Shown here: piece by piece, positions 1 to 64,000 of the stretch | How positions within the stretch are numbered: position 1 is the first letter of the stretch | Layout of the letters: each line of letters begins with the position of its first letter | Source of the DNA: an uncultured virus (IMG/VR IMGVR_UViG_3300009499_000296) | Lineage: Duplodnaviria; Heunggongvirae; Uroviricota; Caudoviricetes | Reading direction: 5' to 3' (one strand) | IMG/VR virus record: IMGVR_UViG_3300009499_000296 | Length of the DNA: 64,000 nucleotides | Program-made: the position numbers and the translations under genes | The notes under the pieces: generated by a model | What the model was told of the DNA's origin: nothing | The model's database searches: none | What the model saw: only the letters and a program-made list of their open reading frames with translations

Positions 1-121
1 GTGAGAGAGTGTCCCTTCAAGAAGCAGTGCGTGGAACACTTCCGGCTTTCCGCCAGATGGCTAGGGTTACCCTGTCCCTGGGAAGATAAGGACAGAGTAG
101 AAGACTGTCTGCGGTGGGCCA

Positions 122-712
122 TTGAGGAAGACAGACGCTATGCGCAGGAATGGAGGAGGCTCGTTGAAAGAGAGACAGGTCCAGCGGGAAGTTACACTCT
201 CAGTTAAGGCTTGGGGCGGATACTCTGCTTGCACTCAAGACGCCACTGTGTGTCCTAAGTGTAAGCACATGATTGTTCCCTCTCGAGGAAGGCCAGACTT
301 CTTCTGCTATCTTGGAAGATATGGCTTCGTCGTGGAGGTAAAATCTGCCGCACTCAACTTTTCCTTCTCTGACCTCGGAGAGAAGCAGAGAGAGTGGGGC
401 CAGTGGTTCGTGATGGATAGGCACTCGGACTGGTACTTGTGGCTCTCTATGGGGACTAGGCTGAATCACCCCGAGTACCCCAGACGCACTTGGCTCATAC
501 CGCTTAGGGACTTCCTAGCAGTCGAGGCGATTGTCCGGGAATACCAAAAGTCAATCCCCTACCAAGCAGGAAAGGGGCACAATGTGGAGATGCAGCTGCG
601 GCATATAGATGCGGTCCACCTGTTAGCCCCTTATGAGCTGGAGCGGCGTGACGGTGTTTGGTGGTTGCCTGTGTGTCATGCGTTGTCGGATAAAATCGAG
701 AGACCGTTATAA
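122..712 (+). CDS. PD-(D/E)XK nuclease, Holliday-junction-resolvase/RecU-like (true start probably downstream of 122)
   Basis: GRPDFF...VVEVKS motif, preceded by CxxC. Confidence 0.55.
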   Translation: MRKTDAMRRNGGGSLKERQVQREVTLSVKAWGGYSACTQDATVCPKCKHMIVPSRGRPDFFCYLGRYGFVVEVKSAALNFSFSDLGEKQREWGQWFVMDRHSDWYLWLSMGTRLNHPEYPRRTWLIPLRDFLAVEAIVREYQKSIPYQAGKGHNVEMQLRHIDAVHLLAPYELERRDGVWWLPVCHALSDKIERPL

Positions 713-735
713 GATCGCTCAACAGGAGGTATGAG

Positions 736-1056
736 ATGTCCGCAAAGTGCAAGGTCTGTGGAACGTGGGTTTTTGACGAGGACGGCCAGTGCTACGGCAC
801 GGAGTTTCCCAAGGGTAGCGGCGAGTGGGTTTGTAATGAGCTGGCCTGTCAGGAGGCTGCCGAGTCCCAAGGTGAACTTCTCAGATACTTAAGGGTTGCC
901 ATTAGCGAAGCCTATCATAATCTATTGGCCGATGCGGAGGGTAAGAAGAGGCCGTCTGCTAGTGAACCACTTGATGCCCTTCGCTCTGTATTGAAGGAAA
1001 TCCGCATATACCAGGAGTCAAAATGTGAACAAACTAACGATTGTGCCAGTTTCTGA
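736..1056 (+). CDS. hypothetical protein with N-terminal Cys cluster
   Basis: AGGAGG RBS, ATG start, packed operon. Confidence 0.6.
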   Translation: MSAKCKVCGTWVFDEDGQCYGTEFPKGSGEWVCNELACQEAAESQGELLRYLRVAISEAYHNLLADAEGKKRPSASEPLDALRSVLKEIRIYQESKCEQTNDCASF

Positions 1057-1741
1057 AATTATCCCTTGGAGCACTGCCGACCTGGCAAAAGCTGGAACGA
1101 ACCTGGCTCAGGCCCTGCTCTTCGTTGCAGAGAAGACGCTCGAGCAGGACTCCCCCGACTTTCGGAAGGACTACACCGGGGCAGAGAGGGACGCTATGGT
1201 GAGCCAGCGGGCCCTCAAGCTCCACAACCTCATGGAGCTGGCAATGGACGCTGCCGGGCAGGAGCTGGTAGAGTCCCTCCAGGAAAATGGAGCCTTCCAT
1301 CCGGACCTGAGAGGGGACAGCCAAGAGCTGGTGGACGAACTGCTCACCAAGGGAGATCAGTACAAGCGAAGACAAGGGTGGTATATAGTCAACGTGGTGT
1401 TCCCTAAAGCCAAGGAACTGGGCATCAACGTAGAGGCGTGGAAAGAAGAGACCAGCTACGCCAAGTTAAGAGAACTTACAGCAGACTTCCGGTTCATCCT
1501 GGAGGACAAGGAAGTCAGCGAGAGTGAGCGAGAGGACGTGTTCCTCAATCTGGTGGGATTGTCCACCAAGAGAGTCACAGAGATCCGCGAAGCCAGGATG
1601 CTTCGGGGGCCCAGCGAATTTACCGTTGCCGAGCAGAAGAGAGAGGATGGCTACGAGTGGCGTATCCCCTGGCTTTCTGCCGACACACGCGATTGGGCCT
1701 TGCGGAAGTTGCAACCCTGGGTAAAGAGGGAGAAAATATGA
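1025..1741 (+). CDS. hypothetical protein
   Basis: 238-aa ORF overlapping both neighbours. Confidence 0.65.
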   Translation: MNKLTIVPVSEIIPWSTADLAKAGTNLAQALLFVAEKTLEQDSPDFRKDYTGAERDAMVSQRALKLHNLMELAMDAAGQELVESLQENGAFHPDLRGDSQELVDELLTKGDQYKRRQGWYIVNVVFPKAKELGINVEAWKEETSYAKLRELTADFRFILEDKEVSESEREDVFLNLVGLSTKRVTEIREARMLRGPSEFTVAEQKREDGYEWRIPWLSADTRDWALRKLQPWVKREKI

Positions 1742-1992
1742 CTTTGTGGCACGCACTGAAACGGTGGTTTGGATTGAGGCCAACTCAGCAGCAGGCTGTT
1801 ATGTGTAAGCGTTGCCATAGACTCTTGGGTTATATTGAGGGCGGTATCTTCTTGCCTGTTGACACGAAGGTAGAGTGCTACATCACCTGGTATCCACTGG
1901 TCATGGTGAGATGCCTCTTGTGCAGCAAGCAGTATGAGATCCTTCTGCCCAAGTATGCGGATGCGCTTAGAGAAGAGGAGGAGGATGGCTGA
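1738..1992 (+). CDS. small Zn-ribbon-like protein
   Basis: ATGA overlap with upstream stop; two CxxC pairs. Confidence 0.5.
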   Translation: MTLWHALKRWFGLRPTQQQAVMCKRCHRLLGYIEGGIFLPVDTKVECYITWYPLVMVRCLLCSKQYEILLPKYADALREEEEDG

Positions 1993-2179
1993 GGTGATGT
2001 GTTCAGTTACAGACTGCCTGTACCAAGACGACGACAAGTGCACCAGGCCCGTTGTGTTCATTGTGCGCGGTGAGACCTACCCTGGCCTGACTGGGTGTGC
2101 CAGTTGGGTGCCTCGTGGTGCTCAAGACGGGGAGGAGGACGATGGGTATGCAGGATCTTATGGCCAAGCTGATTGCTGA
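1985..2179 (+). CDS. small Cys-containing hypothetical protein
   Basis: GGAGG RBS; CSVTDCLY...C...C pattern. Confidence 0.5.
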   Translation: MAEVMCSVTDCLYQDDDKCTRPVVFIVRGETYPGLTGCASWVPRGAQDGEEDDGYAGSYGQADC

Positions 2180-2393
2180 AGTGGTGGCGGAGCGTGAACG
2201 CCAAACTGCAATGTGGGGAGAGCCAGAGCATGATAACTTCGTGTGGCTGGCCATCCTTGCCGAGGAACTGGGGGAGGTCTCCGGGGCAGCGCTTGAGGGA
2301 AGTAGCGTCAACATCCGAAGGGAGATTATCCACGTTGCTGCGGTTGCTCTGGCCTGGCTTGAGTGCATAGAGACTCGTTCCGGGAGGGGGTGA
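2142..2393 (+). CDS. MazG-like nucleotide pyrophosphohydrolase
   Basis: LAEELGEV...REIIHVAAVA motif; GGAGG RBS. Confidence 0.75.
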   Translation: MGMQDLMAKLIAEVVAERERQTAMWGEPEHDNFVWLAILAEELGEVSGAALEGSSVNIRREIIHVAAVALAWLECIETRSGRG

Positions 2394-2438
2394 CGTGGCG
2401 GCAAAGTTCTCGCGGCCATGTGTACGTGTACAGAGAAC

Positions 2439-2466
2439 TTGACATCCTGAGCTTTTGTGGTATAAT
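2439..2466 (+). promoter_or_regulatory. sigma70-type promoter
   Basis: TTGACA-N16-TATAAT with TG extension. Confidence 0.75.
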
Positions 2467-2625
2467 GATGAGAAAAAAAACAGCTTCGTCCGAGCTCATA
2501 AAGCCACCACAAGACAGGCCCTTTCTGTCTGGGCCTCCCGCCTCTTTGCTGTTGTGGTGGCAGCGACGGGACGAGGAGGCTGGGAGACTCAGACAGAAGG
2601 GGCCTTCACTATTTAGGAGGAAACA

Positions 2626-2796
2626 ATGCAAGACAAAACCCTTGCCAACTACGAACGATGTCGCAAGCCGTGTCCGGGCGGAAATGAGTGCATTCTGCAA
2701 GACGTGAAGCATACCCTCTGTGTCTGCCCCGATCCCCGATGTTGGTGCCACTCTTCAGATAGGTATTGCCAGGAGCGAGGAAAGGAGAATGGATGA
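2626..2796 (+). CDS. small Cys-rich protein (56 aa, below the ORF-track cutoff)
   Basis: AGGAGG RBS, MQDKTLANYERCRKPCPGGNEC...; overlaps the initiator start. Confidence 0.55.
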   Translation: MQDKTLANYERCRKPCPGGNECILQDVKHTLCVCPDPRCWCHSSDRYCQERGKENG

Positions 2797-3340
2797 AGTA
2801 ATCCATGACGAAAGCGACCTAAGAAAATACCGTACAGAGATACCCAATCTGATTGACGACATGGGATTGGATGTCTACGAGGCTCGTCTCTACCTACATT
2901 ACAAGAGAGTGTGTGGGGCCAAAGGGGGCACATGCTGGCAGAGTGTCCGAACAACTGCCAAGGCCTGCAAGATGAGCAAGGGCAAGGTCACGGGGACACG
3001 AAAAGGCCTTGAGCGGAAAGGGCTCATTCGCTGCGAGAAGAATACGGAGACCAGCACTATTAACATAACCATCATGGACATCTGGCCCGCCAACTTCTGG
3101 TGGTACTCGGCACCGCGAGAGGGGCCCCTACCCACCATTGCCGAAATGGTAGCTAGGTGTCCACCACATGGACAGGGTGCCCACCACACGGGACAGGGGT
3201 GTCCACCAGGTGGACGTAAGAAGGAACCCTATAAGAAGAAACCATATAAGAAATATAGTCGCTCACGTCAAAATTCAAGTCTTCCCACACAAGATGACTT
3301 TAGAGCGGAGCTGGCAGCCATGAAAAGAGAGGTATGGTAA
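2789..3340 (+). CDS. phage replication initiator (winged HTH, lambda-O-like)
   Basis: IPNLIDDMGLDVYEARLYLHY...CWQSVRTTAKACKMSKGKV...LERKGLI; internal iteron-like repeats; upstream of a DnaC-like gene. Confidence 0.75.
   Translation: MDEVIHDESDLRKYRTEIPNLIDDMGLDVYEARLYLHYKRVCGAKGGTCWQSVRTTAKACKMSKGKVTGTRKGLERKGLIRCEKNTETSTINITIMDIWPANFWWYSAPREGPLPTIAEMVARCPPHGQGAHHTGQGCPPGGRKKEPYKKKPYKKYSRSRQNSSLPTQDDFRAELAAMKREVW
3156..3258. repeat. putative replication origin (iterons plus A-rich tract) inside the initiator gene
   Basis: three copies of GGTGYCCACCA..GGAC, followed by TAAGAA-rich repeats. Confidence 0.5.
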
Positions 3341-3413
3341 GAAAGGGGGATTGGCGCTTTTTCAACAGCTTTTTTAGACGGTCTTTCAAGAGGTAATGTG
3401 AAAGGAGAGAAGC

Positions 3414-3659
3414 ATGCAATGTGGAAAGGGCCATCAACTTATAACGGCAACACAAGAGGTGACGACATTTTACCCGGACTCCGAACCATTCGAGGCTGAC
3501 GTTGAGGAGGACAGTGGGGTTGACGAGATTCGCGCCTACGTCTCTATTGGTATCCTCTGGTGTCCAGAGTGCAATGAAATAGTACATGTCTGGATAGAAG
3601 AGCCCCATGTGTCAACAGGAGCTGGAGGGGGCATACGACAACACAAGGAGGAAAGATGA
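3414..3659 (+). CDS. hypothetical protein
   Basis: AAGGAG RBS; CxxC. Confidence 0.55.
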   Translation: MQCGKGHQLITATQEVTTFYPDSEPFEADVEEDSGVDEIRAYVSIGILWCPECNEIVHVWIEEPHVSTGAGGGIRQHKEER

Positions 3660-3828
3660 TAGAAGTTTTCACTCAGGCAGAGTATTGGGAGGGGGAAGAG
3701 CGATACGGCCAATGCGATTGGGGCTGTAGGCGCGACACTATCCGGTTTGGTATATCCGTGGACGGCAGAATCTATGAGGTCTGCGAGGATTGCCTTCGCG
3801 ACCTGCAAGAACTGTTTGAGGAGGAAAC

Positions 3829-4080
3829 ATGAGTGAACTACTATGTCGTCTGTGTCTGAAGCCACTGTCGGAATGTAAATGTCCGGGTGATGGCTGCGAG
3901 ATCTGTGGCAGGAATGAAACAATATATGCCATCGGGGTGTGCGGGGCCTGCGCAGAGGGATCTCTGCCCGATGCCCTGATGGCTGCAAATGAGTTGTACC
4001 GAGCCCTGAAGCTGTTAGGGACACTAGAGCTGCACATAGACACCGCTCTTAGATTCCTGGAGGGTAGAGATGTTGGTTGA
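3829..4080 (+). CDS. Cys-rich hypothetical protein
   Basis: GGAGG RBS; several CxxC. Confidence 0.55.
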   Translation: MSELLCRLCLKPLSECKCPGDGCEICGRNETIYAIGVCGACAEGSLPDALMAANELYRALKLLGTLELHIDTALRFLEGRDVG

Positions 4081-4531
4081 TTTAAGAGATGACCCCCTCT
4101 GCCAGAAAGAGGGAGCCCAGTGCGAGAACTGTGGGGAGCGGATCCCCTTCCCCTTACAGCAGTGCCCCTGCTGTGGCGAGGAAGTGGAGTGGCTCGACCA
4201 CGAGGGCTACAAGAGAGCTAACTATCCCCCCAGGACGAAAGCTCAGCAATACATGTTTCAACAACTGGGCCTCAAATACTTCCAGACCGAAACTGAGAGG
4301 GACCAGTGGGAGAAACTAGAGAGGGAGGTAGGAGAAGAACCAATCGCAGCCTGGACAAACTGGCTTAGAGAGAAGAATGGTTACAGGTTAGGGCGCAAGG
4401 GGTTAAAGGCCGTCCACACCTGTATCACCACATATGGTATGCCAAGGGGGAACAATGTGGGAGAGAGCAAGAAGGTACTGGGAATCGCAACTATCGAACA
4501 GCTACGTCGTGAGTTGGCCGAGCAAGGGTGA
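4070..4531 (+). CDS. Zn-ribbon protein, possibly replication associated
   Basis: CENCG...CPCCG; directly upstream of the DnaC-like ATPase. Confidence 0.55.
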   Translation: MLVDLRDDPLCQKEGAQCENCGERIPFPLQQCPCCGEEVEWLDHEGYKRANYPPRTKAQQYMFQQLGLKYFQTETERDQWEKLEREVGEEPIAAWTNWLREKNGYRLGRKGLKAVHTCITTYGMPRGNNVGESKKVLGIATIEQLRRELAEQG

Positions 4532-5255
4532 GTGTCCCTATTGCAAGGACACTGGCTACGTGAGAGTACACGTATCACTCTATCATCCTCTCTTTGGGCA
4601 ACTAGTCCCCTGTGCTTGCAAAGTACGAGAGCACCACTGCCGACAGCTGGAAGTTGCGAGAGAAGTGATGGCCCATAACCAAATGACAGAGAGGGAAAGG
4701 AACCTGCAAATCAATGGCCTGCAACCCTGGGGCTCCCGGGCAGATTGGGACACCATGAAGAAGGCCAAGCTGTGGGGCCAGGAGTTTGTCGAGAAGTTGG
4801 AAGCGGACGACAGCCCTGGCTGGGGAGTGCTGATAGGTGTTCCAGGCTCTGGGAAAACTCATCTCCTGTGCGGCATAGCCAACGCTCTGATAGATAGAGG
4901 AGTCCCCACTATCTTTGTCTACACAACTGCACTACTTAACGCTCTCAAGGGGACGTTCAATGGAAGGGACAATGAAACAAATGAGTTCCTGGAAGCTCTT
5001 ACAGAGGTGCAGGTACTCATGCTCGATGACCTTGGGGCAGAGTATCGGACAGGGTGGTCGAACAGTATCTTAGAGTTCGTGATAAACGCCCGCTATAAGG
5101 ACAGGGAGGCCCGCCCCACTGTTATCGCAACCAACCTCAGCAAGCAAGCGCTCATGAGTCAATATCCCCGCATTGCATCCAGAGTGCTAGAACGAGGTCT
5201 TTCAGTAGTCCACATGGTTACTGTAGGCGATTACAGACTTGAAAGGAGGACATAG
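4455..5255 (+). CDS. DnaC/IstB-like AAA+ helicase loader
   Basis: CPYCKDTGY...PCAC zinc motif, Walker A GVPGSGKT, Walker B LMLDDLGAE, IATN sensor, RIASR. Confidence 0.9.
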   Translation: MWERARRYWESQLSNSYVVSWPSKGECPYCKDTGYVRVHVSLYHPLFGQLVPCACKVREHHCRQLEVAREVMAHNQMTERERNLQINGLQPWGSRADWDTMKKAKLWGQEFVEKLEADDSPGWGVLIGVPGSGKTHLLCGIANALIDRGVPTIFVYTTALLNALKGTFNGRDNETNEFLEALTEVQVLMLDDLGAEYRTGWSNSILEFVINARYKDREARPTVIATNLSKQALMSQYPRIASRVLERGLSVVHMVTVGDYRLERRT

Positions 5256-5262
5256 AAGCGAG

Positions 5263-5345
5263 ATGAATGAGACGAAAATTGAGTACATATCTGTGCCCTG
5301 TTAGACGGCAGAGTATGGCAAGAATTTCCATGCGACAACGGATGA
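5263..5345 (+). pseudogene. remnant of a phage Gp37/Gp68 (DUF5131)-like gene
   Basis: N-terminal MNETKIEY joined out of frame to C-terminal ALLDGRVWQEFP. Confidence 0.55.
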
Positions 5346-5358
5346 GAGAGGAGGCAGA

Positions 5359-5700
5359 ATGATGGAAATCAGAGTCGCAGGAGTCACGTTAATTGGGTGG
5401 GAGTTCCGGCGGAGAAACTGTTCTCTCCAAGCCCTCTTCCTGACCGTGGCTTGGCAGGACGGAGTATTCTATCTGGCCCTGGGTGGCAATCCTCTGACGG
5501 TGTACGTCAGCTCCGCTGGAGTATTCAGCCTGTGTCTAGGAGGCCCCCTGAAGCAGAGGGAGGCTGGGGCGCGCACGGAAGGGCTGACTACTCTCGTGCT
5601 ACTGCTGGGAATGCTGCTCGTTGGGCAACTACGGTGGTGGTCAGTCTTGGCAGGCTTGGGGTTGTGGTGGGCCGCTGAGTACACGCTGTCAAAAGAATAG
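5359..5700 (+). CDS. membrane protein
   Basis: GGAGG RBS; C-terminal hydrophobic helices. Confidence 0.55.
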   Translation: MMEIRVAGVTLIGWEFRRRNCSLQALFLTVAWQDGVFYLALGGNPLTVYVSSAGVFSLCLGGPLKQREAGARTEGLTTLVLLLGMLLVGQLRWWSVLAGLGLWWAAEYTLSKE

Positions 5701-5750
5701 AGAAGGGAGTCAGGTGCTGAGCGCAAATATCATCAGGAGGATAAGCGACG

Positions 5751-6275
5751 ATGAACAACGAAGAGTTCCTCGCCTACACGGCCGGTTTCTTTGACGCGGA
5801 CGGTTGCGTAGGAGTCTATGGGAAAAAGCAGCCAGAATATCTACGGGGTAGAATCTTTGGCCTAGAGATAGTAATATGCCAAAAGAACTGGCTTCCGATG
5901 TTTCAGAAGTGGCACGAGCGTTGGGGCGGAAGCTTGACGCCCCACCCACATACGGGGTGGCAGTGGCGGCTCGCGTGTAGGCAGGCTGCCTCGTTTCTTC
6001 GGGATATCCTACCCTATCTCCAGAACAAACGTGACCAGGCAGAACTAGCCATCGAGTTCCAAGCGCGGAAGAGGCAACGGGGGAGTACTCACTTAACCGA
6101 TGCCGAGTTCGAGTGGCAGAAGGCCGTCAGCGTGGCCCTTAAGGAGATGAAGCAAACCGGTGGAAAGGCGCCCGTCCGTTGGCTAGAGAGAACCCGAGGA
6201 CAAGTGGCAGAACTCTATCGGCAGTTGAGTCTCTTCCCCAGCCCACACAGTAATACCCTGACAATGGAGGAATAG
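5751..6275 (+). CDS. free-standing LAGLIDADG homing endonuclease
   Basis: LAYTAGFFDADGCV motif; FLRDILPYLQNKRDQAELAIEF. Confidence 0.9.
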   Translation: MNNEEFLAYTAGFFDADGCVGVYGKKQPEYLRGRIFGLEIVICQKNWLPMFQKWHERWGGSLTPHPHTGWQWRLACRQAASFLRDILPYLQNKRDQAELAIEFQARKRQRGSTHLTDAEFEWQKAVSVALKEMKQTGGKAPVRWLERTRGQVAELYRQLSLFPSPHSNTLTMEE

Positions 6276-6313
6276 AAGAGTGCAAGTTCACTTTAGAGAG
6301 GGGGTGAGGCTAC

Positions 6314-6706
6314 ATGCCAGGACAAAATACGAGGAGGCAAATGGATATATTTAGCTATATCGAGGCTGAGATAAACGGCAGGTGGAGGCAAGACGGATAC
6401 CTGGCCAGCACAGCTTCGGTGCAGGCCTTAAATAGGCTGGCCCAAAAGGTGCTAGGGAAAACAGCGCTCAGCCGGAAGAGAGCTGGAAGGCTACTGTTCA
6501 TAGCAGCAGCTCTTCAGTTGGACGGACTGGAGAGCACCAAGGTTCTAACTCAGGCCCAGGTCTCTGCCATGATAGAGTGGCTCAAGGACCCGGAATCGTG
6601 GCACCTCAAGTCTGGGATAGAGGCCGACATTGCTGAAGTTGTGCGTGAGTGCTTAAAGAGAATGGGGCAATTGGAACTTCCATTCAAAGGAGGGGATGAG
6701 GCATGA
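6314..6706 (+). CDS. hypothetical protein
   Basis: 130-aa ORF, ATGA overlap with next gene. Confidence 0.6.
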   Translation: MPGQNTRRQMDIFSYIEAEINGRWRQDGYLASTASVQALNRLAQKVLGKTALSRKRAGRLLFIAAALQLDGLESTKVLTQAQVSAMIEWLKDPESWHLKSGIEADIAEVVRECLKRMGQLELPFKGGDEA

Positions 6707-7308
6707 TATTTACTCAATGGGAACTGGTTTTATCAGGTAAGAAGACGATGACTCGACGGTTGGTGCAGCCCCGTGACTATGTGGGCTGGCATCTTTTCTC
6801 CGATGGTCTGTACCTCTATACCATCTTTCGCTGGAAGACTACCTGTGAGGGGCATGGTATTCTCCAAGGATACTACTACCCGTTGTACGCAATTGGGCGC
6901 ACCTATGCTGTCCAGCCCGGTCGCGGCAAACCCGCCATTTGGATTGGGGCTGATGGCACAGAGTACGACGCCCCCCTCGCTGAGTATCTGCGCAAGGCCG
7001 AAAGCGGTACACGCGCCATCTGGGGACCCCGCGTCAAACAATGGTTGCGTGAGCACGGATACCGTGAGGCTCGCGTTCGCATGATGGCGATTCGCAAGGA
7101 ACAATTGCAGGACATCAGTCCCGATGACTGCTGGTACGAGGGCGTTCGGTTGGGCAGCGCTGGGCTGGGCGGCCCAACCTATCGGATGCACTTTGAAGAC
7201 CTTTGGAATACCATCGCCACTAAGCGCGGCACGAAGTGGTGCGACGACCCGGAGGTATGGGCAATGATGCTACAGCTGGCGGAACGGGGTGTCCAGTGTA
7301 CCGAATGA
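6703..7308 (+). CDS. ASCH/PUA-domain protein
   Basis: VLSGKKTMTRR...EQLQDISPDDCWYEG...FEDLWNTI...WCDDPEVW. Confidence 0.8.
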   Translation: MIFTQWELVLSGKKTMTRRLVQPRDYVGWHLFSDGLYLYTIFRWKTTCEGHGILQGYYYPLYAIGRTYAVQPGRGKPAIWIGADGTEYDAPLAEYLRKAESGTRAIWGPRVKQWLREHGYREARVRMMAIRKEQLQDISPDDCWYEGVRLGSAGLGGPTYRMHFEDLWNTIATKRGTKWCDDPEVWAMMLQLAERGVQCTE

Positions 7309-7319
7309 GTAAAGTACAC

Positions 7320-7348
7320 TTGACAAAATCGAATATGTGTGCTATAAT
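7320..7348 (+). promoter_or_regulatory. sigma70-type promoter
   Basis: TTGACA-N17-TATAAT with TG extension. Confidence 0.85.
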
Positions 7349-7369
7349 AAGCATGGAGGGGAGGCGCAG

Positions 7370-7546
7370 ATGAAGGAACTATGGCCCGAATTTCGGAGGG
7401 CCACTTGGCTTGAAAGGACACTTGCCAGGCTTCTGGGTAGGCGTATCATCACCTGCGACAGAAGTGTCACAAAGGACAGGCATGTAACGGTAACAACCTA
7501 CCAATGGCATAAGAAGCTGTATGTCCACAAGATTAAGGAGGCGTAA
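7370..7546 (+). CDS. hypothetical protein
   Basis: GGAGG RBS just after the promoter. Confidence 0.55.
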   Translation: MKELWPEFRRATWLERTLARLLGRRIITCDRSVTKDRHVTVTTYQWHKKLYVHKIKEA

Positions 7547-7786
7547 ATGCGAAGGATACTGTGCTGGCACGTAGATATCAGGTATGTCGGCTGGGGTGGC
7601 GGCCTCACGCGAGGCGAGAGGAGTGAGATAGAGAGCCTGCTACGCCAAGACCAGAATATCCTAGCAATAAAGCGCTGTAGGCAGTTCACGGGCTTTCGCT
7701 TGCACCGGGCCAAAGCCATAGTTGATCGGCTGCGTGCAAAGATGAAAGAGAAGGAGGCGCAAAATGAAGGACAAGGCACAGATTGA
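7547..7786 (+). CDS. hypothetical protein (L7/L12 C-terminal-like motif)
   Basis: ILAIKRCRQFTGFRLHRAKAIVD resembles the AIKxxRxxTGLGLxEAKxxVD pattern. Confidence 0.5.
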   Translation: MRRILCWHVDIRYVGWGGGLTRGERSEIESLLRQDQNILAIKRCRQFTGFRLHRAKAIVDRLRAKMKEKEAQNEGQGTD

Positions 7787-8075
7787 GCGGGCTATTGAGG
7801 CACTGAAGTGGGAGTACAGCGAGCTTCCACAGTTCAGCGTGTTTGGGGACAACAACCGGGCTCAGCGCGATGCTCGGATAGGAGTCCTGAGACTCGTCAT
7901 TGACCTTGAATATGATGACCACAAAGTGCGCTGGCTGATAGACGAGATTTATGATTCCATACGCTACGACGACGAGACACAAATGGCCATCGGCGATGAC
8001 CTGTACTGGGTGTTGGACAAGCGGGACGATTTGGACGACACAATCAAGCAGTTCCTAGAGAGTAAGGAGGCATAG
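7764..8075 (+). CDS. hypothetical protein
   Basis: AGGAGG RBS. Confidence 0.6.
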   Translation: MKDKAQIERAIEALKWEYSELPQFSVFGDNNRAQRDARIGVLRLVIDLEYDDHKVRWLIDEIYDSIRYDDETQMAIGDDLYWVLDKRDDLDDTIKQFLESKEA

Positions 8076-8076
8076 A

Positions 8077-9171
8077 ATGCTGAGAACGATTGGAGTACTT
8101 GTCAGCGGGGACCCAGGAGCTGGCAAAACCCTTACCGCCCTGTCATTCACAAAGGACACAGGCCAGACGATTCGCCTGGTAACGGACATGGAGGGCCGAG
8201 CCTGGCAGTACCTGACGAAAGGAGAGACAGACAATCCTGCCAAGCTCAAGTATCAGTTCGACTACTGGCCGGAGCCAGGCCTGCGCTTCTCCTGCGCTGA
8301 ACTTCTGGACTTCTACGAGGGGTTGCGCTGTAGAGAGGTAAATGGCTGGGCGTACATCTGGGATGAAGACTCTATGAAGGAAGCCATCGTTATCCCTGAC
8401 GTGTGGGTAATTGACAATGTGGTGCTATTCCAGAGACAGCTCCAGCGCATTGTAGGCAAGAGAGAGAACGCTGTAAAGATAGCGGAAGCGATGGACCTGG
8501 TAGGGTTTGGGATGCTTCTTCAGTACTGGAAGGCCCCTGACCCTAGGTGGTGGAATCTCCTGAAGAGCGTGATAGGAGAACTCCTACTTGCTGCCCGGGC
8601 CAGTGGCGTGAGTGTCATCGCCACGACTGAGATAGGCAACAGGTGGGCCGACTACGGCAAGAAGAAAACTGCCACAAGTCCAGGCCAGCGCATCATCGGC
8701 AAGACGGCAAAGGCCCTCGGCCCGTGGCGACAGCTGCTGGATGCCGTATGGGTACTGGACCGAACCCTCCCGGGTGGCGATGGGCAAACCCGCCTTAAGG
8801 AGAAGCCTACAATCACCATGGACCTGTTCAATCCCAAGGGGTCTCTGGTGGGTGTTCCGCCCAAGTTCGAGTGGACAGGGTGGGATGCGTTCTGGGCTAT
8901 GCTCAACGTAGGAGAGGCACCCACTGACTTCTCAGAGATTGTCCAAGAGACGCAGGAGCCAACACCCGAGGAGCTGGAAGAGGCAGAAGCAGCCAAGGTA
9001 GCAGTAGAGGAGACTGCCCAACCAAGCTCTGGCTCCTTCCGCTCTAGCGACTTCTTTGCTGAGGCTCACAGGCGCAGGGTGGCACCCTCCCGGGCCCAGG
9101 AGATCGCCTTGGAGTACAAGGGCGATTGGGGAAAGGCGATAGCAGTGCTGCAAACAGAGGAGAGGGGGTGA
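8077..9171 (+). CDS. AAA-family ATPase (Sak4/AAA_24-like)
   Basis: Walker A SGDPGAGKT, DMEG, WVIDN Walker B, acidic tail. Confidence 0.75.
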   Translation: MLRTIGVLVSGDPGAGKTLTALSFTKDTGQTIRLVTDMEGRAWQYLTKGETDNPAKLKYQFDYWPEPGLRFSCAELLDFYEGLRCREVNGWAYIWDEDSMKEAIVIPDVWVIDNVVLFQRQLQRIVGKRENAVKIAEAMDLVGFGMLLQYWKAPDPRWWNLLKSVIGELLLAARASGVSVIATTEIGNRWADYGKKKTATSPGQRIIGKTAKALGPWRQLLDAVWVLDRTLPGGDGQTRLKEKPTITMDLFNPKGSLVGVPPKFEWTGWDAFWAMLNVGEAPTDFSEIVQETQEPTPEELEEAEAAKVAVEETAQPSSGSFRSSDFFAEAHRRRVAPSRAQEIALEYKGDWGKAIAVLQTEERG

Positions 9172-9207
9172 TAGAACTGTAACAAAGCACGCATTGGTGT
9201 TGGCTCA

Positions 9208-9240
9208 AGGGGGGACAGTCTAGGCTGCTGTCCCCCCTCT
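9208..9240. terminator. terminator between convergent arms
   Basis: AGGGGGGACAG...CTGTCCCCCCT inverted repeat. Confidence 0.75.
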
Positions 9241-9245
9241 TCTAT

Positions 9246-9635
9246 TTACGCCTTCTCTACAGATCCCGTTACCTTCCAGGGATGCAGCTCTGTCCACACA
9301 GCAGCTTCAACTAGGCCAGAAAGCGTCTCCAGGTCAAGGACTACGTTGAATTGTGCAAGATAGTGTTCTGCCCAAGCCAGAGCATACTGCTTTTTGGCTA
9401 GCCCCGTCTCCAGCGTCTTGTCCCAGGTCCCACTCTGTTTAGCCGCTGTTACTGCCAGTCTCACTGCCTCGTGGATCAGGAACAACTGCTGTTCGTTCAG
9501 TTGTCCTTCAATCTCCGCCTGGCGCTGTTTCAACCACACCTTGACGTAGGCTGCTAAGATACCAGCCAGTACAGGCAAGGTCGCCATCAGGATGAGCTGA
9601 AGGCACCGCGAAAGTACATCCATCCAGGTAGTCAT
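9246..9635 (-). CDS. holin, LL-H family-like
   Basis: N-terminal TM helix; AVTAAKQ...KKQYAL...LVEAAV; next to the endolysin. Confidence 0.8.
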   Translation of the reverse strand: MTTWMDVLSRCLQLILMATLPVLAGILAAYVKVWLKQRQAEIEGQLNEQQLFLIHEAVRLAVTAAKQSGTWDKTLETGLAKKQYALAWAEHYLAQFNVVLDLETLSGLVEAAVWTELHPWKVTGSVEKA

Positions 9636-11359
9636 TTAGTTACCTCCTGTCTTATCACAGATACAAAGTGGCTAATCCAACTCCTTAGTTTAGCAGGGCT
9701 GTTGGGGAAACTCTCCTGATATTCTAGGGCAGCCCTTTCTACCCTCTCTGCGTGAGCACGATAGTCCTCTAACGTATCCTCCCAGTCCTCGGCGTCTCTT
9801 GCAGCACTAGGGCCAGCCGAGTACCCGTAGGCCAGCCACCGCCAGCTGTCCCTACGCTCGTAGGGAAGAATACTCCTAACTTCAACCAGGTAGTCCACAA
9901 CGAACCTGATCATACAATCGGGGTCAGTGGGGCTGCCATGCCCAAAGGCGTCCCAGGTTTTGATCATGGACTGCCCTAACCCCCAGGCCCCAGCAGACGA
10001 GCAGGCCAGCCGGTCAAAGGCACTCTCGCATTTGACCAATCCCGCCACTAGACACCAGGGGATTTCAGGTGTCTGGTACTTCAGGTACAACTCCCTGTAG
10101 GGCGGCCCCTCCGATGGATGGCCAAACCTCGCGCCCTCTTCAGCCCGCCAGTCCATCAACTCTTGAACCTCCGCCAAGGAGCCCTCAACCAGGTCGATGT
10201 CGAACCCGCCAACTGCCCGGAGCATCGCTAGTCTCTCCGCTGAGGGATTGACGGCTGTCACCGTGTGGCCAAGGCCACCGTGCACCTTCATGGCATCGTC
10301 GTCGCTCTGGCCGACCGTACTACGGAACGCTCCGATGTAGTTCCGCAGTGCCTCGTACCACTGCCAATCGGCTTCCTGCCGTGTGTCCATCTGGGGCAGG
10401 AGCACATAGTGAGACCGGTACCCATCTTCTTGCTCCTCCCAGCCCTGGCCTACGATGTAGTTGCCATACTGTTCCCTGTCGGGCCACACGTCGAAGCTCT
10501 CCCACATTTCGAGTCCGTCGAACAAGAAGACCGTAGCCCCAGCGATGTAGTCATCCTCCTGCAAATACTTGTCGTACCACCCCAGTTGTGGCAGGAAGAC
10601 ATCCATTCCCCCGAAGGAGTGGTAGCCGCCTTCTCCGCCGGGGTCCCAGTGGGCGGCCCCCGAGTCTACCCCGAACTCAGTGATAACGATGTCGGGAAGC
10701 TCGCTGGGAGATAGAGCATCTTCCAGTTGGGCGCGCATCTTTCGAAATCGCAGGGTAAAATACCCGCCAACCTCCGGCTGGATATTGGGATCGTCGGGAT
10801 ACCTTAGGAACTCAGAGTCCATGCGCGGTGCGCAGTACTCGTGGAGTCCCCACAGACCGCCCCAGAGACGTAGCTTTCTTGCTAGCTCATGGACCCTCGG
10901 ATCGTCCCAGTAGACGATCCGCCCTGTCTCGGGGTGCAATTCGTCAGGGCACCCTACAGACCAACTTCCGGCAACGTAGGGGATGCCCAGCTTCCTCAAC
11001 TCCTCCACGAGTTCTAGCTGGAACTCGACGTACTCCCAGCACCGACCACCATGAGGGTTGATTTCATTGTATACCTCCATGGTATCCACCAGTCCCTCTT
11101 GGCACTGGCGGCCCAGAGTACAGTCGGCTATCTCGCGAGCTATTCTGGCAGCATCATTGAACCTTTGGTCGTCTGGCTCGTAGTGATGCCTGCCAATAAC
11201 CAGCGGGTCATACGGACACCCCTGAAGCACATCGACGGCACTGACATCGATCAGTTTGATAATCCGAGGCCTTACAGTCCAGATGAAGCCCCGCATAGCA
11301 TTCAGGTCGGACAGCCGCTGAATTTGAACTCCCAACTTACTTTTTCTGCATTGGGCCAT
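9632..11359 (-). CDS. endolysin: N-terminal GH-A-like TIM barrel plus C-terminal lytic transglycosylase (SLT)
   Basis: YNE...LHEY...IVITEFG in the N-terminus; KCESAFD...SSAGAWGLGQ...YSAG in the C-terminus. Confidence 0.75.
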   Translation of the reverse strand: MAQCRKSKLGVQIQRLSDLNAMRGFIWTVRPRIIKLIDVSAVDVLQGCPYDPLVIGRHHYEPDDQRFNDAARIAREIADCTLGRQCQEGLVDTMEVYNEINPHGGRCWEYVEFQLELVEELRKLGIPYVAGSWSVGCPDELHPETGRIVYWDDPRVHELARKLRLWGGLWGLHEYCAPRMDSEFLRYPDDPNIQPEVGGYFTLRFRKMRAQLEDALSPSELPDIVITEFGVDSGAAHWDPGGEGGYHSFGGMDVFLPQLGWYDKYLQEDDYIAGATVFLFDGLEMWESFDVWPDREQYGNYIVGQGWEEQEDGYRSHYVLLPQMDTRQEADWQWYEALRNYIGAFRSTVGQSDDDAMKVHGGLGHTVTAVNPSAERLAMLRAVGGFDIDLVEGSLAEVQELMDWRAEEGARFGHPSEGPPYRELYLKYQTPEIPWCLVAGLVKCESAFDRLACSSAGAWGLGQSMIKTWDAFGHGSPTDPDCMIRFVVDYLVEVRSILPYERRDSWRWLAYGYSAGPSAARDAEDWEDTLEDYRAHAERVERAALEYQESFPNSPAKLRSWISHFVSVIRQEVTK

Positions 11360-11370
11360 TTGGTTACCTC

Positions 11371-11712
11371 CTATGCCTCTTCGGTTTCCACTCCCAGCTT
11401 CTTAAGTAGAACTTTCATCTTTCGGTCGTATGGCAAAACAGCATCAGGAGCCTGAAGAGCCATCTGAATGAAGGCTAGTCTCTCCTGAGGGAACTCTATC
11501 TTCCATTCTTTGAGGACATCCCGCCACACGACACGATTTGGACCCAGGGTTTGGAGCCCAACCTCAGCCCCTTCCTCTGGTGAGAGCTCTAGCAAGTCCA
11601 GGGCCTTCATTGCTTGGCGGAACATAGCTCTGTTTCCGCCCCCTGCCCCAACGATGTTTGTTAGGGTAATCCGGTCCCAAGTACTGAGTGAGATCGTAAC
11701 CTTGTCTGCCAT
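11371..11712 (-). CDS. hypothetical protein (possible fibre chaperone)
   Basis: AGGAGG RBS before MADKVTISL. Confidence 0.6.
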   Translation of the reverse strand: MADKVTISLSTWDRITLTNIVGAGGGNRAMFRQAMKALDLLELSPEEGAEVGLQTLGPNRVVWRDVLKEWKIEFPQERLAFIQMALQAPDAVLPYDRKMKVLLKKLGVETEEA

Positions 11713-11756
11713 TTGATTTGCCTCCTTTCTCTTAGAGAGACCATTATCAGAAATTC

Positions 11757-14700
11757 CTATATCCAATATCCCCAGCACCGCATAGTCACGTCTAGCGTAT
11801 CTACACCAGAAGCAGCCACCCGATAGTAAATGTCCCCATCTGTACACGGCACTGTATGACCACCATGAGCCATAGCATCATTTACCAGCCCCCCACATCC
11901 AACAAAAAGAGCATACCAGTAGGTAGCGTTGGGGCCAACAGCGAAGTAGGCGTCGGCTTCGCCCGCGCTTCCAGAATCCCTTACATAAATGTTAAGCAAC
12001 AGTGCTTTTGCCTCTGCGGGGATAGTCGAAGACCACGATGTGTTCTCAATCTTGGTCGAGGTGCTCACATCGCTGAAACTATCCCCATTGAAGCTCGTGT
12101 GCGAGAGCGGCGTCGTCAGGGGATGGAATGCATACACATCATAGACCGAAGTCTTGACGGATTTCAGGTTGCCGTCGAAGTAGATGTCGTCGGGGTCGGG
12201 ATCTATGGCCGTTGAGCCGACGTAGAGGCCGCCGCCAATGCGAAAATCAACGTTACATTCTCCATACGAAACCCCGGCACCTTCGTCTGCCACCACGTAA
12301 AGATATGCCTCGGTGATACCAGATGCCGCTGCCATCCCTGCGTCAGCTTGCTCAGTCCCCCCAGCCCCTGCAATAAGCCTCAACTGCGAGTCATGTCCGG
12401 ATACATCTCCAACCTGCAACCTGGCACGGGTAACTCCTGCAGTAATATAGGATCCTAGATACGATATTACATCGCCGCTAGCGGGATCAGTAAATTTGTA
12501 GGATTGCCGATCGGTATAGGCAGCAGTATCGGCTACTATGGCTATCCCACCACTATCCAGCACCACCTCTTCGCTCCCCGCCGTCCCGAACTTGGCTGTT
12601 GCGCCCGTTATCAATAGTTCATTCGCCCCGCCCCACCACCTGAAGGTGGCCTTTACAGTCGTGATATTGGTCCAGCCTACTCCATATTCGTAAGTCTCAG
12701 CTGTGCCGCCGCTACCTACTACCTCCACTCGCCAAGCAATCTCGTCAACGCCGGGGTCTATAGCATAATCATCATCCGCTACAAGTAAGATATGATAGAT
12801 CGTGCTGTTGGCAATGGCGGGCTTGGAGGTGCCAAACTTAAATACAACATCACTGGCACTTGTCGGCACGTCGCTACATGCAACCCATTCAGAGTCGCCG
12901 TCCTCTCCGATGGCGTTCCCGATATATTCGACCGCCTCTGTGCCCACACCATTGTTTGTCACCTTGAAGAAGTCATTAGCTGCTGGGGCAGAACTCTTGG
13001 CAGTCGCTAAGTCATCGCCAGTGAAATCCCCGGTCCCCAATACCTCAAAGTAGGTGTCTACCTCGGGCACTGCACCGCCGTTTGCGGTGTGGAGTTCTCC
13101 CGATTGGAAAGCAGTGCCCATTGTCTCCAAGTTGTCGGTGATTGTTACCTCAAAGTCCTCGGCAGTGAGAAGGCTATCGGGCAAGCCTCCATTGTCAGTC
13201 CACATCTCTATTCGGATGTTACCACCAGGAGAACCAGTTCGTTTTAAGCAAAGTCGCACTTCGTCCAATGCACCAGCAGCAGCGGGAGATGTCACCTGCA
13301 CGGCGAGCTTGTCGCTGGTTGTTTCTTCGGAGACTAGAGGAAGATCATCATCGTGGACGGTGTAGCTCCCGAAATCCGACGGCCCCCAGGATTGTATGGC
13401 AGTTGAGGGATCGCCTATGCTATAACGTGGGGAACCGACGTTGTAGTCCCACCAATACCCAATCCCTTCTCTCCATGCGGTCTGGCCGGACTTGATGAGA
13501 CCGCTCGTGGCCACATTGAGTGCACCAGTCACACTCAAATTCATCAAGTATCCGGCATCCGCCTTAATCGTTCCTCTAACCTCGAAGACGCTGCCATCCC
13601 ACTTCACATAACTGTTGGCATCCTTCGCAAACTGGAATGTGCCGTCGTTCTTGATGAACACAGGCCATGCAGACCCGCTCCAATAGCCCATATAGCTGGC
13701 TGTTAGATACAGACCGGCCGCCCCTTCGGAGTCACCGAATCGCGGTGGGACGCTATACAGGTTTGTACCCCAAGTTGCACCTACTGTAGCATAATCTGCT
13801 GGCTTGCCCGTGCCAGTGACCTGAGTTTGCCAGTTAGCCACGTCAGCGGTCGCCAAGTCGCCTGCATCGGTCAGGTTGCCAATACCAGAACCACCTGTGA
13901 TAGCCACTGAACCGACGATGCTCAAGTTGGAACCATCCCACAGTAGCTTGTTCCCAGCAGCATTGCCAATGAATACCCGCGGTGTTCCAACGTTGTATTC
14001 TAGCCAATATCCAGTACCCGAATTGTAGCCTGCTGCTCCAGACTTAATGACACCGCTGGTGGAGACATTGAGTACCCCATCCACGGTCAGAGAACCCAGG
14101 TAGCCAGCATTGGCATCTATCGTGCCGGTGAAGAACCCGCTATCAGTCCACAGGCCATATCCACTGGCACCACCAAGCCCCGTTAAGTTCCCCAGCCTGG
14201 CCTTGACTGCAATATGCTCCCCCCCCAACCAGGGGCTTCCATCATGGGTCAGGACCTCTACGTAGGGAGCATTGGAGAGGTCAGCCGTCATCCGAACAAC
14301 TCCACCGCCGCTGACACCCCAGTCCACGACTCCAACACCAGCAGGGTAGGTTATGTCTCCTCCGTTACCCTTTGTACCACTCTGGTAAGTGCAGGTGTAT
14401 CTCTGCCGCCCATCTTCCATATCTGTCTGGCTGGCGACTGTGAACCAGGTATCTCCCACACCCTCTGAATATTCGGCCCTAACCTCACAGATGTCGGCAT
14501 TGTCAAAGAGAAAGCCTCCACCTGGTGGGTCATTGAGGTACATATCCCAGGTGCCCGAGGCTGGCACAACCATATCGTTGGAGAGTACCCCCGCACTCTT
14601 GGAGACAAGAAGCGTGCCAGCATGGGCAGAAAGGAGGTCTTTGACGAAGACGGCGCAGTGAAATTCGCCCCGTACAGTCACATTGTTGAATTCAGCGTCA

Positions 14701-17162
14701 CCAGTACCACCAATCCGCCACCCCGAGACACCAGAGGCGAAGTTGGAGGTCTCTACCCGTTCGTTGGCTCCGTCGATGTATATCTTATTGGATGTGCCGA
14801 CGGCTATCCGCTGGGTGGCCCCCTCTAGGGCAATCCCTGCTCCCACTGTTATCTTATCGTTGGCATCGTCAAGCGTGATGTTGGGGCTGGTAATGGTTGT
14901 AGCACCTATCGCCCAGCCGCCTATCTCACCCGAGGTCGCGGTCAGTGCTCCCGCACTCGTCACCCTGAAAGGTGCTGTGGCTCTAGTGGCACCTCCTAGA
15001 GCTAGCCAGGGGTCTGTGGTGGACAACCACAGGTGATTGCCATTTGTTGATAGGTCTATTGAAACGTCGTCCCCTGTGGCGGCGAACCCTGTATTGCTGA
15101 GGGTGACAGTACCTGCAACTAAACTGCCACCAGCACCGATAGTCAAGGTGCCACTGATAGCCAGTGTCTGGAGTGTTCCCGAGACAGCGGTTATTGCCCC
15201 GCTGATTGTGGCACTGCTAGCGATGATATTGCCAGAAGCGTCCAGCTCAAAGTTTGCGGCTTTGGCTAAGAGCTTGACACCATCAAACTGGAAGAAAGCG
15301 TCAACTCCGTCACCAACATAGAGTCGAGCCTTTGACGGAGTTCCTGCAACAAACTCCGCCTGTAAACCCGCAGCCCCAAAAGCCTGGCTCTTGATGGCAA
15401 TCTGCTTGGCCGCAGCATCAAGCCAAATCTCCGAGTTGTGTAGTTCGGTGGCTAAGATCGTCCAGCCACCAATGCTACCGGCAGCCGCAGTAATAGTTCC
15501 CGAAAGCGTAGCGCTAGAAGCTGTTAGGTTGCCGTCAGCATCAAGTTCAGTATTGGCACCCTTCCACACGAGTTTGGAACTGTCCCACTTCAGGTAGTTA
15601 TTAGCATCCGAATACAGCGACAGTTTAGCCCCGGTGCTATACCCCAGCCAGGCACCAATGTTGTCCCCATAGCCTGTTGGGGGTGTAGCCCCAAAGGATA
15701 CGTAGCCGTCAGAATGCAACACCGCATTGGCCTTGCTGATTTTCTCATAATCAATGTTCCATCCAGCAAGGGAAGGACCCGTCCCGGCATCGGCGGAGTT
15801 GAAGATGACTCCCCCGCCTGCATCCCTCACTTTGATATAGTAGTCATCCCCCTCCTTGCCTATAAAGACGCGCTCATAAGTTGCATCTGTGAGAACAATC
15901 TTGGGTATCGCAGAATTGAGTGTTACCCCAGCCCCAGCGGAGAGCTTCTTTATCTCGTCAGCATCGATGTCCCACCCACCGATGATCGCACTAATAGCCT
16001 GTAGGTTATCGACGCTGATCTTCGGAGCGGTGATAGCTCCGTCGGCAATGTGGATCGTCCCTAAGCCGCCAGTGATGGTGAGCGCTGTGCCCAGGAATGT
16101 GCCCCCATCTTTGTCGAGGATCCACCCGGAGCCTTCCGCGGTGTTCATCAATCTGATGCCCCTGGTGCACCAGATGTCCCCGGCCATCAGCATCTCGGCA
16201 GCGTAGTAGTTTTGAGGCCTATACTCAGTAAGCGAGACAGCTTCCAGAGGATAGAAGCGAATCTTGCTGACGATCTGGGGCAGTCTCAGACGGTTAGCGG
16301 GAGTGGCGTTGGAATCCCCTAGGACGTAGAAGAACGTGTAGTGGCTGCCTGCCAGCGTCCCGCTCAGGGTGACATAAGCTGCCTGGGCCTCCCCCACGGT
16401 GGCGTACTGCCTGAGTAGCTCATTGGCAGTCGTACCGGCCACGGTGTGGTCAGTTGAAGAGTTCCCGCCGCAGTAGGTCCAGTTCCCCTCTTCATCGGCT
16501 ACGGCAAAGTAGCCATTGATATCATCTGCGCTTGCCGACAGCCGAACTCCCAATAGGTACTGCCGGGTAGGATACTCGTACTCTACCCAATCGCCGCTAA
16601 CGTAGCTCACTACCACGGTGTCCAGATCGGCATCCCAAAGCCCATCCAGTGTGGCACGGGTGTTATCATCTGAGTCAGTCGGCACGATCAGCATCAGATC
16701 ACCCAGCTCAGCATCGGTGACTGACAAGGCCACCTCTGCCCCGCTCCCCACACTGAAGGCACTCACCTGGTCAAAGCAGTCTACAGCCTTCAGCCAGTAG
16801 TAGTAAGACGTACCACTCAAGACTGAATTATCCGCGAAGGTAGTCTCTTTGGGGCCAGCGCGGTGGATCTCCGTTGCCGTGCCGCTGTCGTCAGTGGTAT
16901 TGCGATAGATCGCAATATGCTTCAAGTCGCTGTCGGGATGCTGAGTCCAAGCGAGCTTGATGTTGAGCATATAGCCTGTGGCTATCAAGCCGGTAGGGGC
17001 AGCAGGCGCAGAATTTTCGCATTCCAGCGTGACCCAGCCAGACTCCTGGCCGAAAACGTCGATGACCTTGAGTCGGACATCGACGACCATGGGAGAAGGA
17101 AACGCGCCCTGGAAGTAATCTTGCAACTGTGAGAACGAGAACGTTATTATTTGGCGAGCCAT
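11757..17162 (-). CDS. large tail fibre / host-specificity protein (FN3 domains, beta-repeat shaft)
   Basis: 1801 aa; APAAPTGL...YYYWLKAVD FN3; repeated GxIGGWxI units. Confidence 0.8.
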   Translation of the reverse strand: MARQIITFSFSQLQDYFQGAFPSPMVVDVRLKVIDVFGQESGWVTLECENSAPAAPTGLIATGYMLNIKLAWTQHPDSDLKHIAIYRNTTDDSGTATEIHRAGPKETTFADNSVLSGTSYYYWLKAVDCFDQVSAFSVGSGAEVALSVTDAELGDLMLIVPTDSDDNTRATLDGLWDADLDTVVVSYVSGDWVEYEYPTRQYLLGVRLSASADDINGYFAVADEEGNWTYCGGNSSTDHTVAGTTANELLRQYATVGEAQAAYVTLSGTLAGSHYTFFYVLGDSNATPANRLRLPQIVSKIRFYPLEAVSLTEYRPQNYYAAEMLMAGDIWCTRGIRLMNTAEGSGWILDKDGGTFLGTALTITGGLGTIHIADGAITAPKISVDNLQAISAIIGGWDIDADEIKKLSAGAGVTLNSAIPKIVLTDATYERVFIGKEGDDYYIKVRDAGGGVIFNSADAGTGPSLAGWNIDYEKISKANAVLHSDGYVSFGATPPTGYGDNIGAWLGYSTGAKLSLYSDANNYLKWDSSKLVWKGANTELDADGNLTASSATLSGTITAAAGSIGGWTILATELHNSEIWLDAAAKQIAIKSQAFGAAGLQAEFVAGTPSKARLYVGDGVDAFFQFDGVKLLAKAANFELDASGNIIASSATISGAITAVSGTLQTLAISGTLTIGAGGSLVAGTVTLSNTGFAATGDDVSIDLSTNGNHLWLSTTDPWLALGGATRATAPFRVTSAGALTATSGEIGGWAIGATTITSPNITLDDANDKITVGAGIALEGATQRIAVGTSNKIYIDGANERVETSNFASGVSGWRIGGTGDAEFNNVTVRGEFHCAVFVKDLLSAHAGTLLVSKSAGVLSNDMVVPASGTWDMYLNDPPGGGFLFDNADICEVRAEYSEGVGDTWFTVASQTDMEDGRQRYTCTYQSGTKGNGGDITYPAGVGVVDWGVSGGGVVRMTADLSNAPYVEVLTHDGSPWLGGEHIAVKARLGNLTGLGGASGYGLWTDSGFFTGTIDANAGYLGSLTVDGVLNVSTSGVIKSGAAGYNSGTGYWLEYNVGTPRVFIGNAAGNKLLWDGSNLSIVGSVAITGGSGIGNLTDAGDLATADVANWQTQVTGTGKPADYATVGATWGTNLYSVPPRFGDSEGAAGLYLTASYMGYWSGSAWPVFIKNDGTFQFAKDANSYVKWDGSVFEVRGTIKADAGYLMNLSVTGALNVATSGLIKSGQTAWREGIGYWWDYNVGSPRYSIGDPSTAIQSWGPSDFGSYTVHDDDLPLVSEETTSDKLAVQVTSPAAAGALDEVRLCLKRTGSPGGNIRIEMWTDNGGLPDSLLTAEDFEVTITDNLETMGTAFQSGELHTANGGAVPEVDTYFEVLGTGDFTGDDLATAKSSAPAANDFFKVTNNGVGTEAVEYIGNAIGEDGDSEWVACSDVPTSASDVVFKFGTSKPAIANSTIYHILLVADDDYAIDPGVDEIAWRVEVVGSGGTAETYEYGVGWTNITTVKATFRWWGGANELLITGATAKFGTAGSEEVVLDSGGIAIVADTAAYTDRQSYKFTDPASGDVISYLGSYITAGVTRARLQVGDVSGHDSQLRLIAGAGGTEQADAGMAAASGITEAYLYVVADEGAGVSYGECNVDFRIGGGLYVGSTAIDPDPDDIYFDGNLKSVKTSVYDVYAFHPLTTPLSHTSFNGDSFSDVSTSTKIENTSWSSTIPAEAKALLLNIYVRDSGSAGEADAYFAVGPNATYWYALFVGCGGLVNDAMAHGGHTVPCTDGDIYYRVAASGVDTLDVTMRCWGYWI

Positions 17163-17174
17163 TACTTATTCACC

Positions 17175-17990
17175 CTAATGGGGAAATCTAAAAATCCTCT
17201 TCCTTACCGCTTCCAAAGCATCCGTAATGCCCACACTATCAGCAACCGCACGAACGTAGGAAGCTGTACGAGTGACAACGTCAGTCATCCCCACGTCATC
17301 CGAAACAGTGCGAACATAAGAGGCAACCGTGCTTATCGCATCAGTGATTCCCACTGCATCCGCCACAAGAACAGTCAGCGATGTGGTCAGTGCGTCGGTG
17401 ATCCCGACAGCATCCGTCAGAATGATGTACCACCGGGGAGCTATCACCGCATCTGTAATACCCACATTCTCACTTACGGCGCGAATGTAAGAGGCAACCC
17501 GAGTGATGGCGTCAGTTACCCCTATGTTGTCAGGCACCGCACGCACATAGGAAGCAACTCTGCTTATTGCATCTGAGATACCCAGGGCGTCCGCTAGGAG
17601 GACGGTCAGGGAAGTAGCCAGGGTGTCGGCTATTTCCACATCGTCTGTGAGAGTTCGCAGGTAGGATACCAAGAGGGCGACAGCATCCGTCAGGCCCACG
17701 TCGTCCGCTACAGCGCGACTGTAGGACACGATACGAGCAATCGCATCGGCAATCCCCACATTGTCGGCCAAAATCACGGCTAGACCTACGCTTAGTACAT
17801 CCGATATCCCTACGTTGTCGGATACGATCCGTGTCAGGAAAGTCTGGGCCAGTACCCCGCTGTACATCCAAGCAATGTGCTGCCGATCCGCCTGTGATAT
17901 AGTGCCATCGGGTGTTACAGGTGCCAAGATATACGGTGCCAGGAGCTGAACGGACGATGCTCGCTTTGATCGTGAATCAAGATTTGCCAT
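17175..17990 (-). CDS. virion protein with ~19-aa tandem repeats
   Basis: (D)xVGITDA...YxR repeat. Confidence 0.7.
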   Translation of the reverse strand: MANLDSRSKRASSVQLLAPYILAPVTPDGTISQADRQHIAWMYSGVLAQTFLTRIVSDNVGISDVLSVGLAVILADNVGIADAIARIVSYSRAVADDVGLTDAVALLVSYLRTLTDDVEIADTLATSLTVLLADALGISDAISRVASYVRAVPDNIGVTDAITRVASYIRAVSENVGITDAVIAPRWYIILTDAVGITDALTTSLTVLVADAVGITDAISTVASYVRTVSDDVGMTDVVTRTASYVRAVADSVGITDALEAVRKRIFRFPH

Positions 17991-19525
17991 TAGGGACCGC
18001 TTTCAATCTCGCCACGGGTATACGTTGATCCATCATCTGATACTGTTGCCTTCTGGTCTACCACAGCCTCCGCATCATTGTAGACACTCAGCGTAGTGGC
18101 TGTCTGGGTGATCTTGTTGCGCAAGGCTTTGTAGAGAAAGCCGATCTTCGCAGCCAGAGAAGCCGTTGCTGCGGGTGCACCCTGACCAGGTTCAGCATAG
18201 GTATCGACATTCAGGGCATCTACGACTTCGGCGTTCACTTCAGCGGCACTCAGGTCATTGAGACCGGTGACTCCAACACCCTTAGCCAACACAATGTTCG
18301 TGCCTGCTGTGAGTACCCGTGTAACCACACTCCAAATGTCAGCGGCGGCGTGAGAGGAGCGGCTGGAAATCGTAGCGTTGATGTTGTCCACCAAGAGCTT
18401 TCCAATACTCCCAGCCGTCGTGAGCGCACTCGTGGCCTGATCCCAGATGGCCTTGATCCCAGCAGTGGAGAGAGCAAAGCCGGCCTTGTCGGTGAGCGCC
18501 CGCGTTGCCACCGCCCATATAGCGGCAGCATTGTGGGTTGAGAAACCTGTGGCTTTATACTGACTAGGATTGTCCAGGTCAGCCTGCGCAGTAGCCAAAG
18601 CGGTAGCCGTAGCGAATCCAGTAGCCTTGAAATCGGCCTTGGTCTTTACATCATCCAGTATAGCGCCTGCTGTGTCAGCCGTATTGTGCGCCGCAACGAT
18701 GTTCTCGTCCCACACAGCATCGGCAACAGCAGCAGCAGAGGGGTCACTAAAGCCCGTGATGCCAGTGCCCTTAGCTAGCACGATGTTCGTACCTGCTGTG
18801 AGGAGACGCGTAGCAACGCTCCACACAGCAGAAGCAGCATGAGAGGAGCGGCTTGAAATCGTAGCGTTGATGTTATCTACCAGGAGCTTGCCAATGCTGC
18901 CTGCTGTAGTCAAAGCGGAGGTTGCCTGATCCCAGATGGCCTTGATCCCAGCAGTCGAGAGAGCAAAGCCGGCCTTGTCGGTGAGCGCCCGCGTTGCCAC
19001 CGCCCATACATTGGCCGCGCTATGAGTAGAAAACCCGGTAGCCTTGTATTGGCTGGGATTGTCCAAGTCTGCCTGCGCGGTGGCTAGTGCTGCTGCTGTT
19101 GCAAATCCAGTAGCTTTATATTGGGCCGGATTGTTCAGGTCCGTCTCAATGTTATCAATCTGTGTCTCTGTCGTTGAACTCAAGTTGACAGTCGCCGTGT
19201 CCAGATCAAAGGCGTGCATCGCTGAGGCATGGCCATAGGTCTCCACCACGAACGAAGTATCAAGCCAAACCTTAGTGCCCTGATCTACTATGTAGACGAC
19301 GATCCGAGCAGCCTGCATCTCCGTCGCCGACAGTGCGATAGAGTAGCCCTGGCCCTCGTCCACGAAGCCGCTGGCAGTGTTGGCCTCCGCGCCCTCATTC
19401 TTCATAATCTTTGTATCGCCCGCGGCGTGGGCAGCGTCTACCTTGAAGCTCACACCGTCGATCCCGAACAGCACAAAGTCAACTGTTGTTGCTACACCAT
19501 ATTTGCGTAAATAAGGGCCTTGCAT
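17990..19525 (-). CDS. virion structural protein with an internal duplication
   Basis: Ala/Thr rich; duplicated block; ADAVWDE motif. Confidence 0.7.
   Translation of the reverse strand: MQGPYLRKYGVATTVDFVLFGIDGVSFKVDAAHAAGDTKIMKNEGAEANTASGFVDEGQGYSIALSATEMQAARIVVYIVDQGTKVWLDTSFVVETYGHASAMHAFDLDTATVNLSSTTETQIDNIETDLNNPAQYKATGFATAAALATAQADLDNPSQYKATGFSTHSAANVWAVATRALTDKAGFALSTAGIKAIWDQATSALTTAGSIGKLLVDNINATISSRSSHAASAVWSVATRLLTAGTNIVLAKGTGITGFSDPSAAAVADAVWDENIVAAHNTADTAGAILDDVKTKADFKATGFATATALATAQADLDNPSQYKATGFSTHNAAAIWAVATRALTDKAGFALSTAGIKAIWDQATSALTTAGSIGKLLVDNINATISSRSSHAAADIWSVVTRVLTAGTNIVLAKGVGVTGLNDLSAAEVNAEVVDALNVDTYAEPGQGAPAATASLAAKIGFLYKALRNKITQTATTLSVYNDAEAVVDQKATVSDDGSTYTRGEIESGP
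18345..19120 (-). repeat. in-frame internal duplication (~490-nt period)
   Basis: near-identical ~80-nt core at 18437-18518 and 18925-19007. Confidence 0.8.
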
Positions 19526-19534
19526 GGTTTACTC

Positions 19535-20596
19535 CTAGTAACCTTCGATGCGACGGCGGAATATCACTATACCAAAACTCTCCTCGCTCCCCAGCGCCGA
19601 CCAGAACGTGCCGCCTGGGGCTGAGCTGACTTGGTTTGCATAGCAGGTGGCAATCCAATCAGCGGAGCGGGCGGTGGAAGAGATGCGCACTTCGTCCATC
19701 TGTCCGTCCAATTCGTTTCCCCCCCCACTGTCCCTTGCAAAATAGAGTTCCTCTGTACCTGTCTTAATGTCGCCAACACCAGCATCGCTACCACGCGAAA
19801 CGCTATTGACCTTAACCTCAGCTGTGCCTCCGCTAGGGTAAGTAGCTGTTATATAGTACCAGGCTCCAGTGCCGATGTTTGCATCTACGGTAATAACGTC
19901 CACGTCCCAAGTATTCGGTGCAGCCATTAGGAACCGCAGTTCATCAGTACCATTAAGCCAGAATATAAGTATGCGGTTGGCACCGAGATCATCCCGATTG
20001 AGGATTCTGATCTCAGAGGTAAAGCTGTCCAACTTCAGCCAGAGTTCGTATGTAACTGAAGTAACATCCAGCGAAACGCTATCAGGAATTGTAATTTGGT
20101 CATTATCAGTGGGCACAAAGTCTGCGGCCTGACCTATCTTACCGCCCACACTATTGAAACTTTGTGCGCTGCTGTCATTATTATTGCTTGTAGAATCAAA
20201 AACCTGTGCGTCCGAGGCTTCGCTGAGATGCCATGCGCCCACATAGTTGTTGCTCCACACCCCTGTCGCATTCTGGCGGTCAGCGACTTGGTCGGCATCG
20301 CCGTAGTAGAGATAGTAATCGTCTCCGCTCTCCGGGTCGGGCGCTTTGAACCAAATCTCCAGCGCGCCAGTGCCAGAGTTCCAAGCTACCCGCTCGTAGT
20401 CCAGCTCCGTCGTGCCGTCGGCCTTGGTGATGGCGAGGTCGTGGGCGTCAGAGCGGGCCCCAGCAGCCAGGTCGGCATCACTGGCGATGACTTTGGCCAA
20501 GGGAGTATTTGTCGGCGCACCAGAAATTTGGGCCGCCAGTATATTGAATTGCTTGCGATGTTGGGGATGATAGGCCCCAGACACTAACCAGCCCAA
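19535..20596 (-). CDS. DUF2341 plus LamG-like (concanavalin) virion protein
   Basis: DGTTELDYE...YYLYYG; GQMDEVRISSTARSADWI. Confidence 0.8.
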   Translation of the reverse strand: MGWLVSGAYHPQHRKQFNILAAQISGAPTNTPLAKVIASDADLAAGARSDAHDLAITKADGTTELDYERVAWNSGTGALEIWFKAPDPESGDDYYLYYGDADQVADRQNATGVWSNNYVGAWHLSEASDAQVFDSTSNNNDSSAQSFNSVGGKIGQAADFVPTDNDQITIPDSVSLDVTSVTYELWLKLDSFTSEIRILNRDDLGANRILIFWLNGTDELRFLMAAPNTWDVDVITVDANIGTGAWYYITATYPSGGTAEVKVNSVSRGSDAGVGDIKTGTEELYFARDSGGGNELDGQMDEVRISSTARSADWIATCYANQVSSAPGGTFWSALGSEESFGIVIFRRRIEGY

Positions 20597-20638
20597 GGCT
20601 TACTCCTTGATGACCTCGTGGATGCTGCTGTGTATCCC

Positions 20639-21100
20639 CTACGCACTAACCAGCTTCTCATACTGCCACTCGGCTTGCGCGTCCTGCCACACGGCGTATC
20701 GTTGCTCTGTCTTCGTGCCCGCGTCGCCAAGGACTATGGTCACAGTGGCCCGCTTTGTAACGTTATCGGGCGCCAAGCTGTGGAAGTGCAGGATTATCCC
20801 GTTGCTGACCATGGCCCGCAGCCACGTCTGGCAGTTATTCACCCAGGTCGGCTCCGGCGCGGGTGGCGCAGGATCGCCATGGGACATCCAGAATGCCTGC
20901 TCATCCGCCTGGCCCTCATTGAACACCACGAACGGATATGCCTCTTCGACCATCTTGCCGCCGCGCAGTACGAGCACCTGCGCGATGCACACCCTCCGCG
21001 TCTGGCCGGAGAGAAGGGTGTCCCGCTTACGCTCGACGATACCCTCGACGTACTCGAAGGTCGCCACGATCTTATTGATCATATCCTGCTTAGTTGCCAT
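20639..21100 (-). CDS. hypothetical protein
   Basis: GAGGA RBS; in the tail operon. Confidence 0.6.
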   Translation of the reverse strand: MATKQDMINKIVATFEYVEGIVERKRDTLLSGQTRRVCIAQVLVLRGGKMVEEAYPFVVFNEGQADEQAFWMSHGDPAPPAPEPTWVNNCQTWLRAMVSNGIILHFHSLAPDNVTKRATVTIVLGDAGTKTEQRYAVWQDAQAEWQYEKLVSA

Positions 21101-21210
21101 CTGTCATCCTCCTATCATCCGTTCAATGTTCTCCCTGACCACAGGATCAGGGCAGTGGATACGAGGGCCAGAGAGGGTCCCTGACCCTCGTAGCTTATTC
21201 AGCCGCTCCG

Positions 21211-21783
21211 CTAAGCTCCGAGGTGTGTCCATTTGGCGGTTACGGCCAGAGTGTCATCCGCGCCTTTCGGGATCGTATTCGCGAAGACAGATCTAGCGTA
21301 AGTTCCAGTCGCATCAGCCTCACCAGCATCGGTGGTATTACTACAGATAGCCACCTCGTTGATGGTAGTGCTCGTCCCCTCACCAGCAGCAAAGGTAACC
21401 ATGAAAATCGTCACATTATCCTCTGCTCCAGCCCCACTCTTGGGGTAAGTAGCATCCCACGCTTGAGCTGAACCCGAGATGTAGTCACCCGTAGTGATGA
21501 AACTCCCTGCTCCAGATTTGGCCGCCGCGGTGATCGCTGTCCCCAACTTCATTCCTGCTGCGGCTGTAGGAGACTCGCCCGCAACCTTGCCAGCGCAGTA
21601 AGTGTCGCCCACGTCCGTCACCAGGTCGTGGGTCACGGTGCGCATCTTCACCTTTCCATCGGGGCCGTAGAGGATGGCCTCTACCTCGTCGCAGATCCCC
21701 ATCTTGTCCTGAAGGGAACCGGGTACGCCGATCAGTCTCAGAATCGTCTTGCCCAACCAAAGATCGAGTCTACTGAGAAACAT
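21211..21783 (-). CDS. tail fibre/baseplate-associated structural protein
   Basis: HDLVTDVG...INEVAI...KGADDTLAVT pattern. Confidence 0.65.
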   Translation of the reverse strand: MFLSRLDLWLGKTILRLIGVPGSLQDKMGICDEVEAILYGPDGKVKMRTVTHDLVTDVGDTYCAGKVAGESPTAAAGMKLGTAITAAAKSGAGSFITTGDYISGSAQAWDATYPKSGAGAEDNVTIFMVTFAAGEGTSTTINEVAICSNTTDAGEADATGTYARSVFANTIPKGADDTLAVTAKWTHLGA

Positions 21784-21801
21784 TTTTCTCCTCCTAGTGG
21801 T

Positions 21802-22086
21802 TTAGCCACTCGTAATCTGAACCGGCAGCTCGGCCAGTAGTTCCTTTATGTCAGAATCGTCCGACCACTCAAACTCAACGACCAAATCCGCGCCCGAGAA
21901 ATCGTAAGTCGCACCTACGGGATCGCCGGGAGCAGGGTTGGTACACTCCAGGACTGTAACATTGGATGTCTGCCCGAATGCATCGATCCTCCTCAGGACG
22001 ACTTTCACAGTCATGGGAGAGGGGAAGTCACCATTGAAGTGATCTCTTATCTGATCAAATGAAAATGTTGTCGTCTCGGGTGCCAT
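21802..22086 (-). CDS. small FN3-fragment protein, paralogous to the N-terminus of the 1801-aa fibre
   Basis: TFSFDQIRDHFNGDFPSPM versus TFSFSQLQDYFQGAFPSPM. Confidence 0.65.
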   Translation of the reverse strand: MAPETTTFSFDQIRDHFNGDFPSPMTVKVVLRRIDAFGQTSNVTVLECTNPAPGDPVGATYDFSGADLVVEFEWSDDSDIKELLAELPVQITSG

Positions 22087-22095
22087 TTTGGTCTA

Positions 22096-23622
22096 TTATT
22101 TCAGTGTATAGTAGAGCTCGCTGACCCAGGTCCCCCAATGTTCATAGGGCACGCCGGGGATTCGGAGGGTAAAGTTCCAAGCGACGATGCGCTTTAGCCC
22201 CGTATGGATGCTACTGGGATGCGGCCCCGTAACATGCCTGGCAAATGGACAGCTGATTTGAACGTCAGGTTGAGTCGGATGTCGGTACCCAAGGTAGTCC
22301 AGCTCAGCCCTCCCCATGACATGAGTTGAGAACTTGGGCGACCAGTACTCAAGAGTCGTTGAGAGGTCGTTCAAACGTGCATCTGTCAGACCAACTTTCC
22401 AACTGGCCCACGGCCTGACTTCCTGGTCGGCGGTTTCGTTCCATACCTGATAGTGTATCATCTGTGTCCCCTCGGACCGGTCTACCTCACGGGCTTGCAC
22501 CCTAATCCTAAACTTGTGGTACCGCACAGCGGCCGGCAGTTCAATATGGAAAACGTCCTTGTACTCCCCCGCGACGTAGCATACAAGGTACATGCCGAGT
22601 TTCCCATTCGGCTTCAGCCAGATCCCGAACTCAATGCACAATCCCTTCCTCTCGGAGGTGACCCATAGAGTTTCAAACTCCAAGTACCCAGTCTCTGTTC
22701 CTCCCGTCCACTGTAGCGTGCCGACGAAGCCTGCCCACTCCTGGGACCGATCGGCATAAAACTTGTTCCACAATCCTTCCCACACCCATGATGCATCAAG
22801 CACGGCAAGCGGGCGCGGGCTGGAAACAAACTCTGCTAATAGAAACGGGGCATCCCTTTCGTCTGGCCACTCAGAGTGAATGGTTAGGCTAGGACCCGAG
22901 AAAACGTAGGTTGCCCATTGAGCGTCAAGTGGGGGCAGATTCTCGCAGGTAGCTGAAATAGTTGAGGAGAATGTTCCATCGTAACCCCTGGCCGCTACGT
23001 CCACAAATACATAGGGGCCAAGCTCACCGGTCGCATGCACGTGGTGATCCCCGAGAGTCCAGGCGTAGCGAGTGGTCATGACATAGTCTGTTTTGTAAAG
23101 CGTCCCTCCATACGCAGTGTAGACCCTGACACGATAATCCTGAACTGCAATACCTTCCCCAGAATGAGACCACCACAGTTCCAGGTTAGGACCACTCCAG
23201 TTCCAGTTCAAGTCGTGAGGAGCCACCACTCCCTCGGGCCCCACCACCGTCCCCAGCCTGGCGCCCAGCTCACTCAAGGCCCCCTCTACCGTCTCCCCAG
23301 AGAAGTAGTCTGCACTGTCCTCTACGTACACCGTCCTGGCTAGTATGGTAGCGTCCCTCTTGGGCAGCGTAGGAGATGAAACACCAGGCGCTAGAGCACT
23401 GGGCCTCCGCCCCTCCCAGCGGAGAATGACTGTATCCTCAATGTTTACCTGGGATATGTCTCCTACGACAGGAACGTTCTTCCACAACTGGGCGGAGCCC
23501 TTCACCCGCAGGTCCACCGAAGAGGCGCGCTTCTTCTTCACCACGCCTGTCTGGGGCCTCTTGGCCTCGCGTTCTTCTATTCGTTTGTCTACTGCGGCTA
23601 TGGCCTGTCTCTGAATTACCAT
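22096..23622 (-). CDS. tail tip protein (OB-like N-terminus, FN3)
   Basis: 508 aa; DSADYFSGETVEGALSELG motif; position in the tail operon. Confidence 0.6.
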   Translation of the reverse strand: MVIQRQAIAAVDKRIEEREAKRPQTGVVKKKRASSVDLRVKGSAQLWKNVPVVGDISQVNIEDTVILRWEGRRPSALAPGVSSPTLPKRDATILARTVYVEDSADYFSGETVEGALSELGARLGTVVGPEGVVAPHDLNWNWSGPNLELWWSHSGEGIAVQDYRVRVYTAYGGTLYKTDYVMTTRYAWTLGDHHVHATGELGPYVFVDVAARGYDGTFSSTISATCENLPPLDAQWATYVFSGPSLTIHSEWPDERDAPFLLAEFVSSPRPLAVLDASWVWEGLWNKFYADRSQEWAGFVGTLQWTGGTETGYLEFETLWVTSERKGLCIEFGIWLKPNGKLGMYLVCYVAGEYKDVFHIELPAAVRYHKFRIRVQAREVDRSEGTQMIHYQVWNETADQEVRPWASWKVGLTDARLNDLSTTLEYWSPKFSTHVMGRAELDYLGYRHPTQPDVQISCPFARHVTGPHPSSIHTGLKRIVAWNFTLRIPGVPYEHWGTWVSELYYTLK

Positions 23623-26600
23623 TCTGCAAACAGCCTGCTCCCTACTCTCTGGGATAGCCTGGCGGGACCGTAGCTAAGCCCAATATCGTTCACGACGTAG
23701 GTCGTTCCTCCCAGCGCGAATTTGTCCTCCGGCTCAGTCTCCAACCTTGCCCTCTCGGTGAGGTATCCCCTCTGCTCCGACTCCTCCCTGGACATGCGCT
23801 GGATAATCTTGGCGTCGTCCAAAAGTTCTTCTTCCGTGTTCAAGTCGGGATTGTTCACCTCCAGAAACCGGTAGCCATAAGCAGCTAGCGTCTCGGGATG
23901 TACGTAGAAGACGTACTCTTCGCTCGTTACCAGAACTACACTGGCAATACCGCGGTCATCCAGATTCCTGGACGTTTCGTGCAGGTCAGAGTAAGTCCCC
24001 AGATCGTCCCTGGTGTAGAAGCGGGAGAACTCCAGGGAGGCGTCGCTCCTCTCCAGCCACCACAGTCTCCGTTGTCGGATGAGGTCTTGGACGGCTTGCT
24101 GGCCAGTCATACCCGAAATGTATCCGAACCAAGGCTCGCGCTCGTACAGTTCGGGGATAGCGCTGGAATAGGAGTATGTGTAAGTGAGCGCACCTTCCTC
24201 CCCCGCATTGAGCAACCTCAATCCCACGTATCCTGCGTTCTCGTAAGTCGTGTCGTGGAAAGCCCAGACGAACTTGTCGTCGCACCACACCGAACAGAAC
24301 TCCTTCCAGACGTTTACCCGCCACACGTGCTGGCCAGTGATGTCGAAGTCTATGGCCACCCTCTCTAGAACGCTTAGTCCCCCTGCGAGGTTACAAAGAG
24401 CAACGAAGGGGTTCCCGCCGTTGTTGTAAATGGTCAGCTCGTAGGCACTCTGGGAGGCCCTGGGAAGGGAAAATTGTCCAGCAGTGATCTCCGTGGCGGA
24501 GCGGAACACTAAGCCCCCTCCGGCGTAGGGATCGTCGGGAATAGTCACGTCAACTTCTATCTGGAAGTGAGTGCGGGTAGAGGTGACCAGAGGCACAGCC
24601 AGGTCCCGATAGGAGTTGGCTGCAACCTCCAGGGTTCCACTCCCTGATGCTTGAGTCGTATCCCTGAAGCTCGTCACGCCTGCCCGATAGCAGACGTCCT
24701 TCAAGAGCCAGTCTACGCTGAAATCCTTCCCCAGAGAGTAGACCTCCATGAAGTCAAATTGCACTGGAGCCTCGACGTACCAGTAGACCGGTGTGTCCTT
24801 AGAGTGAGACGTAGGAGTAGTAGAGTAGGCTCCCCTTCCCCGGACGGTGTAGGCTGTGGTTGCGCCTGGAGCTTGGGAGAAATCCTCCGTGGGATAGATC
24901 TTGTAATCAGAGTAGGACTCGATTTCGTATACCTCGTCCTCTGCCACCTCCTTAGGCCAGATCTCGAATGCTGTGTCCTTCGTGATGTCTGCGGAGACAG
25001 ATTTCTCAAGAACGAGATAGTTAGTCTTGTTCCCACTTGCAGGAACAGTATCTAGAATCTCAGAGGTGAATCCCATTCCCTCACCGCCTGTGATTTTGAG
25101 CATGTATCCGTTGTACTCATCGGTCGTCCAGCCGTGGGAACTCGGGGCAGTGAAGATCTTACCATAACCCCAGAGCTCGTACCCATGGGCTTGCGCAGGA
25201 CAATCGGTCCCCCAACTCCAGGTCAGGTAGAGAGTGTGGTGGCCGGTATCATCAACCATTCTCCGCTTATCCTTCCGATACCAATCATCCTGGCGCAGTA
25301 TGACGTAGAGCCCATTCATCTCATCGTCCGCAAAGTATGTGTCCTCGTCATGGATCTGGCTCTTGGTGGCATCGCAGTCATAACCGTCCGCCGTCCCTTC
25401 GTGCATGGGGAAAGCGTTTCCGCTGTCAGAGGCGACTTGGGTGAGTTCCAATCTACAATGTGCCAGGTCGTAGGCCGACCAGTCCTCGTCCGCGTCCTTC
25501 AGGTATTCTACGGTGGAGTCTGCATCTGCCGTCCCTGAAAGGAAGGGGACATTGAAATAACTGGTGCAGTTTCTCACTACCCCGCCCCCATCCAAATAGA
25601 CCCGGGTGCCGTCTGGGTGTAAGACAGCTTCACTTCCTCCAGCTCCTCGCTCTGCCACGTGAAACCCGGGGTCATGGACGAGCCCATTGTACCCAGCGTA
25701 TTCTATTGCCTCGTTTTCTACGAGAATAACCCCATGCCCTGGGAAGTCCGTAGGGTCAACTACCTCAAAATCATTCTCACCTGAGGCCTTCTGCTCACCG
25801 ACGAGCACCGTTTGCTCGTCTCCAGTGTGTACTGAGGAGTAGATAATTATCTCGTCATCTATTTTGAGCTCCCCTGTGTCGGGAAAGTCTATCACCGTTC
25901 CTACTACGACAGTCTCTACGAGCTCATCATCCCCCTTGTCGGGGTTCCACAGGTCTTGAGTTAGCATAGTGGCGAGTACACCGACGTAGGCTCTAAGTCC
26001 CACGTACCCCTCGTCAGCAGCGTATCTGTCCCCCACGTTTCCCTTAGCTTGGTCTTCTTCGGAGTCCGTGCCGTAAATCTCCGCCTCGATCGCCGGATAG
26101 GGCCTGTCCCACCGGTAAGGGAAGGTCCCTCCCACTTCAGTCCACTGGGTAGCGGAGGCGCTCTTGTAGAAGACCCTGAAGAGCCCGGCAGCGTAGACAA
26201 CAGCCAGGTCATACCAGGTATCGAGACTCCAGGATATCGTCCCTGACTGGCCTACAAACTCCCACACCCCGTCACGCATGTTGTACAGCTTGATGCTGTT
26301 GCTTATGTTACTCGCCAATACGACGGACTTGTAATCCTTGTCTGTGCAATTCAGGAGGATCCCCGCCTCCCTATTGCCTAAGCCGCCGAACTTGAACTTG
26401 GTCTTGGCTAAGACCCCACCGAGTGTCGTCCAATCCGTGCTATCGATTGCGACCTCTGCGACTGCCGGGGCTCCTAGTTTGATCAGTTGCAGTTCCCCAG
26501 TTTCACTTATATCCCATCCAGTGATCCACTCCGTAAATCCACCGAAGTCATCGAAGGGCTCGAATATCTTACACTGAGAGAAATAGTCGTAAGCCTGCGC

Positions 26601-27971
26601 CGCTCGCCAGTCCAAGAGCTTCTTCATCGCAGCAGAACGAGCCACGATACCTAGCGTGTCCTCGCCATAGCTCTCGCCACTCAGGACGCTGTCTACTCCG
26701 AATACACTCAGTTGGACGTAATCGGAGACCTTACCATCGTCCCACCCGGCCTCCAGTGTGAGCTCTGCGCCCTGGCGAATATTGGGGTCTTCATCGTAGC
26801 TTCCATCGGCATTGGCAATCTGTAGGTTAAGTGTCGCCGCCGCATTTGCACCTGGGGAGCTGTAGTCCCACTGATGGATGTCGGAAGTGATGGTCGTCTT
26901 CTTGGAGGCCGCATCCACACCCACCAGGTTCGTAGCCGTGGCTCGGGCAACCTTCTGGCAAGCCACCAGGTAGATGTAACTTCCGACAACGTAAGCCCTC
27001 ATTCCCACATAGAGGTTATCGGAGTACCTCCACAGAGCATGATGTCTATCCAGTGTCCAGTGCTCACCATCGCCCCGCAGCAAGCACTCGCAATCGAAGT
27101 CGTAGGCATCTGAGCCAGGCCTAACGTACCTTGCACACAGGAAGAGCTGATCGTTCACCACACTTAGAGAGTAGGGTATGAACACTGAGGAAGGCATCGA
27201 GGTATCAGCGGGATTGGAGACGACATCAATGGGCAGCACACTCACTGGGTCAGACCACACGCCGTTATGGTACTTCACCATCACTGCCCGGCCGTCATCG
27301 TGGTCCATAACGATGATGTAATCCACGCTGTTAAAGGTCACTGCTGAGATAAATGTCGCGCTATACAAAGCCCCTCGGCCCTTTCCGGTGAAGATGTGAG
27401 GACCTGTCTCCCAGGCCCAGGAACCGTCGTAGTGGCAGCGGTAGAGCCTATGACCAGCTACGCCACTAACCTTGACATACGCATAGATAGTGTTCAAGTC
27501 AACAGCAGTTAGACCGACACTCTCTATTGTGCCCCCGGCCCAGCCCAAAGAATAAGCGATCCCCCAGCCACCATTCTTCTGGCGGTAGGAAATTGAGTTG
27601 GTCCCATCCGGTTGGTAGAAGATACGGACTGTCCCACTACTCTCGGCTATCCCGCATCGGCAGCCACTCTCAGCATAGAACGTCAGGGCCTGTGCCTTAG
27701 CCCAGTCCCAGTCAGTAAGGTCGGTAATCTTCTGGTGGTAGAGTCTTCCATTCCCCTTGGCGATGCAGCGGTGGATGTACCCGCTGGCATCCTCGCAGGA
27801 AGCACCCCGGATTGAGTTAGCCCAAGTCAGGTCCCCCTCAGCCGCGCTGCCTAAAGAACAGTCAAACACCGTGTCAAACTGCAAGCGTAAATCCCTGATG
27901 GTGACCCGAGATAGAGGCGTGCGTTCACTGCTGGCCTGTGCAGTTTGTAAGTCAGCGGATAAAGATCTCAC
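23616..27971 (-). CDS. large tail tip/hub protein
   Basis: 1451 aa, second gene after the tape measure. Confidence 0.7.
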   Translation of the reverse strand: MRSLSADLQTAQASSERTPLSRVTIRDLRLQFDTVFDCSLGSAAEGDLTWANSIRGASCEDASGYIHRCIAKGNGRLYHQKITDLTDWDWAKAQALTFYAESGCRCGIAESSGTVRIFYQPDGTNSISYRQKNGGWGIAYSLGWAGGTIESVGLTAVDLNTIYAYVKVSGVAGHRLYRCHYDGSWAWETGPHIFTGKGRGALYSATFISAVTFNSVDYIIVMDHDDGRAVMVKYHNGVWSDPVSVLPIDVVSNPADTSMPSSVFIPYSLSVVNDQLFLCARYVRPGSDAYDFDCECLLRGDGEHWTLDRHHALWRYSDNLYVGMRAYVVGSYIYLVACQKVARATATNLVGVDAASKKTTITSDIHQWDYSSPGANAAATLNLQIANADGSYDEDPNIRQGAELTLEAGWDDGKVSDYVQLSVFGVDSVLSGESYGEDTLGIVARSAAMKKLLDWRAAQAYDYFSQCKIFEPFDDFGGFTEWITGWDISETGELQLIKLGAPAVAEVAIDSTDWTTLGGVLAKTKFKFGGLGNREAGILLNCTDKDYKSVVLASNISNSIKLYNMRDGVWEFVGQSGTISWSLDTWYDLAVVYAAGLFRVFYKSASATQWTEVGGTFPYRWDRPYPAIEAEIYGTDSEEDQAKGNVGDRYAADEGYVGLRAYVGVLATMLTQDLWNPDKGDDELVETVVVGTVIDFPDTGELKIDDEIIIYSSVHTGDEQTVLVGEQKASGENDFEVVDPTDFPGHGVILVENEAIEYAGYNGLVHDPGFHVAERGAGGSEAVLHPDGTRVYLDGGGVVRNCTSYFNVPFLSGTADADSTVEYLKDADEDWSAYDLAHCRLELTQVASDSGNAFPMHEGTADGYDCDATKSQIHDEDTYFADDEMNGLYVILRQDDWYRKDKRRMVDDTGHHTLYLTWSWGTDCPAQAHGYELWGYGKIFTAPSSHGWTTDEYNGYMLKITGGEGMGFTSEILDTVPASGNKTNYLVLEKSVSADITKDTAFEIWPKEVAEDEVYEIESYSDYKIYPTEDFSQAPGATTAYTVRGRGAYSTTPTSHSKDTPVYWYVEAPVQFDFMEVYSLGKDFSVDWLLKDVCYRAGVTSFRDTTQASGSGTLEVAANSYRDLAVPLVTSTRTHFQIEVDVTIPDDPYAGGGLVFRSATEITAGQFSLPRASQSAYELTIYNNGGNPFVALCNLAGGLSVLERVAIDFDITGQHVWRVNVWKEFCSVWCDDKFVWAFHDTTYENAGYVGLRLLNAGEEGALTYTYSYSSAIPELYEREPWFGYISGMTGQQAVQDLIRQRRLWWLERSDASLEFSRFYTRDDLGTYSDLHETSRNLDDRGIASVVLVTSEEYVFYVHPETLAAYGYRFLEVNNPDLNTEEELLDDAKIIQRMSREESEQRGYLTERARLETEPEDKFALGGTTYVVNDIGLSYGPARLSQRVGSRLFAEW

Positions 27972-28807
27972 GAGACTTTCACCTTGAGCCTAATAGGAAC
28001 ATGATAGAGAGAAAAGTCACCATCCAGCATGGGAACCAGGGTCCTTTCACTGAGTTCTCCCTGCAAATACACTCTATGAGCGGGTATGTTATACAGCTTA
28101 AAGTTGGGGCTTACTTCAACCGTATTGGCCCACGAGGAGGCCAAGTACCATTCCCCCGTCCCTCCACTTCCAAGCTGTTTCATGCCCCACCCTACGTAGT
28201 TAGAGACACCACCCGAGTAACTTCCATCCGGCTCAAGAGAGAGATGGTAGATAGTGCTATCGTCTTTATAAGGTTCTGGGCTGAAGGAAAACAGCACCCA
28301 CTCAAAGTCAGTGCCGATAGAGGATGAAGCAACCCAGCCAGAAGTTCCATCGGCAATAACGGTGTCTGGCAGCCCGCTAGAATCACTGTATATGCGTGCT
28401 CGGACATTCCCACCCGGGCTGCCTCCTCGCTTAAGATAGTACTCTACTTTTGATACTCTGCCCTCAAGCGATGTGGTCACCTGCACTGCCAGCTTAGTTA
28501 CTGTAGCATCAAGACCGTCCCAAGTATCCTGTTCAGTATAGGACTGCTCAAGCGCGGCAGTGGTCACATGGGGAATGAGCCACACTGCCTCCTTCTTAGC
28601 ATAGGAGGCCAGCAAGTTCTGAAGCTCGGCATGGGTGCACTTCAGCACCATGTTCCATCCTGACTGCGCATTGGTAGGATAAACCACGTCATCCTTTCCG
28701 CTGGCAGTCAAGGTGTTGCGCTCACCCTTGCTGTACCAGGGCGAAAAGCCGTCTCGGAGAACGACGTATTGGTGTCCATCAAGCGTGATTGTCGAAGCTG
28801 TTGCCAT
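27968..28807 (-). CDS. distal-tail-like protein with an inserted beta-sandwich domain
   Basis: first structural gene after the tape measure; shares the KLAVQVT...LKRxGSPGGN...GLPD module with the fibre. Confidence 0.6.
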   Translation of the reverse strand: MATASTITLDGHQYVVLRDGFSPWYSKGERNTLTASGKDDVVYPTNAQSGWNMVLKCTHAELQNLLASYAKKEAVWLIPHVTTAALEQSYTEQDTWDGLDATVTKLAVQVTTSLEGRVSKVEYYLKRGGSPGGNVRARIYSDSSGLPDTVIADGTSGWVASSSIGTDFEWVLFSFSPEPYKDDSTIYHLSLEPDGSYSGGVSNYVGWGMKQLGSGGTGEWYLASSWANTVEVSPNFKLYNIPAHRVYLQGELSERTLVPMLDGDFSLYHVPIRLKVKVS

Positions 28808-28837
28808 AATGTGCCACTTTTGGTAACATACCGAAAT

Positions 28838-28872
28838 GAAAAAGGCGGCTCACTCCGAAGAGTGGCCGCCTT
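28838..28872 (-). terminator. terminator/attenuator hairpin with UUCG loop
   Basis: AAGGCGGCCACTC-TTCG-GAGTGAGCCGCCTT-TTTC. Confidence 0.75.
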
Positions 28873-28920
28873 CTACTTGGTAGGCCCAATTTCATCTTGC
28901 TGGATATGGGTTCTAAGATA

Positions 28921-28949
28921 AGTATACCACAAAGCGCAGAGAGTGTCAA
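28921..28949 (-). promoter_or_regulatory. sigma70-type promoter
   Basis: TTGACA-N17-TATACT. Confidence 0.75.
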
Positions 28950-29076
28950 GCAAAACAGAGAATGTAAATTCGACTTGACAAATCAGGGAGACGACCCGTA
29001 GTTTATCTCATACGTTGTCGGATGATTTGACATCCTGAAAAAAGGTGGTAGAATGTAAGCGGAAAGGAGGTGCGAG

Positions 29077-29262
29077 ATGGAAATATGTGGGTTGTTGTTG
29101 TTTATTGCACTGGTCTTCGTGGCTATGTGTATCGCTGAGCTGATAGCCAGGTCAAAGGGCAAGACCATCTTCAAGCATCCCCCTTACGGTGAGCCTGGCA
29201 GTTGGTACAGCCAGGAGCCCCCCGACGCAGCCAAGGCCGACGTAGCTTGGTTTGATGACTAG
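29077..29262 (+). CDS. small membrane protein, antisense to the late operon (moron-like)
   Basis: AAGGAGGT RBS, N-terminal TM helix, upstream TTGACA..TAGAAT promoter-like site. Confidence 0.7.
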   Translation: MEICGLLLFIALVFVAMCIAELIARSKGKTIFKHPPYGEPGSWYSQEPPDAAKADVAWFDD

Positions 29263-32200
29263 CTACTGCTCGTACGTCTGCCCCCACAGGTCGTTGCCCA
29301 ACTTGGGCGCTAGCCTCGCGGCTATCTGGTCACTGTCTAAGTAAACATTTACCCCCAACTGATTCCCCAACTGCGCCGTCATAGCCACCAATTGGCGCAG
29401 CAGTTTGTTGGTCTCATCCATCCCCGGTAGTTGCAGGTTGCTTCTGAGGGGAAGGACAATCTCGGGCCCAGCCTCGCCAATCCAGGTACGCATGGGACGA
29501 GTGACAATCCCTCCTCTCTGAAGACCGTCTTCTTCTTCCTCCCCATCCTTTACAATGGGAGGCAAGTAGACTGGTGGCTGTTCGCCAGTATCCAGGCTTG
29601 ATTTCCACCAATCTAGGAAACTCTCAGTAAGATGCTGGATGCTGTCTCCATCGGTGAACATCCGCTCCTGCCACCCCGTAATGTACTCGTCGTGCTGTCT
29701 CTGGATTTCCCTCCATGTCTCCTGAGTCTCATCCAGCCTCTCGTTGTAGTCTCCTGCTTTCTCAATCGCCTGCTCTTGCCACTCAAACTGCTGGCCCTGC
29801 CATTCCCTCCTGGCCTCTTCTAATTCCTCCTGAAGACCAAAGGACTCTTCGTAAAAGCCCTTAACTTTCTGTTGGTACTCGTCGCTCAGGATCTTGCGTG
29901 CCTCATACTGCTCTCGCTCAAGGGACAGTGCCTCCTCCTGAAGCATGGCAGCCGCCTCAAAGTATTCCTGGTCCTTCTTATATCTCTCATCCTGGATGGC
30001 AGCAACACCACCCTGATATTCCTGCTGCTTTGCCAGGGCTTCCCCTTGCCAGTCAAGCTGCTGAGTTTGCCATTCCCTCTGCTTCTCTTGAAGCTGCTCA
30101 TTGAGCTTGAACTGCTCTTCATACGCAGCTCGCACTCGCCCAGCATAGCCCTCTTCAAGCTTAGCCCGTTGCTCAAAGTGCTCCTTGGATTGCTCTAACC
30201 TCTCGAGCTGGAGCTGGTTGGTTTCATTAAAGTATTTGACCTCCTGGGTATGTCTGCGGTCCTCGAAATCCCAGATTTGGGACTGGCGGTCCTTCTGCTT
30301 ATCGAACTGCTGTCTTCGCTCGTTCTCTAGGATTTGTTCGCGGCGAATCTGGCGTTGGGCGGCTGCTCTTTCTGGGCCTCGACTGTACCGGAGTTGGCGC
30401 CGCAAATCTTCTTGCCGCCAACCGAATTGCATAGCGGACTGGGAAGCCTGCGTCTCCCAGTCTTCACGCGTCCAACCCCTCTGCACCATCTGCATCTGCC
30501 AGGCTTCGCCCGTCTGCTGACGCTGATAGCCAGTCTGAAGCTGGAAACCGCGCATGGAGAGTCCCCACTGCTCCTGGAACTGACGGCCCTGAAGCGCACG
30601 CTGCTGGGCTTGATAGTTGAAGGCTGCCTGCTGTTGGGCATACTGGAGTGCCGCTTGCTGGTCCTGAATGCCCCAAACGTCTGCAAGATAGCCTCTCTGC
30701 GCCCCCAGTTGGACCCCTTGCTGTTGAAGCTGCCAGCCTTGATAACCCCTGCCAAGAAGCTGCATCTGCCTCTGGGCTTCCATCTGCTCTCTCTGGTAGG
30801 GGACACGGAGTTGAAATTGCTCTCTTCGCAGCTGCCAGTTCTCAAGGAACTGGCCGTACCCCATCTCAGCCTGGGCACCTTGCTGCTCGAACCCAGCCAT
30901 TCTCTCGGCGTAGCCAATTCCCCGAAGTTGAGCCTCAATGGGCCAGACCTGCTGTGTCGTGTAAGCTCGTTGGGCCTGGAGCTGAGTAGCTTGCTGAGCT
31001 AACTGCCAGTCACGGTATCCCCGCTGCTGCTCGCGGGCAACGTCCTCGAAGTACCATCCCCGCTGCTGGTAGCGAGTCGGTGACAGAAGGTCGGCTAGAC
31101 CCTCCTGCCCCTGCTGACGAGCCCACCAACTGAGCGCCTGGGGCTGGCCTTGAAGGACTTGCCCAAAGCGAAATTGGGCGGGCTGTGGGAGCTCCAAGAG
31201 TGGGGCCTGCTGCTCCCAAGGGATAGGGGCCCGTTGCTGCAATTGACCCAGAAGCGGCCCTGCTCTCTGAAGCTGGAAGGGAAGAGCGCGTCTTTGCTGC
31301 TGAGTAAGGCCCTGTAGCCATTCAGCAATACCCTGAGCCCCGGGAGCACCAGGGGTAACACCAAATCCCTGTATCGCCTGCCCTAACAGGCCAGGGACGT
31401 TGATCCCCATCTGAGCCTGTTGCCCGGCCCACTCGATGAAGGGCTGTTGCTCTCTGGTAATTCCCAGGGTTCCAAGGGTAGTAACAAGTTGAGCACGCTG
31501 CTGCGTAGTCATGTAGGGGAGATCGAGCTGCTCAAGCCAGGCTTGGAACTCCCCTTGTGGCTCCCTGGCGGTTGGCTGCAACTCCAGGCCGGGGTGCCAG
31601 AAGGTGCGAGGCTGTCCAGGTCGAATCAGACCCGGAGCCCAGTCCTCCTCCCGAAGTCGCCCCGCTGCATACAGGCCCGTTCCAGCAGCAGCAGTCACTC
31701 CTGCTGCCCCTAAAGCAACAGGCCAGAAGGCAGCCCCCGCAGCCGTAGCAAGCGCCCCCGCAGCTAGTCCTGCTCCTGCACTCGGCAATCCAATAGCAGC
31801 CAGTGGCCCCCACCTTCTTGCCGCTTCAGGTTGTGCCAGAGCCCCGGCCAGGCGTCCCCAAACTTCCCATGCTCCTGCACCAAGAGCTGCCCGTGCCTGC
31901 TGAGCCTGTACCTGAGCTTGAAGTGCCTGAGCAGGAACACCCGTTATCCCAGGCTGTCCTCCCATCTGATAGGCAGCTTGCTGAACGGCGAGTTGCTCTT
32001 GGGTGTACGCTCCCATCCACTGCTGAACGGGCTGCATGAACATTCGCTGCAACCGGGCCATGTAGATTAAGCCCCAGCCGCTAGTCATGTATCGCAGTAT
32101 GCCTTGCCCGGCCCCTCTCAGTCCACCGCCACCCTCTCCGCCAAATGCCTGTGCCTGTCTTAGATAGTCGAGCATAGGCCCTGCCCCAACTAGGGCCTCA

Positions 32201-35200
32201 GCCCTGACTCCTGCCCCCGGAACAGCCATGAGCTGCTGTACCGCAGCGGGAACTTGCCCTTCCCCCTGTCTCTGTATCCGTTCTGCCTGCTCAGTTATGT
32301 CCTGATAGGTCTTCCCCCAGCGAGCAGCAACCCCCAGCATCTTCTGCTGTTCCTGATTGAGGTTTTCACCCGAGGAGATGAGCTTGTCTATCGTCTGTCC
32401 CCACTCTGTTAGCCCTCTGGCAGCATAGCCTAACTGTGCTGCTTCCTCTTCTCCTATCCTCGCTGGGCCAGTTCTCGCAAACGCCGTGACACCGCCCGTC
32501 CCCGTGGGGGTGACGTTGAGAAAACCACCCTGCCGCCATATCTCGCCCCACAATGGTCCCATCCCACCTCCACCCATGGGTGGCGCCCCACCCGCAGGCG
32601 GTACCGTCGGCCTTTGAGGTGGCATCCCGCCAGCCAATGGGCGAGTCGGCGCACCAGGAACCCTACCCCTTCCTCCCCAGAACTCGGCTGCCGTTGGGTG
32701 AGTAGGGGCTCCGGCAGCAGCCCCAGCCGCCGTGGGTTCCATTTGCTCCCGTAACCTCATCTGGTTGGCCTGCGCCAGTGCCTCCTGATATTGGGTGGCC
32801 CCCTGTAGCCCTGCCTCCAGATATTGCTGTGCCCCCTGTGGCCCCGCTATCCCGCGGGCCTCTGCCAATATCTCCTGCGCTCTCTCATCCGCCTCCGTAT
32901 ACTGCGCTACCCGTTCCGCCTGCTTTGGAGTTATCCCAGCAGCAGCTGCTCCCAGTTCAGCTCCTACTTCAGGAACACCTGGCAGCCCCCACTCTTCTCT
33001 CCCCAGAGCATAGAGTTGGGCCATCCCAGGAGTGGCTGCGAAGGGCTGCCTAAGCGTCTCCCACAGTCTGCCAACGGAGATCTTCCTTCTGCCTATAAAT
33101 TCTGTTGCTCTCCGCGCAGCCTGCCCCAACCGACCCATGCGCTTTTCTTCGGGTCCCATCTCAAAGAACTGGGCACCACGTGCTGTCTGCTTCCAGCCTT
33201 GCTGGGGCAACCCGCGGGCCATTTCCTGCTCTCTGATCATGGCTATGATGGGAGACTCCTCAGTGGCCAATCCCGCCACCTCGGGCCATCTCTCCTGCTC
33301 GATGAGACGCTGTATCTCTGGAGCCTGCTCCATTGTGGGGGCCAGGAGGGCCGCCCGGGCATGCGAAGGCCACTCGGGAACCTGGGCGAAGGTCTGAGCC
33401 AGACGGCCTATCTGCCACTGTCCCTTGCCCATCTCCTCAAACTGGAGCTCCTCGCCAGGCTGAAGGTGTAAGCCCTTGGCCATGAACCCCGACTTTGCTC
33501 CAAGTGCCGAAAAGGCTTCCAACCCTGTCTTCAGTTGCTCAGACAGAGGGCGTATATCCAGGGCGGGCTGCAAGGCTCCTGTGGTAACAGCTCTCAAAGC
33601 CTCTTCTCTGCCAGCCATGTGGGGAGGCAAGGCCCTCAGGAAAGCTGTATGGGCAAGACCCATTGCCTGACCAGCCACGAGGGCCCCTCTTGCTTCTTCC
33701 TGCAAGCGGCCAGGGGTTACCCGATGCTCCTGCATGAACCATTCTTTGACCTGCTCCATAGTCTGAGGCCCTAGTCCCTGTGCCCAGGAAGCCATCTCCT
33801 CCCATTCTGTCAAAGGCTCCTGGACCCCTCCTGGCCCCCGAGCTCCTCCTCTTAAGATGTCTTGAGGCGTTGCCTCTCTCCCTAATTGCTGCTCTAGTCT
33901 CTGAATTCTCTCAGGCGCGTGGATCCGCATCATCTCTAGGAAGCGCTGAGGGACGTCGCCCTGCTCCTCCAGCAGCTTTTCCCCTCCCCAGAGCTCGTAA
34001 GCACCGGGTTCCTCCCTCCCCGCATAGGGTGTGCCAGGCCCCCAGCGAGTAGGGGGTGTCCACCTTTCACTGGACTCCAAGACAGCTATAAAGCGGTCAC
34101 GATCAACGTCTGATATTCCCGTCGCAAGTCGGTACTGCGATACTGCAAAGCCAGGCCCCATCTCTCGGAGCTGTGCGCCCCGCTCTTGGGCCATCTCCTC
34201 TGAGAGAACCCGTGCCCGATAGGACATCATGGCCTCGACATCTGGAGCAGGCCTACCCCAGATTCTGGCTACAGCAGGCTCCTCCCTCAGCCTCTCCTTC
34301 AGGACCGCCAGGCGCTCCGCTCCACCAGGTGCTTTCGGGTCAAACCCGAACAGCCGGGCTAGCGCAACATTACCGAAAGCCGCTTCAGCAGGTGCCAAAG
34401 CTGTCTCGCCCCAGGCAGGGGCCTCAACCGCCCTTCTGGGAGCAGCAGACCAAGCCATACGCCGTACCCGTCCTGACTCGGCAAAGCGCCCCATCTCTGT
34501 AACAAGTCCCATCCCAGCACGCTCGGCAAGTTCCTCTGAACGCGCCCCACCCAGGCCCGCCTTTCCTCTCAACCACCCCCCGTAAAGGGCAACCATCCGG
34601 GACTGGGTGCGCTTCTCCATCTCCTCTTCGAGGGGAATAAACTTGTGCTCCGCTGCCAATCCTATCATGGCCCGAGGACTGGGGAAGGTCACTTTCTGCC
34701 CAATAAGGCTGGTCTCAAGAGGTCCCACCCCAAGTTTGGCAGCAGCCTCAATTATTGTTCTCCTCCCTATTCTTCCCTCAGGCTGCAATTCCCTTGCTGT
34801 GGCTGCCATTTGAGCCCAGGGCGCCTGCTCGACCGGGGTGCCTCTGAGTGTACCCAGCATAGCCTGAATAGGCTCTCGATACCTGGCCCTCCACCCGGCG
34901 CTTTCATGAAAAAGCCTCTCGCCGAACTCGGGTGTAGTCTGCATGAAGTAGCCTAATTCCTCGGGATTTACCGTGGGACGGCGGCCCACGTACTCCAGCT
35001 GGGGCTGGAGCATCATCGGGCCGACATAAGTAGGGTACTGTGCTGGAACTTCCCAGCGCCCAGGTGCCACCTCCCGCTGCGCTCGCAGCCCCTCCGGCAG
35101 ACCGCCCAGCAGGCTCTCGTGGAAGACGGGGGTGTACTGCCTTATCTCCATGCGCCTCTCAATGAGGCCCCAAGCAGTGCTCATAACCTGATGATGGGTC

Positions 35201-36036
35201 TCAGCGGTCCAATCCAATTTGCCGCCGCGCAGGGGCAGCCCCAGGGCTTGCAGACCTTCTGGGGATAGTTCTGACAGGATACCCCGGGCCCAACCTATGG
35301 GTTCCTTGGGCATACCAAAGAGTATTTCCATCCCCGCTGGAACTGCTCCGGGCGCTGGGTACGCTTTGAGTCCCATGCTTCCAACGGCGAAGAGCTCCTG
35401 ACCAAAGCGCTCAAAGCCCGGCCTGTAAAGAGCCCCACCCGCAGGTAGCGGCCCCCCAAACATCACGCCCACCTGGTAAATACCACCTACCTCAGGCGGA
35501 TAACCCATCATGGACACGGACGAGGTTTCCAGGGGTCTCCCCATAGGAATGGCGGCCTCCCGTACTGCAAGTTGCGCCCGAGTCAGAGCCTTCTCGGGTG
35601 GTACACCAAAGATAAACTCCCCTGTCGCTGGATCATAGGGCGTTGTAGCCGCCAGGCTCCCACTGAGCCAGGCGTGAACTGAGCCCTTCCGTATGAGCCA
35701 CTCCTGACCTGTCGGGGGTGTGGGCAGTTCGGCTCTTTCAGGGAATATCTGAGGCACTATCTCTCCGGGAACCTCCGCCTCTTTCCCAGGAATTCTCACT
35801 GCGGTTCTTAGCCTGGCCTTAGCAGCCTCGGGCAGATACCGTGTAGGCTCCTCCTGGTATGCGTACCACTGTTGCTGTTGGGGAATTCCAGCATAGCCTG
35901 TCCCATACCAGGGCTCCTCCTGCCAGGGAGATGGCCCAGTTCTTGGTAGCCCAGCAAACTCCTGCGGGGAGATGTAAGGGTCCCTACCTCTCCCAACTTG
36001 TAGGGCTTGCTGCCTTAGATACTCTGAATAAGCCAT
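29263..36036 (-). CDS. tape measure protein with an N-terminal two-barrel RNA-polymerase-like region
   Basis: 2257 aa after the tail chaperones; C-terminal Q/E coiled coil, hydrophobic segment and GGIVTRP..IGEAGPE tape-measure motif; N-terminal beta/beta'-like motifs including DVDRD. Confidence 0.8.
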   Translation of the reverse strand: MAYSEYLRQQALQVGRGRDPYISPQEFAGLPRTGPSPWQEEPWYGTGYAGIPQQQQWYAYQEEPTRYLPEAAKARLRTAVRIPGKEAEVPGEIVPQIFPERAELPTPPTGQEWLIRKGSVHAWLSGSLAATTPYDPATGEFIFGVPPEKALTRAQLAVREAAIPMGRPLETSSVSMMGYPPEVGGIYQVGVMFGGPLPAGGALYRPGFERFGQELFAVGSMGLKAYPAPGAVPAGMEILFGMPKEPIGWARGILSELSPEGLQALGLPLRGGKLDWTAETHHQVMSTAWGLIERRMEIRQYTPVFHESLLGGLPEGLRAQREVAPGRWEVPAQYPTYVGPMMLQPQLEYVGRRPTVNPEELGYFMQTTPEFGERLFHESAGWRARYREPIQAMLGTLRGTPVEQAPWAQMAATARELQPEGRIGRRTIIEAAAKLGVGPLETSLIGQKVTFPSPRAMIGLAAEHKFIPLEEEMEKRTQSRMVALYGGWLRGKAGLGGARSEELAERAGMGLVTEMGRFAESGRVRRMAWSAAPRRAVEAPAWGETALAPAEAAFGNVALARLFGFDPKAPGGAERLAVLKERLREEPAVARIWGRPAPDVEAMMSYRARVLSEEMAQERGAQLREMGPGFAVSQYRLATGISDVDRDRFIAVLESSERWTPPTRWGPGTPYAGREEPGAYELWGGEKLLEEQGDVPQRFLEMMRIHAPERIQRLEQQLGREATPQDILRGGARGPGGVQEPLTEWEEMASWAQGLGPQTMEQVKEWFMQEHRVTPGRLQEEARGALVAGQAMGLAHTAFLRALPPHMAGREEALRAVTTGALQPALDIRPLSEQLKTGLEAFSALGAKSGFMAKGLHLQPGEELQFEEMGKGQWQIGRLAQTFAQVPEWPSHARAALLAPTMEQAPEIQRLIEQERWPEVAGLATEESPIIAMIREQEMARGLPQQGWKQTARGAQFFEMGPEEKRMGRLGQAARRATEFIGRRKISVGRLWETLRQPFAATPGMAQLYALGREEWGLPGVPEVGAELGAAAAGITPKQAERVAQYTEADERAQEILAEARGIAGPQGAQQYLEAGLQGATQYQEALAQANQMRLREQMEPTAAGAAAGAPTHPTAAEFWGGRGRVPGAPTRPLAGGMPPQRPTVPPAGGAPPMGGGGMGPLWGEIWRQGGFLNVTPTGTGGVTAFARTGPARIGEEEAAQLGYAARGLTEWGQTIDKLISSGENLNQEQQKMLGVAARWGKTYQDITEQAERIQRQGEGQVPAAVQQLMAVPGAGVRAEALVGAGPMLDYLRQAQAFGGEGGGGLRGAGQGILRYMTSGWGLIYMARLQRMFMQPVQQWMGAYTQEQLAVQQAAYQMGGQPGITGVPAQALQAQVQAQQARAALGAGAWEVWGRLAGALAQPEAARRWGPLAAIGLPSAGAGLAAGALATAAGAAFWPVALGAAGVTAAAGTGLYAAGRLREEDWAPGLIRPGQPRTFWHPGLELQPTAREPQGEFQAWLEQLDLPYMTTQQRAQLVTTLGTLGITREQQPFIEWAGQQAQMGINVPGLLGQAIQGFGVTPGAPGAQGIAEWLQGLTQQQRRALPFQLQRAGPLLGQLQQRAPIPWEQQAPLLELPQPAQFRFGQVLQGQPQALSWWARQQGQEGLADLLSPTRYQQRGWYFEDVAREQQRGYRDWQLAQQATQLQAQRAYTTQQVWPIEAQLRGIGYAERMAGFEQQGAQAEMGYGQFLENWQLRREQFQLRVPYQREQMEAQRQMQLLGRGYQGWQLQQQGVQLGAQRGYLADVWGIQDQQAALQYAQQQAAFNYQAQQRALQGRQFQEQWGLSMRGFQLQTGYQRQQTGEAWQMQMVQRGWTREDWETQASQSAMQFGWRQEDLRRQLRYSRGPERAAAQRQIRREQILENERRQQFDKQKDRQSQIWDFEDRRHTQEVKYFNETNQLQLERLEQSKEHFEQRAKLEEGYAGRVRAAYEEQFKLNEQLQEKQREWQTQQLDWQGEALAKQQEYQGGVAAIQDERYKKDQEYFEAAAMLQEEALSLEREQYEARKILSDEYQQKVKGFYEESFGLQEELEEARREWQGQQFEWQEQAIEKAGDYNERLDETQETWREIQRQHDEYITGWQERMFTDGDSIQHLTESFLDWWKSSLDTGEQPPVYLPPIVKDGEEEEDGLQRGGIVTRPMRTWIGEAGPEIVLPLRSNLQLPGMDETNKLLRQLVAMTAQLGNQLGVNVYLDSDQIAARLAPKLGNDLWGQTYEQ

Positions 36037-36057
36037 CTTTACCCTCTAGGCATATAA

Positions 36058-36090
36058 AAGAGAAAAGCGACAGCTCTTGTGGCTGCCGCT
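36058..36090 (-). terminator. terminator/attenuator hairpin
   Basis: AGCGGCAGC-N7-GCTGTCGCT-TTTCTCTTTT. Confidence 0.7.
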
Positions 36091-36110
36091 ACTTGGTTCA
36101 CCCTACTCTT

Positions 36111-36140
36111 ATTATAGCATAAATAGGGCGAGGTTGTCAA
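36111..36140 (-). promoter_or_regulatory. sigma70-type promoter
   Basis: TTGACA-N18-TATAAT with TG extension. Confidence 0.75.
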
Positions 36141-36173
36141 ATAGTATGGGGAACTCACAAGGTGCGGAGGCGT

Positions 36174-36411
36174 TCACCTTGCTTGTTCCCCATTTACCGT
36201 TTGGAAACTCCTTATCGTATCCGACACTATCCGCAGGTCTCCCCACAAATAGTGCGGCTGGTCTTCTATACCCCCCACAGCCCAGAGTGCACCGAACTCC
36301 TTCATCTGTTCCGACAAGCCTAATAACCAGGGGCGTGGGGGGATTTCCCCGCCTGCTGACCCAGGCTGGGACAGCATGACGATAGCAGTGAGATACTCTT
36401 CTACCTCATCT
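36174..36411 (-). CDS. tail assembly chaperone, second (T) frame; probably expressed by frameshift
   Basis: GGIEDQPHYLW motif; frame open upstream without a start codon or RBS. Confidence 0.55.
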
Positions 36412-36846
36412 CTAAGTTGCCTCCTCCGGTGGCTCAGTAACTCCCGGCCACTCTTGAAACGAACCCTCCTCTGTAACCGCCCGCCGAGGGTTCCAGTCTG
36501 GAGCTACTTCTAGGGCCTTCTCGTTTAGAAGGTCGCCGATCTCTGGAGGGAAGATGGTATGCCACCCGTCTAAGAACTCCTTCCAGGTCAGCTTGTGGTT
36601 CTTCAGCTTTGCAGGATTCCACAAGGGGGTGCCGTCAGCCTTCTCCAGGTCAACTTCTCTCAGGCTGAAGTAGACGTTAGCTGCGTGTTCTGCCTCCAGC
36701 GTCCAGGAACCCTCGCGCCACATTCTTCCAAGCAGGTTCTGGCGCAGCATATACTCTCTGTTGGTTGGCTGCTGGAAGAGACAGTCAAAAGAGTCATCCC
36801 CCATCTGGACAGTCACAGGGACTTCCAAGGGTACTGTTAAACGCAT
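36412..36846 (-). CDS. tail assembly chaperone (G-like)
   Basis: between tail tube and tape measure; AAGGAGG RBS. Confidence 0.7.
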   Translation of the reverse strand: MRLTVPLEVPVTVQMGDDSFDCLFQQPTNREYMLRQNLLGRMWREGSWTLEAEHAANVYFSLREVDLEKADGTPLWNPAKLKNHKLTWKEFLDGWHTIFPPEIGDLLNEKALEVAPDWNPRRAVTEEGSFQEWPGVTEPPEEAT

Positions 36847-36882
36847 TGTTTGCCTCCTTTATCTAGTTACGTAGGCCGAAGA

Positions 36883-37959
36883 TCAGCTCCCAGGCCAAGT
36901 ATAATTTTCTGTCGCATTCTCCAGCGAAATCTTGAAGGCTGTCAGGCTGGCTGGCTTTACAACGGTGCCTGTAAAGTTCACCAGAACAGGCTGATTCCCT
37001 ACCATGACGATAGGATCCACTACCCACTCCACCTCCCCAGCGTAGACTGTCAGCTTGTAGGGATTGGCCGTTCCACACAGCCCCGGGGATTCGCAGTTTA
37101 CCTCAAAGGTTGAGGAGTAGGTGATGGGATCCCACTCAGCGAAGGAGGCCTGCCCACTGGCGTCAGTTACGTTGAAGATGGCCGTTGACCACTTATCGTA
37201 GTTGGTAACCTTCAGAGGGAAGCGGATGATTACCCCTCTTCCTAGCACTGCCAGGTCGTCGGGATAATACTTTCCTATCACGCCTTCCTGTCGTACGGGA
37301 TCGGTCAGGCCATTGGTAAAGTCAATGACGCAGCCCATCGGGTAAACAGCGGAGCCCTCAGGCATCTCGAAGCCTCCGCTTGGCTTGGCCGAGATGGGAA
37401 TAGAGTCCTCCTCCTCAAAGGCAGTGGACCAAGAAGCGTTGGCAGCCGGATCGGCGAGGAACTCAGGCTTGGTTCCCAGAAAGTCAAGCCTCATTCGGAC
37501 CCTTCCTCTTCCTGGAAGCACGAGCCTCATAGCCGCCATCTTGGCGTCGGTTATCCTCAAGCCGATGTCCTCTGTAGCTGAAGAGCCTGGCATCCACTTG
37601 GCCAAAGTCAGCCAGGGGATAGAAGACTCATCTGTAGCAAAGGTGAACTCATGGTGGTGCATATCATTCTCGGGGCTATCAGCTGTCGTAGCACACGATC
37701 CCATCATCCCGTAGAACAGCCATCCGATGTCGTCCTCTAACCGCGGAGAGATATCCACTCCACCTGCTGCGTGGGCTCCAGTCTTGATGAGACCCGTGGG
37801 GAGGATCGTCCCTCCCACCTCGGGGTCAAGGACTTCCCGGCTCTCCACTATGCCCAGGTCAACGTTGTGTGCCCTATGCCAGTAGCTTATCGCTGCTACC
37901 GACTCCTTCGCAGTCTGACAGCCCCAGCCAAACGCTCCGCGTGAACTTGTGACGGTCAA
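36883..37959 (-). CDS. tail tube (major tail) protein
   Basis: FGWGCQTAKES...HHHEFTF...ISLENATENY; gene order. Confidence 0.8.
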   Translation of the reverse strand: MTVTSSRGAFGWGCQTAKESVAAISYWHRAHNVDLGIVESREVLDPEVGGTILPTGLIKTGAHAAGGVDISPRLEDDIGWLFYGMMGSCATTADSPENDMHHHEFTFATDESSIPWLTLAKWMPGSSATEDIGLRITDAKMAAMRLVLPGRGRVRMRLDFLGTKPEFLADPAANASWSTAFEEEDSIPISAKPSGGFEMPEGSAVYPMGCVIDFTNGLTDPVRQEGVIGKYYPDDLAVLGRGVIIRFPLKVTNYDKWSTAIFNVTDASGQASFAEWDPITYSSTFEVNCESPGLCGTANPYKLTVYAGEVEWVVDPIVMVGNQPVLVNFTGTVVKPASLTAFKISLENATENYTWPGS

Positions 37960-37968
37960 TGTTCTTAC

Positions 37969-38895
37969 CTACCTCGCCCCCGAGTAAGTCTGGATGTATT
38001 TGCGCACCCAGATGTCTATGTCCCTATTCTTGCGCACCCACTTCCGTCCGTTGTCGGATAACTTTTTCCTCAGTCTCCCGTCCTCTACCAGCAGGGATAT
38101 GGCCTCGTCCCAGTTTCCCTTGACTAACAAGCCATTGTGCCTCTGATTTACGACCCTACGGTAAACGGGGTGATCAGAGCACACTGGAACGCAGCCCTGG
38201 CTCATTCCCTCCAAGGCCTTCACACCGCTCTTAAAGAGATTGAAACTATCGTCGTTCAACGGACAGAGCAGGATATCTATTTCCCTAATGGTATCGGGAT
38301 ACTCCTCGTACTTCTTCCAGGGGATAAACTTCACGTCTAAATCCCTCAAGTACCCTGGGAAGTATCCACCCACCACGATTCTTACGTTGTCGTATCTCTC
38401 CTGTATTCTTCTTAACGGTTCCTCAACTTGTCGCCAGTCATCCAGATGCGAGGCCCCGCCCACCAGCCCCACTGTCAGGGGGTGGTCCTTGGGTCTGTAT
38501 GCCCACAGAGAAAAGTCCAAACAGTTAGGCAGCACCACCGCATTGAGTATCTTCTTCTTCAGGGCTGGCGTGGAGACCGTATTGACGTGAGCTAGCCGAG
38601 CCATGCAGAGCGGATCGAACTTGGAGGCCGCAAAGTGCCCATAGGGATCATCGTCTGCATCGTGGACGATCGTTTGCCCCCCAGCCCTCAGGAGGGAAAC
38701 CAGGTGCTCCAGGACCTTCTCCGGGCCCATCCAGTTGCGGAACACCAACACGTTCCACTGGGATACTCTGTAGTCCTTCATATCCAGGGAGGGTATCACG
38801 TCAGCCTTGATGCCCCTCCTCCTCATGGCAGCAGCCGGGACGAGGCTTCTGTAACTCTCCTGGTGGTTCCCATCCACGACGAAGCATACGCTCAA
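37969..38895 (-). CDS. GT-B (GT4-like) glycosyltransferase
   Basis: HDADDD, VSTPAL, VLPNCLD, DILLCPLNDDSFNLFKSGVKALE; TTG start overlapping the upstream TGA. Confidence 0.85.
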   Translation of the reverse strand: MSVCFVVDGNHQESYRSLVPAAAMRRRGIKADVIPSLDMKDYRVSQWNVLVFRNWMGPEKVLEHLVSLLRAGGQTIVHDADDDPYGHFAASKFDPLCMARLAHVNTVSTPALKKKILNAVVLPNCLDFSLWAYRPKDHPLTVGLVGGASHLDDWRQVEEPLRRIQERYDNVRIVVGGYFPGYLRDLDVKFIPWKKYEEYPDTIREIDILLCPLNDDSFNLFKSGVKALEGMSQGCVPVCSDHPVYRRVVNQRHNGLLVKGNWDEAISLLVEDGRLRKKLSDNGRKWVRKNRDIDIWVRKYIQTYSGAR

Positions 38896-39464
38896 TACGC
38901 CGCGGTGAGAATCTCTATCCCGAGGTACATTCTCCATATCCAGGTCGTGGCGTCGCCTTGTTCTCGCTTTTCTTCCCATCGGCTTTTGGCGTAGACATCA
39001 CTCACCGTCTCCCCGAAGTCGTCAGAGCCGGTGATGGCATTATCCCTTAGAGCCTGCTTGACTCGCTGAAAGACCGTGTTGGCGTACTCCCGAGCCCTGT
39101 CTTGGTTATATCCCTTGTGAGAGTAGTGAGACAGAATATCAAGGGTGAATCTTCTCCACCAGTACTCAGCCCCTCCCACCTCCGCGAAGTCCATCCCGCC
39201 CTCGCCACGCATGATAGTGAGTGGTCCCATCGCGGCCGGGAGACGAGCTATCGTATCGTGCCATTGCAGCTCACCGCTCTTAGTAGGGTTGTTGAACAGT
39301 ACGCAGACGTGATTCCCATGCTCCGTCGTGGGATCGGCATTCAGTCTCCCAATCTTTACCGTGTCCACGTAGGTAGGGTCGCCAGTGGAGATAGCCGACT
39401 GACAACCACTGACAAACAGTGCTACCATTGCCTCAGCAATGACATCGCTGATTCCTACGCTCAT
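38892..39464 (-). CDS. tail terminator/completion-like protein
   Basis: position between head-tail adaptor and tail tube. Confidence 0.55.
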   Translation of the reverse strand: MSVGISDVIAEAMVALFVSGCQSAISTGDPTYVDTVKIGRLNADPTTEHGNHVCVLFNNPTKSGELQWHDTIARLPAAMGPLTIMRGEGGMDFAEVGGAEYWWRRFTLDILSHYSHKGYNQDRAREYANTVFQRVKQALRDNAITGSDDFGETVSDVYAKSRWEEKREQGDATTWIWRMYLGIEILTAAY

Positions 39465-40126
39465 TCGCCCCTCCCTCTGCGGTGGAACTCCACCACCCCA
39501 GTGGGGAGCCGCTGGTGCAACTTGTCCCAGAACTCTCTCTCAAACTGCCTGTGGATAGGCAGTAAGGGATTGTGCGTGGGGTTCCCAGAGTCCATGCCTG
39601 CCTGATCCCACCTGCTCAAGCGGGAATCGTCAATCGCCACTCTAGCTGTAGCACGGCTGGCTGCATAGAGGGCAAGGAGCTCTAGATCTCTGTCCGGCAC
39701 GGTGAGAGCAGTGGTATCGTCCACTATCTCCGTGTGCTTGGAGAAGTAGTGCAGAGTAAGCTCGTCATTGCTGTCTGGCGGAGAAGTTAGCTTGAACTTC
39801 TCGCCCTCTACGTACCACATCAAGGGATACTGAGAGCTGACGTTGTAGAACCCTGTCCCCGGCTTTATCTGTATCTCCTCCAGAAACCGGGGCTCATCGG
39901 CCCCTCCCTCGTAGAATGCCACCCGATTCACAGACAGAAACCCGGATGGCGCGGCCCACTCCTGTGTGGACCCATCGCACGACAGAGAGGCAGATGACTC
40001 CCGGGGAAAGTACTCAGAGTAGACCCGGATAGCCCAGTTGACGTAGAGGATCAGCTCAGGGTCCTCCCACTGAGCTGAAGTCCCTAGGAAGGCCTTGATG
40101 TCAGCTTTCAGCCCGCTCCAGGTCAC
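39461..40126 (-). CDS. head-tail adaptor protein
   Basis: directly after the capsid gene; ELILYVNWAI...LTLHYF pattern. Confidence 0.65.
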   Translation of the reverse strand: MTWSGLKADIKAFLGTSAQWEDPELILYVNWAIRVYSEYFPRESSASLSCDGSTQEWAAPSGFLSVNRVAFYEGGADEPRFLEEIQIKPGTGFYNVSSQYPLMWYVEGEKFKLTSPPDSNDELTLHYFSKHTEIVDDTTALTVPDRDLELLALYAASRATARVAIDDSRLSRWDQAGMDSGNPTHNPLLPIHRQFEREFWDKLHQRLPTGVVEFHRRGRGE

Positions 40127-40128
40127 AA

Positions 40129-42490
40129 TTAGCTCCAGCCAGTTGACCCAGCCGAGAAGATCAGATAGACGTATTCTGGGCGGAACTGCTGATACTTGAT
40201 CCAGGCATCCCAACTGAACCGGTACATGCTCTCGAAGTCGTCTACTGGAGGGGGGGTGTGCAACTGAGGTCTCTGCCCCACGCCAGCGGCAACCCCGTTG
40301 GGGCCAGCGATGAACACAGTCATGTGAACATCAAGACCCCTGGTGATGTACCAGGTATCTGAGGCAGTCAAATCCTTTAGGATCGGCCTCTCAAAGCTCA
40401 GCGTGTTGTCTCCACCCGGGTCAACCGCATAGATGACTCGCTCGATCTTCGTACCATCGTCCCACTTAGCCCTGCCGTCGCTCTCCCTGGTCTGTTGAAT
40501 ACTCACCCTATCCTTGGCGCTGAACCCCGTAGAGTCAGTTACAGTGATATAGTGAGTAGCATCGGCTTCACCGACACCATACACTCCACGCACCTTCGTT
40601 GCGGGGGTAGGTGCGCCGTCGCCTGCGTCCACGTCTGCGGCCAGGGTGGTCTGAGCAGAGACAGTTCCACAGTTCCACAGAATGTTCCGAGTGGTCTGTA
40701 GGAACCGAGCCTGCTTGTACTGCCCTACCTCATAGCGAGAGATGGGGGGTATGTTCTGGTACAGCTGGACTGACTTCCAGTGGCTGTCGTCGGCTGCCGC
40801 GGCCTGGATATCGTAGATCACACCGGGAGTGGTGATCCCTACGATTGTGCCCTGCGGTCCCGTGGGGTTGTTCGCCATCGGGCACTCATTGACCGCTGCC
40901 TCTAGCCAGACCTGCATCACGTCATCTACGTCGAAGATGTCGGTGGAAGTCAGGTTGGCGAATCCTGAGTCATCTACACCGGTTGCGGTTCCCGAGAACA
41001 TCATGAAGTAGCTGTTCCCGAAAGCATTCCGCATGAGGACGTCCAGATAGTCAGTGATATTCTGGCCCAGCTTTCCTCGACAGATTGGCCTCAGCCCCGC
41101 CTGCCCGTTCTGTTTCCAGTAGGTCACCATGTCGTCGTACTTGTGAAGGGAGATTTTGTCCCCGTGCAATCTGTTACTTGACCAACCAACCTATTTGTGG
41201 TATACTGTACCCATCAGGATAACTTTACAAGGAGGTCAATCATGGACTCTATAGTTGTTGCCGAGTTTCGCGGTTTGTTCTGGGGTGAGGGTTCGGTTCT
41301 GATCACCCGCAAGAGACTCAAGGGTAGGGGCCTTTGGACTTATGTTCCCGCTCTCACGATGGATATGTACAACGACGAGAGGGAAATCTTGAAGGCGGTC
41401 GCCCTACACATTGGCGGTCATTTTGGCGGCCCCTACAAAATCTCTGGTGCCAATGATAGCTTCCGCTACCGCTGGCGCGTAGATGGCTTTACCCAAACCC
41501 CGCCTATTGCTCGCTTGCTCCTAGACGGAGCTGTTCTCCCACATCCTAAGATAGAACAACTGGGGCTCCTGCTGGAGTTCTGCAACTACCGTCTCTCGTT
41601 TCGCCACAGTTACCTGGGGCGAAAAGTCAAGGCAAAACTGGCTGAGTATTTCGAGCGCATGAAAGCTCTCCGTTGTTAAGGTTGGCGAGCCAGTCATTTC
41701 TGCTGGCCTCTTACGGTTCATTTCCCGTAAGTTCGGACTGTCGCATCCTCTTTCGAGGCCCTCTCGCTCAGTCTCTCAGGCTGCTTCCGCTTGCCCCCTG
41801 TTGGCATCTCAGCGTTCAGGTCAATCAGAGAGGGTTTTTCATTCTCGCTATGCTGCGAGCGGGAGCGCCAAGGTTCCTAAACGCTCCATCGTTACCTGGA
41901 TGGAACGAGAGTCCAGGTGCTGGCTGGGAACCCAGAGCTCCCGGTCGCCCAGCGCAGTCACGTCAGGCTCCGTGTCGTAGAGCTCGCGGAAGATCATCGT
42001 TTCGGTCGGTGCGGCGAGCATGTTTACCTGATACCTCACGAAAGGGGCGTACACCGACCTGGCGCGGAAAACATCAAGCAGGTCTGGAACATACCAGTCT
42101 CTTTTATTGTTGGTTATAGCGCCCCATAATGTGTTACTTGCTTACCCGTCCTGATGCGTATAGAATTCTTGACGGGCGGGCCATCATTTCTGTGGCCTCT
42201 GCATGTCACCATGCAGTTCGGACTATACCACGATCTGCCCGCCTCCTCGGCAGACCCACCGTGTCTAGTCTCTGAACCGTCTCCCGCCTCCCGGGGGGCT
42301 TGGCTGCTGATTGTCCCTATCTCCAAACTTCTCAAACCCTCACGCTTATCGTTCCCGATTACGTTGTGGTGTCGGAGCCTAACGGGATATTCCAGCAATT
42401 TACGGTGTTTTCATACAGGGTCACCCCCGTATGCCCCTGGGGCTAATCAGGGTGGTCGCTATAATACGTATCGAAGTCTCCAGTAGCCAT
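40129..42490 (-). CDS. major capsid protein, three exons (42490-42449, 42126-41881, 41166-40129), ~441 aa spliced
   Basis: exons join in frame: MATGDFDTYYSDHP|WGAITNNKRDWYVPDLL...VTMER|HGDKISLHKYDD...; follows the scaffold gene; RYEVGQYKQARF, PVDDFESMYRFSW. Confidence 0.85.
41178..41206 (+). promoter_or_regulatory. intron-internal promoter for the antisense HEG
   Basis: TTGACC-N17-TATACT with TG extension. Confidence 0.75.
41242..41679 (+). CDS. LAGLIDADG homing endonuclease, antisense within intron 2
   Basis: AEFRGLFWGEGS motif; AAGGAGG RBS; KIEQLGLLLEF. Confidence 0.85.
   Translation: MDSIVVAEFRGLFWGEGSVLITRKRLKGRGLWTYVPALTMDMYNDEREILKAVALHIGGHFGGPYKISGANDSFRYRWRVDGFTQTPPIARLLLDGAVLPHPKIEQLGLLLEFCNYRLSFRHSYLGRKVKAKLAEYFERMKALRC
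42127..42448 (-). mobile_element. group I intron 1 in the capsid gene (322 nt, no ORF)
   Basis: P AAATTGCTGGAA, Q AATCAGCAGC, R GTTCAGAGACTAG, S GTATAGTCC; P2 with GUGA tetraloop. Confidence 0.9.
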
Positions 42491-42503
42491 TGTTTTTCAC
42501 CTC

Positions 42504-43151
42504 TTATGCGCCTCCTAGTCTCGACCACAGTTGGCTCAGCTTCTCATACTCTTCCTCAAAGCCTGGCTTGCCAGCTATCTCGCTCAGCCGGGCAGCCAGC
42601 TCCTCCTCGGAAGGTGCACCCACACCCCTTGCGGGGGAGGCGGGTGGAGAAACACCCCTCGTTGCAAGTTCTACTTGCCTCTGAACCTCAGTCTCTATGT
42701 GAGAGGACATCAGTTCGTTCCACTCCCCAAGGGTTGTTCTCTGCTCGTCTGCATTCCCTGCGGTCGGGATAAGGTCTGTAAACTTGAAAAGATCGGGGAA
42801 CTCTGAATGGATCAGGTCGTACTTCTGGAGCTTCGCCGTTGCCTCAGTGTACTCTGCAACCAGCTTCTCGGTCTCCACCTCGGCTTCCTGCGATACCTGC
42901 TCCCAGGTTGCCTTCTCGGCTACCAGAGTTCCAAGTTGTTTTTTAGACTCTGCAACATCCTGGGTTAGCTTCTGCTGAGCGGATTCCCAGTTCTGCTTCT
43001 CCTGTTGAAGGGCCTGGAACTGGGCCTGCCACCCCGTAGCTCGCTTCTGCCATTCTGTTGCTTTTGCTTGCCAGTCATCTGGTTCTGAAGCAGCGGGCGG
43101 AGCGCCTTCAATCGGTTCCCCCCCTGGTTCCTGAGCAACAACTTCCGGCAT
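42504..43151 (-). CDS. capsid scaffolding protein
   Basis: acidic coiled coil immediately upstream of the capsid gene. Confidence 0.75.
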   Translation of the reverse strand: MPEVVAQEPGGEPIEGAPPAASEPDDWQAKATEWQKRATGWQAQFQALQQEKQNWESAQQKLTQDVAESKKQLGTLVAEKATWEQVSQEAEVETEKLVAEYTEATAKLQKYDLIHSEFPDLFKFTDLIPTAGNADEQRTTLGEWNELMSSHIETEVQRQVELATRGVSPPASPARGVGAPSEEELAARLSEIAGKPGFEEEYEKLSQLWSRLGGA

Positions 43152-43178
43152 GATTACCTCCTTACGTTGTCGGATACA

Positions 43179-43433
43179 TTATTCTGACGGCTTTAGCTTG
43201 TACGCTGGTACTGTGATTATCCTGCCATCAAGAGTCTCAATCTGCTTGCCTACTGGTACTAGATGGCCCGCCTTCTTCAACTCCTGAAGCCTCTTCAGGA
43301 CCGCCCCCCTGGTTTTACCAAGTGTCTCACACAACTCAGTAGTAGTTATGCCCTCACCCCCAGCACTTGCCTCTTTCTGAAGTTCACGCACCAGCGCATC
43401 CATAGAGAAGTCTGGCTTAGGCTTTTCGTTCAT
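43179..43433 (-). CDS. small winged-HTH protein
   Basis: ITTTELCETLGKTRGAVLKRLQELKKAG. Confidence 0.7.
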   Translation of the reverse strand: MNEKPKPDFSMDALVRELQKEASAGGEGITTTELCETLGKTRGAVLKRLQELKKAGHLVPVGKQIETLDGRIITVPAYKLKPSE

Positions 43434-44244
43434 ACTTCTCCCTCCTCCACTTGGGATGCTTGAAGTAGATGGGCTTGATCTCTGCTACGTGCAGCTCTTT
43501 GCCCACTCTCTCGGGATATAGTTCTAAGACGGTAACCCCAATGTGACGCTGCAAGTACCGGTTCTTGACCTTGAGCAGCCTAGCGTAGCGAGAGTCAAGC
43601 TGGAAGGAAAACGTCGAGACGTACAGTGTGCCCTCAATGAAGAGGTTGAAATACGTATGAACGTGGCTCCGAATGATTATGTGAGAGGTGCCGCCTTCCT
43701 TCATTACAGCTGCAAGAGCCTCAAACTGGATTTCCCGCTCTGCTGCGGTTGACTTGTAGCGGAGCATTGAAGACTGGGCATGTGCGATGTCCTGCTTTAT
43801 GCCCTCAACGCTCAATCCCAGCCAATCCCGGGCACAGTGTCCCCATTCATCGGGAACAGCACCTAGGCGCTCAGCCAGCTGCTCTTCAAAAGTTCCCGCC
43901 TCGCCAGTGTGATACGTGGTGCCCATTGTGGCATAAACTACACCTGCTCGCTCGGCCAGGGGAGCTAAAAGCTCGTAGGCTGCGCGCCCCTGCCACTCTG
44001 GGTCAGCTTCGGTGAGATCGCGGGCCATCTGCCTTGGATTCTGCCCGTCTGTCAAGTCACCATTCAGAACGAGAATATCAAACGTGGGTGGTAAAACACC
44101 AAGAACGTGCTGCCAACACTTCCCGAGGTAACGCTGTCCTTTATTGAGTCTGACAATCTCTCCCGTGCTCTTCCTGAAGCCCTGGGGGAACACTCCGTAG
44201 GCAGACCCGACGTGAGTATCTGAGACGATAACCTCAGTAAGCAC
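43417..44244 (-). CDS. calcineurin-like metallophosphoesterase
   Basis: SDTHVG, NGDLTDG, GTTYH, IAH, RSHVH. Confidence 0.8.
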   Translation of the reverse strand: MLTEVIVSDTHVGSAYGVFPQGFRKSTGEIVRLNKGQRYLGKCWQHVLGVLPPTFDILVLNGDLTDGQNPRQMARDLTEADPEWQGRAAYELLAPLAERAGVVYATMGTTYHTGEAGTFEEQLAERLGAVPDEWGHCARDWLGLSVEGIKQDIAHAQSSMLRYKSTAAEREIQFEALAAVMKEGGTSHIIIRSHVHTYFNLFIEGTLYVSTFSFQLDSRYARLLKVKNRYLQRHIGVTVLELYPERVGKELHVAEIKPIYFKHPKWRREKYERKA

Positions 44245-44258
44245 ATTGCCTCCCTTCG

Positions 44259-44486
44259 TTACTTTTGCTTTTTGCGTCGAGCGTTCCAAGCCTTAAGCCC
44301 AGCCCTTACCCTTTTGGCCGTAGTATTGCCCATATTAGCGATGAAATTGAGCTTGGACATCAATGTCTTATAGGGAACCCTCCCACTAAGAACAGCCTTC
44401 TTCAGCTTCGCCAGTGACGGATAACCGAGCGCACTGAGGCTACCCTTCTTGAGCTGAATTCCCTTGGACCACTTTCGCTTCGCCAT
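44259..44486 (-). CDS. small basic protein
   Basis: Lys/Arg rich; GAGG RBS. Confidence 0.6.
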   Translation of the reverse strand: MAKRKWSKGIQLKKGSLSALGYPSLAKLKKAVLSGRVPYKTLMSKLNFIANMGNTTAKRVRAGLKAWNARRKKQK

Positions 44487-45927
44487 CCTCGACCCTCGCC
44501 TTGAACTGCATCCACCCTTTTATCCGGGCTATCTCCTGCTCGTTGTCCTGTGTGTTCGCCAGCCTCTCAACTGCCGTCTCCAGGCTCTGGAGATCAGAAC
44601 CGGCCAATTGTACCAGCTCCTCGACAAGGGCCTCTCGGTCTTTCGGTTGAATTGGCGCCCACTGTGTTACAGTCCTATGCCCCTCCAGTTCTTCTTTGTA
44701 GCCCTTAAAGCCGTGGGTCTTCAGCATCGTGAGTATCAGTCTGTTTATGTCTCTAAACCCATCGTCCCACCAGGCTCTCGACCACTTGCACTGCTGCAAG
44801 AGGGGCCACATCCGGATGATCAGTGTGACCCCACTTCTCTGAGATCCCTCGTCCAGTCCAAAGGCCACGGGGGGCGTGAAGGCCGCCATCTTAGCCGTAT
44901 CCAGGAGAAATTGGATGTAATCCTTAGCCCCCCGCGGGGTATCCCCAGGGGGGACCCGGGTCAAGGCTGGTGCCGGATACCCCGGGACACCCATTCCCAG
45001 GTTGAGGATCCCACTGGGGGTTGGCCTCAGCTTTTGGGCGTCCCCACGATAGTTGGCCAACTGTAGTATGCCGTGGCACTCATTGAGAATCTGATCACCG
45101 ATGTCTGCCACCCTGTCGTTGAACTCGTCCTGAAGACCCATCAAGTCCTCGCACAGGGAGATCCCGTAGAACTGCTCCATCCTGAGACGAGGGATATACG
45201 CGAAGGGAATCACCCCGTAGGGATTCTCCTCTTCAGGAAGATAGACTTTTCCACCCACAGTAATCTTGTGAGTTTCTTTAGTCCAAGTCTCTCGATACTC
45301 GACCTCACTGTCAGAATAGTATTTATCTCCGTAGACCAACCTCGCCTGCTGGCCCGAGATCTTGAACTGGATGCGAGCTTCCAGAAGCGTGTGAAAGTCA
45401 GTAGGATGCCATATCGGGCGGAAGAAGTAGGGAGACAGATACTCGATCTTAATCTCGTGTTTTTTGTCTTTGTCCCTTCGGAGACGGAAGACACATCCAC
45501 CGTACACTTGAGCGGCCAGAGCCTGCTCTATGAGTAACGTCTCCCTGTGGTTCTCTGCCCAAACGGCGTTAACCAGCTTCTGCCCCTCCAGAGCCAGCCT
45601 CTTGGCCGCCTCCTCTTGCTTAATGGCCCCCGGGGAAGAGATCTCGCTGGGGTCCTTGTTCTCGAAGCGAAAGGTTACGATCTCGTCTTCCCATTCCCCC
45701 CAGAGAGCCATGGCGTGCATGAGGGAAAGGATCTTGACGAGGTTAATCTTAACAGGCCACCTGAGAGGTGGCTTCCCGCTCTCTACCTGGACGTTCTCTG
45801 CCAGAGTTCTCCAAATCTCGCCAGTCCAGTACTTCAGATAAGTATCATAAAGGCTCTTCTGACTAGCCCAAGAACTCTCAGGAAAGATGCTAGTTGCCTT
45901 AGAGGAGATCAGGGTATCAAAATACAT
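44440..45927 (-). CDS. portal protein (SPP1 gp6-like)
   Basis: ENPYGVIPF...GISLCEDLMGLQDEFN...SGVTL...SLETAVERL. Confidence 0.85.
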   Translation of the reverse strand: MYFDTLISSKATSIFPESSWASQKSLYDTYLKYWTGEIWRTLAENVQVESGKPPLRWPVKINLVKILSLMHAMALWGEWEDEIVTFRFENKDPSEISSPGAIKQEEAAKRLALEGQKLVNAVWAENHRETLLIEQALAAQVYGGCVFRLRRDKDKKHEIKIEYLSPYFFRPIWHPTDFHTLLEARIQFKISGQQARLVYGDKYYSDSEVEYRETWTKETHKITVGGKVYLPEEENPYGVIPFAYIPRLRMEQFYGISLCEDLMGLQDEFNDRVADIGDQILNECHGILQLANYRGDAQKLRPTPSGILNLGMGVPGYPAPALTRVPPGDTPRGAKDYIQFLLDTAKMAAFTPPVAFGLDEGSQRSGVTLIIRMWPLLQQCKWSRAWWDDGFRDINRLILTMLKTHGFKGYKEELEGHRTVTQWAPIQPKDREALVEELVQLAGSDLQSLETAVERLANTQDNEQEIARIKGWMQFKARVEDGEAKVVQGNSAQEG

Positions 45928-46234
45928 TCGTTATCTTAACCCCTAACAACTGGGCTACTATTAGCACCAGTATGAGGATAATTTGTACTGCCATTATCCG
46001 GGTATGATAGTTGTTGGGATTGTGCGATTTCGACAAAAGGGCGTCGTCGTAGCGCTTCCCTCTCTCATTCAGGCGCGTAATCTCAGTCATCATTCCCGGC
46101 AGAGGACTCAACCTGGCATTAACCTCGGGTTTGGTGTAGTAATTGCGCAGCACCTCCTCGTGGTAGCCAGTCAGCTGCTCCGAGAGAGCATCAAGTTTCT
46201 CTTCAAATCTCGTCATGCGTGCGTCAATATCCAC
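45917..46234 (-). CDS. coiled-coil protein with a C-terminal TM helix
   Basis: IMAVQIILILVLIVAQLLGV; start uncertain. Confidence 0.55.
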   Translation of the reverse strand: MDIDARMTRFEEKLDALSEQLTGYHEEVLRNYYTKPEVNARLSPLPGMMTEITRLNERGKRYDDALLSKSHNPNNYHTRIMAVQIILILVLIVAQLLGVKITNVF

Positions 46235-46242
46235 GTATAAAC

Positions 46243-46273
46243 ACAAAAACGGCCATCCGATTATGGATGACCG
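46243..46273 (-). terminator. terminator downstream of the CRISPR mini-array
   Basis: CGGTCATCC-N6-GGATGGCCG-TTTTT. Confidence 0.7.
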
Positions 46274-46306
46274 CCTCAAATTGGTGGGTCGCTTATAAAG
46301 TTGTCA

Positions 46307-46457
46307 CCGTTCACCCCCACTGACGTGGGGAAAACAACACGTATCTAACGTGTCTCCCTCATTTCTCTCGGTTCACCCCCACGCGTGTGGGGAAAACAGG
46401 GAAAACTCTCATGGAAGTTCAGGTATGTCCGGGTCACCCCCACTATGTGGGGAAATA
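46307..46457 (-). CRISPR. type I-E-like CRISPR mini-array: 3 repeats, 2 spacers (32 and 33 nt), no cas genes
   Basis: central repeat GTTTTCCCCACACGCGTGGGGGTGAACCG (46369-46397); variants at 46307-46335 and 46430-46457. Confidence 0.88.
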
Positions 46458-46655
46458 GCTGCTCAGCTCCGGTATATCCTTCGACTTCGTGCCTGTGTCA
46501 ATCATGTCCACCCGCCCCTCTCTGAGGTGGATAGTTATCGTCCCGTGTCCACTGGTATTAGCAATCTGGACAATAGCTAGGGCCACTTTCCATATTGCCC
46601 CTCTCTCCCTTGGGGTAAGCTCCCTAGGAAGTTCGGCGATGTGGTCTGGTATCAT
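46443..46655 (-). CDS. small DUF2292/YezD-like protein; stop codon lies inside the first CRISPR repeat
   Basis: GHGTITIHLREGRVDMID. Confidence 0.55.
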   Translation of the reverse strand: MIPDHIAELPRELTPRERGAIWKVALAIVQIANTSGHGTITIHLREGRVDMIDTGTKSKDIPELSSYFPT

Positions 46656-46668
46656 ATTAACCACCCTT

Positions 46669-46696
46669 ATTATATCAGGTTTTCTGGCATTGTCAA
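46669..46696 (-). promoter_or_regulatory. sigma70-type promoter upstream of the small ORF and mini-array
   Basis: TTGACA-N16-TATAAT with TG extension. Confidence 0.75.
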
Positions 46697-46960
46697 GTAC
46701 TCTTCCCACTGAAGTTCAAATGGGATCCCGGCCCCTCTCATAATCTCCCGAATGTCAAAGTCCGCTAACTCAAAAACCAGAATGGCCCATTGCGAATAGA
46801 AGAACTCCAGAAGCTCTGAATCTGCCGTGTAATAAGGTCGGTGGTGCTCCAGCTTAGGCAGATAGGGGGCTCTCTTTCGGTCGCGCCCCCAATCTCTCCA
46901 ATCTGTAAGGGCTCGGGCAACGATGCTTCTGGCTAAGAATCGGTACGCCGGTAAGTACAC
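46670..46960 (-). CDS. hypothetical protein
   Basis: LARSIVARALTD...LEFFYSQW pattern. Confidence 0.55.
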   Translation of the reverse strand: MYLPAYRFLARSIVARALTDWRDWGRDRKRAPYLPKLEHHRPYYTADSELLEFFYSQWAILVFELADFDIREIMRGAGIPFELQWEEYLTMPENLI

Positions 46961-47099
46961 GCATCACTCTCCGCCTTCGCTCTATCATAGCCTCTCTTCC
47001 AGTGCCCATATCTCTCACTGCCTTTCTCGTAAGGGCACGCCGACTTTATAAGGAAGGCGCCAAATCCCTCTCCTTCTAGCTTCTCTATCTCCTCTTCTG

Positions 47100-47291
47100 T
47101 TAGCGCCATGTCTTATCCTCGGCTTCATAAAAAGCCCACTCTCCATCAACGAGCTTGAAGGACCCCAGATATTTTTCATAGGGCAACACCATCGAGATGT
47201 GCATCTCGGCTGCGTCTGGCGGCACCTCATTGGGATCAACTGAAATGATCACATTCCCGGTGCTAAAGTCTACGACAAGAGGTTGTCCCAT
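47100..47291 (-). CDS. hypothetical protein
   Basis: GGAGG RBS. Confidence 0.5.
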   Translation of the reverse strand: MGQPLVVDFSTGNVIISVDPNEVPPDAAEMHISMVLPYEKYLGSFKLVDGEWAFYEAEDKTWR

Positions 47292-47294
47292 CCC

Positions 47295-47534
47295 TTATCC
47301 TCCAACCGTACCCCGTAAAGTCTCTCGGTCGTCAGCGCCATTTCGCTGAGTTTGCGCGAAACGCTCTACTGCCTCTCCAACCCGTACCCCTAGAGGGCAG
47401 CCCTGAAGCATATACGAGTTCTTCAGAAGAATCCCAAATCTCCGATATTCCTCTGGAGACGGTCTCTTCTCCCACTTCCCGTCACGGGATAGCGGCTCTA
47501 CGATGAATTCTAGTTGTTCCTGGGTGAGTCCCAC
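47295..47534 (-). CDS. hypothetical protein
   Basis: GGAGG RBS, GTG start. Confidence 0.5.
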   Translation of the reverse strand: MGLTQEQLEFIVEPLSRDGKWEKRPSPEEYRRFGILLKNSYMLQGCPLGVRVGEAVERFAQTQRNGADDRETLRGTVGG

Positions 47535-48265
47535 CGTTTATCCTCCAGTTTCACTCCATACAATCGCTCTATCTTCTCCTGAAAGTAGGCCCACACATTG
47601 GCGGCATTCTCATTAGCCTTCATCACCCCACTCCCCTTCCCCCTGCGATACCTGAAGAGCATTCGATGGATCCCCTGCGCTCTGAAGCCCAACAAGTGAG
47701 CCTCCATGAAGAATAACCAATCCTCCCAACCGTAGTGCTCTGGCTTATGTAACTCAGGGTCATAGCCTGTTCTGTTCTTCTCCCTGACAGCTTCCCACAC
47801 ATCTTTCTTGAAGAGCGTCGTGTTGACCATCTCGTTGTGGTCGAGTATGACCTTGGCTAATTTCTCGGGTGTCCTGGGGGGGCATCTCACACTGCCCCTG
47901 TACTTCCCAAAGTACGAATAGTCAGGATAAGCCAAGTCCACCCCAGCACTGAGTACCTGTAGGCCCGTCTCTATCATGTCTGGCTCTAACAGGTCATCTG
48001 CATCCAAGGGCAGTATCACATCGCACCCCCTGTCAATGAGAAACTCGATACCCGTGTTTCTAGCAGCGGAAGGGCCCTTGTTTTCGTCGTGGCGGAGGAG
48101 GTGAGGCTGAAGAGCCAAGCACGCCCTGACAACTGGCCAGGCCTCTTCAGAAGCATCGTCTACTACGACAACGCAAGAAGGCCTCACTGTCTGCCAGGCC
48201 ACACTCTCCAGTGCTTCACCCAAGAGGTGGGCTTGGTTGTAAACCGGTATGACTACCCCTACCAC
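47510..48265 (-). CDS. GT2 (GT-A) glycosyltransferase
   Basis: VVIPVYN, VVDDAS, NKGPSAARNTG, LDADD, WEDW. Confidence 0.92.
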   Translation of the reverse strand: MVGVVIPVYNQAHLLGEALESVAWQTVRPSCVVVVDDASEEAWPVVRACLALQPHLLRHDENKGPSAARNTGIEFLIDRGCDVILPLDADDLLEPDMIETGLQVLSAGVDLAYPDYSYFGKYRGSVRCPPRTPEKLAKVILDHNEMVNTTLFKKDVWEAVREKNRTGYDPELHKPEHYGWEDWLFFMEAHLLGFRAQGIHRMLFRYRRGKGSGVMKANENAANVWAYFQEKIERLYGVKLEDKRWDSPRNN

Positions 48266-48471
48266 TCCTTTACCTCCTGCACAATTTGATATTTCAGGGC
48301 AGCAACAAGGGCCGCCGTAGCATTGAGCGCCCCCTCAGTGAGGTCGGCAATGTCGTATTTCAGGGTGAAATTCATATCCCCAAGCCTACCGTGAACCAGT
48401 ATCTCTCTGGAAGAGGGACCGACACCCCACTCTCGCTTCTTGTACTGTATCTCTCTAATGGTGATTTTCAT
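48259..48471 (-). CDS. hypothetical protein
   Basis: translationally coupled within the cluster. Confidence 0.5.
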   Translation of the reverse strand: MKITIREIQYKKREWGVGPSSREILVHGRLGDMNFTLKYDIADLTEGALNATAALVAALKYQIVQEVKEW

Positions 48472-49436
48472 TATGCCTCCGTGTGTTTAAGATACCATTC
48501 CACTGTTGCCTTCAGCCCAGCCATAAGATTCGGCTCGGGGAGCCAGCCCGTCTTCTCCACCAGCTTGTCAATGTTCGATCCCCTCCGTGGGTATCCATCA
48601 GGGAGAGAAGTGTCGAAGGTGAGCAGCTTCTTCACTCCTATCACATCCTGAATGAGTAGTGCTAGCTCCTTAATACTGACTCTGTTGTGGGGATTGCCTA
48701 TGTTCACCGGGTCAGCCTCTGGATAGTGTTGCAGCACCTTCATCAGCCCTGTCGCTGCGTCCTTAGCCAATAAGAACTCCCTGATTGGCTCGCCTGTGCC
48801 GTAGACCTTCACTACCTCGTCCTCAAGCGTGCGCTTGATAAGAGCAGGTATCACATGGGAGGTCTCTTCGTCAAAGTAGTCGCGAGGGCCGAAGCAGTTA
48901 GAGAACCGTGTGATGGCAATCTTTATGCTACGCTCCGCAGCTACCCATTGAGCATATCGCTCCCCCATCCTCTTGGCCCAACCGTATCCCGCGTTGGTGG
49001 ATTCGGGGTCCCCCCTGTGCCCCTCGCTCTCTAAGGCGGGGAACCTGACATTGTGGGGGTAGACACATACCGTACTGACCTGAGCGTACAAAGGCACACC
49101 TGCTTCGGCACAGAGCGAAAGGGGTACAGTCTGGAGTAGCAAATTCTGATAAAACATCTCGGCATGATGCTTCCGGTTGTAGTGCATTCCTGTTACCCTG
49201 GCTGCCAAGTTGAATACGGCGTCCCTATCAACAAGGTCATAGAGATCATGGCTCTGAACGGCATTGGTGTGACGGAACTCACAGAGCACACCCTCTAAGT
49301 TGCTCATACGCCCACGGCTCAGGTTGTCCATTACCAAGACATCCGCCCCTGCCTCCACGAGCAGCTCGACCAGGTGGGAGCCTATCATGCCAGCACCACC
49401 AATCACAGCAACCCTCATTCCTTCGTAAAAGCTCAT
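48471..49436 (-). CDS. NAD-dependent nucleotide-sugar epimerase/reductase (GDP-fucose-synthase/GME-like)
   Basis: GGAGMIG, YGWAK, HVIPALI, GTGEPIREFL. Confidence 0.9.
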   Translation of the reverse strand: MSFYEGMRVAVIGGAGMIGSHLVELLVEAGADVLVMDNLSRGRMSNLEGVLCEFRHTNAVQSHDLYDLVDRDAVFNLAARVTGMHYNRKHHAEMFYQNLLLQTVPLSLCAEAGVPLYAQVSTVCVYPHNVRFPALESEGHRGDPESTNAGYGWAKRMGERYAQWVAAERSIKIAITRFSNCFGPRDYFDEETSHVIPALIKRTLEDEVVKVYGTGEPIREFLLAKDAATGLMKVLQHYPEADPVNIGNPHNRVSIKELALLIQDVIGVKKLLTFDTSLPDGYPRRGSNIDKLVEKTGWLPEPNLMAGLKATVEWYLKHTEA

Positions 49437-49453
49437 TTCCTCAACCTCCTTAC

Positions 49454-50047
49454 TTACTCAAAGTTGATCTCAAACTCAGCCCTGCTTCGTTTGATTGCTA
49501 CACCGTAATGCCTGTGCGTCTTGATGTCAGGCTCGTCATCACTATACCCAACAAACAACAAGCAGGCTAGAAGATAGCGATCAGTGATGTTCAGCACCTG
49601 GCGAATCGCAAACTCCTTCCGGCTAAGCTCTTTCGGCTCGACCGACTGCCAGCATGTTCTCAATCCAAGCGATTCTGCTATCAGCATCATGCTCATCATC
49701 GCACAGGCTGTGTCCTGCCAGATGAACCTGCTCCATGGGTGCGAGAGAGCGAGATTGAACCCTAGTGGATGAGGCTTCTCAAGGTCAAACAAAACAGCAA
49801 TAACCACCGGAGGATGAACCTTACGAAACCACGGCGCTGAGTTCTCACAGATGATGGCAATCACTTCTTTACCCTTGACAGTAAGAATTCTGGTCTTTTG
49901 GGAGTTGCACGCTGATGGCGCATACATGCCGGCAACGATGATGTGTTCAAGTTTCTCCAGCTCAACATCTCTCGCAGACCAACAACGAACGCTTCTTCTT
50001 CCCTTAATGAGCTCCATCAAGTCTTTCTGTTTCACTCTATACACCAA
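49454..50047 (-). CDS. nitroreductase family flavoprotein
   Basis: RRSVR, APSACNSQ, AESLGLRTCW. Confidence 0.88.
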   Translation of the reverse strand: MVYRVKQKDLMELIKGRRSVRCWSARDVELEKLEHIIVAGMYAPSACNSQKTRILTVKGKEVIAIICENSAPWFRKVHPPVVIAVLFDLEKPHPLGFNLALSHPWSRFIWQDTACAMMSMMLIAESLGLRTCWQSVEPKELSRKEFAIRQVLNITDRYLLACLLFVGYSDDEPDIKTHRHYGVAIKRSRAEFEINFE

Positions 50048-51005
50048 GAAGCGCCTCCTTCAGGTTCGAGAAGAATGGCTTCAAATCTACATGTTGATAC
50101 TCTCGTTCGATGACTTTCTCAACAGCTACCGGCACCTGGTCAGAATTCGATACGAATTCAACCGCCGAGGACAACAGCTCTCTAAAACCAGAAATCTTAT
50201 GTGGTATCCTATCGTCTATGGCCACGCATGGTGTATTGGTGAGTGTGGCAAAAATCATGGCGTGCATCCTATCAGTCACAACTGCCTTGAAGTGGGGATA
50301 GTGTCTCAAAACACTATCTATGTACTGGCCTCGGACAGAATCAGTCAGATCACACTGGCTAACCTGCACGTCTTTCGCAACGACATCAAACCTCGCTCTC
50401 AGCTTGGCCATCATTGCTTTTTTCATCTCCGAAGTCAACGCCGCCTCATGGTCATTTCTAATCACAACAAGCACACCGCTCCTCTCACCGTACTCGAAGT
50501 TCGGTCTCAAGTAGAAAGCAAAATCAGGCACCATCATACTCTTGCATGTGAAGTTGGCCTCTAAGATTCTATGGCTGACTGGCTCCCTGGCCATCAGCAG
50601 CACATTTCTACGCGCGTCAAGGAAGCTCTTATCCTCTGCAAGCACACGCGCACAACCCTCAAGAGTCAAACGTGGCCCACGGCTACTGACAGGATAGTAC
50701 GATACAGTCACGGGTAGTTGAACAACCCTGCATGGCAGGGTCATTATCTTCTTCCTCACACCATGCCAGATTGGATCAAGAGTGCCAAAATCGCCGCTGC
50801 TATGAATAAACACCAGGTCATTATCATCCACAGTCTCAAACAGAGAAGGCAACCTGCGCACGGTTTCTTCTCTATCTTTTCGCTCAACCTCCCACTCAGG
50901 AAGAAAGTCAGTGATCCACTTCTGGACTGCTACCACCTGCGCATGGTCGCCAACGCTTCGATTAGACGCCGGAAAGTTGCCAAGCCAAAGAATCTTCTTC
51001 ATCAT
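50037..51005 (-). CDS. polysaccharide pyruvyl transferase
   Basis: SVGDHAQ, SGDFG, AREPVS, VPDFAF, TDRMHAMIF, HKISG. Confidence 0.85.
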   Translation of the reverse strand: MMKKILWLGNFPASNRSVGDHAQVVAVQKWITDFLPEWEVERKDREETVRRLPSLFETVDDNDLVFIHSSGDFGTLDPIWHGVRKKIMTLPCRVVQLPVTVSYYPVSSRGPRLTLEGCARVLAEDKSFLDARRNVLLMAREPVSHRILEANFTCKSMMVPDFAFYLRPNFEYGERSGVLVVIRNDHEAALTSEMKKAMMAKLRARFDVVAKDVQVSQCDLTDSVRGQYIDSVLRHYPHFKAVVTDRMHAMIFATLTNTPCVAIDDRIPHKISGFRELLSSAVEFVSNSDQVPVAVEKVIEREYQHVDLKPFFSNLKEALLGV

Positions 51006-51703
51006 ATCCTCGACCCAAAACAACTCACTGTGGTAGCCCTCTTCTCACTCAGAATCTTACCGAGCGGCTTCGCAGGAAAATGCCTGGTCACCTTATACAT
51101 GAAGATCCCATCAGCATGAAACTCATCGGCTTTAGAGCAATTCGTGTATGGGTAACTGAGAGAATCAAGACAGCTACTATGAAAGCAAAACTGACCACCA
51201 TCAATGGCGCCATCCGGAGACCTCTTAGCGCCAAAGACACAAGCCGGATTCAGAGACTCCCCCCAACCCACAGGACCCATCTTGGTCCTTTTACCATCAA
51301 CCATTCGTGTGAGCCTAAGGCCATGATAGCATGCCTTCACGTCAGCGTTCTCCTTGAAAAACCTGTCTATCTCCTCAAGACAATTAGGGTAGAGGATGTC
51401 ATCATCAGCCAGCCAGAGAATCAGCTCTGCTTGTTGCTTCAATTCTCTGAAGTACTTGTCATGAAGCACCACATGAACCGGCAGCCGTTTTCTCTCATCG
51501 TCTGAGAACGCTTCTTCAAAGAGAGTGATCCTAGAGTCATTGAATGACTTAATCACCTCCATCGTCTTGGTCTTCTCAGTTGTACTATTGTCAACCACAG
51601 CGTAGATGAAATCGCCAAAGGTCTGAGCCAGCACGCTGTTGATCGCATCGCCAACATACCCTGGCTTATTGTACGACAGCGTCAATATCCCGAACCTCTT
51701 CAA
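51002..51703 (-). CDS. GT2 glycosyltransferase
   Basis: SYNKPGYVGDAINSVLAQT, VVDNS, LADDD. Confidence 0.85.
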   Translation of the reverse strand: MKRFGILTLSYNKPGYVGDAINSVLAQTFGDFIYAVVDNSTTEKTKTMEVIKSFNDSRITLFEEAFSDDERKRLPVHVVLHDKYFRELKQQAELILWLADDDILYPNCLEEIDRFFKENADVKACYHGLRLTRMVDGKRTKMGPVGWGESLNPACVFGAKRSPDGAIDGGQFCFHSSCLDSLSYPYTNCSKADEFHADGIFMYKVTRHFPAKPLGKILSEKRATTVSCFGSRI

Positions 51704-51706
51704 TCT

Positions 51707-52363
51707 CTATCTCCTTCTCAAGTACCCACCAGGATTGGCAGTCACGAAAAATTTCTCCCGGGACCTATCTATGATGAATTGGTCGTTGGTCTTCAGGAAC
51801 TCTTGCACTGCTTCAAACGGCCCTTCCCCCCAGCCAGGCAACGTTGGGTGCCCATTGAGAGCCGTGTCCTCCACTATCATGTAGCTACCGGATGACACCA
51901 GCCCAGCATACACTTTCATCTCGGCAAGAACATGCGCCTTAATGTGATTTGAATCGAGATCAACTAGCACAACATCACCTGGTCGAATCAGCGACCTCAC
52001 CCTGCCTACAATCTCAGGCGCAATAGATGAGCCCTTCAAAAAGGTGATTCCCTCGTGTACCGGCAACCCTTCAGGCTTGAACCAATCAAAGTGATGGTCT
52101 CCATGAATCGGCGGGTACTGAACATCTATACTCACCACCCTACCGCGACCAACAAGATCAAGAATGTTAGCCATGAACAGGGCGCTGCCACCGAACTGCG
52201 TCCCGCACTCCACAATGATGTCAGGCTTCACCTCACTTATGATCTCCTGCAACGTCCAGAGATCCTGCGGATACTTTGACACCGGGTAGCCAAACCATCT
52301 CGTGTTCTGCCACACGTGTGAGTCAGAGTAGAACCGCTGAAACTCCTCAACTATCTTCTCCAT
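51707..52363 (-). CDS. CmcI/cephalosporin-hydroxylase-family (rhamnosyl O-)methyltransferase
   Basis: KYPQDLW, KPDIIVECGTQFGGSALF, DLDSNH, YMIVEDT. Confidence 0.9.
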   Translation of the reverse strand: MEKIVEEFQRFYSDSHVWQNTRWFGYPVSKYPQDLWTLQEIISEVKPDIIVECGTQFGGSALFMANILDLVGRGRVVSIDVQYPPIHGDHHFDWFKPEGLPVHEGITFLKGSSIAPEIVGRVRSLIRPGDVVLVDLDSNHIKAHVLAEMKVYAGLVSSGSYMIVEDTALNGHPTLPGWGEGPFEAVQEFLKTNDQFIIDRSREKFFVTANPGGYLRRR

Positions 52364-52397
52364 TTTACGGTCTGTCCCCCAAAGTTTAAGATACTTA

Positions 52398-52898
52398 TCA
52401 TTTCCGTATCCAGCCTACTATTTCTGAGCCAGGCGTATTGGCTCTGCCATCTGTGGCTGTCTCCATACCTAGTCTCCTGAGACTTGGGCGGTACACCGAC
52501 CAGTAGTGCTGCTCTGTTGGGTTGCCTTGATATACACCTTGGGGATACCTCCCCCAAGGCGCTGCTACTGCCAACAATTGATGTGTGATAGCAAGTAATC
52601 GCTCTATCACATGTGGAAACTCTTTCTGCTCAACGTGCTCAGGGCCATGCCACCACCAGACATAATCAAACCCATCCGATATAGGCAGCGCCCGCACATC
52701 ACCAAGCACAATGTTACACAGACGCGGATCCCCCGTAAAGTCACGGGCGTTCTTGGGCCAGATCTCAAGAAGCGTAATTTCATTTCCAGCGTCAGCTAAC
52801 TCGGTAAGCCAGGCACACGCATCTAGCCGGGCACCGATATACAACAGTGTCCCTGGCTTCTCAAAGGGCTCAGGAATATGGGGCCGAATGTCGTGCAT
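52398..52898 (-). CDS. class I SAM-dependent methyltransferase-like protein
   Basis: LLYIGA, LEIW, GDVR, FDYVWWWHGPEH. Confidence 0.65.
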   Translation of the reverse strand: MHDIRPHIPEPFEKPGTLLYIGARLDACAWLTELADAGNEITLLEIWPKNARDFTGDPRLCNIVLGDVRALPISDGFDYVWWWHGPEHVEQKEFPHVIERLLAITHQLLAVAAPWGRYPQGVYQGNPTEQHYWSVYRPSLRRLGMETATDGRANTPGSEIVGWIRK

Positions 52899-53009
52899 TA
52901 TGTGACTAACTCCTTACCATAGTATGGATGAAGCTGCATCTTTGGGGGCATTATGCCCTTGTCAAACGGTTCGGGATACCACCACACAACAGCGGGGTGT
53001 ACGCTGTGA

Positions 53010-53888
53010 TCATACTATCTCCATAGTAGAGGGCATAGGTAGCCCACCTACTGCCTGCCTGACCATCTTCCCAAAGGTGTACTCACCACACATCATCCGG
53101 TGAGTCCTTCGCCCCATCGCTTGCCACCAGTTGTAGTCATCGTTCAGCAGCCGAGCTGCTCTGCCTATTAGCTCATCGTACTCTACTTCTATGATACAAT
53201 GGTCGTCACCACCACGGGTGTAGGGGTAGGCGTCGCTACATGCCTCGGTAAGGATGGGCAATCCAAAGGCAGCGGCCAACGAGAACCGCAGGGGCTCCAG
53301 GGCAGGGAAGTCATCCTGGTGAACGTTCAGCATGAAACCCGATTCACACAAGGCCTTCTTCCGCTCATCACCCCAACCGTTGGGAGCCATGCGGATGTTA
53401 CGTTTTGTGAATTGGGCGCAGATGTGGTTACGTCTCCCATTCTGGTAGCTCATGTGAGCAAAGTCATACTCTCGGGGTCCCTTCTCTGTGGTGCCCAGCC
53501 CTGGGTGGCTCCCCAATATCACAAACCTCACCCGGTCATCATGCATGTGGAACACCAGGTATTTGTCACTGAGCCACACCTCATCGAAATACCAGTCATC
53601 CAGCGCCTCTTTGCATCCCTGCCTATAGGCTGCCATGCCGTAGGAGCCACCGGGGCGCTCAAGGCACCACCAGACCACTCTTGCTCTGTAATTATCATCT
53701 CGGTGTGCATCCCGGTGTGGCTTCCACTCCCCATTGAGAGGGGACACGATGTAGACTGCCTCACGAGAAAAGTTCACCTCATCCACATAACAAGTGGGAA
53801 AACCAGACAGCCCTACGAGCTTCCAGTAGTCAGTATATGAATCATATGAGTAGCGGGTTTGGGCGAATACTATGGGCCGTTCTGTCAC
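53010..53888 (-). CDS. GT-B glycosyltransferase-like protein
   Basis: GWGDERKKAL...FMLNVHQ...LEPLRF...PILTE. Confidence 0.65.
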   Translation of the reverse strand: MTERPIVFAQTRYSYDSYTDYWKLVGLSGFPTCYVDEVNFSREAVYIVSPLNGEWKPHRDAHRDDNYRARVVWWCLERPGGSYGMAAYRQGCKEALDDWYFDEVWLSDKYLVFHMHDDRVRFVILGSHPGLGTTEKGPREYDFAHMSYQNGRRNHICAQFTKRNIRMAPNGWGDERKKALCESGFMLNVHQDDFPALEPLRFSLAAAFGLPILTEACSDAYPYTRGGDDHCIIEVEYDELIGRAARLLNDDYNWWQAMGRRTHRMMCGEYTFGKMVRQAVGGLPMPSTMEIV

Positions 53889-53892
53889 TTGG

Positions 53893-55515
53893 TTACCTCC
53901 ATGGATGCCACCCGATAAGGGCCTGGAGTTCAGCGATCCTATCCAACCAGGTGTATTTCTCATGGACTAACTCGCTGCCCTCTCGGGCTATACGTTGTCG
54001 GATACTGTCGTGCTCCAAATAGTAGTCAATCTTGCGCACCAAATCATCGTAATCCGACCATGTTTCAAGGTGTATGCCCCGCTTAAACTCTTCCTCGATG
54101 CCAGGGTAGTCGTGGGTCACGTAGAAAGCACCACTGCCCATCGCGCGAAACAGGCGGTTAGATGTGTAGCGGCGCAAAGAAAGGTGGGATTGTCCAACGG
54201 CGATCTTGCAAGTCCTGTAGCAGGCTGCTTCTTGGCACCAATCCAGCCTCTTGGTAGGAAAGGGCCAGCCAGCACCGTAGACACCGAAATTGTCGCCGTA
54301 CCTTTGCCGAAGAAATTTCACCATATCCAAGCGGTGATCCGAGAGTGGGAAGTGACCTGGGTAATTGTTGCCAAGGAAGACAATCGGTGGGTAGCTATCC
54401 CCTGCATGGCTCCAAGGATGAAGAAGGTGATGCCACCAGCCAATCTGTAGGTAGTCTGCCTGTATACCACCCTTGCGGAACTCCTCTACCCAGTCCATGT
54501 TAGTAACCAGCGTCCAATCAATCTCCTTGCCCAGCTCGAAGTACCATCCAGGAATAGGAGCTCGCACGTCACCTGACCAGTTGACAATCACCCGTCCCTC
54601 ATCTTTCATCAGGCGAGCCGTTCTCACATCTATAATACCTGGGGTCTGCAACTGCATAAATACCAAACTGGGGTCCCATTGGTCACAGGCAATAATCGCC
54701 TCCTCCCTGACCCTTGGCCCCAGCTTTCTCCAGTCTAACTGCTTGTATTCCCCCATTGACCTCAAGGCTCTCTCTAAGCCCGGTTGGTTTTCGCCTGGTA
54801 CATTTAGAGCTATATGGAGTATCCTTCTTCTAAATCCTGTAGGTTCATCAATCCCTTTTCTCAAGGAGTAGAACTTCTCGCTATCAGGATTTACCCCCTC
54901 AGGGTTATTTATGTCTCTGAGTTTGTCTTTGGTTGCTAGGTCATGTACTCGGCAATCTCTCAACCCTACAACCTCGTAGCCCATCTCCATGATGCGACAA
55001 CTTAACTCGCAGTCCCCTCCATAAGTGTAGAACATGTCGGACCACCACCCCGCTCTATCCCCCAGTTCCCTACGAGTCATCCCCTTGTTGGCGTAGACTC
55101 TTCCAAATACGTGGTCAAACCGATAGTCGGGGCTATACAGGTCGAAGGCAAAAGCCACCTGCCCCACTTCGGGATGGGCCTTCATGTAATTGTACGCCCG
55201 GGCAATGCAATCACCCTGTACTTCATCATCGTCATTGATGTGAACGCAAAAGGGAGCTCTTGCCAGCCTCCATCCAGCAGTGAAGGCCCGACAGGCTCCC
55301 GTGAGTTTGCCCTGTTCCACAACCAGCACATCTTCTTGTTGATGCAACCACGCCAGCGTACCATCTGTACTTCCAGCGTCTACGACTATAATCTCATAGG
55401 GAATGTCTTCCACCGAGTCCCTAACGCAATAGATACACGACTTGAGTGCTTCCAGCCTATTCCAGGTGCCGAGGATGATACTTATCTCCACGTCACCTAT
55501 TTGGTTTCCACCCAT
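53893..55515 (-). CDS. fused GT2 plus CgeB-like GT-B glycosyltransferase
   Basis: VVDAGSTDGT, NDDD, YGGDCE; C-terminal TSNRLFRAMGSG...KIDYYLEH. Confidence 0.88.
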   Translation of the reverse strand: MGGNQIGDVEISIILGTWNRLEALKSCIYCVRDSVEDIPYEIIVVDAGSTDGTLAWLHQQEDVLVVEQGKLTGACRAFTAGWRLARAPFCVHINDDDEVQGDCIARAYNYMKAHPEVGQVAFAFDLYSPDYRFDHVFGRVYANKGMTRRELGDRAGWWSDMFYTYGGDCELSCRIMEMGYEVVGLRDCRVHDLATKDKLRDINNPEGVNPDSEKFYSLRKGIDEPTGFRRRILHIALNVPGENQPGLERALRSMGEYKQLDWRKLGPRVREEAIIACDQWDPSLVFMQLQTPGIIDVRTARLMKDEGRVIVNWSGDVRAPIPGWYFELGKEIDWTLVTNMDWVEEFRKGGIQADYLQIGWWHHLLHPWSHAGDSYPPIVFLGNNYPGHFPLSDHRLDMVKFLRQRYGDNFGVYGAGWPFPTKRLDWCQEAACYRTCKIAVGQSHLSLRRYTSNRLFRAMGSGAFYVTHDYPGIEEEFKRGIHLETWSDYDDLVRKIDYYLEHDSIRQRIAREGSELVHEKYTWLDRIAELQALIGWHPWR

Positions 55516-55577
55516 GCTCCATTCACCCCCTTAAATGTAGTCGGGCGATGGCCAAATGTAGTCGGATGATGGCCAGG

Positions 55578-55715
55578 TCATCTTTCCCTCCGTCCCCTGT
55601 AGGGGCTGCGGTACCCCCTAGGGAGTCTCATCGGGACGTTTAAATCTTCTTCTGGCAAGCTGCCTCCCAGTCTCTTAATGGCCCAGTTCTTTATTCGTTG
55701 CCACAGCTTCTTCAT
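55578..55715 (-). CDS. small basic protein
   Basis: GGAGG RBS. Confidence 0.5.
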   Translation of the reverse strand: MKKLWQRIKNWAIKRLGGSLPEEDLNVPMRLPRGYRSPYRGRRER

Positions 55716-55749
55716 TGTCCCTCCAGCAGTGGACTCGCTGCCAACCACT

Positions 55750-56001
55750 TCACGCCCGACGGTTCCGCTTGCGTGATTTTTTTGCCTGTTTTCGGGCCTT
55801 GCGCCGCTTGGCAGCCCACCCAGACAGCTTCCCACCCGAAGTCAGACTCACGTGTGCCTCCATAGAACCCGCTAGTTTCTTCTGAGCTGCTGTCTCGAGT
55901 TTGGGAGGCAGAACTTCATAGAGCTTAGCCCGCTCGGGAAAGTGGGCGCGTATTTGTTCTAGCAGTTCCTCTGATATGAGATGCCCGTCATTGGGATTCA
56001 T
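55750..56001 (-). CDS. hypothetical protein with a basic tail
   Basis: AAGGAGG RBS. Confidence 0.6.
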   Translation of the reverse strand: MNPNDGHLISEELLEQIRAHFPERAKLYEVLPPKLETAAQKKLAGSMEAHVSLTSGGKLSGWAAKRRKARKQAKKSRKRNRRA

Positions 56002-56045
56002 GTGTGCCTCCTTGTGGTCTAACCGGGCGGCATCCCGCCCAATCG

Positions 56046-56300
56046 CTACTCCTCCTTCGGCTCATCTTCCATCTCCTCCAGGATCGCAATAGTTTGGTCA
56101 GCCTCTTTGCGATCTGAGTCCTTTTTGGCTTCAAGCAGATCTGCATAGAAAGTATCCATGAGTTTCTGCCACCAGATAGCGTCAGGAGCTAGGATTACAA
56201 AAGCGCCTTGTTCTGTTTTGGTACATCGGCTAAATAAATGCCTCATCCAGCGAGACCATCTATCGTGCTCTAACTCTGCCAACCGCTCTCTCAGATTCAT
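56046..56300 (-). CDS. hypothetical phage protein
   Basis: LAELEHDRWSRWM...EAKKDSDR; ATGA overlap with TerL. Confidence 0.65.
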   Translation of the reverse strand: MNLRERLAELEHDRWSRWMRHLFSRCTKTEQGAFVILAPDAIWWQKLMDTFYADLLEAKKDSDRKEADQTIAILEEMEDEPKEE

Positions 56301-57811
56301 CTACCTCTCCTCACACCCCTGTTCGCTCTCCTTATTCCTCTTCTAGCCCAAAGGTACGGAAGATTGTCCTGTCTCGGTTCTTTCATCTGCCTCAAAGGGC
56401 GGATCATCCAGGCACTCATCATCAGACATGCCACCAGGTCCTGCGCTATCTTGTCGTCGGGAAGATCGTATTTCCGAGCTTGGGATTTCATTCCCCGAAT
56501 GAAGGGGAAGGACATACCCCGCAGCTCTAACACCATTCTCAGAGCATTGAGGAATCCGAACTTATCCCTTCTGAAGTTTAGCGGCTCGACTATGATTCCC
56601 TCTCTCTCGAAGACGAGCTCGTCCATGTACTTCTGCGTTCCGGTGGTGTCAAACCCACTGTGCCCAGGATACTTCTCCAGGCCATACTTGAAGGATGTCA
56701 TCCACGGCCCGATGCTACCGTTCCCGTACACCCAGTCAAGATAGACTAGTTCCGCCGGCTCCGCCGTTACGTCCCAGCTCATTACTACGCCCGATCCGCG
56801 TTTGGGGGGGTTCCCCGAGCCCGGATCGCCTGCCGTGATATAAACGTGCCCGTCCTCGTAGGGAAGTTCCCATCTCACACAGCCTATTCTTTCCACCTCC
56901 TGGTAGTCAGCTCCCATGACGCCATGCTCGATGAGGTCGTCCATCTGCTCCATCATTTCTACGCTCTCGCAGTTGTCGTAGTGACGCGCAGGGAGGAGCC
57001 TCCCCCTTACCTCGGGCCATTCACACTCAATGTAGGTCGGGACGTCCTCTTCCGGGGTGTCCGCTATTATCAAGCGCAACTGCTCCTCGGTCACGAAGGG
57101 GTTGTGCTTGGCCAGTATCTTGATGGAGATATGATCCGGGTTGTTCCCAAGCCCCCGCTCGTACCTCTCCTTGAGTACATCATCTGTCCCAGGGACGGTA
57201 GTGATGGTAAGAAGGCACAGTCTGGGAACTTGTGTACGTTGTCGGATGCCGCGAAGGCGGCTCCTCAGTGCCTTGACCGTCTCAGCAAAGTCTGCGATCA
57301 GAGCACCCTCGTCGATGTTGCCCTGGTCGAACTCCTCCCCCTCAAGGTAGTCCAGGTACTCCGGTTTAGCCGTCAGGAACTCCATCGTGGACCCGTTCCG
57401 GAACCTGATCTGGGGATAAGGGGCCGCTACAACCCTATCAAGGAGGTGCTCAAGTTTGTCGTTGTTGACGATCTCGTCCCTCAAGAAATCGTACATCAGT
57501 CTGGCCTGCCGCCCAATCGGAGCGAGATTGACGAACTTGAAATAGCTCTTGGTCAGACAGTTTGTAAACCCGAAGGCAGCCATGTTCGTAGTTTTCCCGC
57601 TGGCCCAAGAACCTAACCAAAACTGGTTAGGTTGAGGAGCATAGTACATGGGCTTGACAGCAGGGAGGAACTTGCGCCCCCAGTACCACTCCAGGAGAAT
57701 GTCCACATCCCCCGTCTGTTGGGCAGCTGCCAGTATCGCTATGTCATCGGGTTTCATGGCTCCGAGATGAGTGTCAAGGAGCTCATGTTGGAATGTCTGT
57801 GGAAATTGCAA
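56297..57811 (-). CDS. terL: terminase large subunit
   Basis: Walker A ASGKTT, Walker B NIDEG, HNP, nuclease GDPG...DTTG...QDLVACL. Confidence 0.85.
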   Translation of the reverse strand: MQFPQTFQHELLDTHLGAMKPDDIAILAAAQQTGDVDILLEWYWGRKFLPAVKPMYYAPQPNQFWLGSWASGKTTNMAAFGFTNCLTKSYFKFVNLAPIGRQARLMYDFLRDEIVNNDKLEHLLDRVVAAPYPQIRFRNGSTMEFLTAKPEYLDYLEGEEFDQGNIDEGALIADFAETVKALRSRLRGIRQRTQVPRLCLLTITTVPGTDDVLKERYERGLGNNPDHISIKILAKHNPFVTEEQLRLIIADTPEEDVPTYIECEWPEVRGRLLPARHYDNCESVEMMEQMDDLIEHGVMGADYQEVERIGCVRWELPYEDGHVYITAGDPGSGNPPKRGSGVVMSWDVTAEPAELVYLDWVYGNGSIGPWMTSFKYGLEKYPGHSGFDTTGTQKYMDELVFEREGIIVEPLNFRRDKFGFLNALRMVLELRGMSFPFIRGMKSQARKYDLPDDKIAQDLVACLMMSAWMIRPLRQMKEPRQDNLPYLWARRGIRRANRGVRRGR

Positions 57812-57814
57812 CTG

Positions 57815-58051
57815 TCATGTCCTTGCCTCCGTAATCGTGCGAGTGGATATGTGCCATTCTACGGCCTCGCCAACCGCAGTCCCAGAGCCGGTTACCTCCC
57901 CGTTCTGAAGTATCGTGGCATCCCTATCTCCTATCTGGACATTCAGGGCCGGCTGACCGTAGATGTCATCGAGCCTCCGCGTCTTGACAAAGCCGAGCGG
58001 CAGAAACGGGGGGCCAAACCTTTCTAGCAGCCTCTCCAATTCCTGAATCAT
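57815..58051 (-). CDS. hypothetical protein
   Basis: AAGGAGG RBS. Confidence 0.5.
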   Translation of the reverse strand: MIQELERLLERFGPPFLPLGFVKTRRLDDIYGQPALNVQIGDRDATILQNGEVTGSGTAVGEAVEWHISTRTITEART

Positions 58052-58093
58052 CAGTAGCCTCCTTCGTGGGTGCATGGACTTTAATAGACACAA

Positions 58094-58259
58094 TGGAGAT
58101 GCCGGGAGTCGAACCCGGGTCCGGGGATCAGTTGCGGAGCTGGTGTAGTCCCAGGGGTGTCCACTCCGGCCCGTTTGGGTCCCGTCGAGGCCCGGGTTGC
58201 GCTGGGATGCGCCGGCACATCCCCTGTAGCACTACCCCGTCGAAGCCTATTCCATCCCC
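58094..58259 (-). ncRNA. ssrA: miniature tmRNA-like RNA (166 nt)
   Basis: 5' GGGGATG..GGCTTCGACGGGG; 3' CCCCGGACCCGGGTTCGACTCCCGGCATCTCCA; 7-bp acceptor stem with G3.U70. Confidence 0.8.
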
Positions 58260-58357
58260 TGTTGTAAACATCGCTGGTGGGTCCCCTATTTCCCCGTTAC
58301 GGCCCTGTGAATGGCCTACCCACCCCGTCCCACTTGAAGGGGGGAGAATCAAGGAGG

Positions 58358-58636
58358 TTATAGTCTGCCCAGCTCGCCTACGATACTGACCAGCGTCTCC
58401 AAGGCCTCCCGCGTGCGTCCCGAGATATAGGTTATGCCCCGGAGGATAGAGTCGATAGTAAATATTGGCGAGGTTTGGCCCTCAACACCCTTCCCTCTCG
58501 GCTCCATCTTCAAGACCGCCAGGATCTGGTCAACAACGTCCAGCAGCTCTGCTGTCTCTTTAGTTAGCTCTTCGAGACGCTCTCTTACTGTAGTCTCTCT
58601 CGGATCTGTCCCCGTATGTGTTTGTGCCGTTGGCAT
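58358..58636 (-). CDS. hypothetical coiled-coil protein
   Basis: GAGGAG RBS. Confidence 0.55.
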   Translation of the reverse strand: MPTAQTHTGTDPRETTVRERLEELTKETAELLDVVDQILAVLKMEPRGKGVEGQTSPIFTIDSILRGITYISGRTREALETLVSIVGELGRL

Positions 58637-58639
58637 CTT

Positions 58640-59035
58640 CTACTCCTCTCTCCAGGCATCGAGTGTCTCGGGATGTTCCCCGACAAACCTCACCGCAATG
58701 GTAGCCAGGAGCTCATCCCACTTACCCCACTCAATGATGTCCACGAGGAGTTCTGCATCCTGCGGGTTGAGTCCCTGCCTGTTAGCCTCTAACAGTACTG
58801 CCTTAATTCGATTGCTCATTCGAGCCTCCTTGTATTCATCGAAAGCCTCGCGACCTTGCCAATCAAGTTCTGAGCTTAAGTGGATAGAAACCGTTGGTGC
58901 TTCTTCAATCGCGCCACAGAACAGGGGCCCCATTGTAAAATGCGCCAAGTAATCCCCTGCCTCTATAGGACTACCATCCCACGTCCCAGTGTTGCCAGCC
59001 GTATCTTTTGTGTCGCCTGTGTCACAAACGCTCAT
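58640..59035 (-). CDS. hypothetical protein
   Basis: GAGGAG RBS. Confidence 0.55.
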   Translation of the reverse strand: MSVCDTGDTKDTAGNTGTWDGSPIEAGDYLAHFTMGPLFCGAIEEAPTVSIHLSSELDWQGREAFDEYKEARMSNRIKAVLLEANRQGLNPQDAELLVDIIEWGKWDELLATIAVRFVGEHPETLDAWREE

Positions 59036-59351
59036 ATTTCTCCTCGACTATTGCCCTGAGATAGTCCCTCATTCTCTCGCCTTGATACATCAGCAGCCGC
59101 AACTTCCTTGCCTTGCTCTCTGCTATTCTCCTTCCAGGTACAAGATACCCGTGGTGAGCAGCGTCGTGACAAGTGAGACAGAGGGTGACTACGTTGGTTT
59201 CAATGTCTAATCCCCCGCTCCCCCTGCTCTTGATGTGGTGAGGAGATAGCCCCATCGCCCCTCCGCAATTCAAACACTTCCCGTCACGATGTAGAACCAT
59301 TTCTCGTAACTTCAGCCAATCTGCCCCCTCGCTTCTATCCGACAACATCAA
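59022..59351 (-). CDS. HNH endonuclease (probably packaging associated)
   Basis: RDGKCLNCG...HHIKSRGSGG.D...NVVTLCLTCH. Confidence 0.88.
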   Translation of the reverse strand: MMLSDRSEGADWLKLREMVLHRDGKCLNCGGAMGLSPHHIKSRGSGGLDIETNVVTLCLTCHDAAHHGYLVPGRRIAESKARKLRLLMYQGERMRDYLRAIVEEKYERL

Positions 59352-59542
59352 TCTCCCTTCACTGCCCCGGCAAGCAACGCAAGCTGCTTTTCGCTCCTCT
59401 GCTCCAAGGCGAACAGCCAGTGATTGTGCGCATTCTGCGCAAACCCAATGGCCAACGCCTCCTCACACCCCAACTTCTTGGCGTGTTCGTACGCTGCATA
59501 CGCCAGGTCTACCGCCCTCTCGTTTACCTGTGAGTACTTCAT
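59348..59542 (-). CDS. hypothetical protein
   Basis: AGGAG RBS; stop/start overlap. Confidence 0.55.
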   Translation of the reverse strand: MKYSQVNERAVDLAYAAYEHAKKLGCEEALAIGFAQNAHNHWLFALEQRSEKQLALLAGAVKGD

Positions 59543-59696
59543 TATCGTAAACTCTCCTGTAGGACTATCCCAATCAAGGTCATCCGAATCTCCTCCTGAA
59601 TTTCTGGGTCTGTGCTGTCCCAGACTGCATCGTACCCCTTCCGCTCGAAAAGATCGCGAATTATCGCCTCCGCTATGCGCTCCGCTTTCTCAAAGT

Positions 59697-59894
59697 TCAT
59701 AGTTCCTCCTCTCTCCGAATCTGCCCGCTGTTATCAGTTCGCAAGTCTTTGATAACGCGCCACACACCCAAGTCTAGCAACGCATGTTTGGTTAGGGCTT
59801 GCAACATAGCATTTGTAGCCCGAGAATCACCAAAGAGCAATCGCGCCACTGCAAATACGATCTCATTGAACGCCTCATTATATTTGTCCCTCAT
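59697..59894 (-). CDS. hypothetical protein
   Basis: AAGGAGGT RBS. Confidence 0.55.
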   Translation of the reverse strand: MRDKYNEAFNEIVFAVARLLFGDSRATNAMLQALTKHALLDLGVWRVIKDLRTDNSGQIRREEEL

Positions 59895-59923
59895 TTCTCT
59901 TGCACCTCCTTACGACAACGCAA

Positions 59924-60109
59924 TCACCACCAACCCATTACACGACCAGCCACGATAAGCGTCAATGCAAAGTTGACCAGCAAGACGAACTGCACCTCGA
60001 ACAGTGCTTCCCCATCAATAACCAGCAAGCTACTGCTCTCAAAAAGTGCCCAGAGAAACTGCGCCCCGCTGAGGATTATCAGAGCCAAGGCAGTACCCCT
60101 GACAAACAT
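59924..60109 (-). CDS. small membrane protein
   Basis: two hydrophobic segments; GGAGG RBS. Confidence 0.45.
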   Translation of the reverse strand: MFVRGTALALIILSGAQFLWALFESSSLLVIDGEALFEVQFVLLVNFALTLIVAGRVMGWW

Positions 60110-60357
60110 ATTCTCCTCCTCGAATCACAAACTCAGCTGACAGACTCAGCAAATGCGATGGCCATGCGCTTGCAATCTTTTCACCTTGCCTATCGTCGCC
60201 CCAACTGCCTCAGCACTACTACCAGCACCACAATCACAACCGCAAATACCGTATACCCTACTCGAATCAGATTTGGGGTCATACTTGCCTCCTTTCTGCC
60301 GCGCTAGGCGGCCTAACGGACTAGACTGAGTTACACAGTCCTAAGTACAGCACATTC

Positions 60358-60462
60358 GTAGTGGGGCGGGCTGCTGCCCGATTCTCTAAGGACTAAGGAG
60401 CCCCAGCGGGACTGAAGTTCTCGGTGCTCTCGGCACCAACTGAACTATACCCGCCCCACTAC
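60358..60462 (-). ncRNA. putative structured RNA closed by a 13-bp stem
   Basis: GTAGTGGGGCGGG/CCCGCCCCACTAC, starting right after a promoter. Confidence 0.5.
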
Positions 60463-60466
60463 CCAT

Positions 60467-60494
60467 AGTATAGCACAATTCCAGGATTTGTCAA
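60467..60494 (-). promoter_or_regulatory. sigma70-type promoter heading the minus-strand arm
   Basis: TTGACA-N16-TATACT with TG extension. Confidence 0.75.
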
Positions 60495-60661
60495 GTTCTC
60501 TGTACACATACACAAATACCCCCAAAATTCTCGCGGGTTGTTAAGTGTATGTATGTGAATGTTCAAAGTGAGCATACCCCCTCGTATCTCATGAATAACT
60601 AGGGCTCCTGGTAGTCAGGAGCCCTAGTATATTGCCCCAGTGGGGCTAGGAAGGGACCACA

Positions 60662-60865
60662 GTGTTCTATCTCTACGTTCCGGTCAAGGTTTCCTCTAAC
60701 CCGATGGTCTGCGAGCGCCTGGGTGAGTACAGGGTCGTCCGCGCTCGCCTGGCCGTCTCTGGTCTGAAGGCTGCTCTGGCTTTGGCTGAGTCCAAGCGGA
60801 TGGACTTGCAAGAGGCTGGAGTTCCAGAGGCAGTGGTTGCCTCCATGCGCCTGGTGACCTGCTAA
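60662..60865 (+). CDS. hypothetical protein
   Basis: GTG start with AGGAAGG RBS. Confidence 0.45.
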   Translation: MFYLYVPVKVSSNPMVCERLGEYRVVRARLAVSGLKAALALAESKRMDLQEAGVPEAVVASMRLVTC

Positions 60866-60874
60866 CAATCTATA

Positions 60875-60938
60875 ACTCCTCTGCATGGTGCAGCACACTA
60901 TAAACGTGTGTGGGGGTTCGAATCCCCTAAGAGGAGTG
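60875..60938 (+). ncRNA. tRNA-like element with a truncated D-arm
   Basis: 8-bp closing stem, 5-bp/7-nt anticodon-like arm, GGGGG-TTCGAAT-CCCCT T-arm. Confidence 0.55.
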
Positions 60939-61156
60939 TGGTGTCTATTGGGCTCTCCTCTCACGAGAGTCGCTGAGAGAGGCTCACCCGTGGGGCATAG
61001 AGGCGCTCACACCTGGAGTGAGGCGGCCAGGGGCTGATCCCCCCGTTTGCCTTGGCTTCTATTGCGGGTGCAAGGGTGTGTGGCTGGTACGGTATTGACC
61101 GTACCTACATCACTCAGGGCCTCTCGTGAGGGGAGAGACATAGAAAGGAACGAGCA

Positions 61157-61378
61157 ATGACCCGCAAGTACATCAATGGGATGGTAGCAGCCCTTCGGCG
61201 AAATGGGCTGGTGACACTGGACACAGAGAGCATCTTCCAGAACCTGCGCCAGTTAGAGCAGTATCACGGTGTCACCATCACCGATGCCGTGATACGCAGA
61301 GAGCTAGGCCGACTGGGGATTCCCTCTTTTCGGGGAGTGTCTCAGGGCTCTCGTCGGATGGCACACTCGCCTGCATAG
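61157..61378 (+). CDS. hypothetical protein
   Basis: GAAAGGA RBS. Confidence 0.6.
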   Translation: MTRKYINGMVAALRRNGLVTLDTESIFQNLRQLEQYHGVTITDAVIRRELGRLGIPSFRGVSQGSRRMAHSPA

Positions 61379-61923
61379 CATCCGACAATGCATAACCGAA
61401 TAGCAAACAGGCCATCTGCCCTTCATTGCCACGCTCTCCAGGGAGATAGATGAAGGGCAGTTGCGTGTCTGTTATTCAACATGAAAGGAGAGAAGCGTGT
61501 ACGAAGTCTTTGATGTCGTTAGCAAGAGGAGACTTGCCACCGCCACGTCTTTGTGGATGGCAGAGATAGAAGCCCGTCACCGGACACTGAAGGGGCAGGT
61601 TGTGGGTATCAGGTACATCCCCCTGTTGTATAGCCAATACAAAAGGCCATCTGCTGCCAGAAGGCGCTAGTAGAAAGGGGAGAGACGTGATAGCGTTCTC
61701 TATTGAGTTGGGAAATCCAAGCAACACTATAACAGTCTACGATGTCGTAGACGCAATATGGTACGAGAAGAAGGTGTATCCAGTCACCCATGAGGAGGCG
61801 CTGGATGCAGCAGAGAGGCTAGGGGTAAAGCCCTGCTTTAAGGGTCCCTTCCTAGCCTCCACACTGTGTAATGATGGCAGCCCACGGAAGTGGGCCAATA
61901 ATGGTATCGGCTAGGAGGCATAC

Positions 61924-62550
61924 GTGAACGTTAAGCAAAGCAAGGCCCTATCCCGGGCAACCAACGTATTGGCTACAATGGGGTGGCTGAGAGAAGACAT
62001 AAAGGAAGCCCGCGAGAGACCCAAGGACATGATGGATGTCATCGCTTACTACACTGATGACAAGGAACTGAAGCAATGGGCCTGGGATGCTCGTGAGCTC
62101 TTCCCTGAGCCCGAGCCTCCCTGCACAGCCCTGGTGTGCACAGACCAGGGCCGTGTCACAGTGGAGGCTGTGGGTATTCTGGAGCTCCAGAGACCCACAG
62201 TTAACAGAATAGCAGCAAGGGAGCTGCTAGAGTTAGGTGCACCCTTTACCACTATCGTTGAGTCCGTGCCAGTCATTCCCCTAAAGGAGGGATCTGTGAA
62301 CCTCGTAGACGACCTAGTAAGTGCCGTTGACGCCTTTCTTCCCTTGGATGTCCCGGAGGAGGGAATTGAGGACATCGCCGAGGTGACGCTAAAGGAACTT
62401 GGTACCATTCATTCTCAGTTCCCAGTCCTTAACGGATTGAGAGTGGTCACCTGGGAGAGGGACAGTAAGAGGTTCTCCATTCCCGTGAGGGAAGAGAACC
62501 TGGAGAGACATCTGTCTCTCTATCTAAACGCCGGCTGGGCTACAGCCTAA
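61924..62550 (+). CDS. hypothetical protein
   Basis: AGGAGG RBS, GTG start, followed by a terminator. Confidence 0.65.
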   Translation: MNVKQSKALSRATNVLATMGWLREDIKEARERPKDMMDVIAYYTDDKELKQWAWDARELFPEPEPPCTALVCTDQGRVTVEAVGILELQRPTVNRIAARELLELGAPFTTIVESVPVIPLKEGSVNLVDDLVSAVDAFLPLDVPEEGIEDIAEVTLKELGTIHSQFPVLNGLRVVTWERDSKRFSIPVREENLERHLSLYLNAGWATA

Positions 62551-62571
62551 CCAGCCAGACCTTACCACTCA

Positions 62572-62630
62572 GACGGGATGGCAGTTCCTGTCTCTCTATC
62601 ATCCGGTGGACTGCCATCCTGTTCTTTTTT
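62572..62630 (+). terminator. intrinsic terminator
   Basis: ACGGGATGGCAGTTC...GGACTGCCATCCTGT followed by a T-run. Confidence 0.6.
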
Positions 62631-62865
62631 CCAAGCCTCTGCTGCGCTTCACCCACAGAGCAGACCTGCTCTAGGGGGTCAGGTCAGCCGCCAGACTCCC
62701 AAAGGGCCACTAGCTTCTTTCGGGCCCGAATGAAGGTGCTGATGTTCTGTGTAATCACAGCAGCCTGCATCTCGTCCAATAGCTTCTTGACTCTCTTGTC
62801 CATGTTACACCTGTAACCTCGCACGGGGTGGAAACACCCCTCAACTGTTACACCTGTAACACTCA

Positions 62866-62941
62866 TTATAGCACACTTAAGGCGTCAAGTCAAGTGAATA
62901 CGTGAGATAAACTTGACAAAACCGAATATCTGTGCTATAAT
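62866..62941. promoter_or_regulatory. divergent sigma70 promoter pair
   Basis: minus strand TTGACT-N17-TATAAT; plus strand TTGACA(62913)-N17-TATAAT(62941). Confidence 0.75.
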
Positions 62942-63087
62942 ATGGGGTACAAAGAGACAGTTGCTAGATACCTTATTGCGACAAGTTGCAATAAGAGGGG
63001 GGAAAAATAATACCTCTGTGTGGGGTAGTGGGTATCCGCTGTAAAACTAGGTCGGTTTCATCCGACAACGCATGAAAGGAGTGTTCG

Positions 63088-63324
63088 GTGAATAAAGCTC
63101 TACAGAATGCCCTTGAGCAACTGAAAGGCAGCATTAGGGAGAAGCGCGGGGTCGCAATATTCCCCTACGAGGCCCAAGCCCTGCTGGATGAACGGACTGC
63201 CCTGCGGGACGTGTGCAAGGCACTTAGCGCCTGGTTTGACCAAGCAGGGGTGCCAATGCGGGGCTACAATCCTATCGTAGAGAGGGCCCGTGTCGCTATT
63301 GCCAAGTCATCTGACAACGTATAG
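63088..63324 (+). CDS. hypothetical early protein
   Basis: motif plus GAAAGGAG RBS. Confidence 0.65.
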   Translation: MNKALQNALEQLKGSIREKRGVAIFPYEAQALLDERTALRDVCKALSAWFDQAGVPMRGYNPIVERARVAIAKSSDNV

Positions 63325-63338
63325 AAAGGTGAGTAGAA

Positions 63339-63638
63339 ATGAGGTATCAAATCTTCAGTGACGATAAAGTTGGCACATGGGCTGTTCTGTTTGATCGGTC
63401 GCCCTTCTGTTATGGCGAATTGTCGCAAGAGGAGCGGCAAGGGATTGAGGAGATTCTCACGCAGAATAGCCTCATTCGAGACGAGCAGATAGCAGATGCA
63501 ATAACCCATCGCAGTGTGCGGGTTCGGGTAAAGCCGCAATTCTGCCTAACACTCGTTGCACCTAACGCGGCTAGTCGCTACGATGAACTGCCAGGATATA
63601 GCTATTGGGATGATCCTACTCCTGGCGAGGAAAGGTAA
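63339..63638 (+). CDS. hypothetical early protein
   Basis: motif plus GAAAGG RBS. Confidence 0.65.
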   Translation: MRYQIFSDDKVGTWAVLFDRSPFCYGELSQEERQGIEEILTQNSLIRDEQIADAITHRSVRVRVKPQFCLTLVAPNAASRYDELPGYSYWDDPTPGEER

Positions 63639-63716
63639 TACCTCTAAGTGGGCTGGGGTTCTTGGGGTGTGTGAGTGTGACAATTTCATCTGACAACGTA
63701 TGAAAGGAGAAACGGA

Positions 63717-63920
63717 ATGACAGACGCACGCTATTTTGAGTGCCAGACTTGTAGCCAAGTCGTACAGGGCTGGCACGCAGCACACGAGTGGATTCAGTGT
63801 TGCTCCCGTCCCCATTATCATGAAGTCCCGGGGCCGCAGGAGGAGCCGGAGAGGTTCTGGTGCGCATACTGTGGCACAGAGTATGATGGGCATCACGACT
63901 GCCCTAATCCCAGGCTATAG
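63717..63920 (+). CDS. small Cys/His-rich early protein
   Basis: motif plus GAAAGGAG RBS; CxxC pairs. Confidence 0.65.
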   Translation: MTDARYFECQTCSQVVQGWHAAHEWIQCCSRPHYHEVPGPQEEPERFWCAYCGTEYDGHHDCPNPRL

Positions 63921-64000
63921 CTTGCACGGGCTATGTCATCCGACAACATATGAAAGGAGTGAAGGCATGGCTGCTTCGATTATCCCAGCGGCAGGGTCAG

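Follow-up and report, generated by a model that had tools for sequence, protein, structure and literature searches.

Dispersed 16-bp pseudo-palindromes in an uncultured siphovirus genome and a candidate phage-encoded ParB/KorB-like homodimer

The general kind of feature described here is known, with a layout found in a few phages and plasmids. Cluster O mycobacteriophages carry 17-bp dyad repeats (Cresawn et al. 2015, PMC4351075). In plasmid RK2, the CTPase KorB forms a sliding clamp that KorA locks; it acts at 16-bp OB sites, for which an OB-proximal spacing of 4-10 bp is reported (McLean et al. 2025, PMC11790492). The operators and stoperators of Cluster A phages (L5, TipsytheTRex repressor) are described as asymmetric 13-mers of temperate phages, read by a monomer and oriented with transcription (PMC9283540). 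In Thermus phage P23-45, the promoters of gp96, a virion RNAP fused to the tape-measure protein, correspond to an AT-rich motif that precedes pre-early start sites and is reported as lost together with the polymerase fusion in relatives (Chaban et al. 2024, PMC10770324).

The window analysed here is a stretch of 64,000 nt that covers 64 of the 77 kb of an uncultured siphovirus contig. Similar to Cluster O phages as described, it harbours many dyad sites across the genome, in gaps and in genes, with a preferred asymmetric spacer of no meaningful orientation, mostly off promoters and with no integrase seen; Cluster O phages likewise encode proteins with parB-like domains and have a glycosyltransferase block close to their head genes (PMC4351075). 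In contrast to that description, the arms are imperfect here, the word varies from genome to genome in a much more diverged family, and many sites lie directly before the SD, whereas the Cluster O repeats are said to be unlinked to initiation sites. Similar to OB in RK2, the 16-bp sites are either within a few bp of a promoter, on its upstream side, or distant from any, the gaps of 2-7 nt between site and -35 box are close to the KorB spacing, and the candidate binder is predicted to be a dimer with a KorB/ParB-like DNA-binding fold. However, the model of this protein, unlike KorB, contains no CTPase domain, nor was a KorA partner identified (PMC11790492).

Anatomy and placement of the sites

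The first-pass annotation described an asymmetric 11-bp motif. Its nine exact and six one-mismatch positions were all correct, and two one-mismatch copies, 5330 (plus) and 38385 (minus), were absent from its list. The motif is real and over-represented, with nine exact copies and 17 with at most one mismatch, compared to a mean of 0.81 and a maximum of 3 in 100 dinucleotide shuffles of the window, and no other word in the window is as over-represented (Markov-3 corrected p 2e-15). Nonetheless, the element extends beyond 11 bp and is dyad-symmetric, a 16-bp pseudo-palindrome YATVCG-ACAA-CGBATR. Among the 17 sites, Y at -1 and A at +13 were present in 16 each, and R at +15 in all. In total the window possesses 21 sites, where about two are expected by chance (Table 1). 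Once the right arm is reverse-complemented, it agrees with the left arm at four out of six positions, namely 1, 3, 5 and 6 (left versus right, 21 sites: C14/T6 and C14/T6; T21 and T19; C19 and C17; G21 and G20), and the spacer between them is ACAA in 19 of the 21 sites.

Table 1. Sites and associated features in the window
Feature	Position	Strand	Score	Context
Site	677..692	-	24.9	3' end of RecU-like gene, 43 nt before ORF 736; spacer anti-oriented
Candidate binder, 238 aa	1025..1741	+		N-terminal helices; ParB/KorB-like HTH ~aa 67-195; ParB-CTD-like beta-beta-alpha end (predicted)
Site	3632..3647	+	18.4	Next start codon 9 nt on
Site	5329..5344	+	21.8	Intergenic, start 14 nt on; half-sites swapped (ATGCG-ACAA-CGGAT)
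Weaker site, may be chance	10965..10980	+	15.2	Antisense in endolysin gene
Site	17809..17824	-	24.7	Within tail gene 17175-17990
Site	24066..24081	-	22.5	Within 1451-aa tail/baseplate gene
Site	26980..26995	+	22.6	Antisense within 1451-aa tail/baseplate gene
Top-scoring site	29009..29024	-	27.4	Intergenic; ends 2 nt before -35 hexamer of sigma-70-type promoter
Promoter-like TTGACA-16-TAGAAT	29027..29054	+		Ahead of 61-aa ORF 29077-29262, hydrophobic N-terminus
Tape-measure-position protein, 2257 aa	29263..36036	-		N-terminal two-barrel RNAP-like domain (putative), DxDxD aa 643-647; modelled region 33028-35430
Site	38045..38060	-	22.7	Within glycosyltransferase gene
Site	38381..38396	-	19.9	Within glycosyltransferase gene
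Site	43161..43176	-	25.8	Between wHTH stop and SD of scaffold-position gene; start 9 nt on
Site	53989..54004	-	26.4	3' end of 540-aa glycosyltransferase gene
Weak site, may be chance	55553..55568	-	12.5	Intergenic
Site	57233..57248	-	24.6	Within terminase large subunit gene
Site	59336..59351	+	18.8	Spans HNH gene start, antisense
Weak site, reversed	59909..59924	+	11.8	Minus-strand start codon 14 nt on
Site	61379..61394	+	21.3	Immediately past stop of ORF 61157-61378
Site	63059..63074	+	25.4	Site+SD+start unit 1 of four consecutive
Site	63308..63323	+	24.3	Site+SD+start unit 2
Site	63687..63702	+	24.9	Site+SD+start unit 3
Site	63937..63952	+	24.9	Site+SD+start unit 4

Twelve out of the 21 sites lie in genes and eight are intergenic; eight are directly ahead of a start codon, and one abuts a -35 box. 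The eight sites located no more than 16 nt ahead of any of the 79 curated starts compare to an expectation of 2.1% (p 6e-9), and pooling 17 genomes gave 38 out of 154 sites ahead of an SD-start, against a rough expectation of 5. A strong sigma-70 promoter is touched by only 4 of the 154 sites, where 2 are expected, and for four sites, one in the window, two in related contig G001 and one in G002, a -35 box follows 2-7 nt after the site. No site overlaps the early promoters of the window; a consensus promoter (62913-62941) stands about 120 nt ahead of the first of the four consecutive units. The RecU-like call for the gene at 677..692 rests on homology to a G001 gene, and the operon of ORF 736 holds the candidate binder. 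Peptide or codon bias, named beforehand as a possible refutation, was rejected as the source of the motif, as the in-gene copies occupy four different strand/frame registers.

The location immediately 5' of the SD, the four tandem site-SD-gene units and the sites found ahead of similar small genes in G002 could suggest an RNA-level element, such as a hairpin or translational operator, or a recombination point shuffling early gene cassettes. However, in only 3 of the 21 sites can the two arms pair at the variable position, with a mismatch in the other 18, so that selection for a hairpin is unsupported and the hairpin was rejected. Sites also stand before starts in both orientations and deep in single-copy structural genes, and no joints were found in the contigs of the probable source run, a subsurface metagenome, for which contigs alone make this a weak point. 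This run was the only dataset listed with the DNA, and none was listed for RNA. We consider RNA-level or recombination roles very unlikely.

Co-orientation with transcription, as proposed previously, is seen for 16 of the 21 sites (p=0.027 against 50%), with five antisense, but this is not above the strand bias of about 65% (p=0.20). The sub-words ACAA, CGACA and GACAAC are 60-70% co-oriented genome-wide, in counts that include the sites themselves. This bears on the suggested analogy to L5 stoperators, which holds for the spread and the junction positions and fails for symmetry and the orientation rule. Similar to Cluster A, dispersed sites number more than 20 in the window and occur at promoters and many gene junctions, with a lineage-specific sequence comparable to immunity groups, and most copies are co-oriented. 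Nevertheless, the asymmetry and strict orientation described for Cluster A (PMC9283540) are not found here. The sites are dyad-symmetric, their orientation is at background, and more than half lie in genes. An integrase was absent among the 78 ORFs of the window (64 of 77 kb), and a tyrosine integrase was found in one out of five relatives, G003, which has no dispersed palindromes, the other four being 63-81% complete. Classical stoperators, orientation-dependent blocks at which a monomeric immunity repressor halts elongation and silences a prophage, are quite improbable.

Genome-specific palindromes and the predicted tape-measure polymerase domain

Sixteen out of 20 related contigs possess their own dispersed palindrome of 12-17 bp, weak in two of the 16 and mostly a perfect dyad. 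No palindrome was found in G012, G015 and G019, and G003 has, in place of a genome-wide palindrome, a longer repeat clustered at the contig ends. Words are common or nearly common to G002/G010, G007/G020, G006/L001, and G014/G016. In L148, the closest long relative, ATCCG-N4-CGGA occurs twice in 15 kb compared to 5 times in 1.02 Mb of background, and one of the two copies, at the position orthologous to 38045..38060, has the same arms with the spacer GCGC and amino-acid differences in the spacer. In distant relatives (80 MCP-related loci, 998 kb), the word of the window was at about chance level, with 14 one-mismatch copies and none exact. Scanning IMG/VR for the exact 15 letters returned 64 loci with a single hit each, and in none of them did degenerate copies exceed 3; motif plus SD patterns had no match in IMG/VR or JGI metagenomes, and terminase queries revealed no relatives in IMG/VR or INPHARED. 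A word of their own in most relatives, with about 20 repeats here, points to the sites of a fast-evolving phage-made two-part DNA-binding protein.

Alternatively, a host protein, ParB/Noc-like or a global regulator, may bind, with the phage copying the word of its own host, and words shared among some relatives (e.g. G002/G010) could reflect common hosts. Against this, the check on host abundance gave no enrichment across 151 genomes from the phylum to which the sole MAG holding relative L081 belongs, a phylum that may not be that of the host (14 matches in total, at most 2 per genome, not above a reversed-pattern control), though a few copies in one unsampled host would escape. A host binder is accordingly rated as unlikely. 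In one of the 151 genomes, a CRISPR array matches the mini-array repeat of the phage with at most 2 mismatches; the mini-array spacers had no match among the retrieved relative loci.

The putative virion RNAP of the first-pass annotation gained support as a predicted two-barrel domain, similar to the N-terminal DxDxD domain on the tape-measure protein of P23-45, gp96 (PMC10770324). The D-x-D-x-D is invariant in 27 aligned sequences, the top Foldseek matches listed were all RNAP largest subunits (best E 0.011), and VIA aligned 126 residues with M. tuberculosis beta-prime (Z 8.5, rmsd 3.2), with gp96 among the structural matches (Z 6.4-6.5). The pLDDT of the model is only 60, with the second barrel not resolved, and the region had no homologue besides itself in a word-index search and no PDB sequence match. 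The supported domain, the four sites 13-15 nt ahead of consecutive small early genes, the asymmetric ACAA spacer, which could supply direction, and G003, which lacks both the polymerase motif in its TMP and the dispersed palindrome, would fit sites serving as promoters of this polymerase, comparable to the AT-rich motif of gp96. However, G014, G016 and, weakly, G013 possess palindromes with tape-measure ORFs lacking a polymerase-profile match, and therefore the promoter role is unlikely, while G019 has the DxDxD domain and no palindrome. The motif is neither confined to pre-early starts nor co-distributed with the fusion; most copies are in late genes, five are antisense, and the perfect palindromes of many relatives give no direction. 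In contrast to P23-45 relatives, in which the motif is reported to disappear with the fusion, the palindromes here run through the whole genome and also occur where the fusion is absent (PMC10770324). We regard the promoter reading as improbable.

Candidate binding proteins

ORF 1025-1741 is predicted to be a dimer with weakly ParB/KorB-like DNA-binding and C-terminal folds. Its AF2 model (pLDDT 93) has an N-terminus of long helices only. P1 ParB-DNA chains make up four of the top five Foldseek rows (E 0.19-0.52), with no match at E<=0.001, and comparison to the KorB DNA-binding domain gave Z 3.9-4.1 (rmsd 3.5-3.6, 88-93 aligned), the VIA Z of its ParB-like matches not being above unrelated rows. 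The C-terminus aligned to the C-terminal part of ParB with hhalign E 0.015, compared to 0.19-0.5 for three controls, at a probability of 3%. No Pfam or PDB sequence match and no usable ESM Atlas match were detected. The homodimer prediction scored 0.80 against 0.00 for the best control, with contacts at least 90% consistent across runs and pLDDT of at least 82; among solved homodimers 20 out of 30 attain this mark, as does 1 out of 23 single chains. The 238-aa family is present in all four related contigs with a matchable early region, G001, G002, G003 and G005, yet G003 lacks a genome-wide palindrome. Close homologues sit on short contigs, and the A5 profile had no match in 10 further fragments, whose completeness of 27-48% makes the blank uninformative. 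This protein is the best candidate binder of the 16-bp site.

Other candidates were considered. ParB_N was not detected in ten out of ten relatives, nor HTH_ParB in five out of five, all contigs but one being incomplete; these blanks are weak, because a custom ParB profile later detected a diverged full ParB-like gene in G001, two genes upstream of the 238-aa homologue. Therefore, the binder in G001 may be a different protein. The same profile found no gene in the window, and a full ParB could lie in the 13 kb outside it, at a position matching the G001 gene. In G002, an alternative candidate is a small CopG-like gene that directly follows a promoter flanked by a site. The wHTH protein (43179-43433), previously suggested as the binding protein, is a poor candidate and was rejected, with homologues in only two other contigs, one of which (G019) has no palindrome; it is also missing at the corresponding position in L147/L148.

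A ParB-like candidate, together with the even spread through late genes distant from promoters, could also indicate that dimer sites serve, in a parS/Noc-like manner, to anchor the phage DNA, to segregate, compact or shield it, or else to organise its replication or packaging, as the Cluster O authors inferred for their dyad repeats (PMC4351075). The strong enrichment right before SD-start units, the few sites abutting -35 boxes and the ParB_N and HTH_ParB blanks stand against it, and we hold it to be rather unlikely.

Proposed role and significance

That the sites bind a phage protein, as first proposed, remains the best reading, refuted neither by codon bias nor by host abundance, and binding is what we infer from the anatomy, the placement and the family-wide, genome-specific palindromes. 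At a probability of roughly 0.5, the 16-bp sites are double-stranded DNA sites of a phage-encoded ParB/KorB-family homodimer that represses or damps early transcription. The site and the protein would drift together, so that each siphovirus lineage gets its own 12-17 bp palindrome, spaced one per 2-10 kb near ribosome-binding sites, upstream of some -35 boxes and in genes. The binder would be ORF 1025-1741, in which a helical dimer arm takes the place of the CTPase, or else an orphan but full ParB outside the window. By analogy to KorB/OB, the dimer, made in the replication operon, may repress promoter-proximal sites, road-block or dampen early transcription, and coat the genome.

A more specific and tentative possibility is that a CTPase-less, ParB-derived homodimeric clamp marks its own genome with a lineage-reinvented palindrome, even in coding sequence, and fences or switches off transcription by the injected tape-measure RNAP. 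No publication on palindromes of this siphovirus family or on a CTPase-less phage ParB was found, in a search with most subscription journals outside its scope. Since Cluster O was described, no explanation has emerged for dispersed dyad repeats in phages that apparently do not integrate. The matched pairs of a palindrome per genome and a conserved replication-operon protein make cross-binding tests of the binder and its specificity code possible without culturing. If the CTPase-less clamp is true, the family would amount to a naturally occurring library of protein-site pairs that are orthogonal to each other, and would offer a first way into the Cluster O-type repeats.

Anatomy and placement of the repeated site

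The first-pass annotation described an asymmetric 11-bp motif, mostly co-oriented with transcription. Every one of its motif coordinates was correct on recount, and the motif is the top over-represented word of the window, with nine exact and eight one-mismatch copies against 0.81 expected from shuffles. Two one-mismatch copies, at 5330 and 38385, had been overlooked. The flanking bases are also conserved (Y at -1 and A at +13 each in 16 of 17 sites, R at +15 in all 17), and the 11-mer is the core of a 16-bp pseudo-palindrome, YATVCG-ACAA-CGBATR. Its left arm, YATCCG, and its reverse-complemented right arm, YATACG, are the same at positions 1, 3, 5 and 6, so that the element has dyad symmetry and is not asymmetric. 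A scan with a 16-bp matrix gave 21 sites where about two are expected, and the three weakest may therefore be chance matches. The arms are exchanged in the site starting at 5329, and the spacer ACAA is present in 19 of the 21 sites. Just 3 of the 21 copies have arms that pair at the variable position. This favours a double-stranded protein site and speaks against a hairpin; an RNA or recombination element is extremely improbable.

Twelve sites are intragenic, and peptide bias was excluded as the source of the motif because these occupy four strand/frame registers. A start codon lies at most 16 nt downstream of 8 of the 21 sites (2.1% expected, p 6e-9; 79 manually curated starts). The reported co-orientation with transcription applies to 16 of 21 sites and does not exceed the roughly 65% strand bias of A-rich sub-words (p=0.20). 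Asymmetry and orientation mark Cluster A stoperators (PMC9283540). The sites depart from these in both respects, and it is very unlikely that they are classical stoperators.

Features of the window and repeated words of related contigs
Contig	Feature	Position	Sequence or description	Copies
Window	Four successive site-SD-gene units	63059-63952		
Window	Site ending 2 nt upstream of -35 hexamer	29009-29024		
Window	Divergent promoters	28921-29262	Between tape-measure and distal-tail-position genes	
Window	Polymerase-like ORF	29263-36036 (-)	2257 aa, tape-measure position	
Window	Intron-holding stretch of major capsid gene	41197-42533	Group I intron RF00028 at 42199-42533 (-)	
Window	Endonuclease-like ORF	41197-41679	Strand opposite to the intron	
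Window	Mini CRISPR-like array	~46308-46456 (-)	Three repeats of 29 nt, two of them degenerate; two ~32-nt spacers	
Window	Consensus promoter	46669-46696	Upstream of mini-array	
Window	Sugar-modification block	47500-55515	Glycosyltransferases, epimerase, pyruvyl- and methyltransferases; between terminase and portal	
Window	Further such gene	37969-38979	Neck-tail region	
Window	Shortened tmRNA-like match	58091-58259 (-)	RF00023, 53 bits, 169 nt; just 5' of terminase region	
Window	Gene-poor region between divergent promoters	60600-61140	Many inverted repeats (for example arms 60953-60980 / 61110-61137)	
G001	Palindrome		TTCAGAT-N3-ATCTGAA	8
G002	Palindrome		TTCTGCSGCAGAA	24
G002	Early region	L156:14701-16308	Ro60/TROVE-vWA protein and RecA fragment	
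G003	Repeat at contig ends	Near 783, 1809, 64577-66704	About 45 nt, 13-bp core then hairpin	
G004	Palindrome		CTAKCGMTAG	9
G005	Palindrome		TTCCG-N3-CGGAA	22-26
G006	Palindrome		TCCCCCGGGGGA	9
G007, G020	Palindrome		CTCCAC-N3-GTGGAG	8, 5
G008	Palindrome		CTCGCATGCGAG	5
G009	Palindrome		CTCCAAGCTTGGAG	8
G010	Palindrome		TTCTG-N3-CAGAA	4
G014, G016	Palindrome		TTCCG-N4-CGGAA	5, 4
G017	Palindrome		TGCAC-N3-GTGCA	4
G018	Palindrome		TCCAAC(W)GTTGGA	7
G013, G021	Palindrome		Weak	3, 4

Palindromes of related contigs and the host

Among 80 IMG/VR loci whose capsid proteins are 33-47% identical, the word of the window was found no more often than by chance, and it is also absent from the three closest loci (66-67%). 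The related locus L148 carries ATCCG-GCGC-CGGA twice in 15 kb, where such arm pairs number five in 1.02 Mb of background; one copy is positionally orthologous to site 38045, and the spacer change there alters two residues. Twenty related contigs were compared, the first ten picked partly since palindromes were already hinted at, and the second ten by length and tape-measure type. Sixteen of the 20, two of them weakly, possess a dispersed palindrome of their own, and the second set alone gives seven of ten (two weak). None was found in G012, G015 and G019, and G003 has only a longer repeat grouped at the contig ends. An SD-start directly follows 38 of 154 family sites against a rough expectation of 5. 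A strong sigma-70 promoter is touched by only four (2 expected), all four standing just 5' of the -35 box.

A Chloroflexota host is possible, to judge by SSB sequences of the relatives. In 151 genomes from the phylum of a MAG containing the related locus L081, the word occurs 14 times in total, not above control. Equal abundance in chromosomes of a possible host was not seen at the level of this phylum; a host protein binding the sites is quite unlikely.

Probable tape-measure polymerase and gene content

The protein in tape-measure position probably carries a putative N-terminal two-barrel RNA polymerase-like domain, as had been suspected for a virion RNA polymerase. Its one DxDxD motif is matched in 26 distinct related loci (L004, L008, L012 and 23 more) and is invariant across their alignment. 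The domain model (pLDDT 60) resolves only one of the two barrels; the Foldseek matches listed are all RNA polymerase largest subunits (best E 0.011), and comparison with the double-psi barrel gave Z 8.5 (rmsd 3.2, 126 aligned) and with P23-45 gp96 Z 6.4-6.5. Short tape measures of L075, L077 and L078 are without such a domain, and in G003 a DFDGD gene standing on its own takes the place of the fused one.

According to PMC10770324, a promoter motif lies 5' of pre-early starts in P23-45 and is lost together with the fusion; members of the present family may already figure in its Supplementary Data 4, the two-barrel polymerase survey. That the sites are promoters of the virion polymerase, one of the readings proposed in the first-pass annotation, is decidedly unlikely. 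G014 and G016 have palindromes though their tape-measure ORFs miss the polymerase profile (the G014 ORF is cut at 1194 aa), G019 has the domain and no palindrome, and G003 is the sole case in line with this reading. No relative other than G003 combines an integrase with a stand-alone RNA polymerase gene, and the clustered repeats of G003 are candidate promoters or terminators for this polymerase.

The window, 64 kb of a 77-kb phage contig, carries genes for portal, terminase, major head, tail, lysis and O/DnaC-type replication. A scan of 78 ORFs in this stretch revealed no integrase. Among five relatives, four of them incomplete, a tyrosine integrase occurs only in G003 and a serine recombinase in none. 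The sugar-modification block and the further gene in the neck-tail region probably serve to glycosylate the virion, a role also suggested in Cluster O phages. The plus-strand member of the divergent promoters beside the tape-measure gene drives a 61-aa membrane-type ORF, which could be a superinfection-exclusion moron. The central mini-array repeat matches many arrays in X1, a subsurface metagenome and the one run containing the phage contig, which may be its source. It also matches an array in G170, and one of the 151 phylum genomes has an array within two mismatches of the mini-array repeat. The spacers had no match in the fetched loci, and the element is possibly a phage mini-array or RNA anti-CRISPR. 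Intron-like stretches are common to L148 and L001. ARAGORN made no call at the tmRNA-like match, and the gene-poor region is possibly a structured RNA or genome end region.

Candidate binding protein

At about even odds (roughly 0.5), we propose that a phage-encoded ParB/KorB-type dimer docks on the sites and dampens early transcription. The docked dimer would occlude a few promoters and act as a road-block at gene junctions. The candidate is the 238-aa ORF 1025-1741, and site 677 lies 43 nt 5' of the gene directly upstream of it. Its family has 186 representatives, with members in the window, G001, G002, G003 and G005; homologues of the previously suggested wHTH protein (43179-43433) occur in just two further contigs. 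The model of ORF 1025-1741 reaches pLDDT 93, and a homodimer was predicted with a score of 0.80 (best control 0.00), at least 90% of contacts agreeing between runs and pLDDT being at least 82. Of 30 solved homodimers 20 attain this mark, as does 1 of 23 single chains. The predicted interface involves both the helices at the N-terminus and the C-terminal domain.

Against this candidate, all its fold matches are weak. P1 ParB-DNA chains make up four of the five top Foldseek rows (E 0.19-0.52), residues 67-195 align to the KorB DNA-binding domain at Z 3.9-4.1, where unrelated rows score as high, and the C-terminus matches the end of chromosomal ParB at E 0.015 with 3% probability (controls 0.19-0.5, 21 sequences). 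Three relatives also count against it. G003 encodes the protein but lacks dispersed sites, and in G002 a site-flanked promoter is followed by a CopG-like gene. In G001 a full ParB-like gene, distinct from the homologue of the candidate, lies two genes upstream of that homologue, at a position which falls outside the window in this phage. A structural or segregation role of the same sites is unlikely.

Judged by likeness, the sites would work most like KorB/OB (PMC11790492), but the candidate lacks the CTPase domain of that family. Phages commonly encode orphan ParB-CTPase proteins according to a survey (PMC12704722) built on this domain, which is absent from ORF 1025-1741. The sites fit the description of Cluster O dyad repeats (PMC4351075); unlike those, they are linked to ribosome-binding sites, and the palindrome turns over from genome to genome. 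As a cis-element the motif is real and well supported, and it is of a kind that is known but still unexplained. New here are palindromes that are lineage-specific across the whole family, together with a testable CTPase-less ParB-like candidate.

Follow-up and report, generated by a model that had tools for sequence, protein, structure and literature searches.

A Cas-Less Type I-E CRISPR Mini-Array in a Tailed Phage, Probably Directed against Related Phages

Introduction

What could a CRISPR array of three repeats be doing in a phage genome stretch devoid of cas genes, and how did it come to lie at the very end of a small gene? This question is raised by a minus-strand locus within a stretch of 64,000 nucleotides from an uncultured member of the Caudoviricetes (IMG/VR record IMGVR_UViG_3300009499_000296; hereafter, the window).

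According to the sections of PMC6858448 devoted to viral mini-arrays, these arrays carry spacers against close relatives, the targets lie near the arrays for unclear reasons, and the orthologous site of the carrier is altered; some spacers of leaderless phage arrays (Faure et al. 2019, as cited in the same sections) hit adjacent genes of related phages and spare the carrier. The corresponding parts of PMC11656645 and PMC7099407 agree with PMC6858448 on phage mini-arrays, and Racrs are defined, in the relevant portion of PMC10651486, as solitary repeats.

Results and Discussion

Organization of the Minus-Strand Unit

The window belongs to a tailed phage, in which a portal (45927–44440), a major head protein, a terminase and a holin were identified; the mini-array is carried by a virus. 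On the minus strand, a sigma-70-type promoter (46696–46669; 12/12 consensus bases, 16-nt spacing) is followed by a 70-aa ORF, named P0001 (46655–46443), whose stop codon lies inside the first repeat, then by the CRISPR portion and by an intrinsic-terminator-like hairpin of 13 pairs (46277–46246). The CRISPR portion (three repeats and two spacers, 151 nt) consists of a degenerate repeat 1 (R1, 46457–46430; 28 nt), spacer 1 (S1, 46429–46398; 32 nt), repeat 2 (R2, 46397–46369), spacer 2 (S2, 46368–46336; 33 nt) and the terminal repeat 3 (R3, 46335–46307). The layout given in the preliminary description of the locus was thus recovered, position by position. Across the window, relaxed promoter-like sites number 5 versus 2.8 expected, and terminator-like sites are, as a class, not above chance (3 versus 3.8 expected), the hairpin of the array itself being conserved in a related locus, the metagenome contig L012. 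An alternative 88-aa ORF from a GTG start was rejected, as it begins upstream of the promoter and is unsupported by homologs. The P0001 ORF was also found on the 77-kb contig of the phage.

The absence of cas genes from the window, which had been reported on the basis of the sequence alone, was confirmed by probing it with seven host Cas proteins: a single row with an E-value of 0.037 was retrieved from the 64 kb (the phage contig of 77 kb extends about 13 kb beyond the window). Moreover, no host-type leader precedes R1, the sequence upstream being a coding one, whereas AAGG precedes 16 of the 24 host array starts. We infer that the array lacks a leader and would hardly acquire spacers in place. 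Located 20 nt ahead of R1, the codons for K-S-K-D (46486–46478, minus strand) are similar to the final part of host leaders (AAGG), probably by coincidence.

Insertion of the Array at the Stop Codon of P0001

The contig L012 harbors the same upstream ORF, an equivalent promoter (17-nt spacing), a P0001 ortholog (59% identical), the terminator, the next ORF and the portal, with no repeat. Compared to it, the window has a net excess of 169 bases at the stop codon, 151 of which are represented by the array, and the codons for E-L-stop flank the array on both sides as imperfect copies; the E-L-stop codons mark the point from which the right flank (46306–46281) can be aligned with the empty allele. 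All the P0001 homologs (12/12) end at I-P-x-L, and P0001 alone runs six residues further into R1, with a stop codon formed by the altered loop of this repeat. Read from the aligned alleles, these data show an insertion of the array at the stop codon of the ORF, between a pre-existing promoter and a pre-existing terminator; that the array was gained rather than lost is deduced from one empty allele (59% protein identity), from the ends of the homologs and from the host-type repeat. Since promoter, ORF and terminator are all present in the array-free L012, the transcription unit is older than the array. The self-contained transcription unit originally proposed does have its promoter and its terminator; it was not built for the array, existing also without it in L012.

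As for P0001 itself, it looks like a phage protein of a DUF2292-like family, judging from its relatives: 8 of the 13 family members match DUF2292 (PF10055) at E ≤ 0.1 (best 3.3e-6), P0001 itself does not, and an Atlas lead for DUF2292 stands at 0.84. Its structure is predicted to comprise a helix and two strands, with a pLDDT of 78; fold searches retrieved nothing clear (best Z 3.5; best E 0.07), and neither Pfam nor PHROG returned a match for P0001. Relatives of the locus were sought in viral contigs by means of P0001, the P0001 alignment, the portal, the portal alignment and the terminator-flank motif, in all cases with no result; none was found among phage records, and plasmid matches were weak (E 0.4). 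The locus L013, considered as homologous, was rejected on comparison. The P0001 family was not found in the 5 and 401 genomes searched for it, and the portal matches in 46 out of 391 Chloroflexota genomes are only 23–33% identical, the 15 fetched being without a P0001 homolog.

Conservation of the Repeat Stems

The search of the window with the repeat pattern yielded 8 rows versus 0.73 expected, five of which fall at the array, including both exact matches; the other three are two-mismatch rows elsewhere in the window. The array has the type I-E format (29-nt repeats with a 7-bp stem, an 8-nt handle, and spacers of 32–33 nt), with the exception of R1, which is 28 nt long and has a 3-nt loop. 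An identical 7-bp stem is present in the predicted folds of R1, R2 and R3, the fold of R1 alone being not above that of its shuffles (z −1.24). R1, the loop of which provides the stop codon of the ORF, keeps its stem intact and shows one change in the 5′ handle with respect to the host consensus; R3 differs from R2 in all four loop bases and in one 3′ base, and its loop is absent among the 14 loop types in host loci. Overall, the changes that separate R1 and R3 from R2 fall at 0/28 stem and 11/30 non-stem positions (Fisher p 3e-4), a count in which the gapped R1 was treated by hand and which is biased, since the stems serve to recognize the repeats. The conservation of the stem with variation of loop and ends, already noticed from the sequence, is therefore borne out by the counts.

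The Host Type I-E System

The search of species genomes with a two-repeat pattern, which was built from R2-like loops, retrieved 44 loci, 39 of which are labelled as Chloroflexota (the 44 include several overlapping pieces of one record). R2 is identical to a host type I-E repeat, being the dominant repeat in 13 of these 44 loci, and R1 and R3 are variants of it. Pfam domains Cse1, Cse2, CT1975, Cas5, CRISPR_assoc, Cas3 and Cas1 lie beside the arrays in L043 and L044, that is, a complete type I-E operon; all five Cascade genes (cas8e, cas11, cas7, cas5, and cas6e) were found in 7 out of 14 tested R2-bearing loci, two of the seven belonging to one record. Host spacers are 32 nt long in 727 cases out of 1142 and 33 nt long in 292, and S1 and S2 match these modes. 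Both the type I-E assignment and the expectation that the repeat would lead to host arrays were thus upheld.

Against the window, the 1142 host spacers gave no match (best 15 nt), so that the host has been deduced from its repeat type; twelve of the 16 host spacers from run X1 were compared by eye, and none equals S1 or S2. In the one metagenome run containing the window, and possibly its source, there are many contigs with the same repeat, the summed depth going from 13.7 to 1356 in the R2 bin (125 records), and other spacers sit between R2 copies; a cell with the R2 repeat shares the sample with the phage. These contigs break at R2 and therefore do not confirm the adjacency of S1 and S2. Furthermore, the 3′ end of the phage tmRNA is identical to those of Anaerolineae-class genomes over up to 33/33 nt (the comparison being within the class only). 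The carrier is, most likely, a phage of Chloroflexota.

Concerning the PAM of the system, two supplement rows of PMC8482600 list near relatives of the repeat with AAG (type I-E) and AA PAMs, the exact repeat being absent from them. At 991 of 1161 host junctions the repeat ends in G, which fits a PAM-derived base, in line with what is stated in the parts of the literature consulted. An AAG PAM for the R2-type system is thus supported indirectly; a search for protospacers from which to measure it gave no usable ones.

A phage-borne, host-type repeat downstream of a strong consensus promoter might also act as a decoy, as Racrs do: abundant phage crRNAs would occupy the Cas6e and Cascade of the host and dilute its anti-phage crRNAs, irrespective of the spacers. 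According to the relevant portion of PMC10651486, interference was lowered by a non-targeting crRNA as well, and a solitary repeat of the same family occurs in other viral contigs (L002 and L003). We regard this explanation as quite unlikely, because the phage carries three repeats with two full-length spacers rather than a solitary repeat, and the target-like information in S1 would be superfluous for a decoy. For the same reason, the Racr option of the preliminary description does not hold, the defining solitary repeat being replaced here by three repeats and two spacers. A decoy action could nonetheless be a side effect of the array.

Origin and Target of Spacer 1

Translated in frame, S1 reads D-I-P-E-L-P-stop, which is the conserved C-terminal end of the P0001 family; this correspondence to the 3′ end of the very gene upstream had been missed in the preliminary description. 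The stop codon is followed, within S1, by two bases and by the 8 nt with which the repeat begins. Such 8 nt are found in the last 12 nt of 1 host spacer out of 1142, and the viral array L004 likewise starts with a stop codon, two bases and the repeat (one case).

In a test devised after the match was seen, two of the window's 127,964 reading positions encode D-I-P-E-L, one in S1 and the other at the end of P0001. The latter, i.e., the own counterpart of the S1 target (46481–46447, minus strand), is preceded by AAG in PAM register (46481–46479). Over the first 15 nt, the own site differs from S1 at positions 3, 9, 12, and 15, which are third codon positions only, and beyond position 15 it is divergent (17/32 overall). 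In the shuffle null, 0 of 200,000 S1 shuffles reached this correspondence at an AAG site of the unit and 102 at any site; among the 1142 host spacers, taken as a second null, one did so at any site of the unit and five did so when AAG sites throughout the window were considered. At the level of codons, these data show a coding origin of S1 and a synonymous divergence of the own site. The orthologous site of the carrier, behind AAG, is thus altered at positions 3, 9, 12, and 15 and at most of positions 16–32, and through this alteration the carrier would escape self-targeting. The simplest source of S1 is a related phage whose P0001 ortholog is followed by its own repeat.

No full match of S1 was found in viral contigs, in 401 Anaerolineae-class genomes (up to three mismatches), or in phage and plasmid records, and none of the 13 P0001 family members ends in I-P-E-L-P. 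Six loci in viral contigs share an exact 17-nt match with S1; they were attributed to chance, as the matching stops at once and the genes are unrelated. In two other phage arrays sharing this repeat, no spacer showed such a match to an ortholog of the carrier's own genes. The simple version of a homing scenario, with the empty allele as the target, was discarded, because the site in L012, the sole empty allele seen, matches S1 at 13/32 positions only. Regarding the spacer searches and the PAM check suggested at the outset, neither S1 nor S2 gave a full match in the respective collections searched, and the PAM check did reveal AAG at the own counterpart of S1.

In principle, S1 might be a relic, that is, a tandem duplication of the end of the phage gene together with the start of the repeat, or a spacer whose target is gone, in an array that guides nothing useful. 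S1 does resemble the 21 nt that precede R1 joined to the beginning of this repeat, its last 9 nt are a near tandem copy of the first 9 nt of R2, its target was not retrieved from viral contigs or from the 401 genomes, and R1 and R3 are degenerate. However, the counterpart of S1 begins exactly after AAG and S1 has the modal length of 32 nt; over 15 nt the differences from the own gene fall at third codon positions only; the stems are unchanged despite 11 changes elsewhere in the repeats; and the promoter has the full consensus. On balance, we consider a relic unlikely.

The best ungapped match of S1 in the window (22/32) lies at the 5′ end of the ORF (46643–46612, minus strand), just downstream of the own promoter. 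A match of this level is reached by 1 of 727 host spacers within the 243-nt stretch there and by 20 of 400 anywhere in the window. Hence the idea of a crRNA-like autorepression, in which crRNA 1 would guide Cascade to this site, 20–50 nt past the promoter, repress the unit and thereby sense the Cascade of the host; RNAs of the CreR/CreTA type sense host Cascade through repression. Nevertheless, the site has GAC at the PAM position (versus the presumed AAG) and mismatches to S1 at positions 1, 7, and 9, it is not conserved in L012 (13/32), and the match is partly due to the codons for I-x-E-L-P at both ends of the protein; in addition, taking the 5′ site as the ortholog would need a stop codon at the invariant R11. 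In the relevant part of 10.1101/2023.03.03.530964, all the hand-examined regulatory targets have a cognate PAM. Autorepression is, in our opinion, decidedly improbable. If the array is directed against related phages, the 22/32 match is left as a coincidence.

Spacer 2

No full match of S2 was retrieved from viral contigs or from phage and plasmid records; the exact 19-nt match found at one locus in viral contigs was ascribed to chance, since the matching stops at once and the gene is unrelated. The fetched host cas loci, among which the true host genome is not included, contain nothing convincing (best 21/33, scattered). The first 14 nt of S2 match positions 59900–59887, at the start of a phage gene, exactly; a 14-nt match counted from the 5′ end is attained by a single host spacer out of 1142. 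This might suggest that S2 is a regulatory guide, whose target would be either a cas promoter of the host or the start of the phage's own gene at 59900, and phage mini-arrays against cas promoters are indeed described in the relevant part of 10.1101/2023.03.03.530964. The site at 59900, however, has GCA at the PAM position, and the scattered 21/33 match in the host cas loci lends no help to the first version; a regulatory S2 appears very improbable.

A Possible Mechanism

The likeliest function is the one anticipated for arrays of this kind, i.e., the use of host Cascade against competing elements, in agreement with the host-type repeat and with the content of S1. Specifically, we consider it probable that a tailed phage, whose host most likely belongs to Chloroflexota, uses this type I-E mini-array, devoid of both a leader and cas genes, against related phages. 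According to the best reading of the sequence, S1 would be aimed at the junction between gene end and array in a relative, while sparing the carrier.

The array was presumably captured via recombination with a host array rather than by spacer uptake in place, and the mRNA of the unit would double as pre-crRNA. In type I-E systems, Cas6e cleaves at the 3′ base of each repeat stem; the Cas6e of the host would thus cut at the three stems and release one crRNA of about 61 nt and another of about 62 nt. Together with crRNA 1, host Cascade and Cas3 would attack relatives whose ortholog ends in D-I-P-E-L-P-stop beside its own repeat. Cascade requires a PAM and a seed, and Cas3 requires a full R-loop; because of this, the own site would be spared, owing to the seed mismatch at position 3 and to the lost distal half, and a perfect relative would be degraded. 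S2 would target another competitor, one that was not sampled here.

A further, more speculative scenario, to which we give limited credence, is that mini-arrays residing at one site fight each other. Spanning the end of the rival's gene and the start of its repeat, S1 would select against array-carrying siblings; guide and immune target would form one block of less than 250 bp, replacing the allele of the rival in co-infections, in a manner resembling that of a homing element that works via host Cascade. In the same speculative vein, ribosomes terminating in the loop of R1 could also gate the release of crRNA 1.

Comparison with Known Systems

The mini-arrays of the Saccharolobus viruses SPV1 and SPV2, as presented in the corresponding sections of PMC6858448, are alike in having one or two spacers, host-type repeats and no cas genes; they also have near-array targets in related viruses and an altered own locus, as would be the case here. 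Unlike them, the phage array is of the bacterial type I-E and without a host-like leader, the putative target is the insertion junction itself, and the target virus was not found in the searches carried out here. The leaderless mini-arrays described in phages by Faure et al. 2019 are likewise thought to derive from recombination with host arrays (according to the pertinent parts of PMC6858448, PMC7099407, and PMC11656645). Compared to what these parts convey, in the present case the empty allele reveals the insertion site, the promoter and the terminator of an existing gene are used, R1 supplies the stop codon of the gene, and S1 seems to include the start of the competitor's repeat.

Racr units, as described in the relevant portion of PMC10651486, share with this locus a phage-borne host-type repeat after a promoter and the lack of cas genes; unlike them, this locus has three repeats and two spacers of normal length, and no acr/aca gene was identified beside the array. 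Similarly, regulatory mini-arrays and crlRNAs, in the part of 10.1101/2023.03.03.530964 that deals with them, combine degenerate repeats with a partly matching site close to an adjacent promoter, as here; the phage array differs in the absence of a PAM and the broken seed at the 5′ site, in its normal-length spacers and in its location outside a cas locus.

A literature search, mostly of open-access texts and with a prior listing possible, retrieved no Chloroflexota phage mini-array and no spacer spanning the array junction of a rival. Cas-less viral mini-arrays against related viruses are already known; here, the target appears to lie at the insertion site itself. The locus illustrates how a mini-array may be installed, through an empty allele, the takeover of the promoter and terminator of a gene, a loop that replaces the lost stop codon, and a stem that is kept. 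With S1 at the insertion junction, it would represent an extreme case of the unexplained closeness between targets and arrays, and an explanation based on linkage and allele replacement becomes testable. The replacement of one array by another, if true, would account for the near-array targets left open in the sections of PMC6858448 on this topic. A search rule might also be suggested, that is, to translate the spacers of orphan mini-arrays and to compare them with the neighbouring genes.

Other Observations in the Window and in Related Loci

In the window, a match to tmRNA (58259–58091, minus strand) spans the whole Rfam model in 169 nt and was not called by ARAGORN; it might be either a compact tmRNA or an attachment-site-like end. 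A strongly structured, RNA-like stretch (60465–60350, minus strand; z −4.6), with no Rfam or tRNA match, lies right after a promoter-like sequence (recognized by eye). Upstream of the head-protein ORF there is a match to a group I intron (42533–42199, minus strand), together with an oppositely oriented 160-aa ORF (41197–41679, plus strand) with no Pfam match, in which we take a stretch to resemble a LAGLIDADG motif. Between the terminase and the portal (47510–55515, minus strand), genes were found for glycosyltransferases, an epimerase, a pyruvyl transferase, methyltransferases and a nitroreductase.

As for related loci, L001 (3001–3149, three repeats) and L004 (3001–3088, two repeats) are further viral arrays of the same repeat family that look Cas-less, a perfect palindrome preceding that of L001. 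L002 and L003 (about 2640–3030) harbor a solitary repeat of the same family after a promoter-like sequence and a short ORF, and represent Racr candidates; by eye, the short ORF presumably encodes a ribbon-helix-helix-like protein. Among the host loci, WYL-WCX domains are in frame with Cas3 in L043 (446–4237) and L044 (183–3815), and L039 (763–9448) contains a pPIWI_RE operon with cas1 adjoining the array.

Follow-up and report, generated by a model that had tools for sequence, protein, structure and literature searches.

A short tmRNA-like gene without a recognisable tag in an uncultured phage genome

Results and discussion

The stretch of DNA that we analysed (the window) comprises the first 64,000 bases of a 71,286-nt virus record; the record is classified as a provirus and is 87% complete. 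At 58094-58259 on the minus strand the window carries what its sequence identifies as a genuine tmRNA-like RNA gene, 166 nt long and in standard order, in which the landmarks of the tRNA-like domain (TLD) are complete and no tag is recognisable. The gene can be placed in a broad class of tag-less short tmRNAs, a kind that is already published and is common in phage contigs, and as a longer variant of that barely studied kind it involves no new principle. As to its function, our analysis favours, with a probability of about 0.5, an RNA that competes with host tmRNA, the shared targets being SmpB and stalled ribosomes. Trans-translation, which is often essential, serves as an antibiotic target, and a phage RNA with a TLD but no tag would inhibit or re-route this process by natural means.

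The tRNA-like domain

The first-pass annotation had described a half-size tmRNA with an intact alanyl-tRNA-like domain, and had proposed checking it with the Rfam tmRNA models in Infernal and with ARAGORN. The Rfam model RF00023 matched the gene with 53.2 bits (cut-off 47, E 4.3e-18), with 106 unmatched nt in place of 312 in the model, whereas ARAGORN made no call for it in the window. A TLD pattern matched the window once and none of 100 shuffles (all coordinates below are window positions on the minus strand unless stated otherwise). The acceptor stem was borne out in full, with GGGGAUG (58253-58259, carrying G3) forming 7/7 pairs with CAUCUCC (58095-58101, carrying U70), followed by the discriminator A73 at 58094, the first base of the 3' acceptor segment 58094-58101 in window numbering. 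The G3.U70 pair is the alanine identity element. The other predicted parts are present as well: a stemless D-loop (58240-58252) which ends GGCUUCGA, also given as GGCUUCGAC; helix 2a, a 5-bp run of CGGGG (58235-58239, placed by the Rfam alignment) and CCCCG (58122-58126); and a GAC linker with a canonical T-arm (58102-58121, also within the Rfam match), which has a 5-bp T-stem and the loop UUCGACU. TTG occupies the position of CCA, which is not encoded, as had been claimed. The D-loop has a G at gene position 19, reported as necessary for SmpB binding in the available text of PMC8363625.

These are the features that the gene shares with bacterial ssrA (G3.U70 acceptor, stemless D-loop, helix 2, GAC and T-arm), and the contrast lies in the rest. 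The 34 full-length genes that we measured are 338-386 nt long, which agrees with the earlier remark that 166 nt falls short of a typical ssrA, and, judged by size and sequence, the phage gene has neither a tag frame ending in an Ala-Ala-type degron nor the pseudoknot ring of a ~350-nt trans-translating tmRNA. The interior had been put at ~95 nt; it is 108 nt within the 5-bp helix 2, and the lower figure is approached (~93 nt) only when the extension of the helix is counted.

Several other gene types were tried and rejected. A permuted (two-piece) tmRNA scored 15.8 bits with RF04321 against a cut-off of 47, and ARAGORN offered a permuted match solely at its 80% threshold with 'Tag not identified'. 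An intron-containing tRNA-Ala, named in the first-pass annotation as the alternative that could overturn it, fails as there is no D-stem and ARAGORN, run with introns and relaxed thresholds, forced a tRNA-Pro and returned no tRNA-Ala; the TLD reading stands. An attP remnant of an ssrA-targeting integrase does not fit a gene with both ends present, and in the 71-kb record no 14-mer of the gene is repeated and no PF00589 integrase was found despite the provirus classification (the scan covered integrases of the tyrosine type).

Genomic setting

The gene is located in the packaging region between small ORFs on the same strand; an HNH gene lies upstream, and downstream is the gene for the terminase large subunit (56297-57811; PF03237, E 9e-6). 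The flanking ORFs have no assigned function; the upstream one (58358-58636) encodes 92 aa and the downstream one (57815-58051) 78 aa, with AAGGAGG ahead of its ATG. Neither a sigma-70 promoter nor a same-strand terminator was found in 57800-58800, from which we infer that the gene is co-transcribed with its neighbours and processed by host enzymes. The flanks on both sides fold no better than shuffles. No SmpB is encoded in the 71-kb record, and neither ARAGORN nor Rfam called a tRNA in the window.

We looked for close relatives of the 108-nt interior in viral scans, cultured phages and genome searches and found none. Scans of viral contigs led by the terminase recovered no related viral locus; the 17 terminase homologues, including that of the window, came without surrounding sequence. 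Terminase matches occur in four of 401 genomes belonging to the same class as an Anaerolineae metagenome-assembled genome (MAG), and one of these, a terminase relative with E 2.5e-80, is the only hint of a host. Rfam had no hit on the five terminase loci from the 401 genomes, and no short tmRNA scored above the cut-off in the four terminase-bearing genomes. Cultured phages gave hits of T-arm length only, and a hit in phage GMA2 was rejected as a relative, resembling the 3' end of an ordinary tmRNA.

A family of short phage-type genes

Eight pattern scans for genes of the same build produced 133 overlapping rows (95 viral, 8 genome and 30 metagenome), which a filter for 5' GGG and at least six acceptor pairs reduced to 69 distinct sequences including that of the window. 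The rows dropped were duplicates, matches within full-length or permuted tmRNAs (e.g. L003, L006, L007, L012, L021-L030 and L038) and some others that were not inspected singly. Inspection by eye then took out one chance match and five host-type genes that have internal deletions, which left 63. There are thus 62 further distinct short genes of 85-163 nt, mostly on viral and metagenome contigs and some of them near-identical, and the 166-nt gene is the longest member found. Fifteen consist of the TLD plus one plain hairpin (85-100 nt), 42 have a restart-like loop (37 scored plus five near-copies), and five lack a clear site. Of the 69 distinct sequences, 30 encode CCA. It should be noted that G3.U70 was demanded by the search pattern and its presence in the relatives is therefore no independent evidence.

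None of the 44 viral records with short genes encodes SmpB, including all seven that are at least 90% complete, and the short gene is the sole tmRNA match in 19 of 20 viral records (the last had none at threshold). A full-length ssrA and smpB were found in all three MAGs that carry a genuine short copy. When we surveyed the 151 genomes of the phylum of the seed genome (two unpublished genomes included), 143 had a tmRNA match and a short one was seen in the seed genome only. Two relatives are associated with tRNAs: the short gene of L033 (1-3146, minus strand) heads an array of tRNAs (22 hits), its Anaerolineales MAG carrying a full-length ssrA as well, and the short gene of L011 adjoins tRNAs.

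The closest published likeness is the tmRNA of mycobacteriophage DS6A (tmID 11587; Phage__Mycobacterium.9), for which Mao et al. 2009 is reportedly the source cited. It is listed as 'TLD only' in the available text of PMC4131195, where a similar molecule is said to be a strong inhibitor of tmRNA, and according to this paper and PMC11915505 the TLD-only DS6A form inhibits E. coli tmRNA, perhaps by titrating SmpB. As far as these descriptions go, DS6A and our gene are both phage-borne, of standard order, with an intact TLD and, from the sequence, no tag frame; the two differ in that the DS6A RNA is 'little more than the TLD', whereas the 166-nt gene has its 108-nt interior with a possible restart-like loop. 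The 15 plain-hairpin relatives are DS6A-like. The available parts of PMC11915505 count 9 'standard, no CDS' genes among 97,179 tmRNA sequences, with 79 sequences from phages, and note that curation of the database rejected large internal deletions in older MAGs.

Tag frames are likewise missing from CDS-less organellar tmRNAs (the mitochondrial RF02544 and the ~65-bp Mallomonadaceae plastid genes), but in the descriptions available these are the only tmRNA of the cell and mostly permuted, while phage-type short genes co-occur with host ssrA in the three MAGs above. The Fermentibacterota tmRNAs, with a two-residue (Ala-Ala) tag, show how small a coding part can be, and three of our short relatives read A* or nearly so after the restart-like motif; the Fermentibacterota genes are however described as chromosomal host genes and the 166-nt gene has no Ala-Ala frame. 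We found no report of a long, loop-bearing phage form in the mainly open-access literature, and Table S2 or the database of PMC11915505 may already list mid-size phage forms. With one phage example described in the literature examined and only 5 of the 63 short genes called by ARAGORN as tmRNA with a peptide, the family appears to be under-annotated.

The restart-like loop of the longer relatives

Motif discovery in 37 representatives less than 70% alike, with the window excluded, returned W-A-A-A-K-G-C-S-Y-W with a log-likelihood of 80, compared with 45, 38 and 36 for three shuffled sets (15 starts for the shuffled and 40 for the real sequences). It is found in the 18-24-nt loop of a hairpin, the 3' end of the loop being rich in A, and we define the long-form subgroup by such a loop containing W-A-A-N followed by G-S-C-Y-W and, further on, the A-rich end. 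In leave-one-out tests 19/37 sites reached p<0.05, and leaving out whole clusters gave p<0.05 in 25/37 and the same site in 34/37, for a set of genes picked for having the site, nine of the sites being fixed by eye. A sequence-only alignment of 13 members with a three-way junction has two-sided changes in 12/13 interior pairs, a kind of count that kinship inflates, and a covariation score of 0.633 compared with 0.231 when shuffled and at most 0.254 when slid. The covariance model built from them (R1) found only its own 13 training genes significant among 50 loci. Registration was too poor in a core alignment of 33 long forms for a model, RNAalifold gave no consensus for 15 other members, and there was no signal of conserved pairing of the loop with the D- or T-loop (best MI 0.39 vs 1.0-1.7 in T-stem controls).

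The loop was compared with 23 distinct host restart sites, in which A at -4 and G at +1 both have a frequency of 1.00. The mini forms have A at -4 (0.76) and -3 (0.86) with the A-to-GNN spacing of the host sites, and are unlike them at -5, -1, +4 and +5. In the host, the base at -4, A86, determines the frame and stacks against Tyr55 of SmpB (available text of PMC2481249 and PMC8363625).

Five examples had suggested a mini-tag that is conserved and stops within helix 2, an idea that was rejected when all 37 long relatives were considered: the frame expected from the motif has a stop in 15/37, compared with 22/37 and 20/37 in the other two, and the peptides read after the motif do not end alike. 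The post-motif frame is, as read from these sequences, under no selection for a stop, and the conserved motif together with this unselected frame leads us to conclude that what the long family retains is the restart-like loop and not a tag. If any relatives have a translated mini-tag, the leading candidates are two of 161 nt with similar peptides, L039 (1505-1665, minus strand) and L047 (222-382, minus strand), in each of which a single frame stays open from the motif up to a stop close to helix 2. We also observed an internal loop, AGCAA opposite AAGUG/GAGUA, which is in reversed orientation between L040 and L009 on the one hand and L013, L016 and L034 on the other, and an AGUA/GAAA loop beside the core hairpin in L011, L094, L107 and L111 which presumably resembles a bulged-G motif.

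Reading frames and fold of the 166-nt gene

Three stops occur in the gene, two of them TAG (gene positions 11 and 26) and the third TGA (position 130). The first-pass annotation had reported a single stop, in the 3' strand of helix 2; this is correct for the region downstream of the helix 2 5' strand, where the TGA (58128-58130) is alone and closes a frame reading ...GPEWTPLGLHQLRN*, but not for the gene as a whole. The reported lack of an Ala-Ala-type tag agrees with our findings, as the sole closed frame ends ...QLRN* and ARAGORN made no call, whereas the tags of 34 host full-length tmRNAs all end in AA. The description of a TLD without recognisable tag holds.

The interior is less well defined than had been thought. 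The hairpin GGGAUGUG/CGCAUCCC (58204-58223), previously called clear, has a pairing probability of only ~0.5 with helix 2 forced and is rivalled by an 11-bp helix (gene positions 34-46/98-108) at ~0.45. Helix 2 itself is absent from the lowest-energy fold when the acceptor and T-arm are fixed (-70.9 kcal/mol), and forcing it costs 3.4 kcal/mol (-67.5). Neither the whole RNA (z -0.64) nor the interior (z -0.92) folds better than shuffles. The best restart-like site is in a candidate hairpin at 58154-58183 where GGG/CCC closes a 24-nt loop with the motif G at 58171 (G89); its score of 8.9 is within the range of the members (5.6-19.7), with p=0.18 in the leave-cluster-out test and p=0.27 in an earlier one. 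This match to the family motif is compatible with membership but not significant, and R1, which misses other subgroups too, had no hit on the gene, so that it is a possible member of the loop subgroup. R1 did produce a weak match elsewhere in the window (41756-41846, E 0.014) with several pairs broken, which is probably chance.

A true miniature tmRNA adding a new, non-degron tag of 15 residues, (A)GPEWTPLGLHQLRN, would be consistent with the A at -4 of a GGG codon and with the TGA closing that frame, and the L039/L047 pair with its open frame and stop, like the five ARAGORN calls with a peptide, suggests that some relatives might be translated. We nonetheless find this highly improbable for three reasons: the family as a whole does not conserve the frame, the CCAAAC context is without the U that 87% of the 23 host sites have at -5, and the stop is located in helix 2.

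The same frames bear on the idea that the RNA is a tag-free rescuer, one that accepts the stalled chain and lets the ribosome go, through drop-off or through restart on its own loop to any stop, and so spares phage proteins from degradation. In the 37 longer relatives the loop has A at -4/-3, and GNN follows at the host spacing; one frame of the 166-nt gene does close with TGA, and CDS-less mitochondrial tmRNAs are suggested in the available text of PMC11915505 to help with incomplete mRNAs. However, the frame set by G89 has no stop, the TGA frame beginning one base earlier, and the lack of any excess of motif-frame stops in the relatives and the departures of their loop from host sites at four positions also argue against it. 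The host pseudoknot ring, moreover, encircles the 30S beak with dimensions of ~81 x 97 A (available text of PMC8363625), a path which 108 nt could hardly copy. Overall we consider tag-free rescue unlikely. It is a long shot that the long phage forms, the 166-nt gene included, carry a caged but working restart signal in the loop which, with host SmpB, would switch the template and lead to degron-free release or to a ribosome held on a stop-less frame; if true, this would be a phage rewiring of trans-translation with less than half the RNA and no pseudoknot ring.

A further reading is a non-functional relic, either a captured ssrA that lost its middle or an assembly deletion. The interior has no relative in our searches and an ambiguous fold, and 58180-58194 is identical over 15 nt to the middle of the Corynebacterium otitidis tmRNA, an actinobacterial gene (score 41, reached by 0/100 base shuffles). 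Host-type ssrA genes with internal deletions were encountered in our scans (L032, L036, L037, L044 and L046). Against decay, the acceptor (7/7 pairs), T-arm and D-loop are undamaged, and the 15-nt identity does not extend in the 401 genomes of the C. otitidis phylum; interior blastn searches of 401 + 301 genomes returned only 19-50-nt matches (best E 8e-5 per genome). One contig of a public subsurface-metagenome run, possibly the source of this DNA, covers 57300-59100 without difference, gap or joint, and the mid-genome site with no repeat of at least 14 nt and no PF00589 integrase also speaks against a captured remnant. A relic is accordingly very unlikely. The five deleted genes are in MAGs or metagenome contigs and are probably assembly deletions; L036 is the only tmRNA match in its own MAG.

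Predicted function

Host enzymes mature tRNA-like ends and add CCA. In the competitor reading, the RNA would be cut from a longer phage transcript by the tRNA-processing enzymes of the host, which would also add CCA, charged by the host alanyl-tRNA synthetase through G3.U70, and bound by host SmpB and EF-Tu. It might then tie up SmpB, or enter a non-stop ribosome and have the nascent chain moved onto its alanine, or both. As the RNA has no tag ending in AA to offer, less ssrA tagging, and less of the ensuing proteolysis, would take place during infection. The interior would probably be a stable filler arm in place of the pseudoknot ring; a remnant of the restart loop may persist in it as a second contact for SmpB.

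We favour competition because of the DS6A precedent, the absence of a phage SmpB and the co-occurrence of short genes with host ssrA. Competition corresponds to the SmpB/EF-Tu decoy among the three functions proposed in the first-pass annotation. Counting against competition are an interior for which our searches turned up no close relative, helix 2 lying outside the lowest-energy fold, an RNA that folds like its shuffles, and a precedent that is a single heterologous test known through the citing papers; blocked ribosome rescue could also harm phage translation.

The RNA might alternatively absorb the host nucleases directed against tmRNA or tRNA, or replace their target. The relative in the tRNA array (L033) and that beside tRNAs (L011) would fit such an anti-defence role, and so would the CoCoNuT systems, predicted in the available text of PMC10542128 to have SmpB-like domains and possibly to bind tmRNA. 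The window has no tRNA call, though, and a stand-in for tmRNA would be expected to retain the tag, and we regard this role as quite unlikely. Whichever function applies, the length variants of 85-166 nt offer a handle on the minimum RNA needed for ribosomal template switching and on the uncoupling of rescue from destruction.

Other features of the window

A group I intron (RF00028, 59.8 bits) is located at 42199-42533, with a putative scaffold ORF on one side and the major head gene on the other, and a 160-aa ORF on the opposite strand to it (41197-41679) may, as a guess from its sequence, be a homing endonuclease. Between the portal and terminase genes, 47510-55515 contains about eight glycosyltransferase- or sugar-enzyme-like ORFs (with PF00535 and PF13524 at 53893-55515), possibly for virion or DNA glycosylation.
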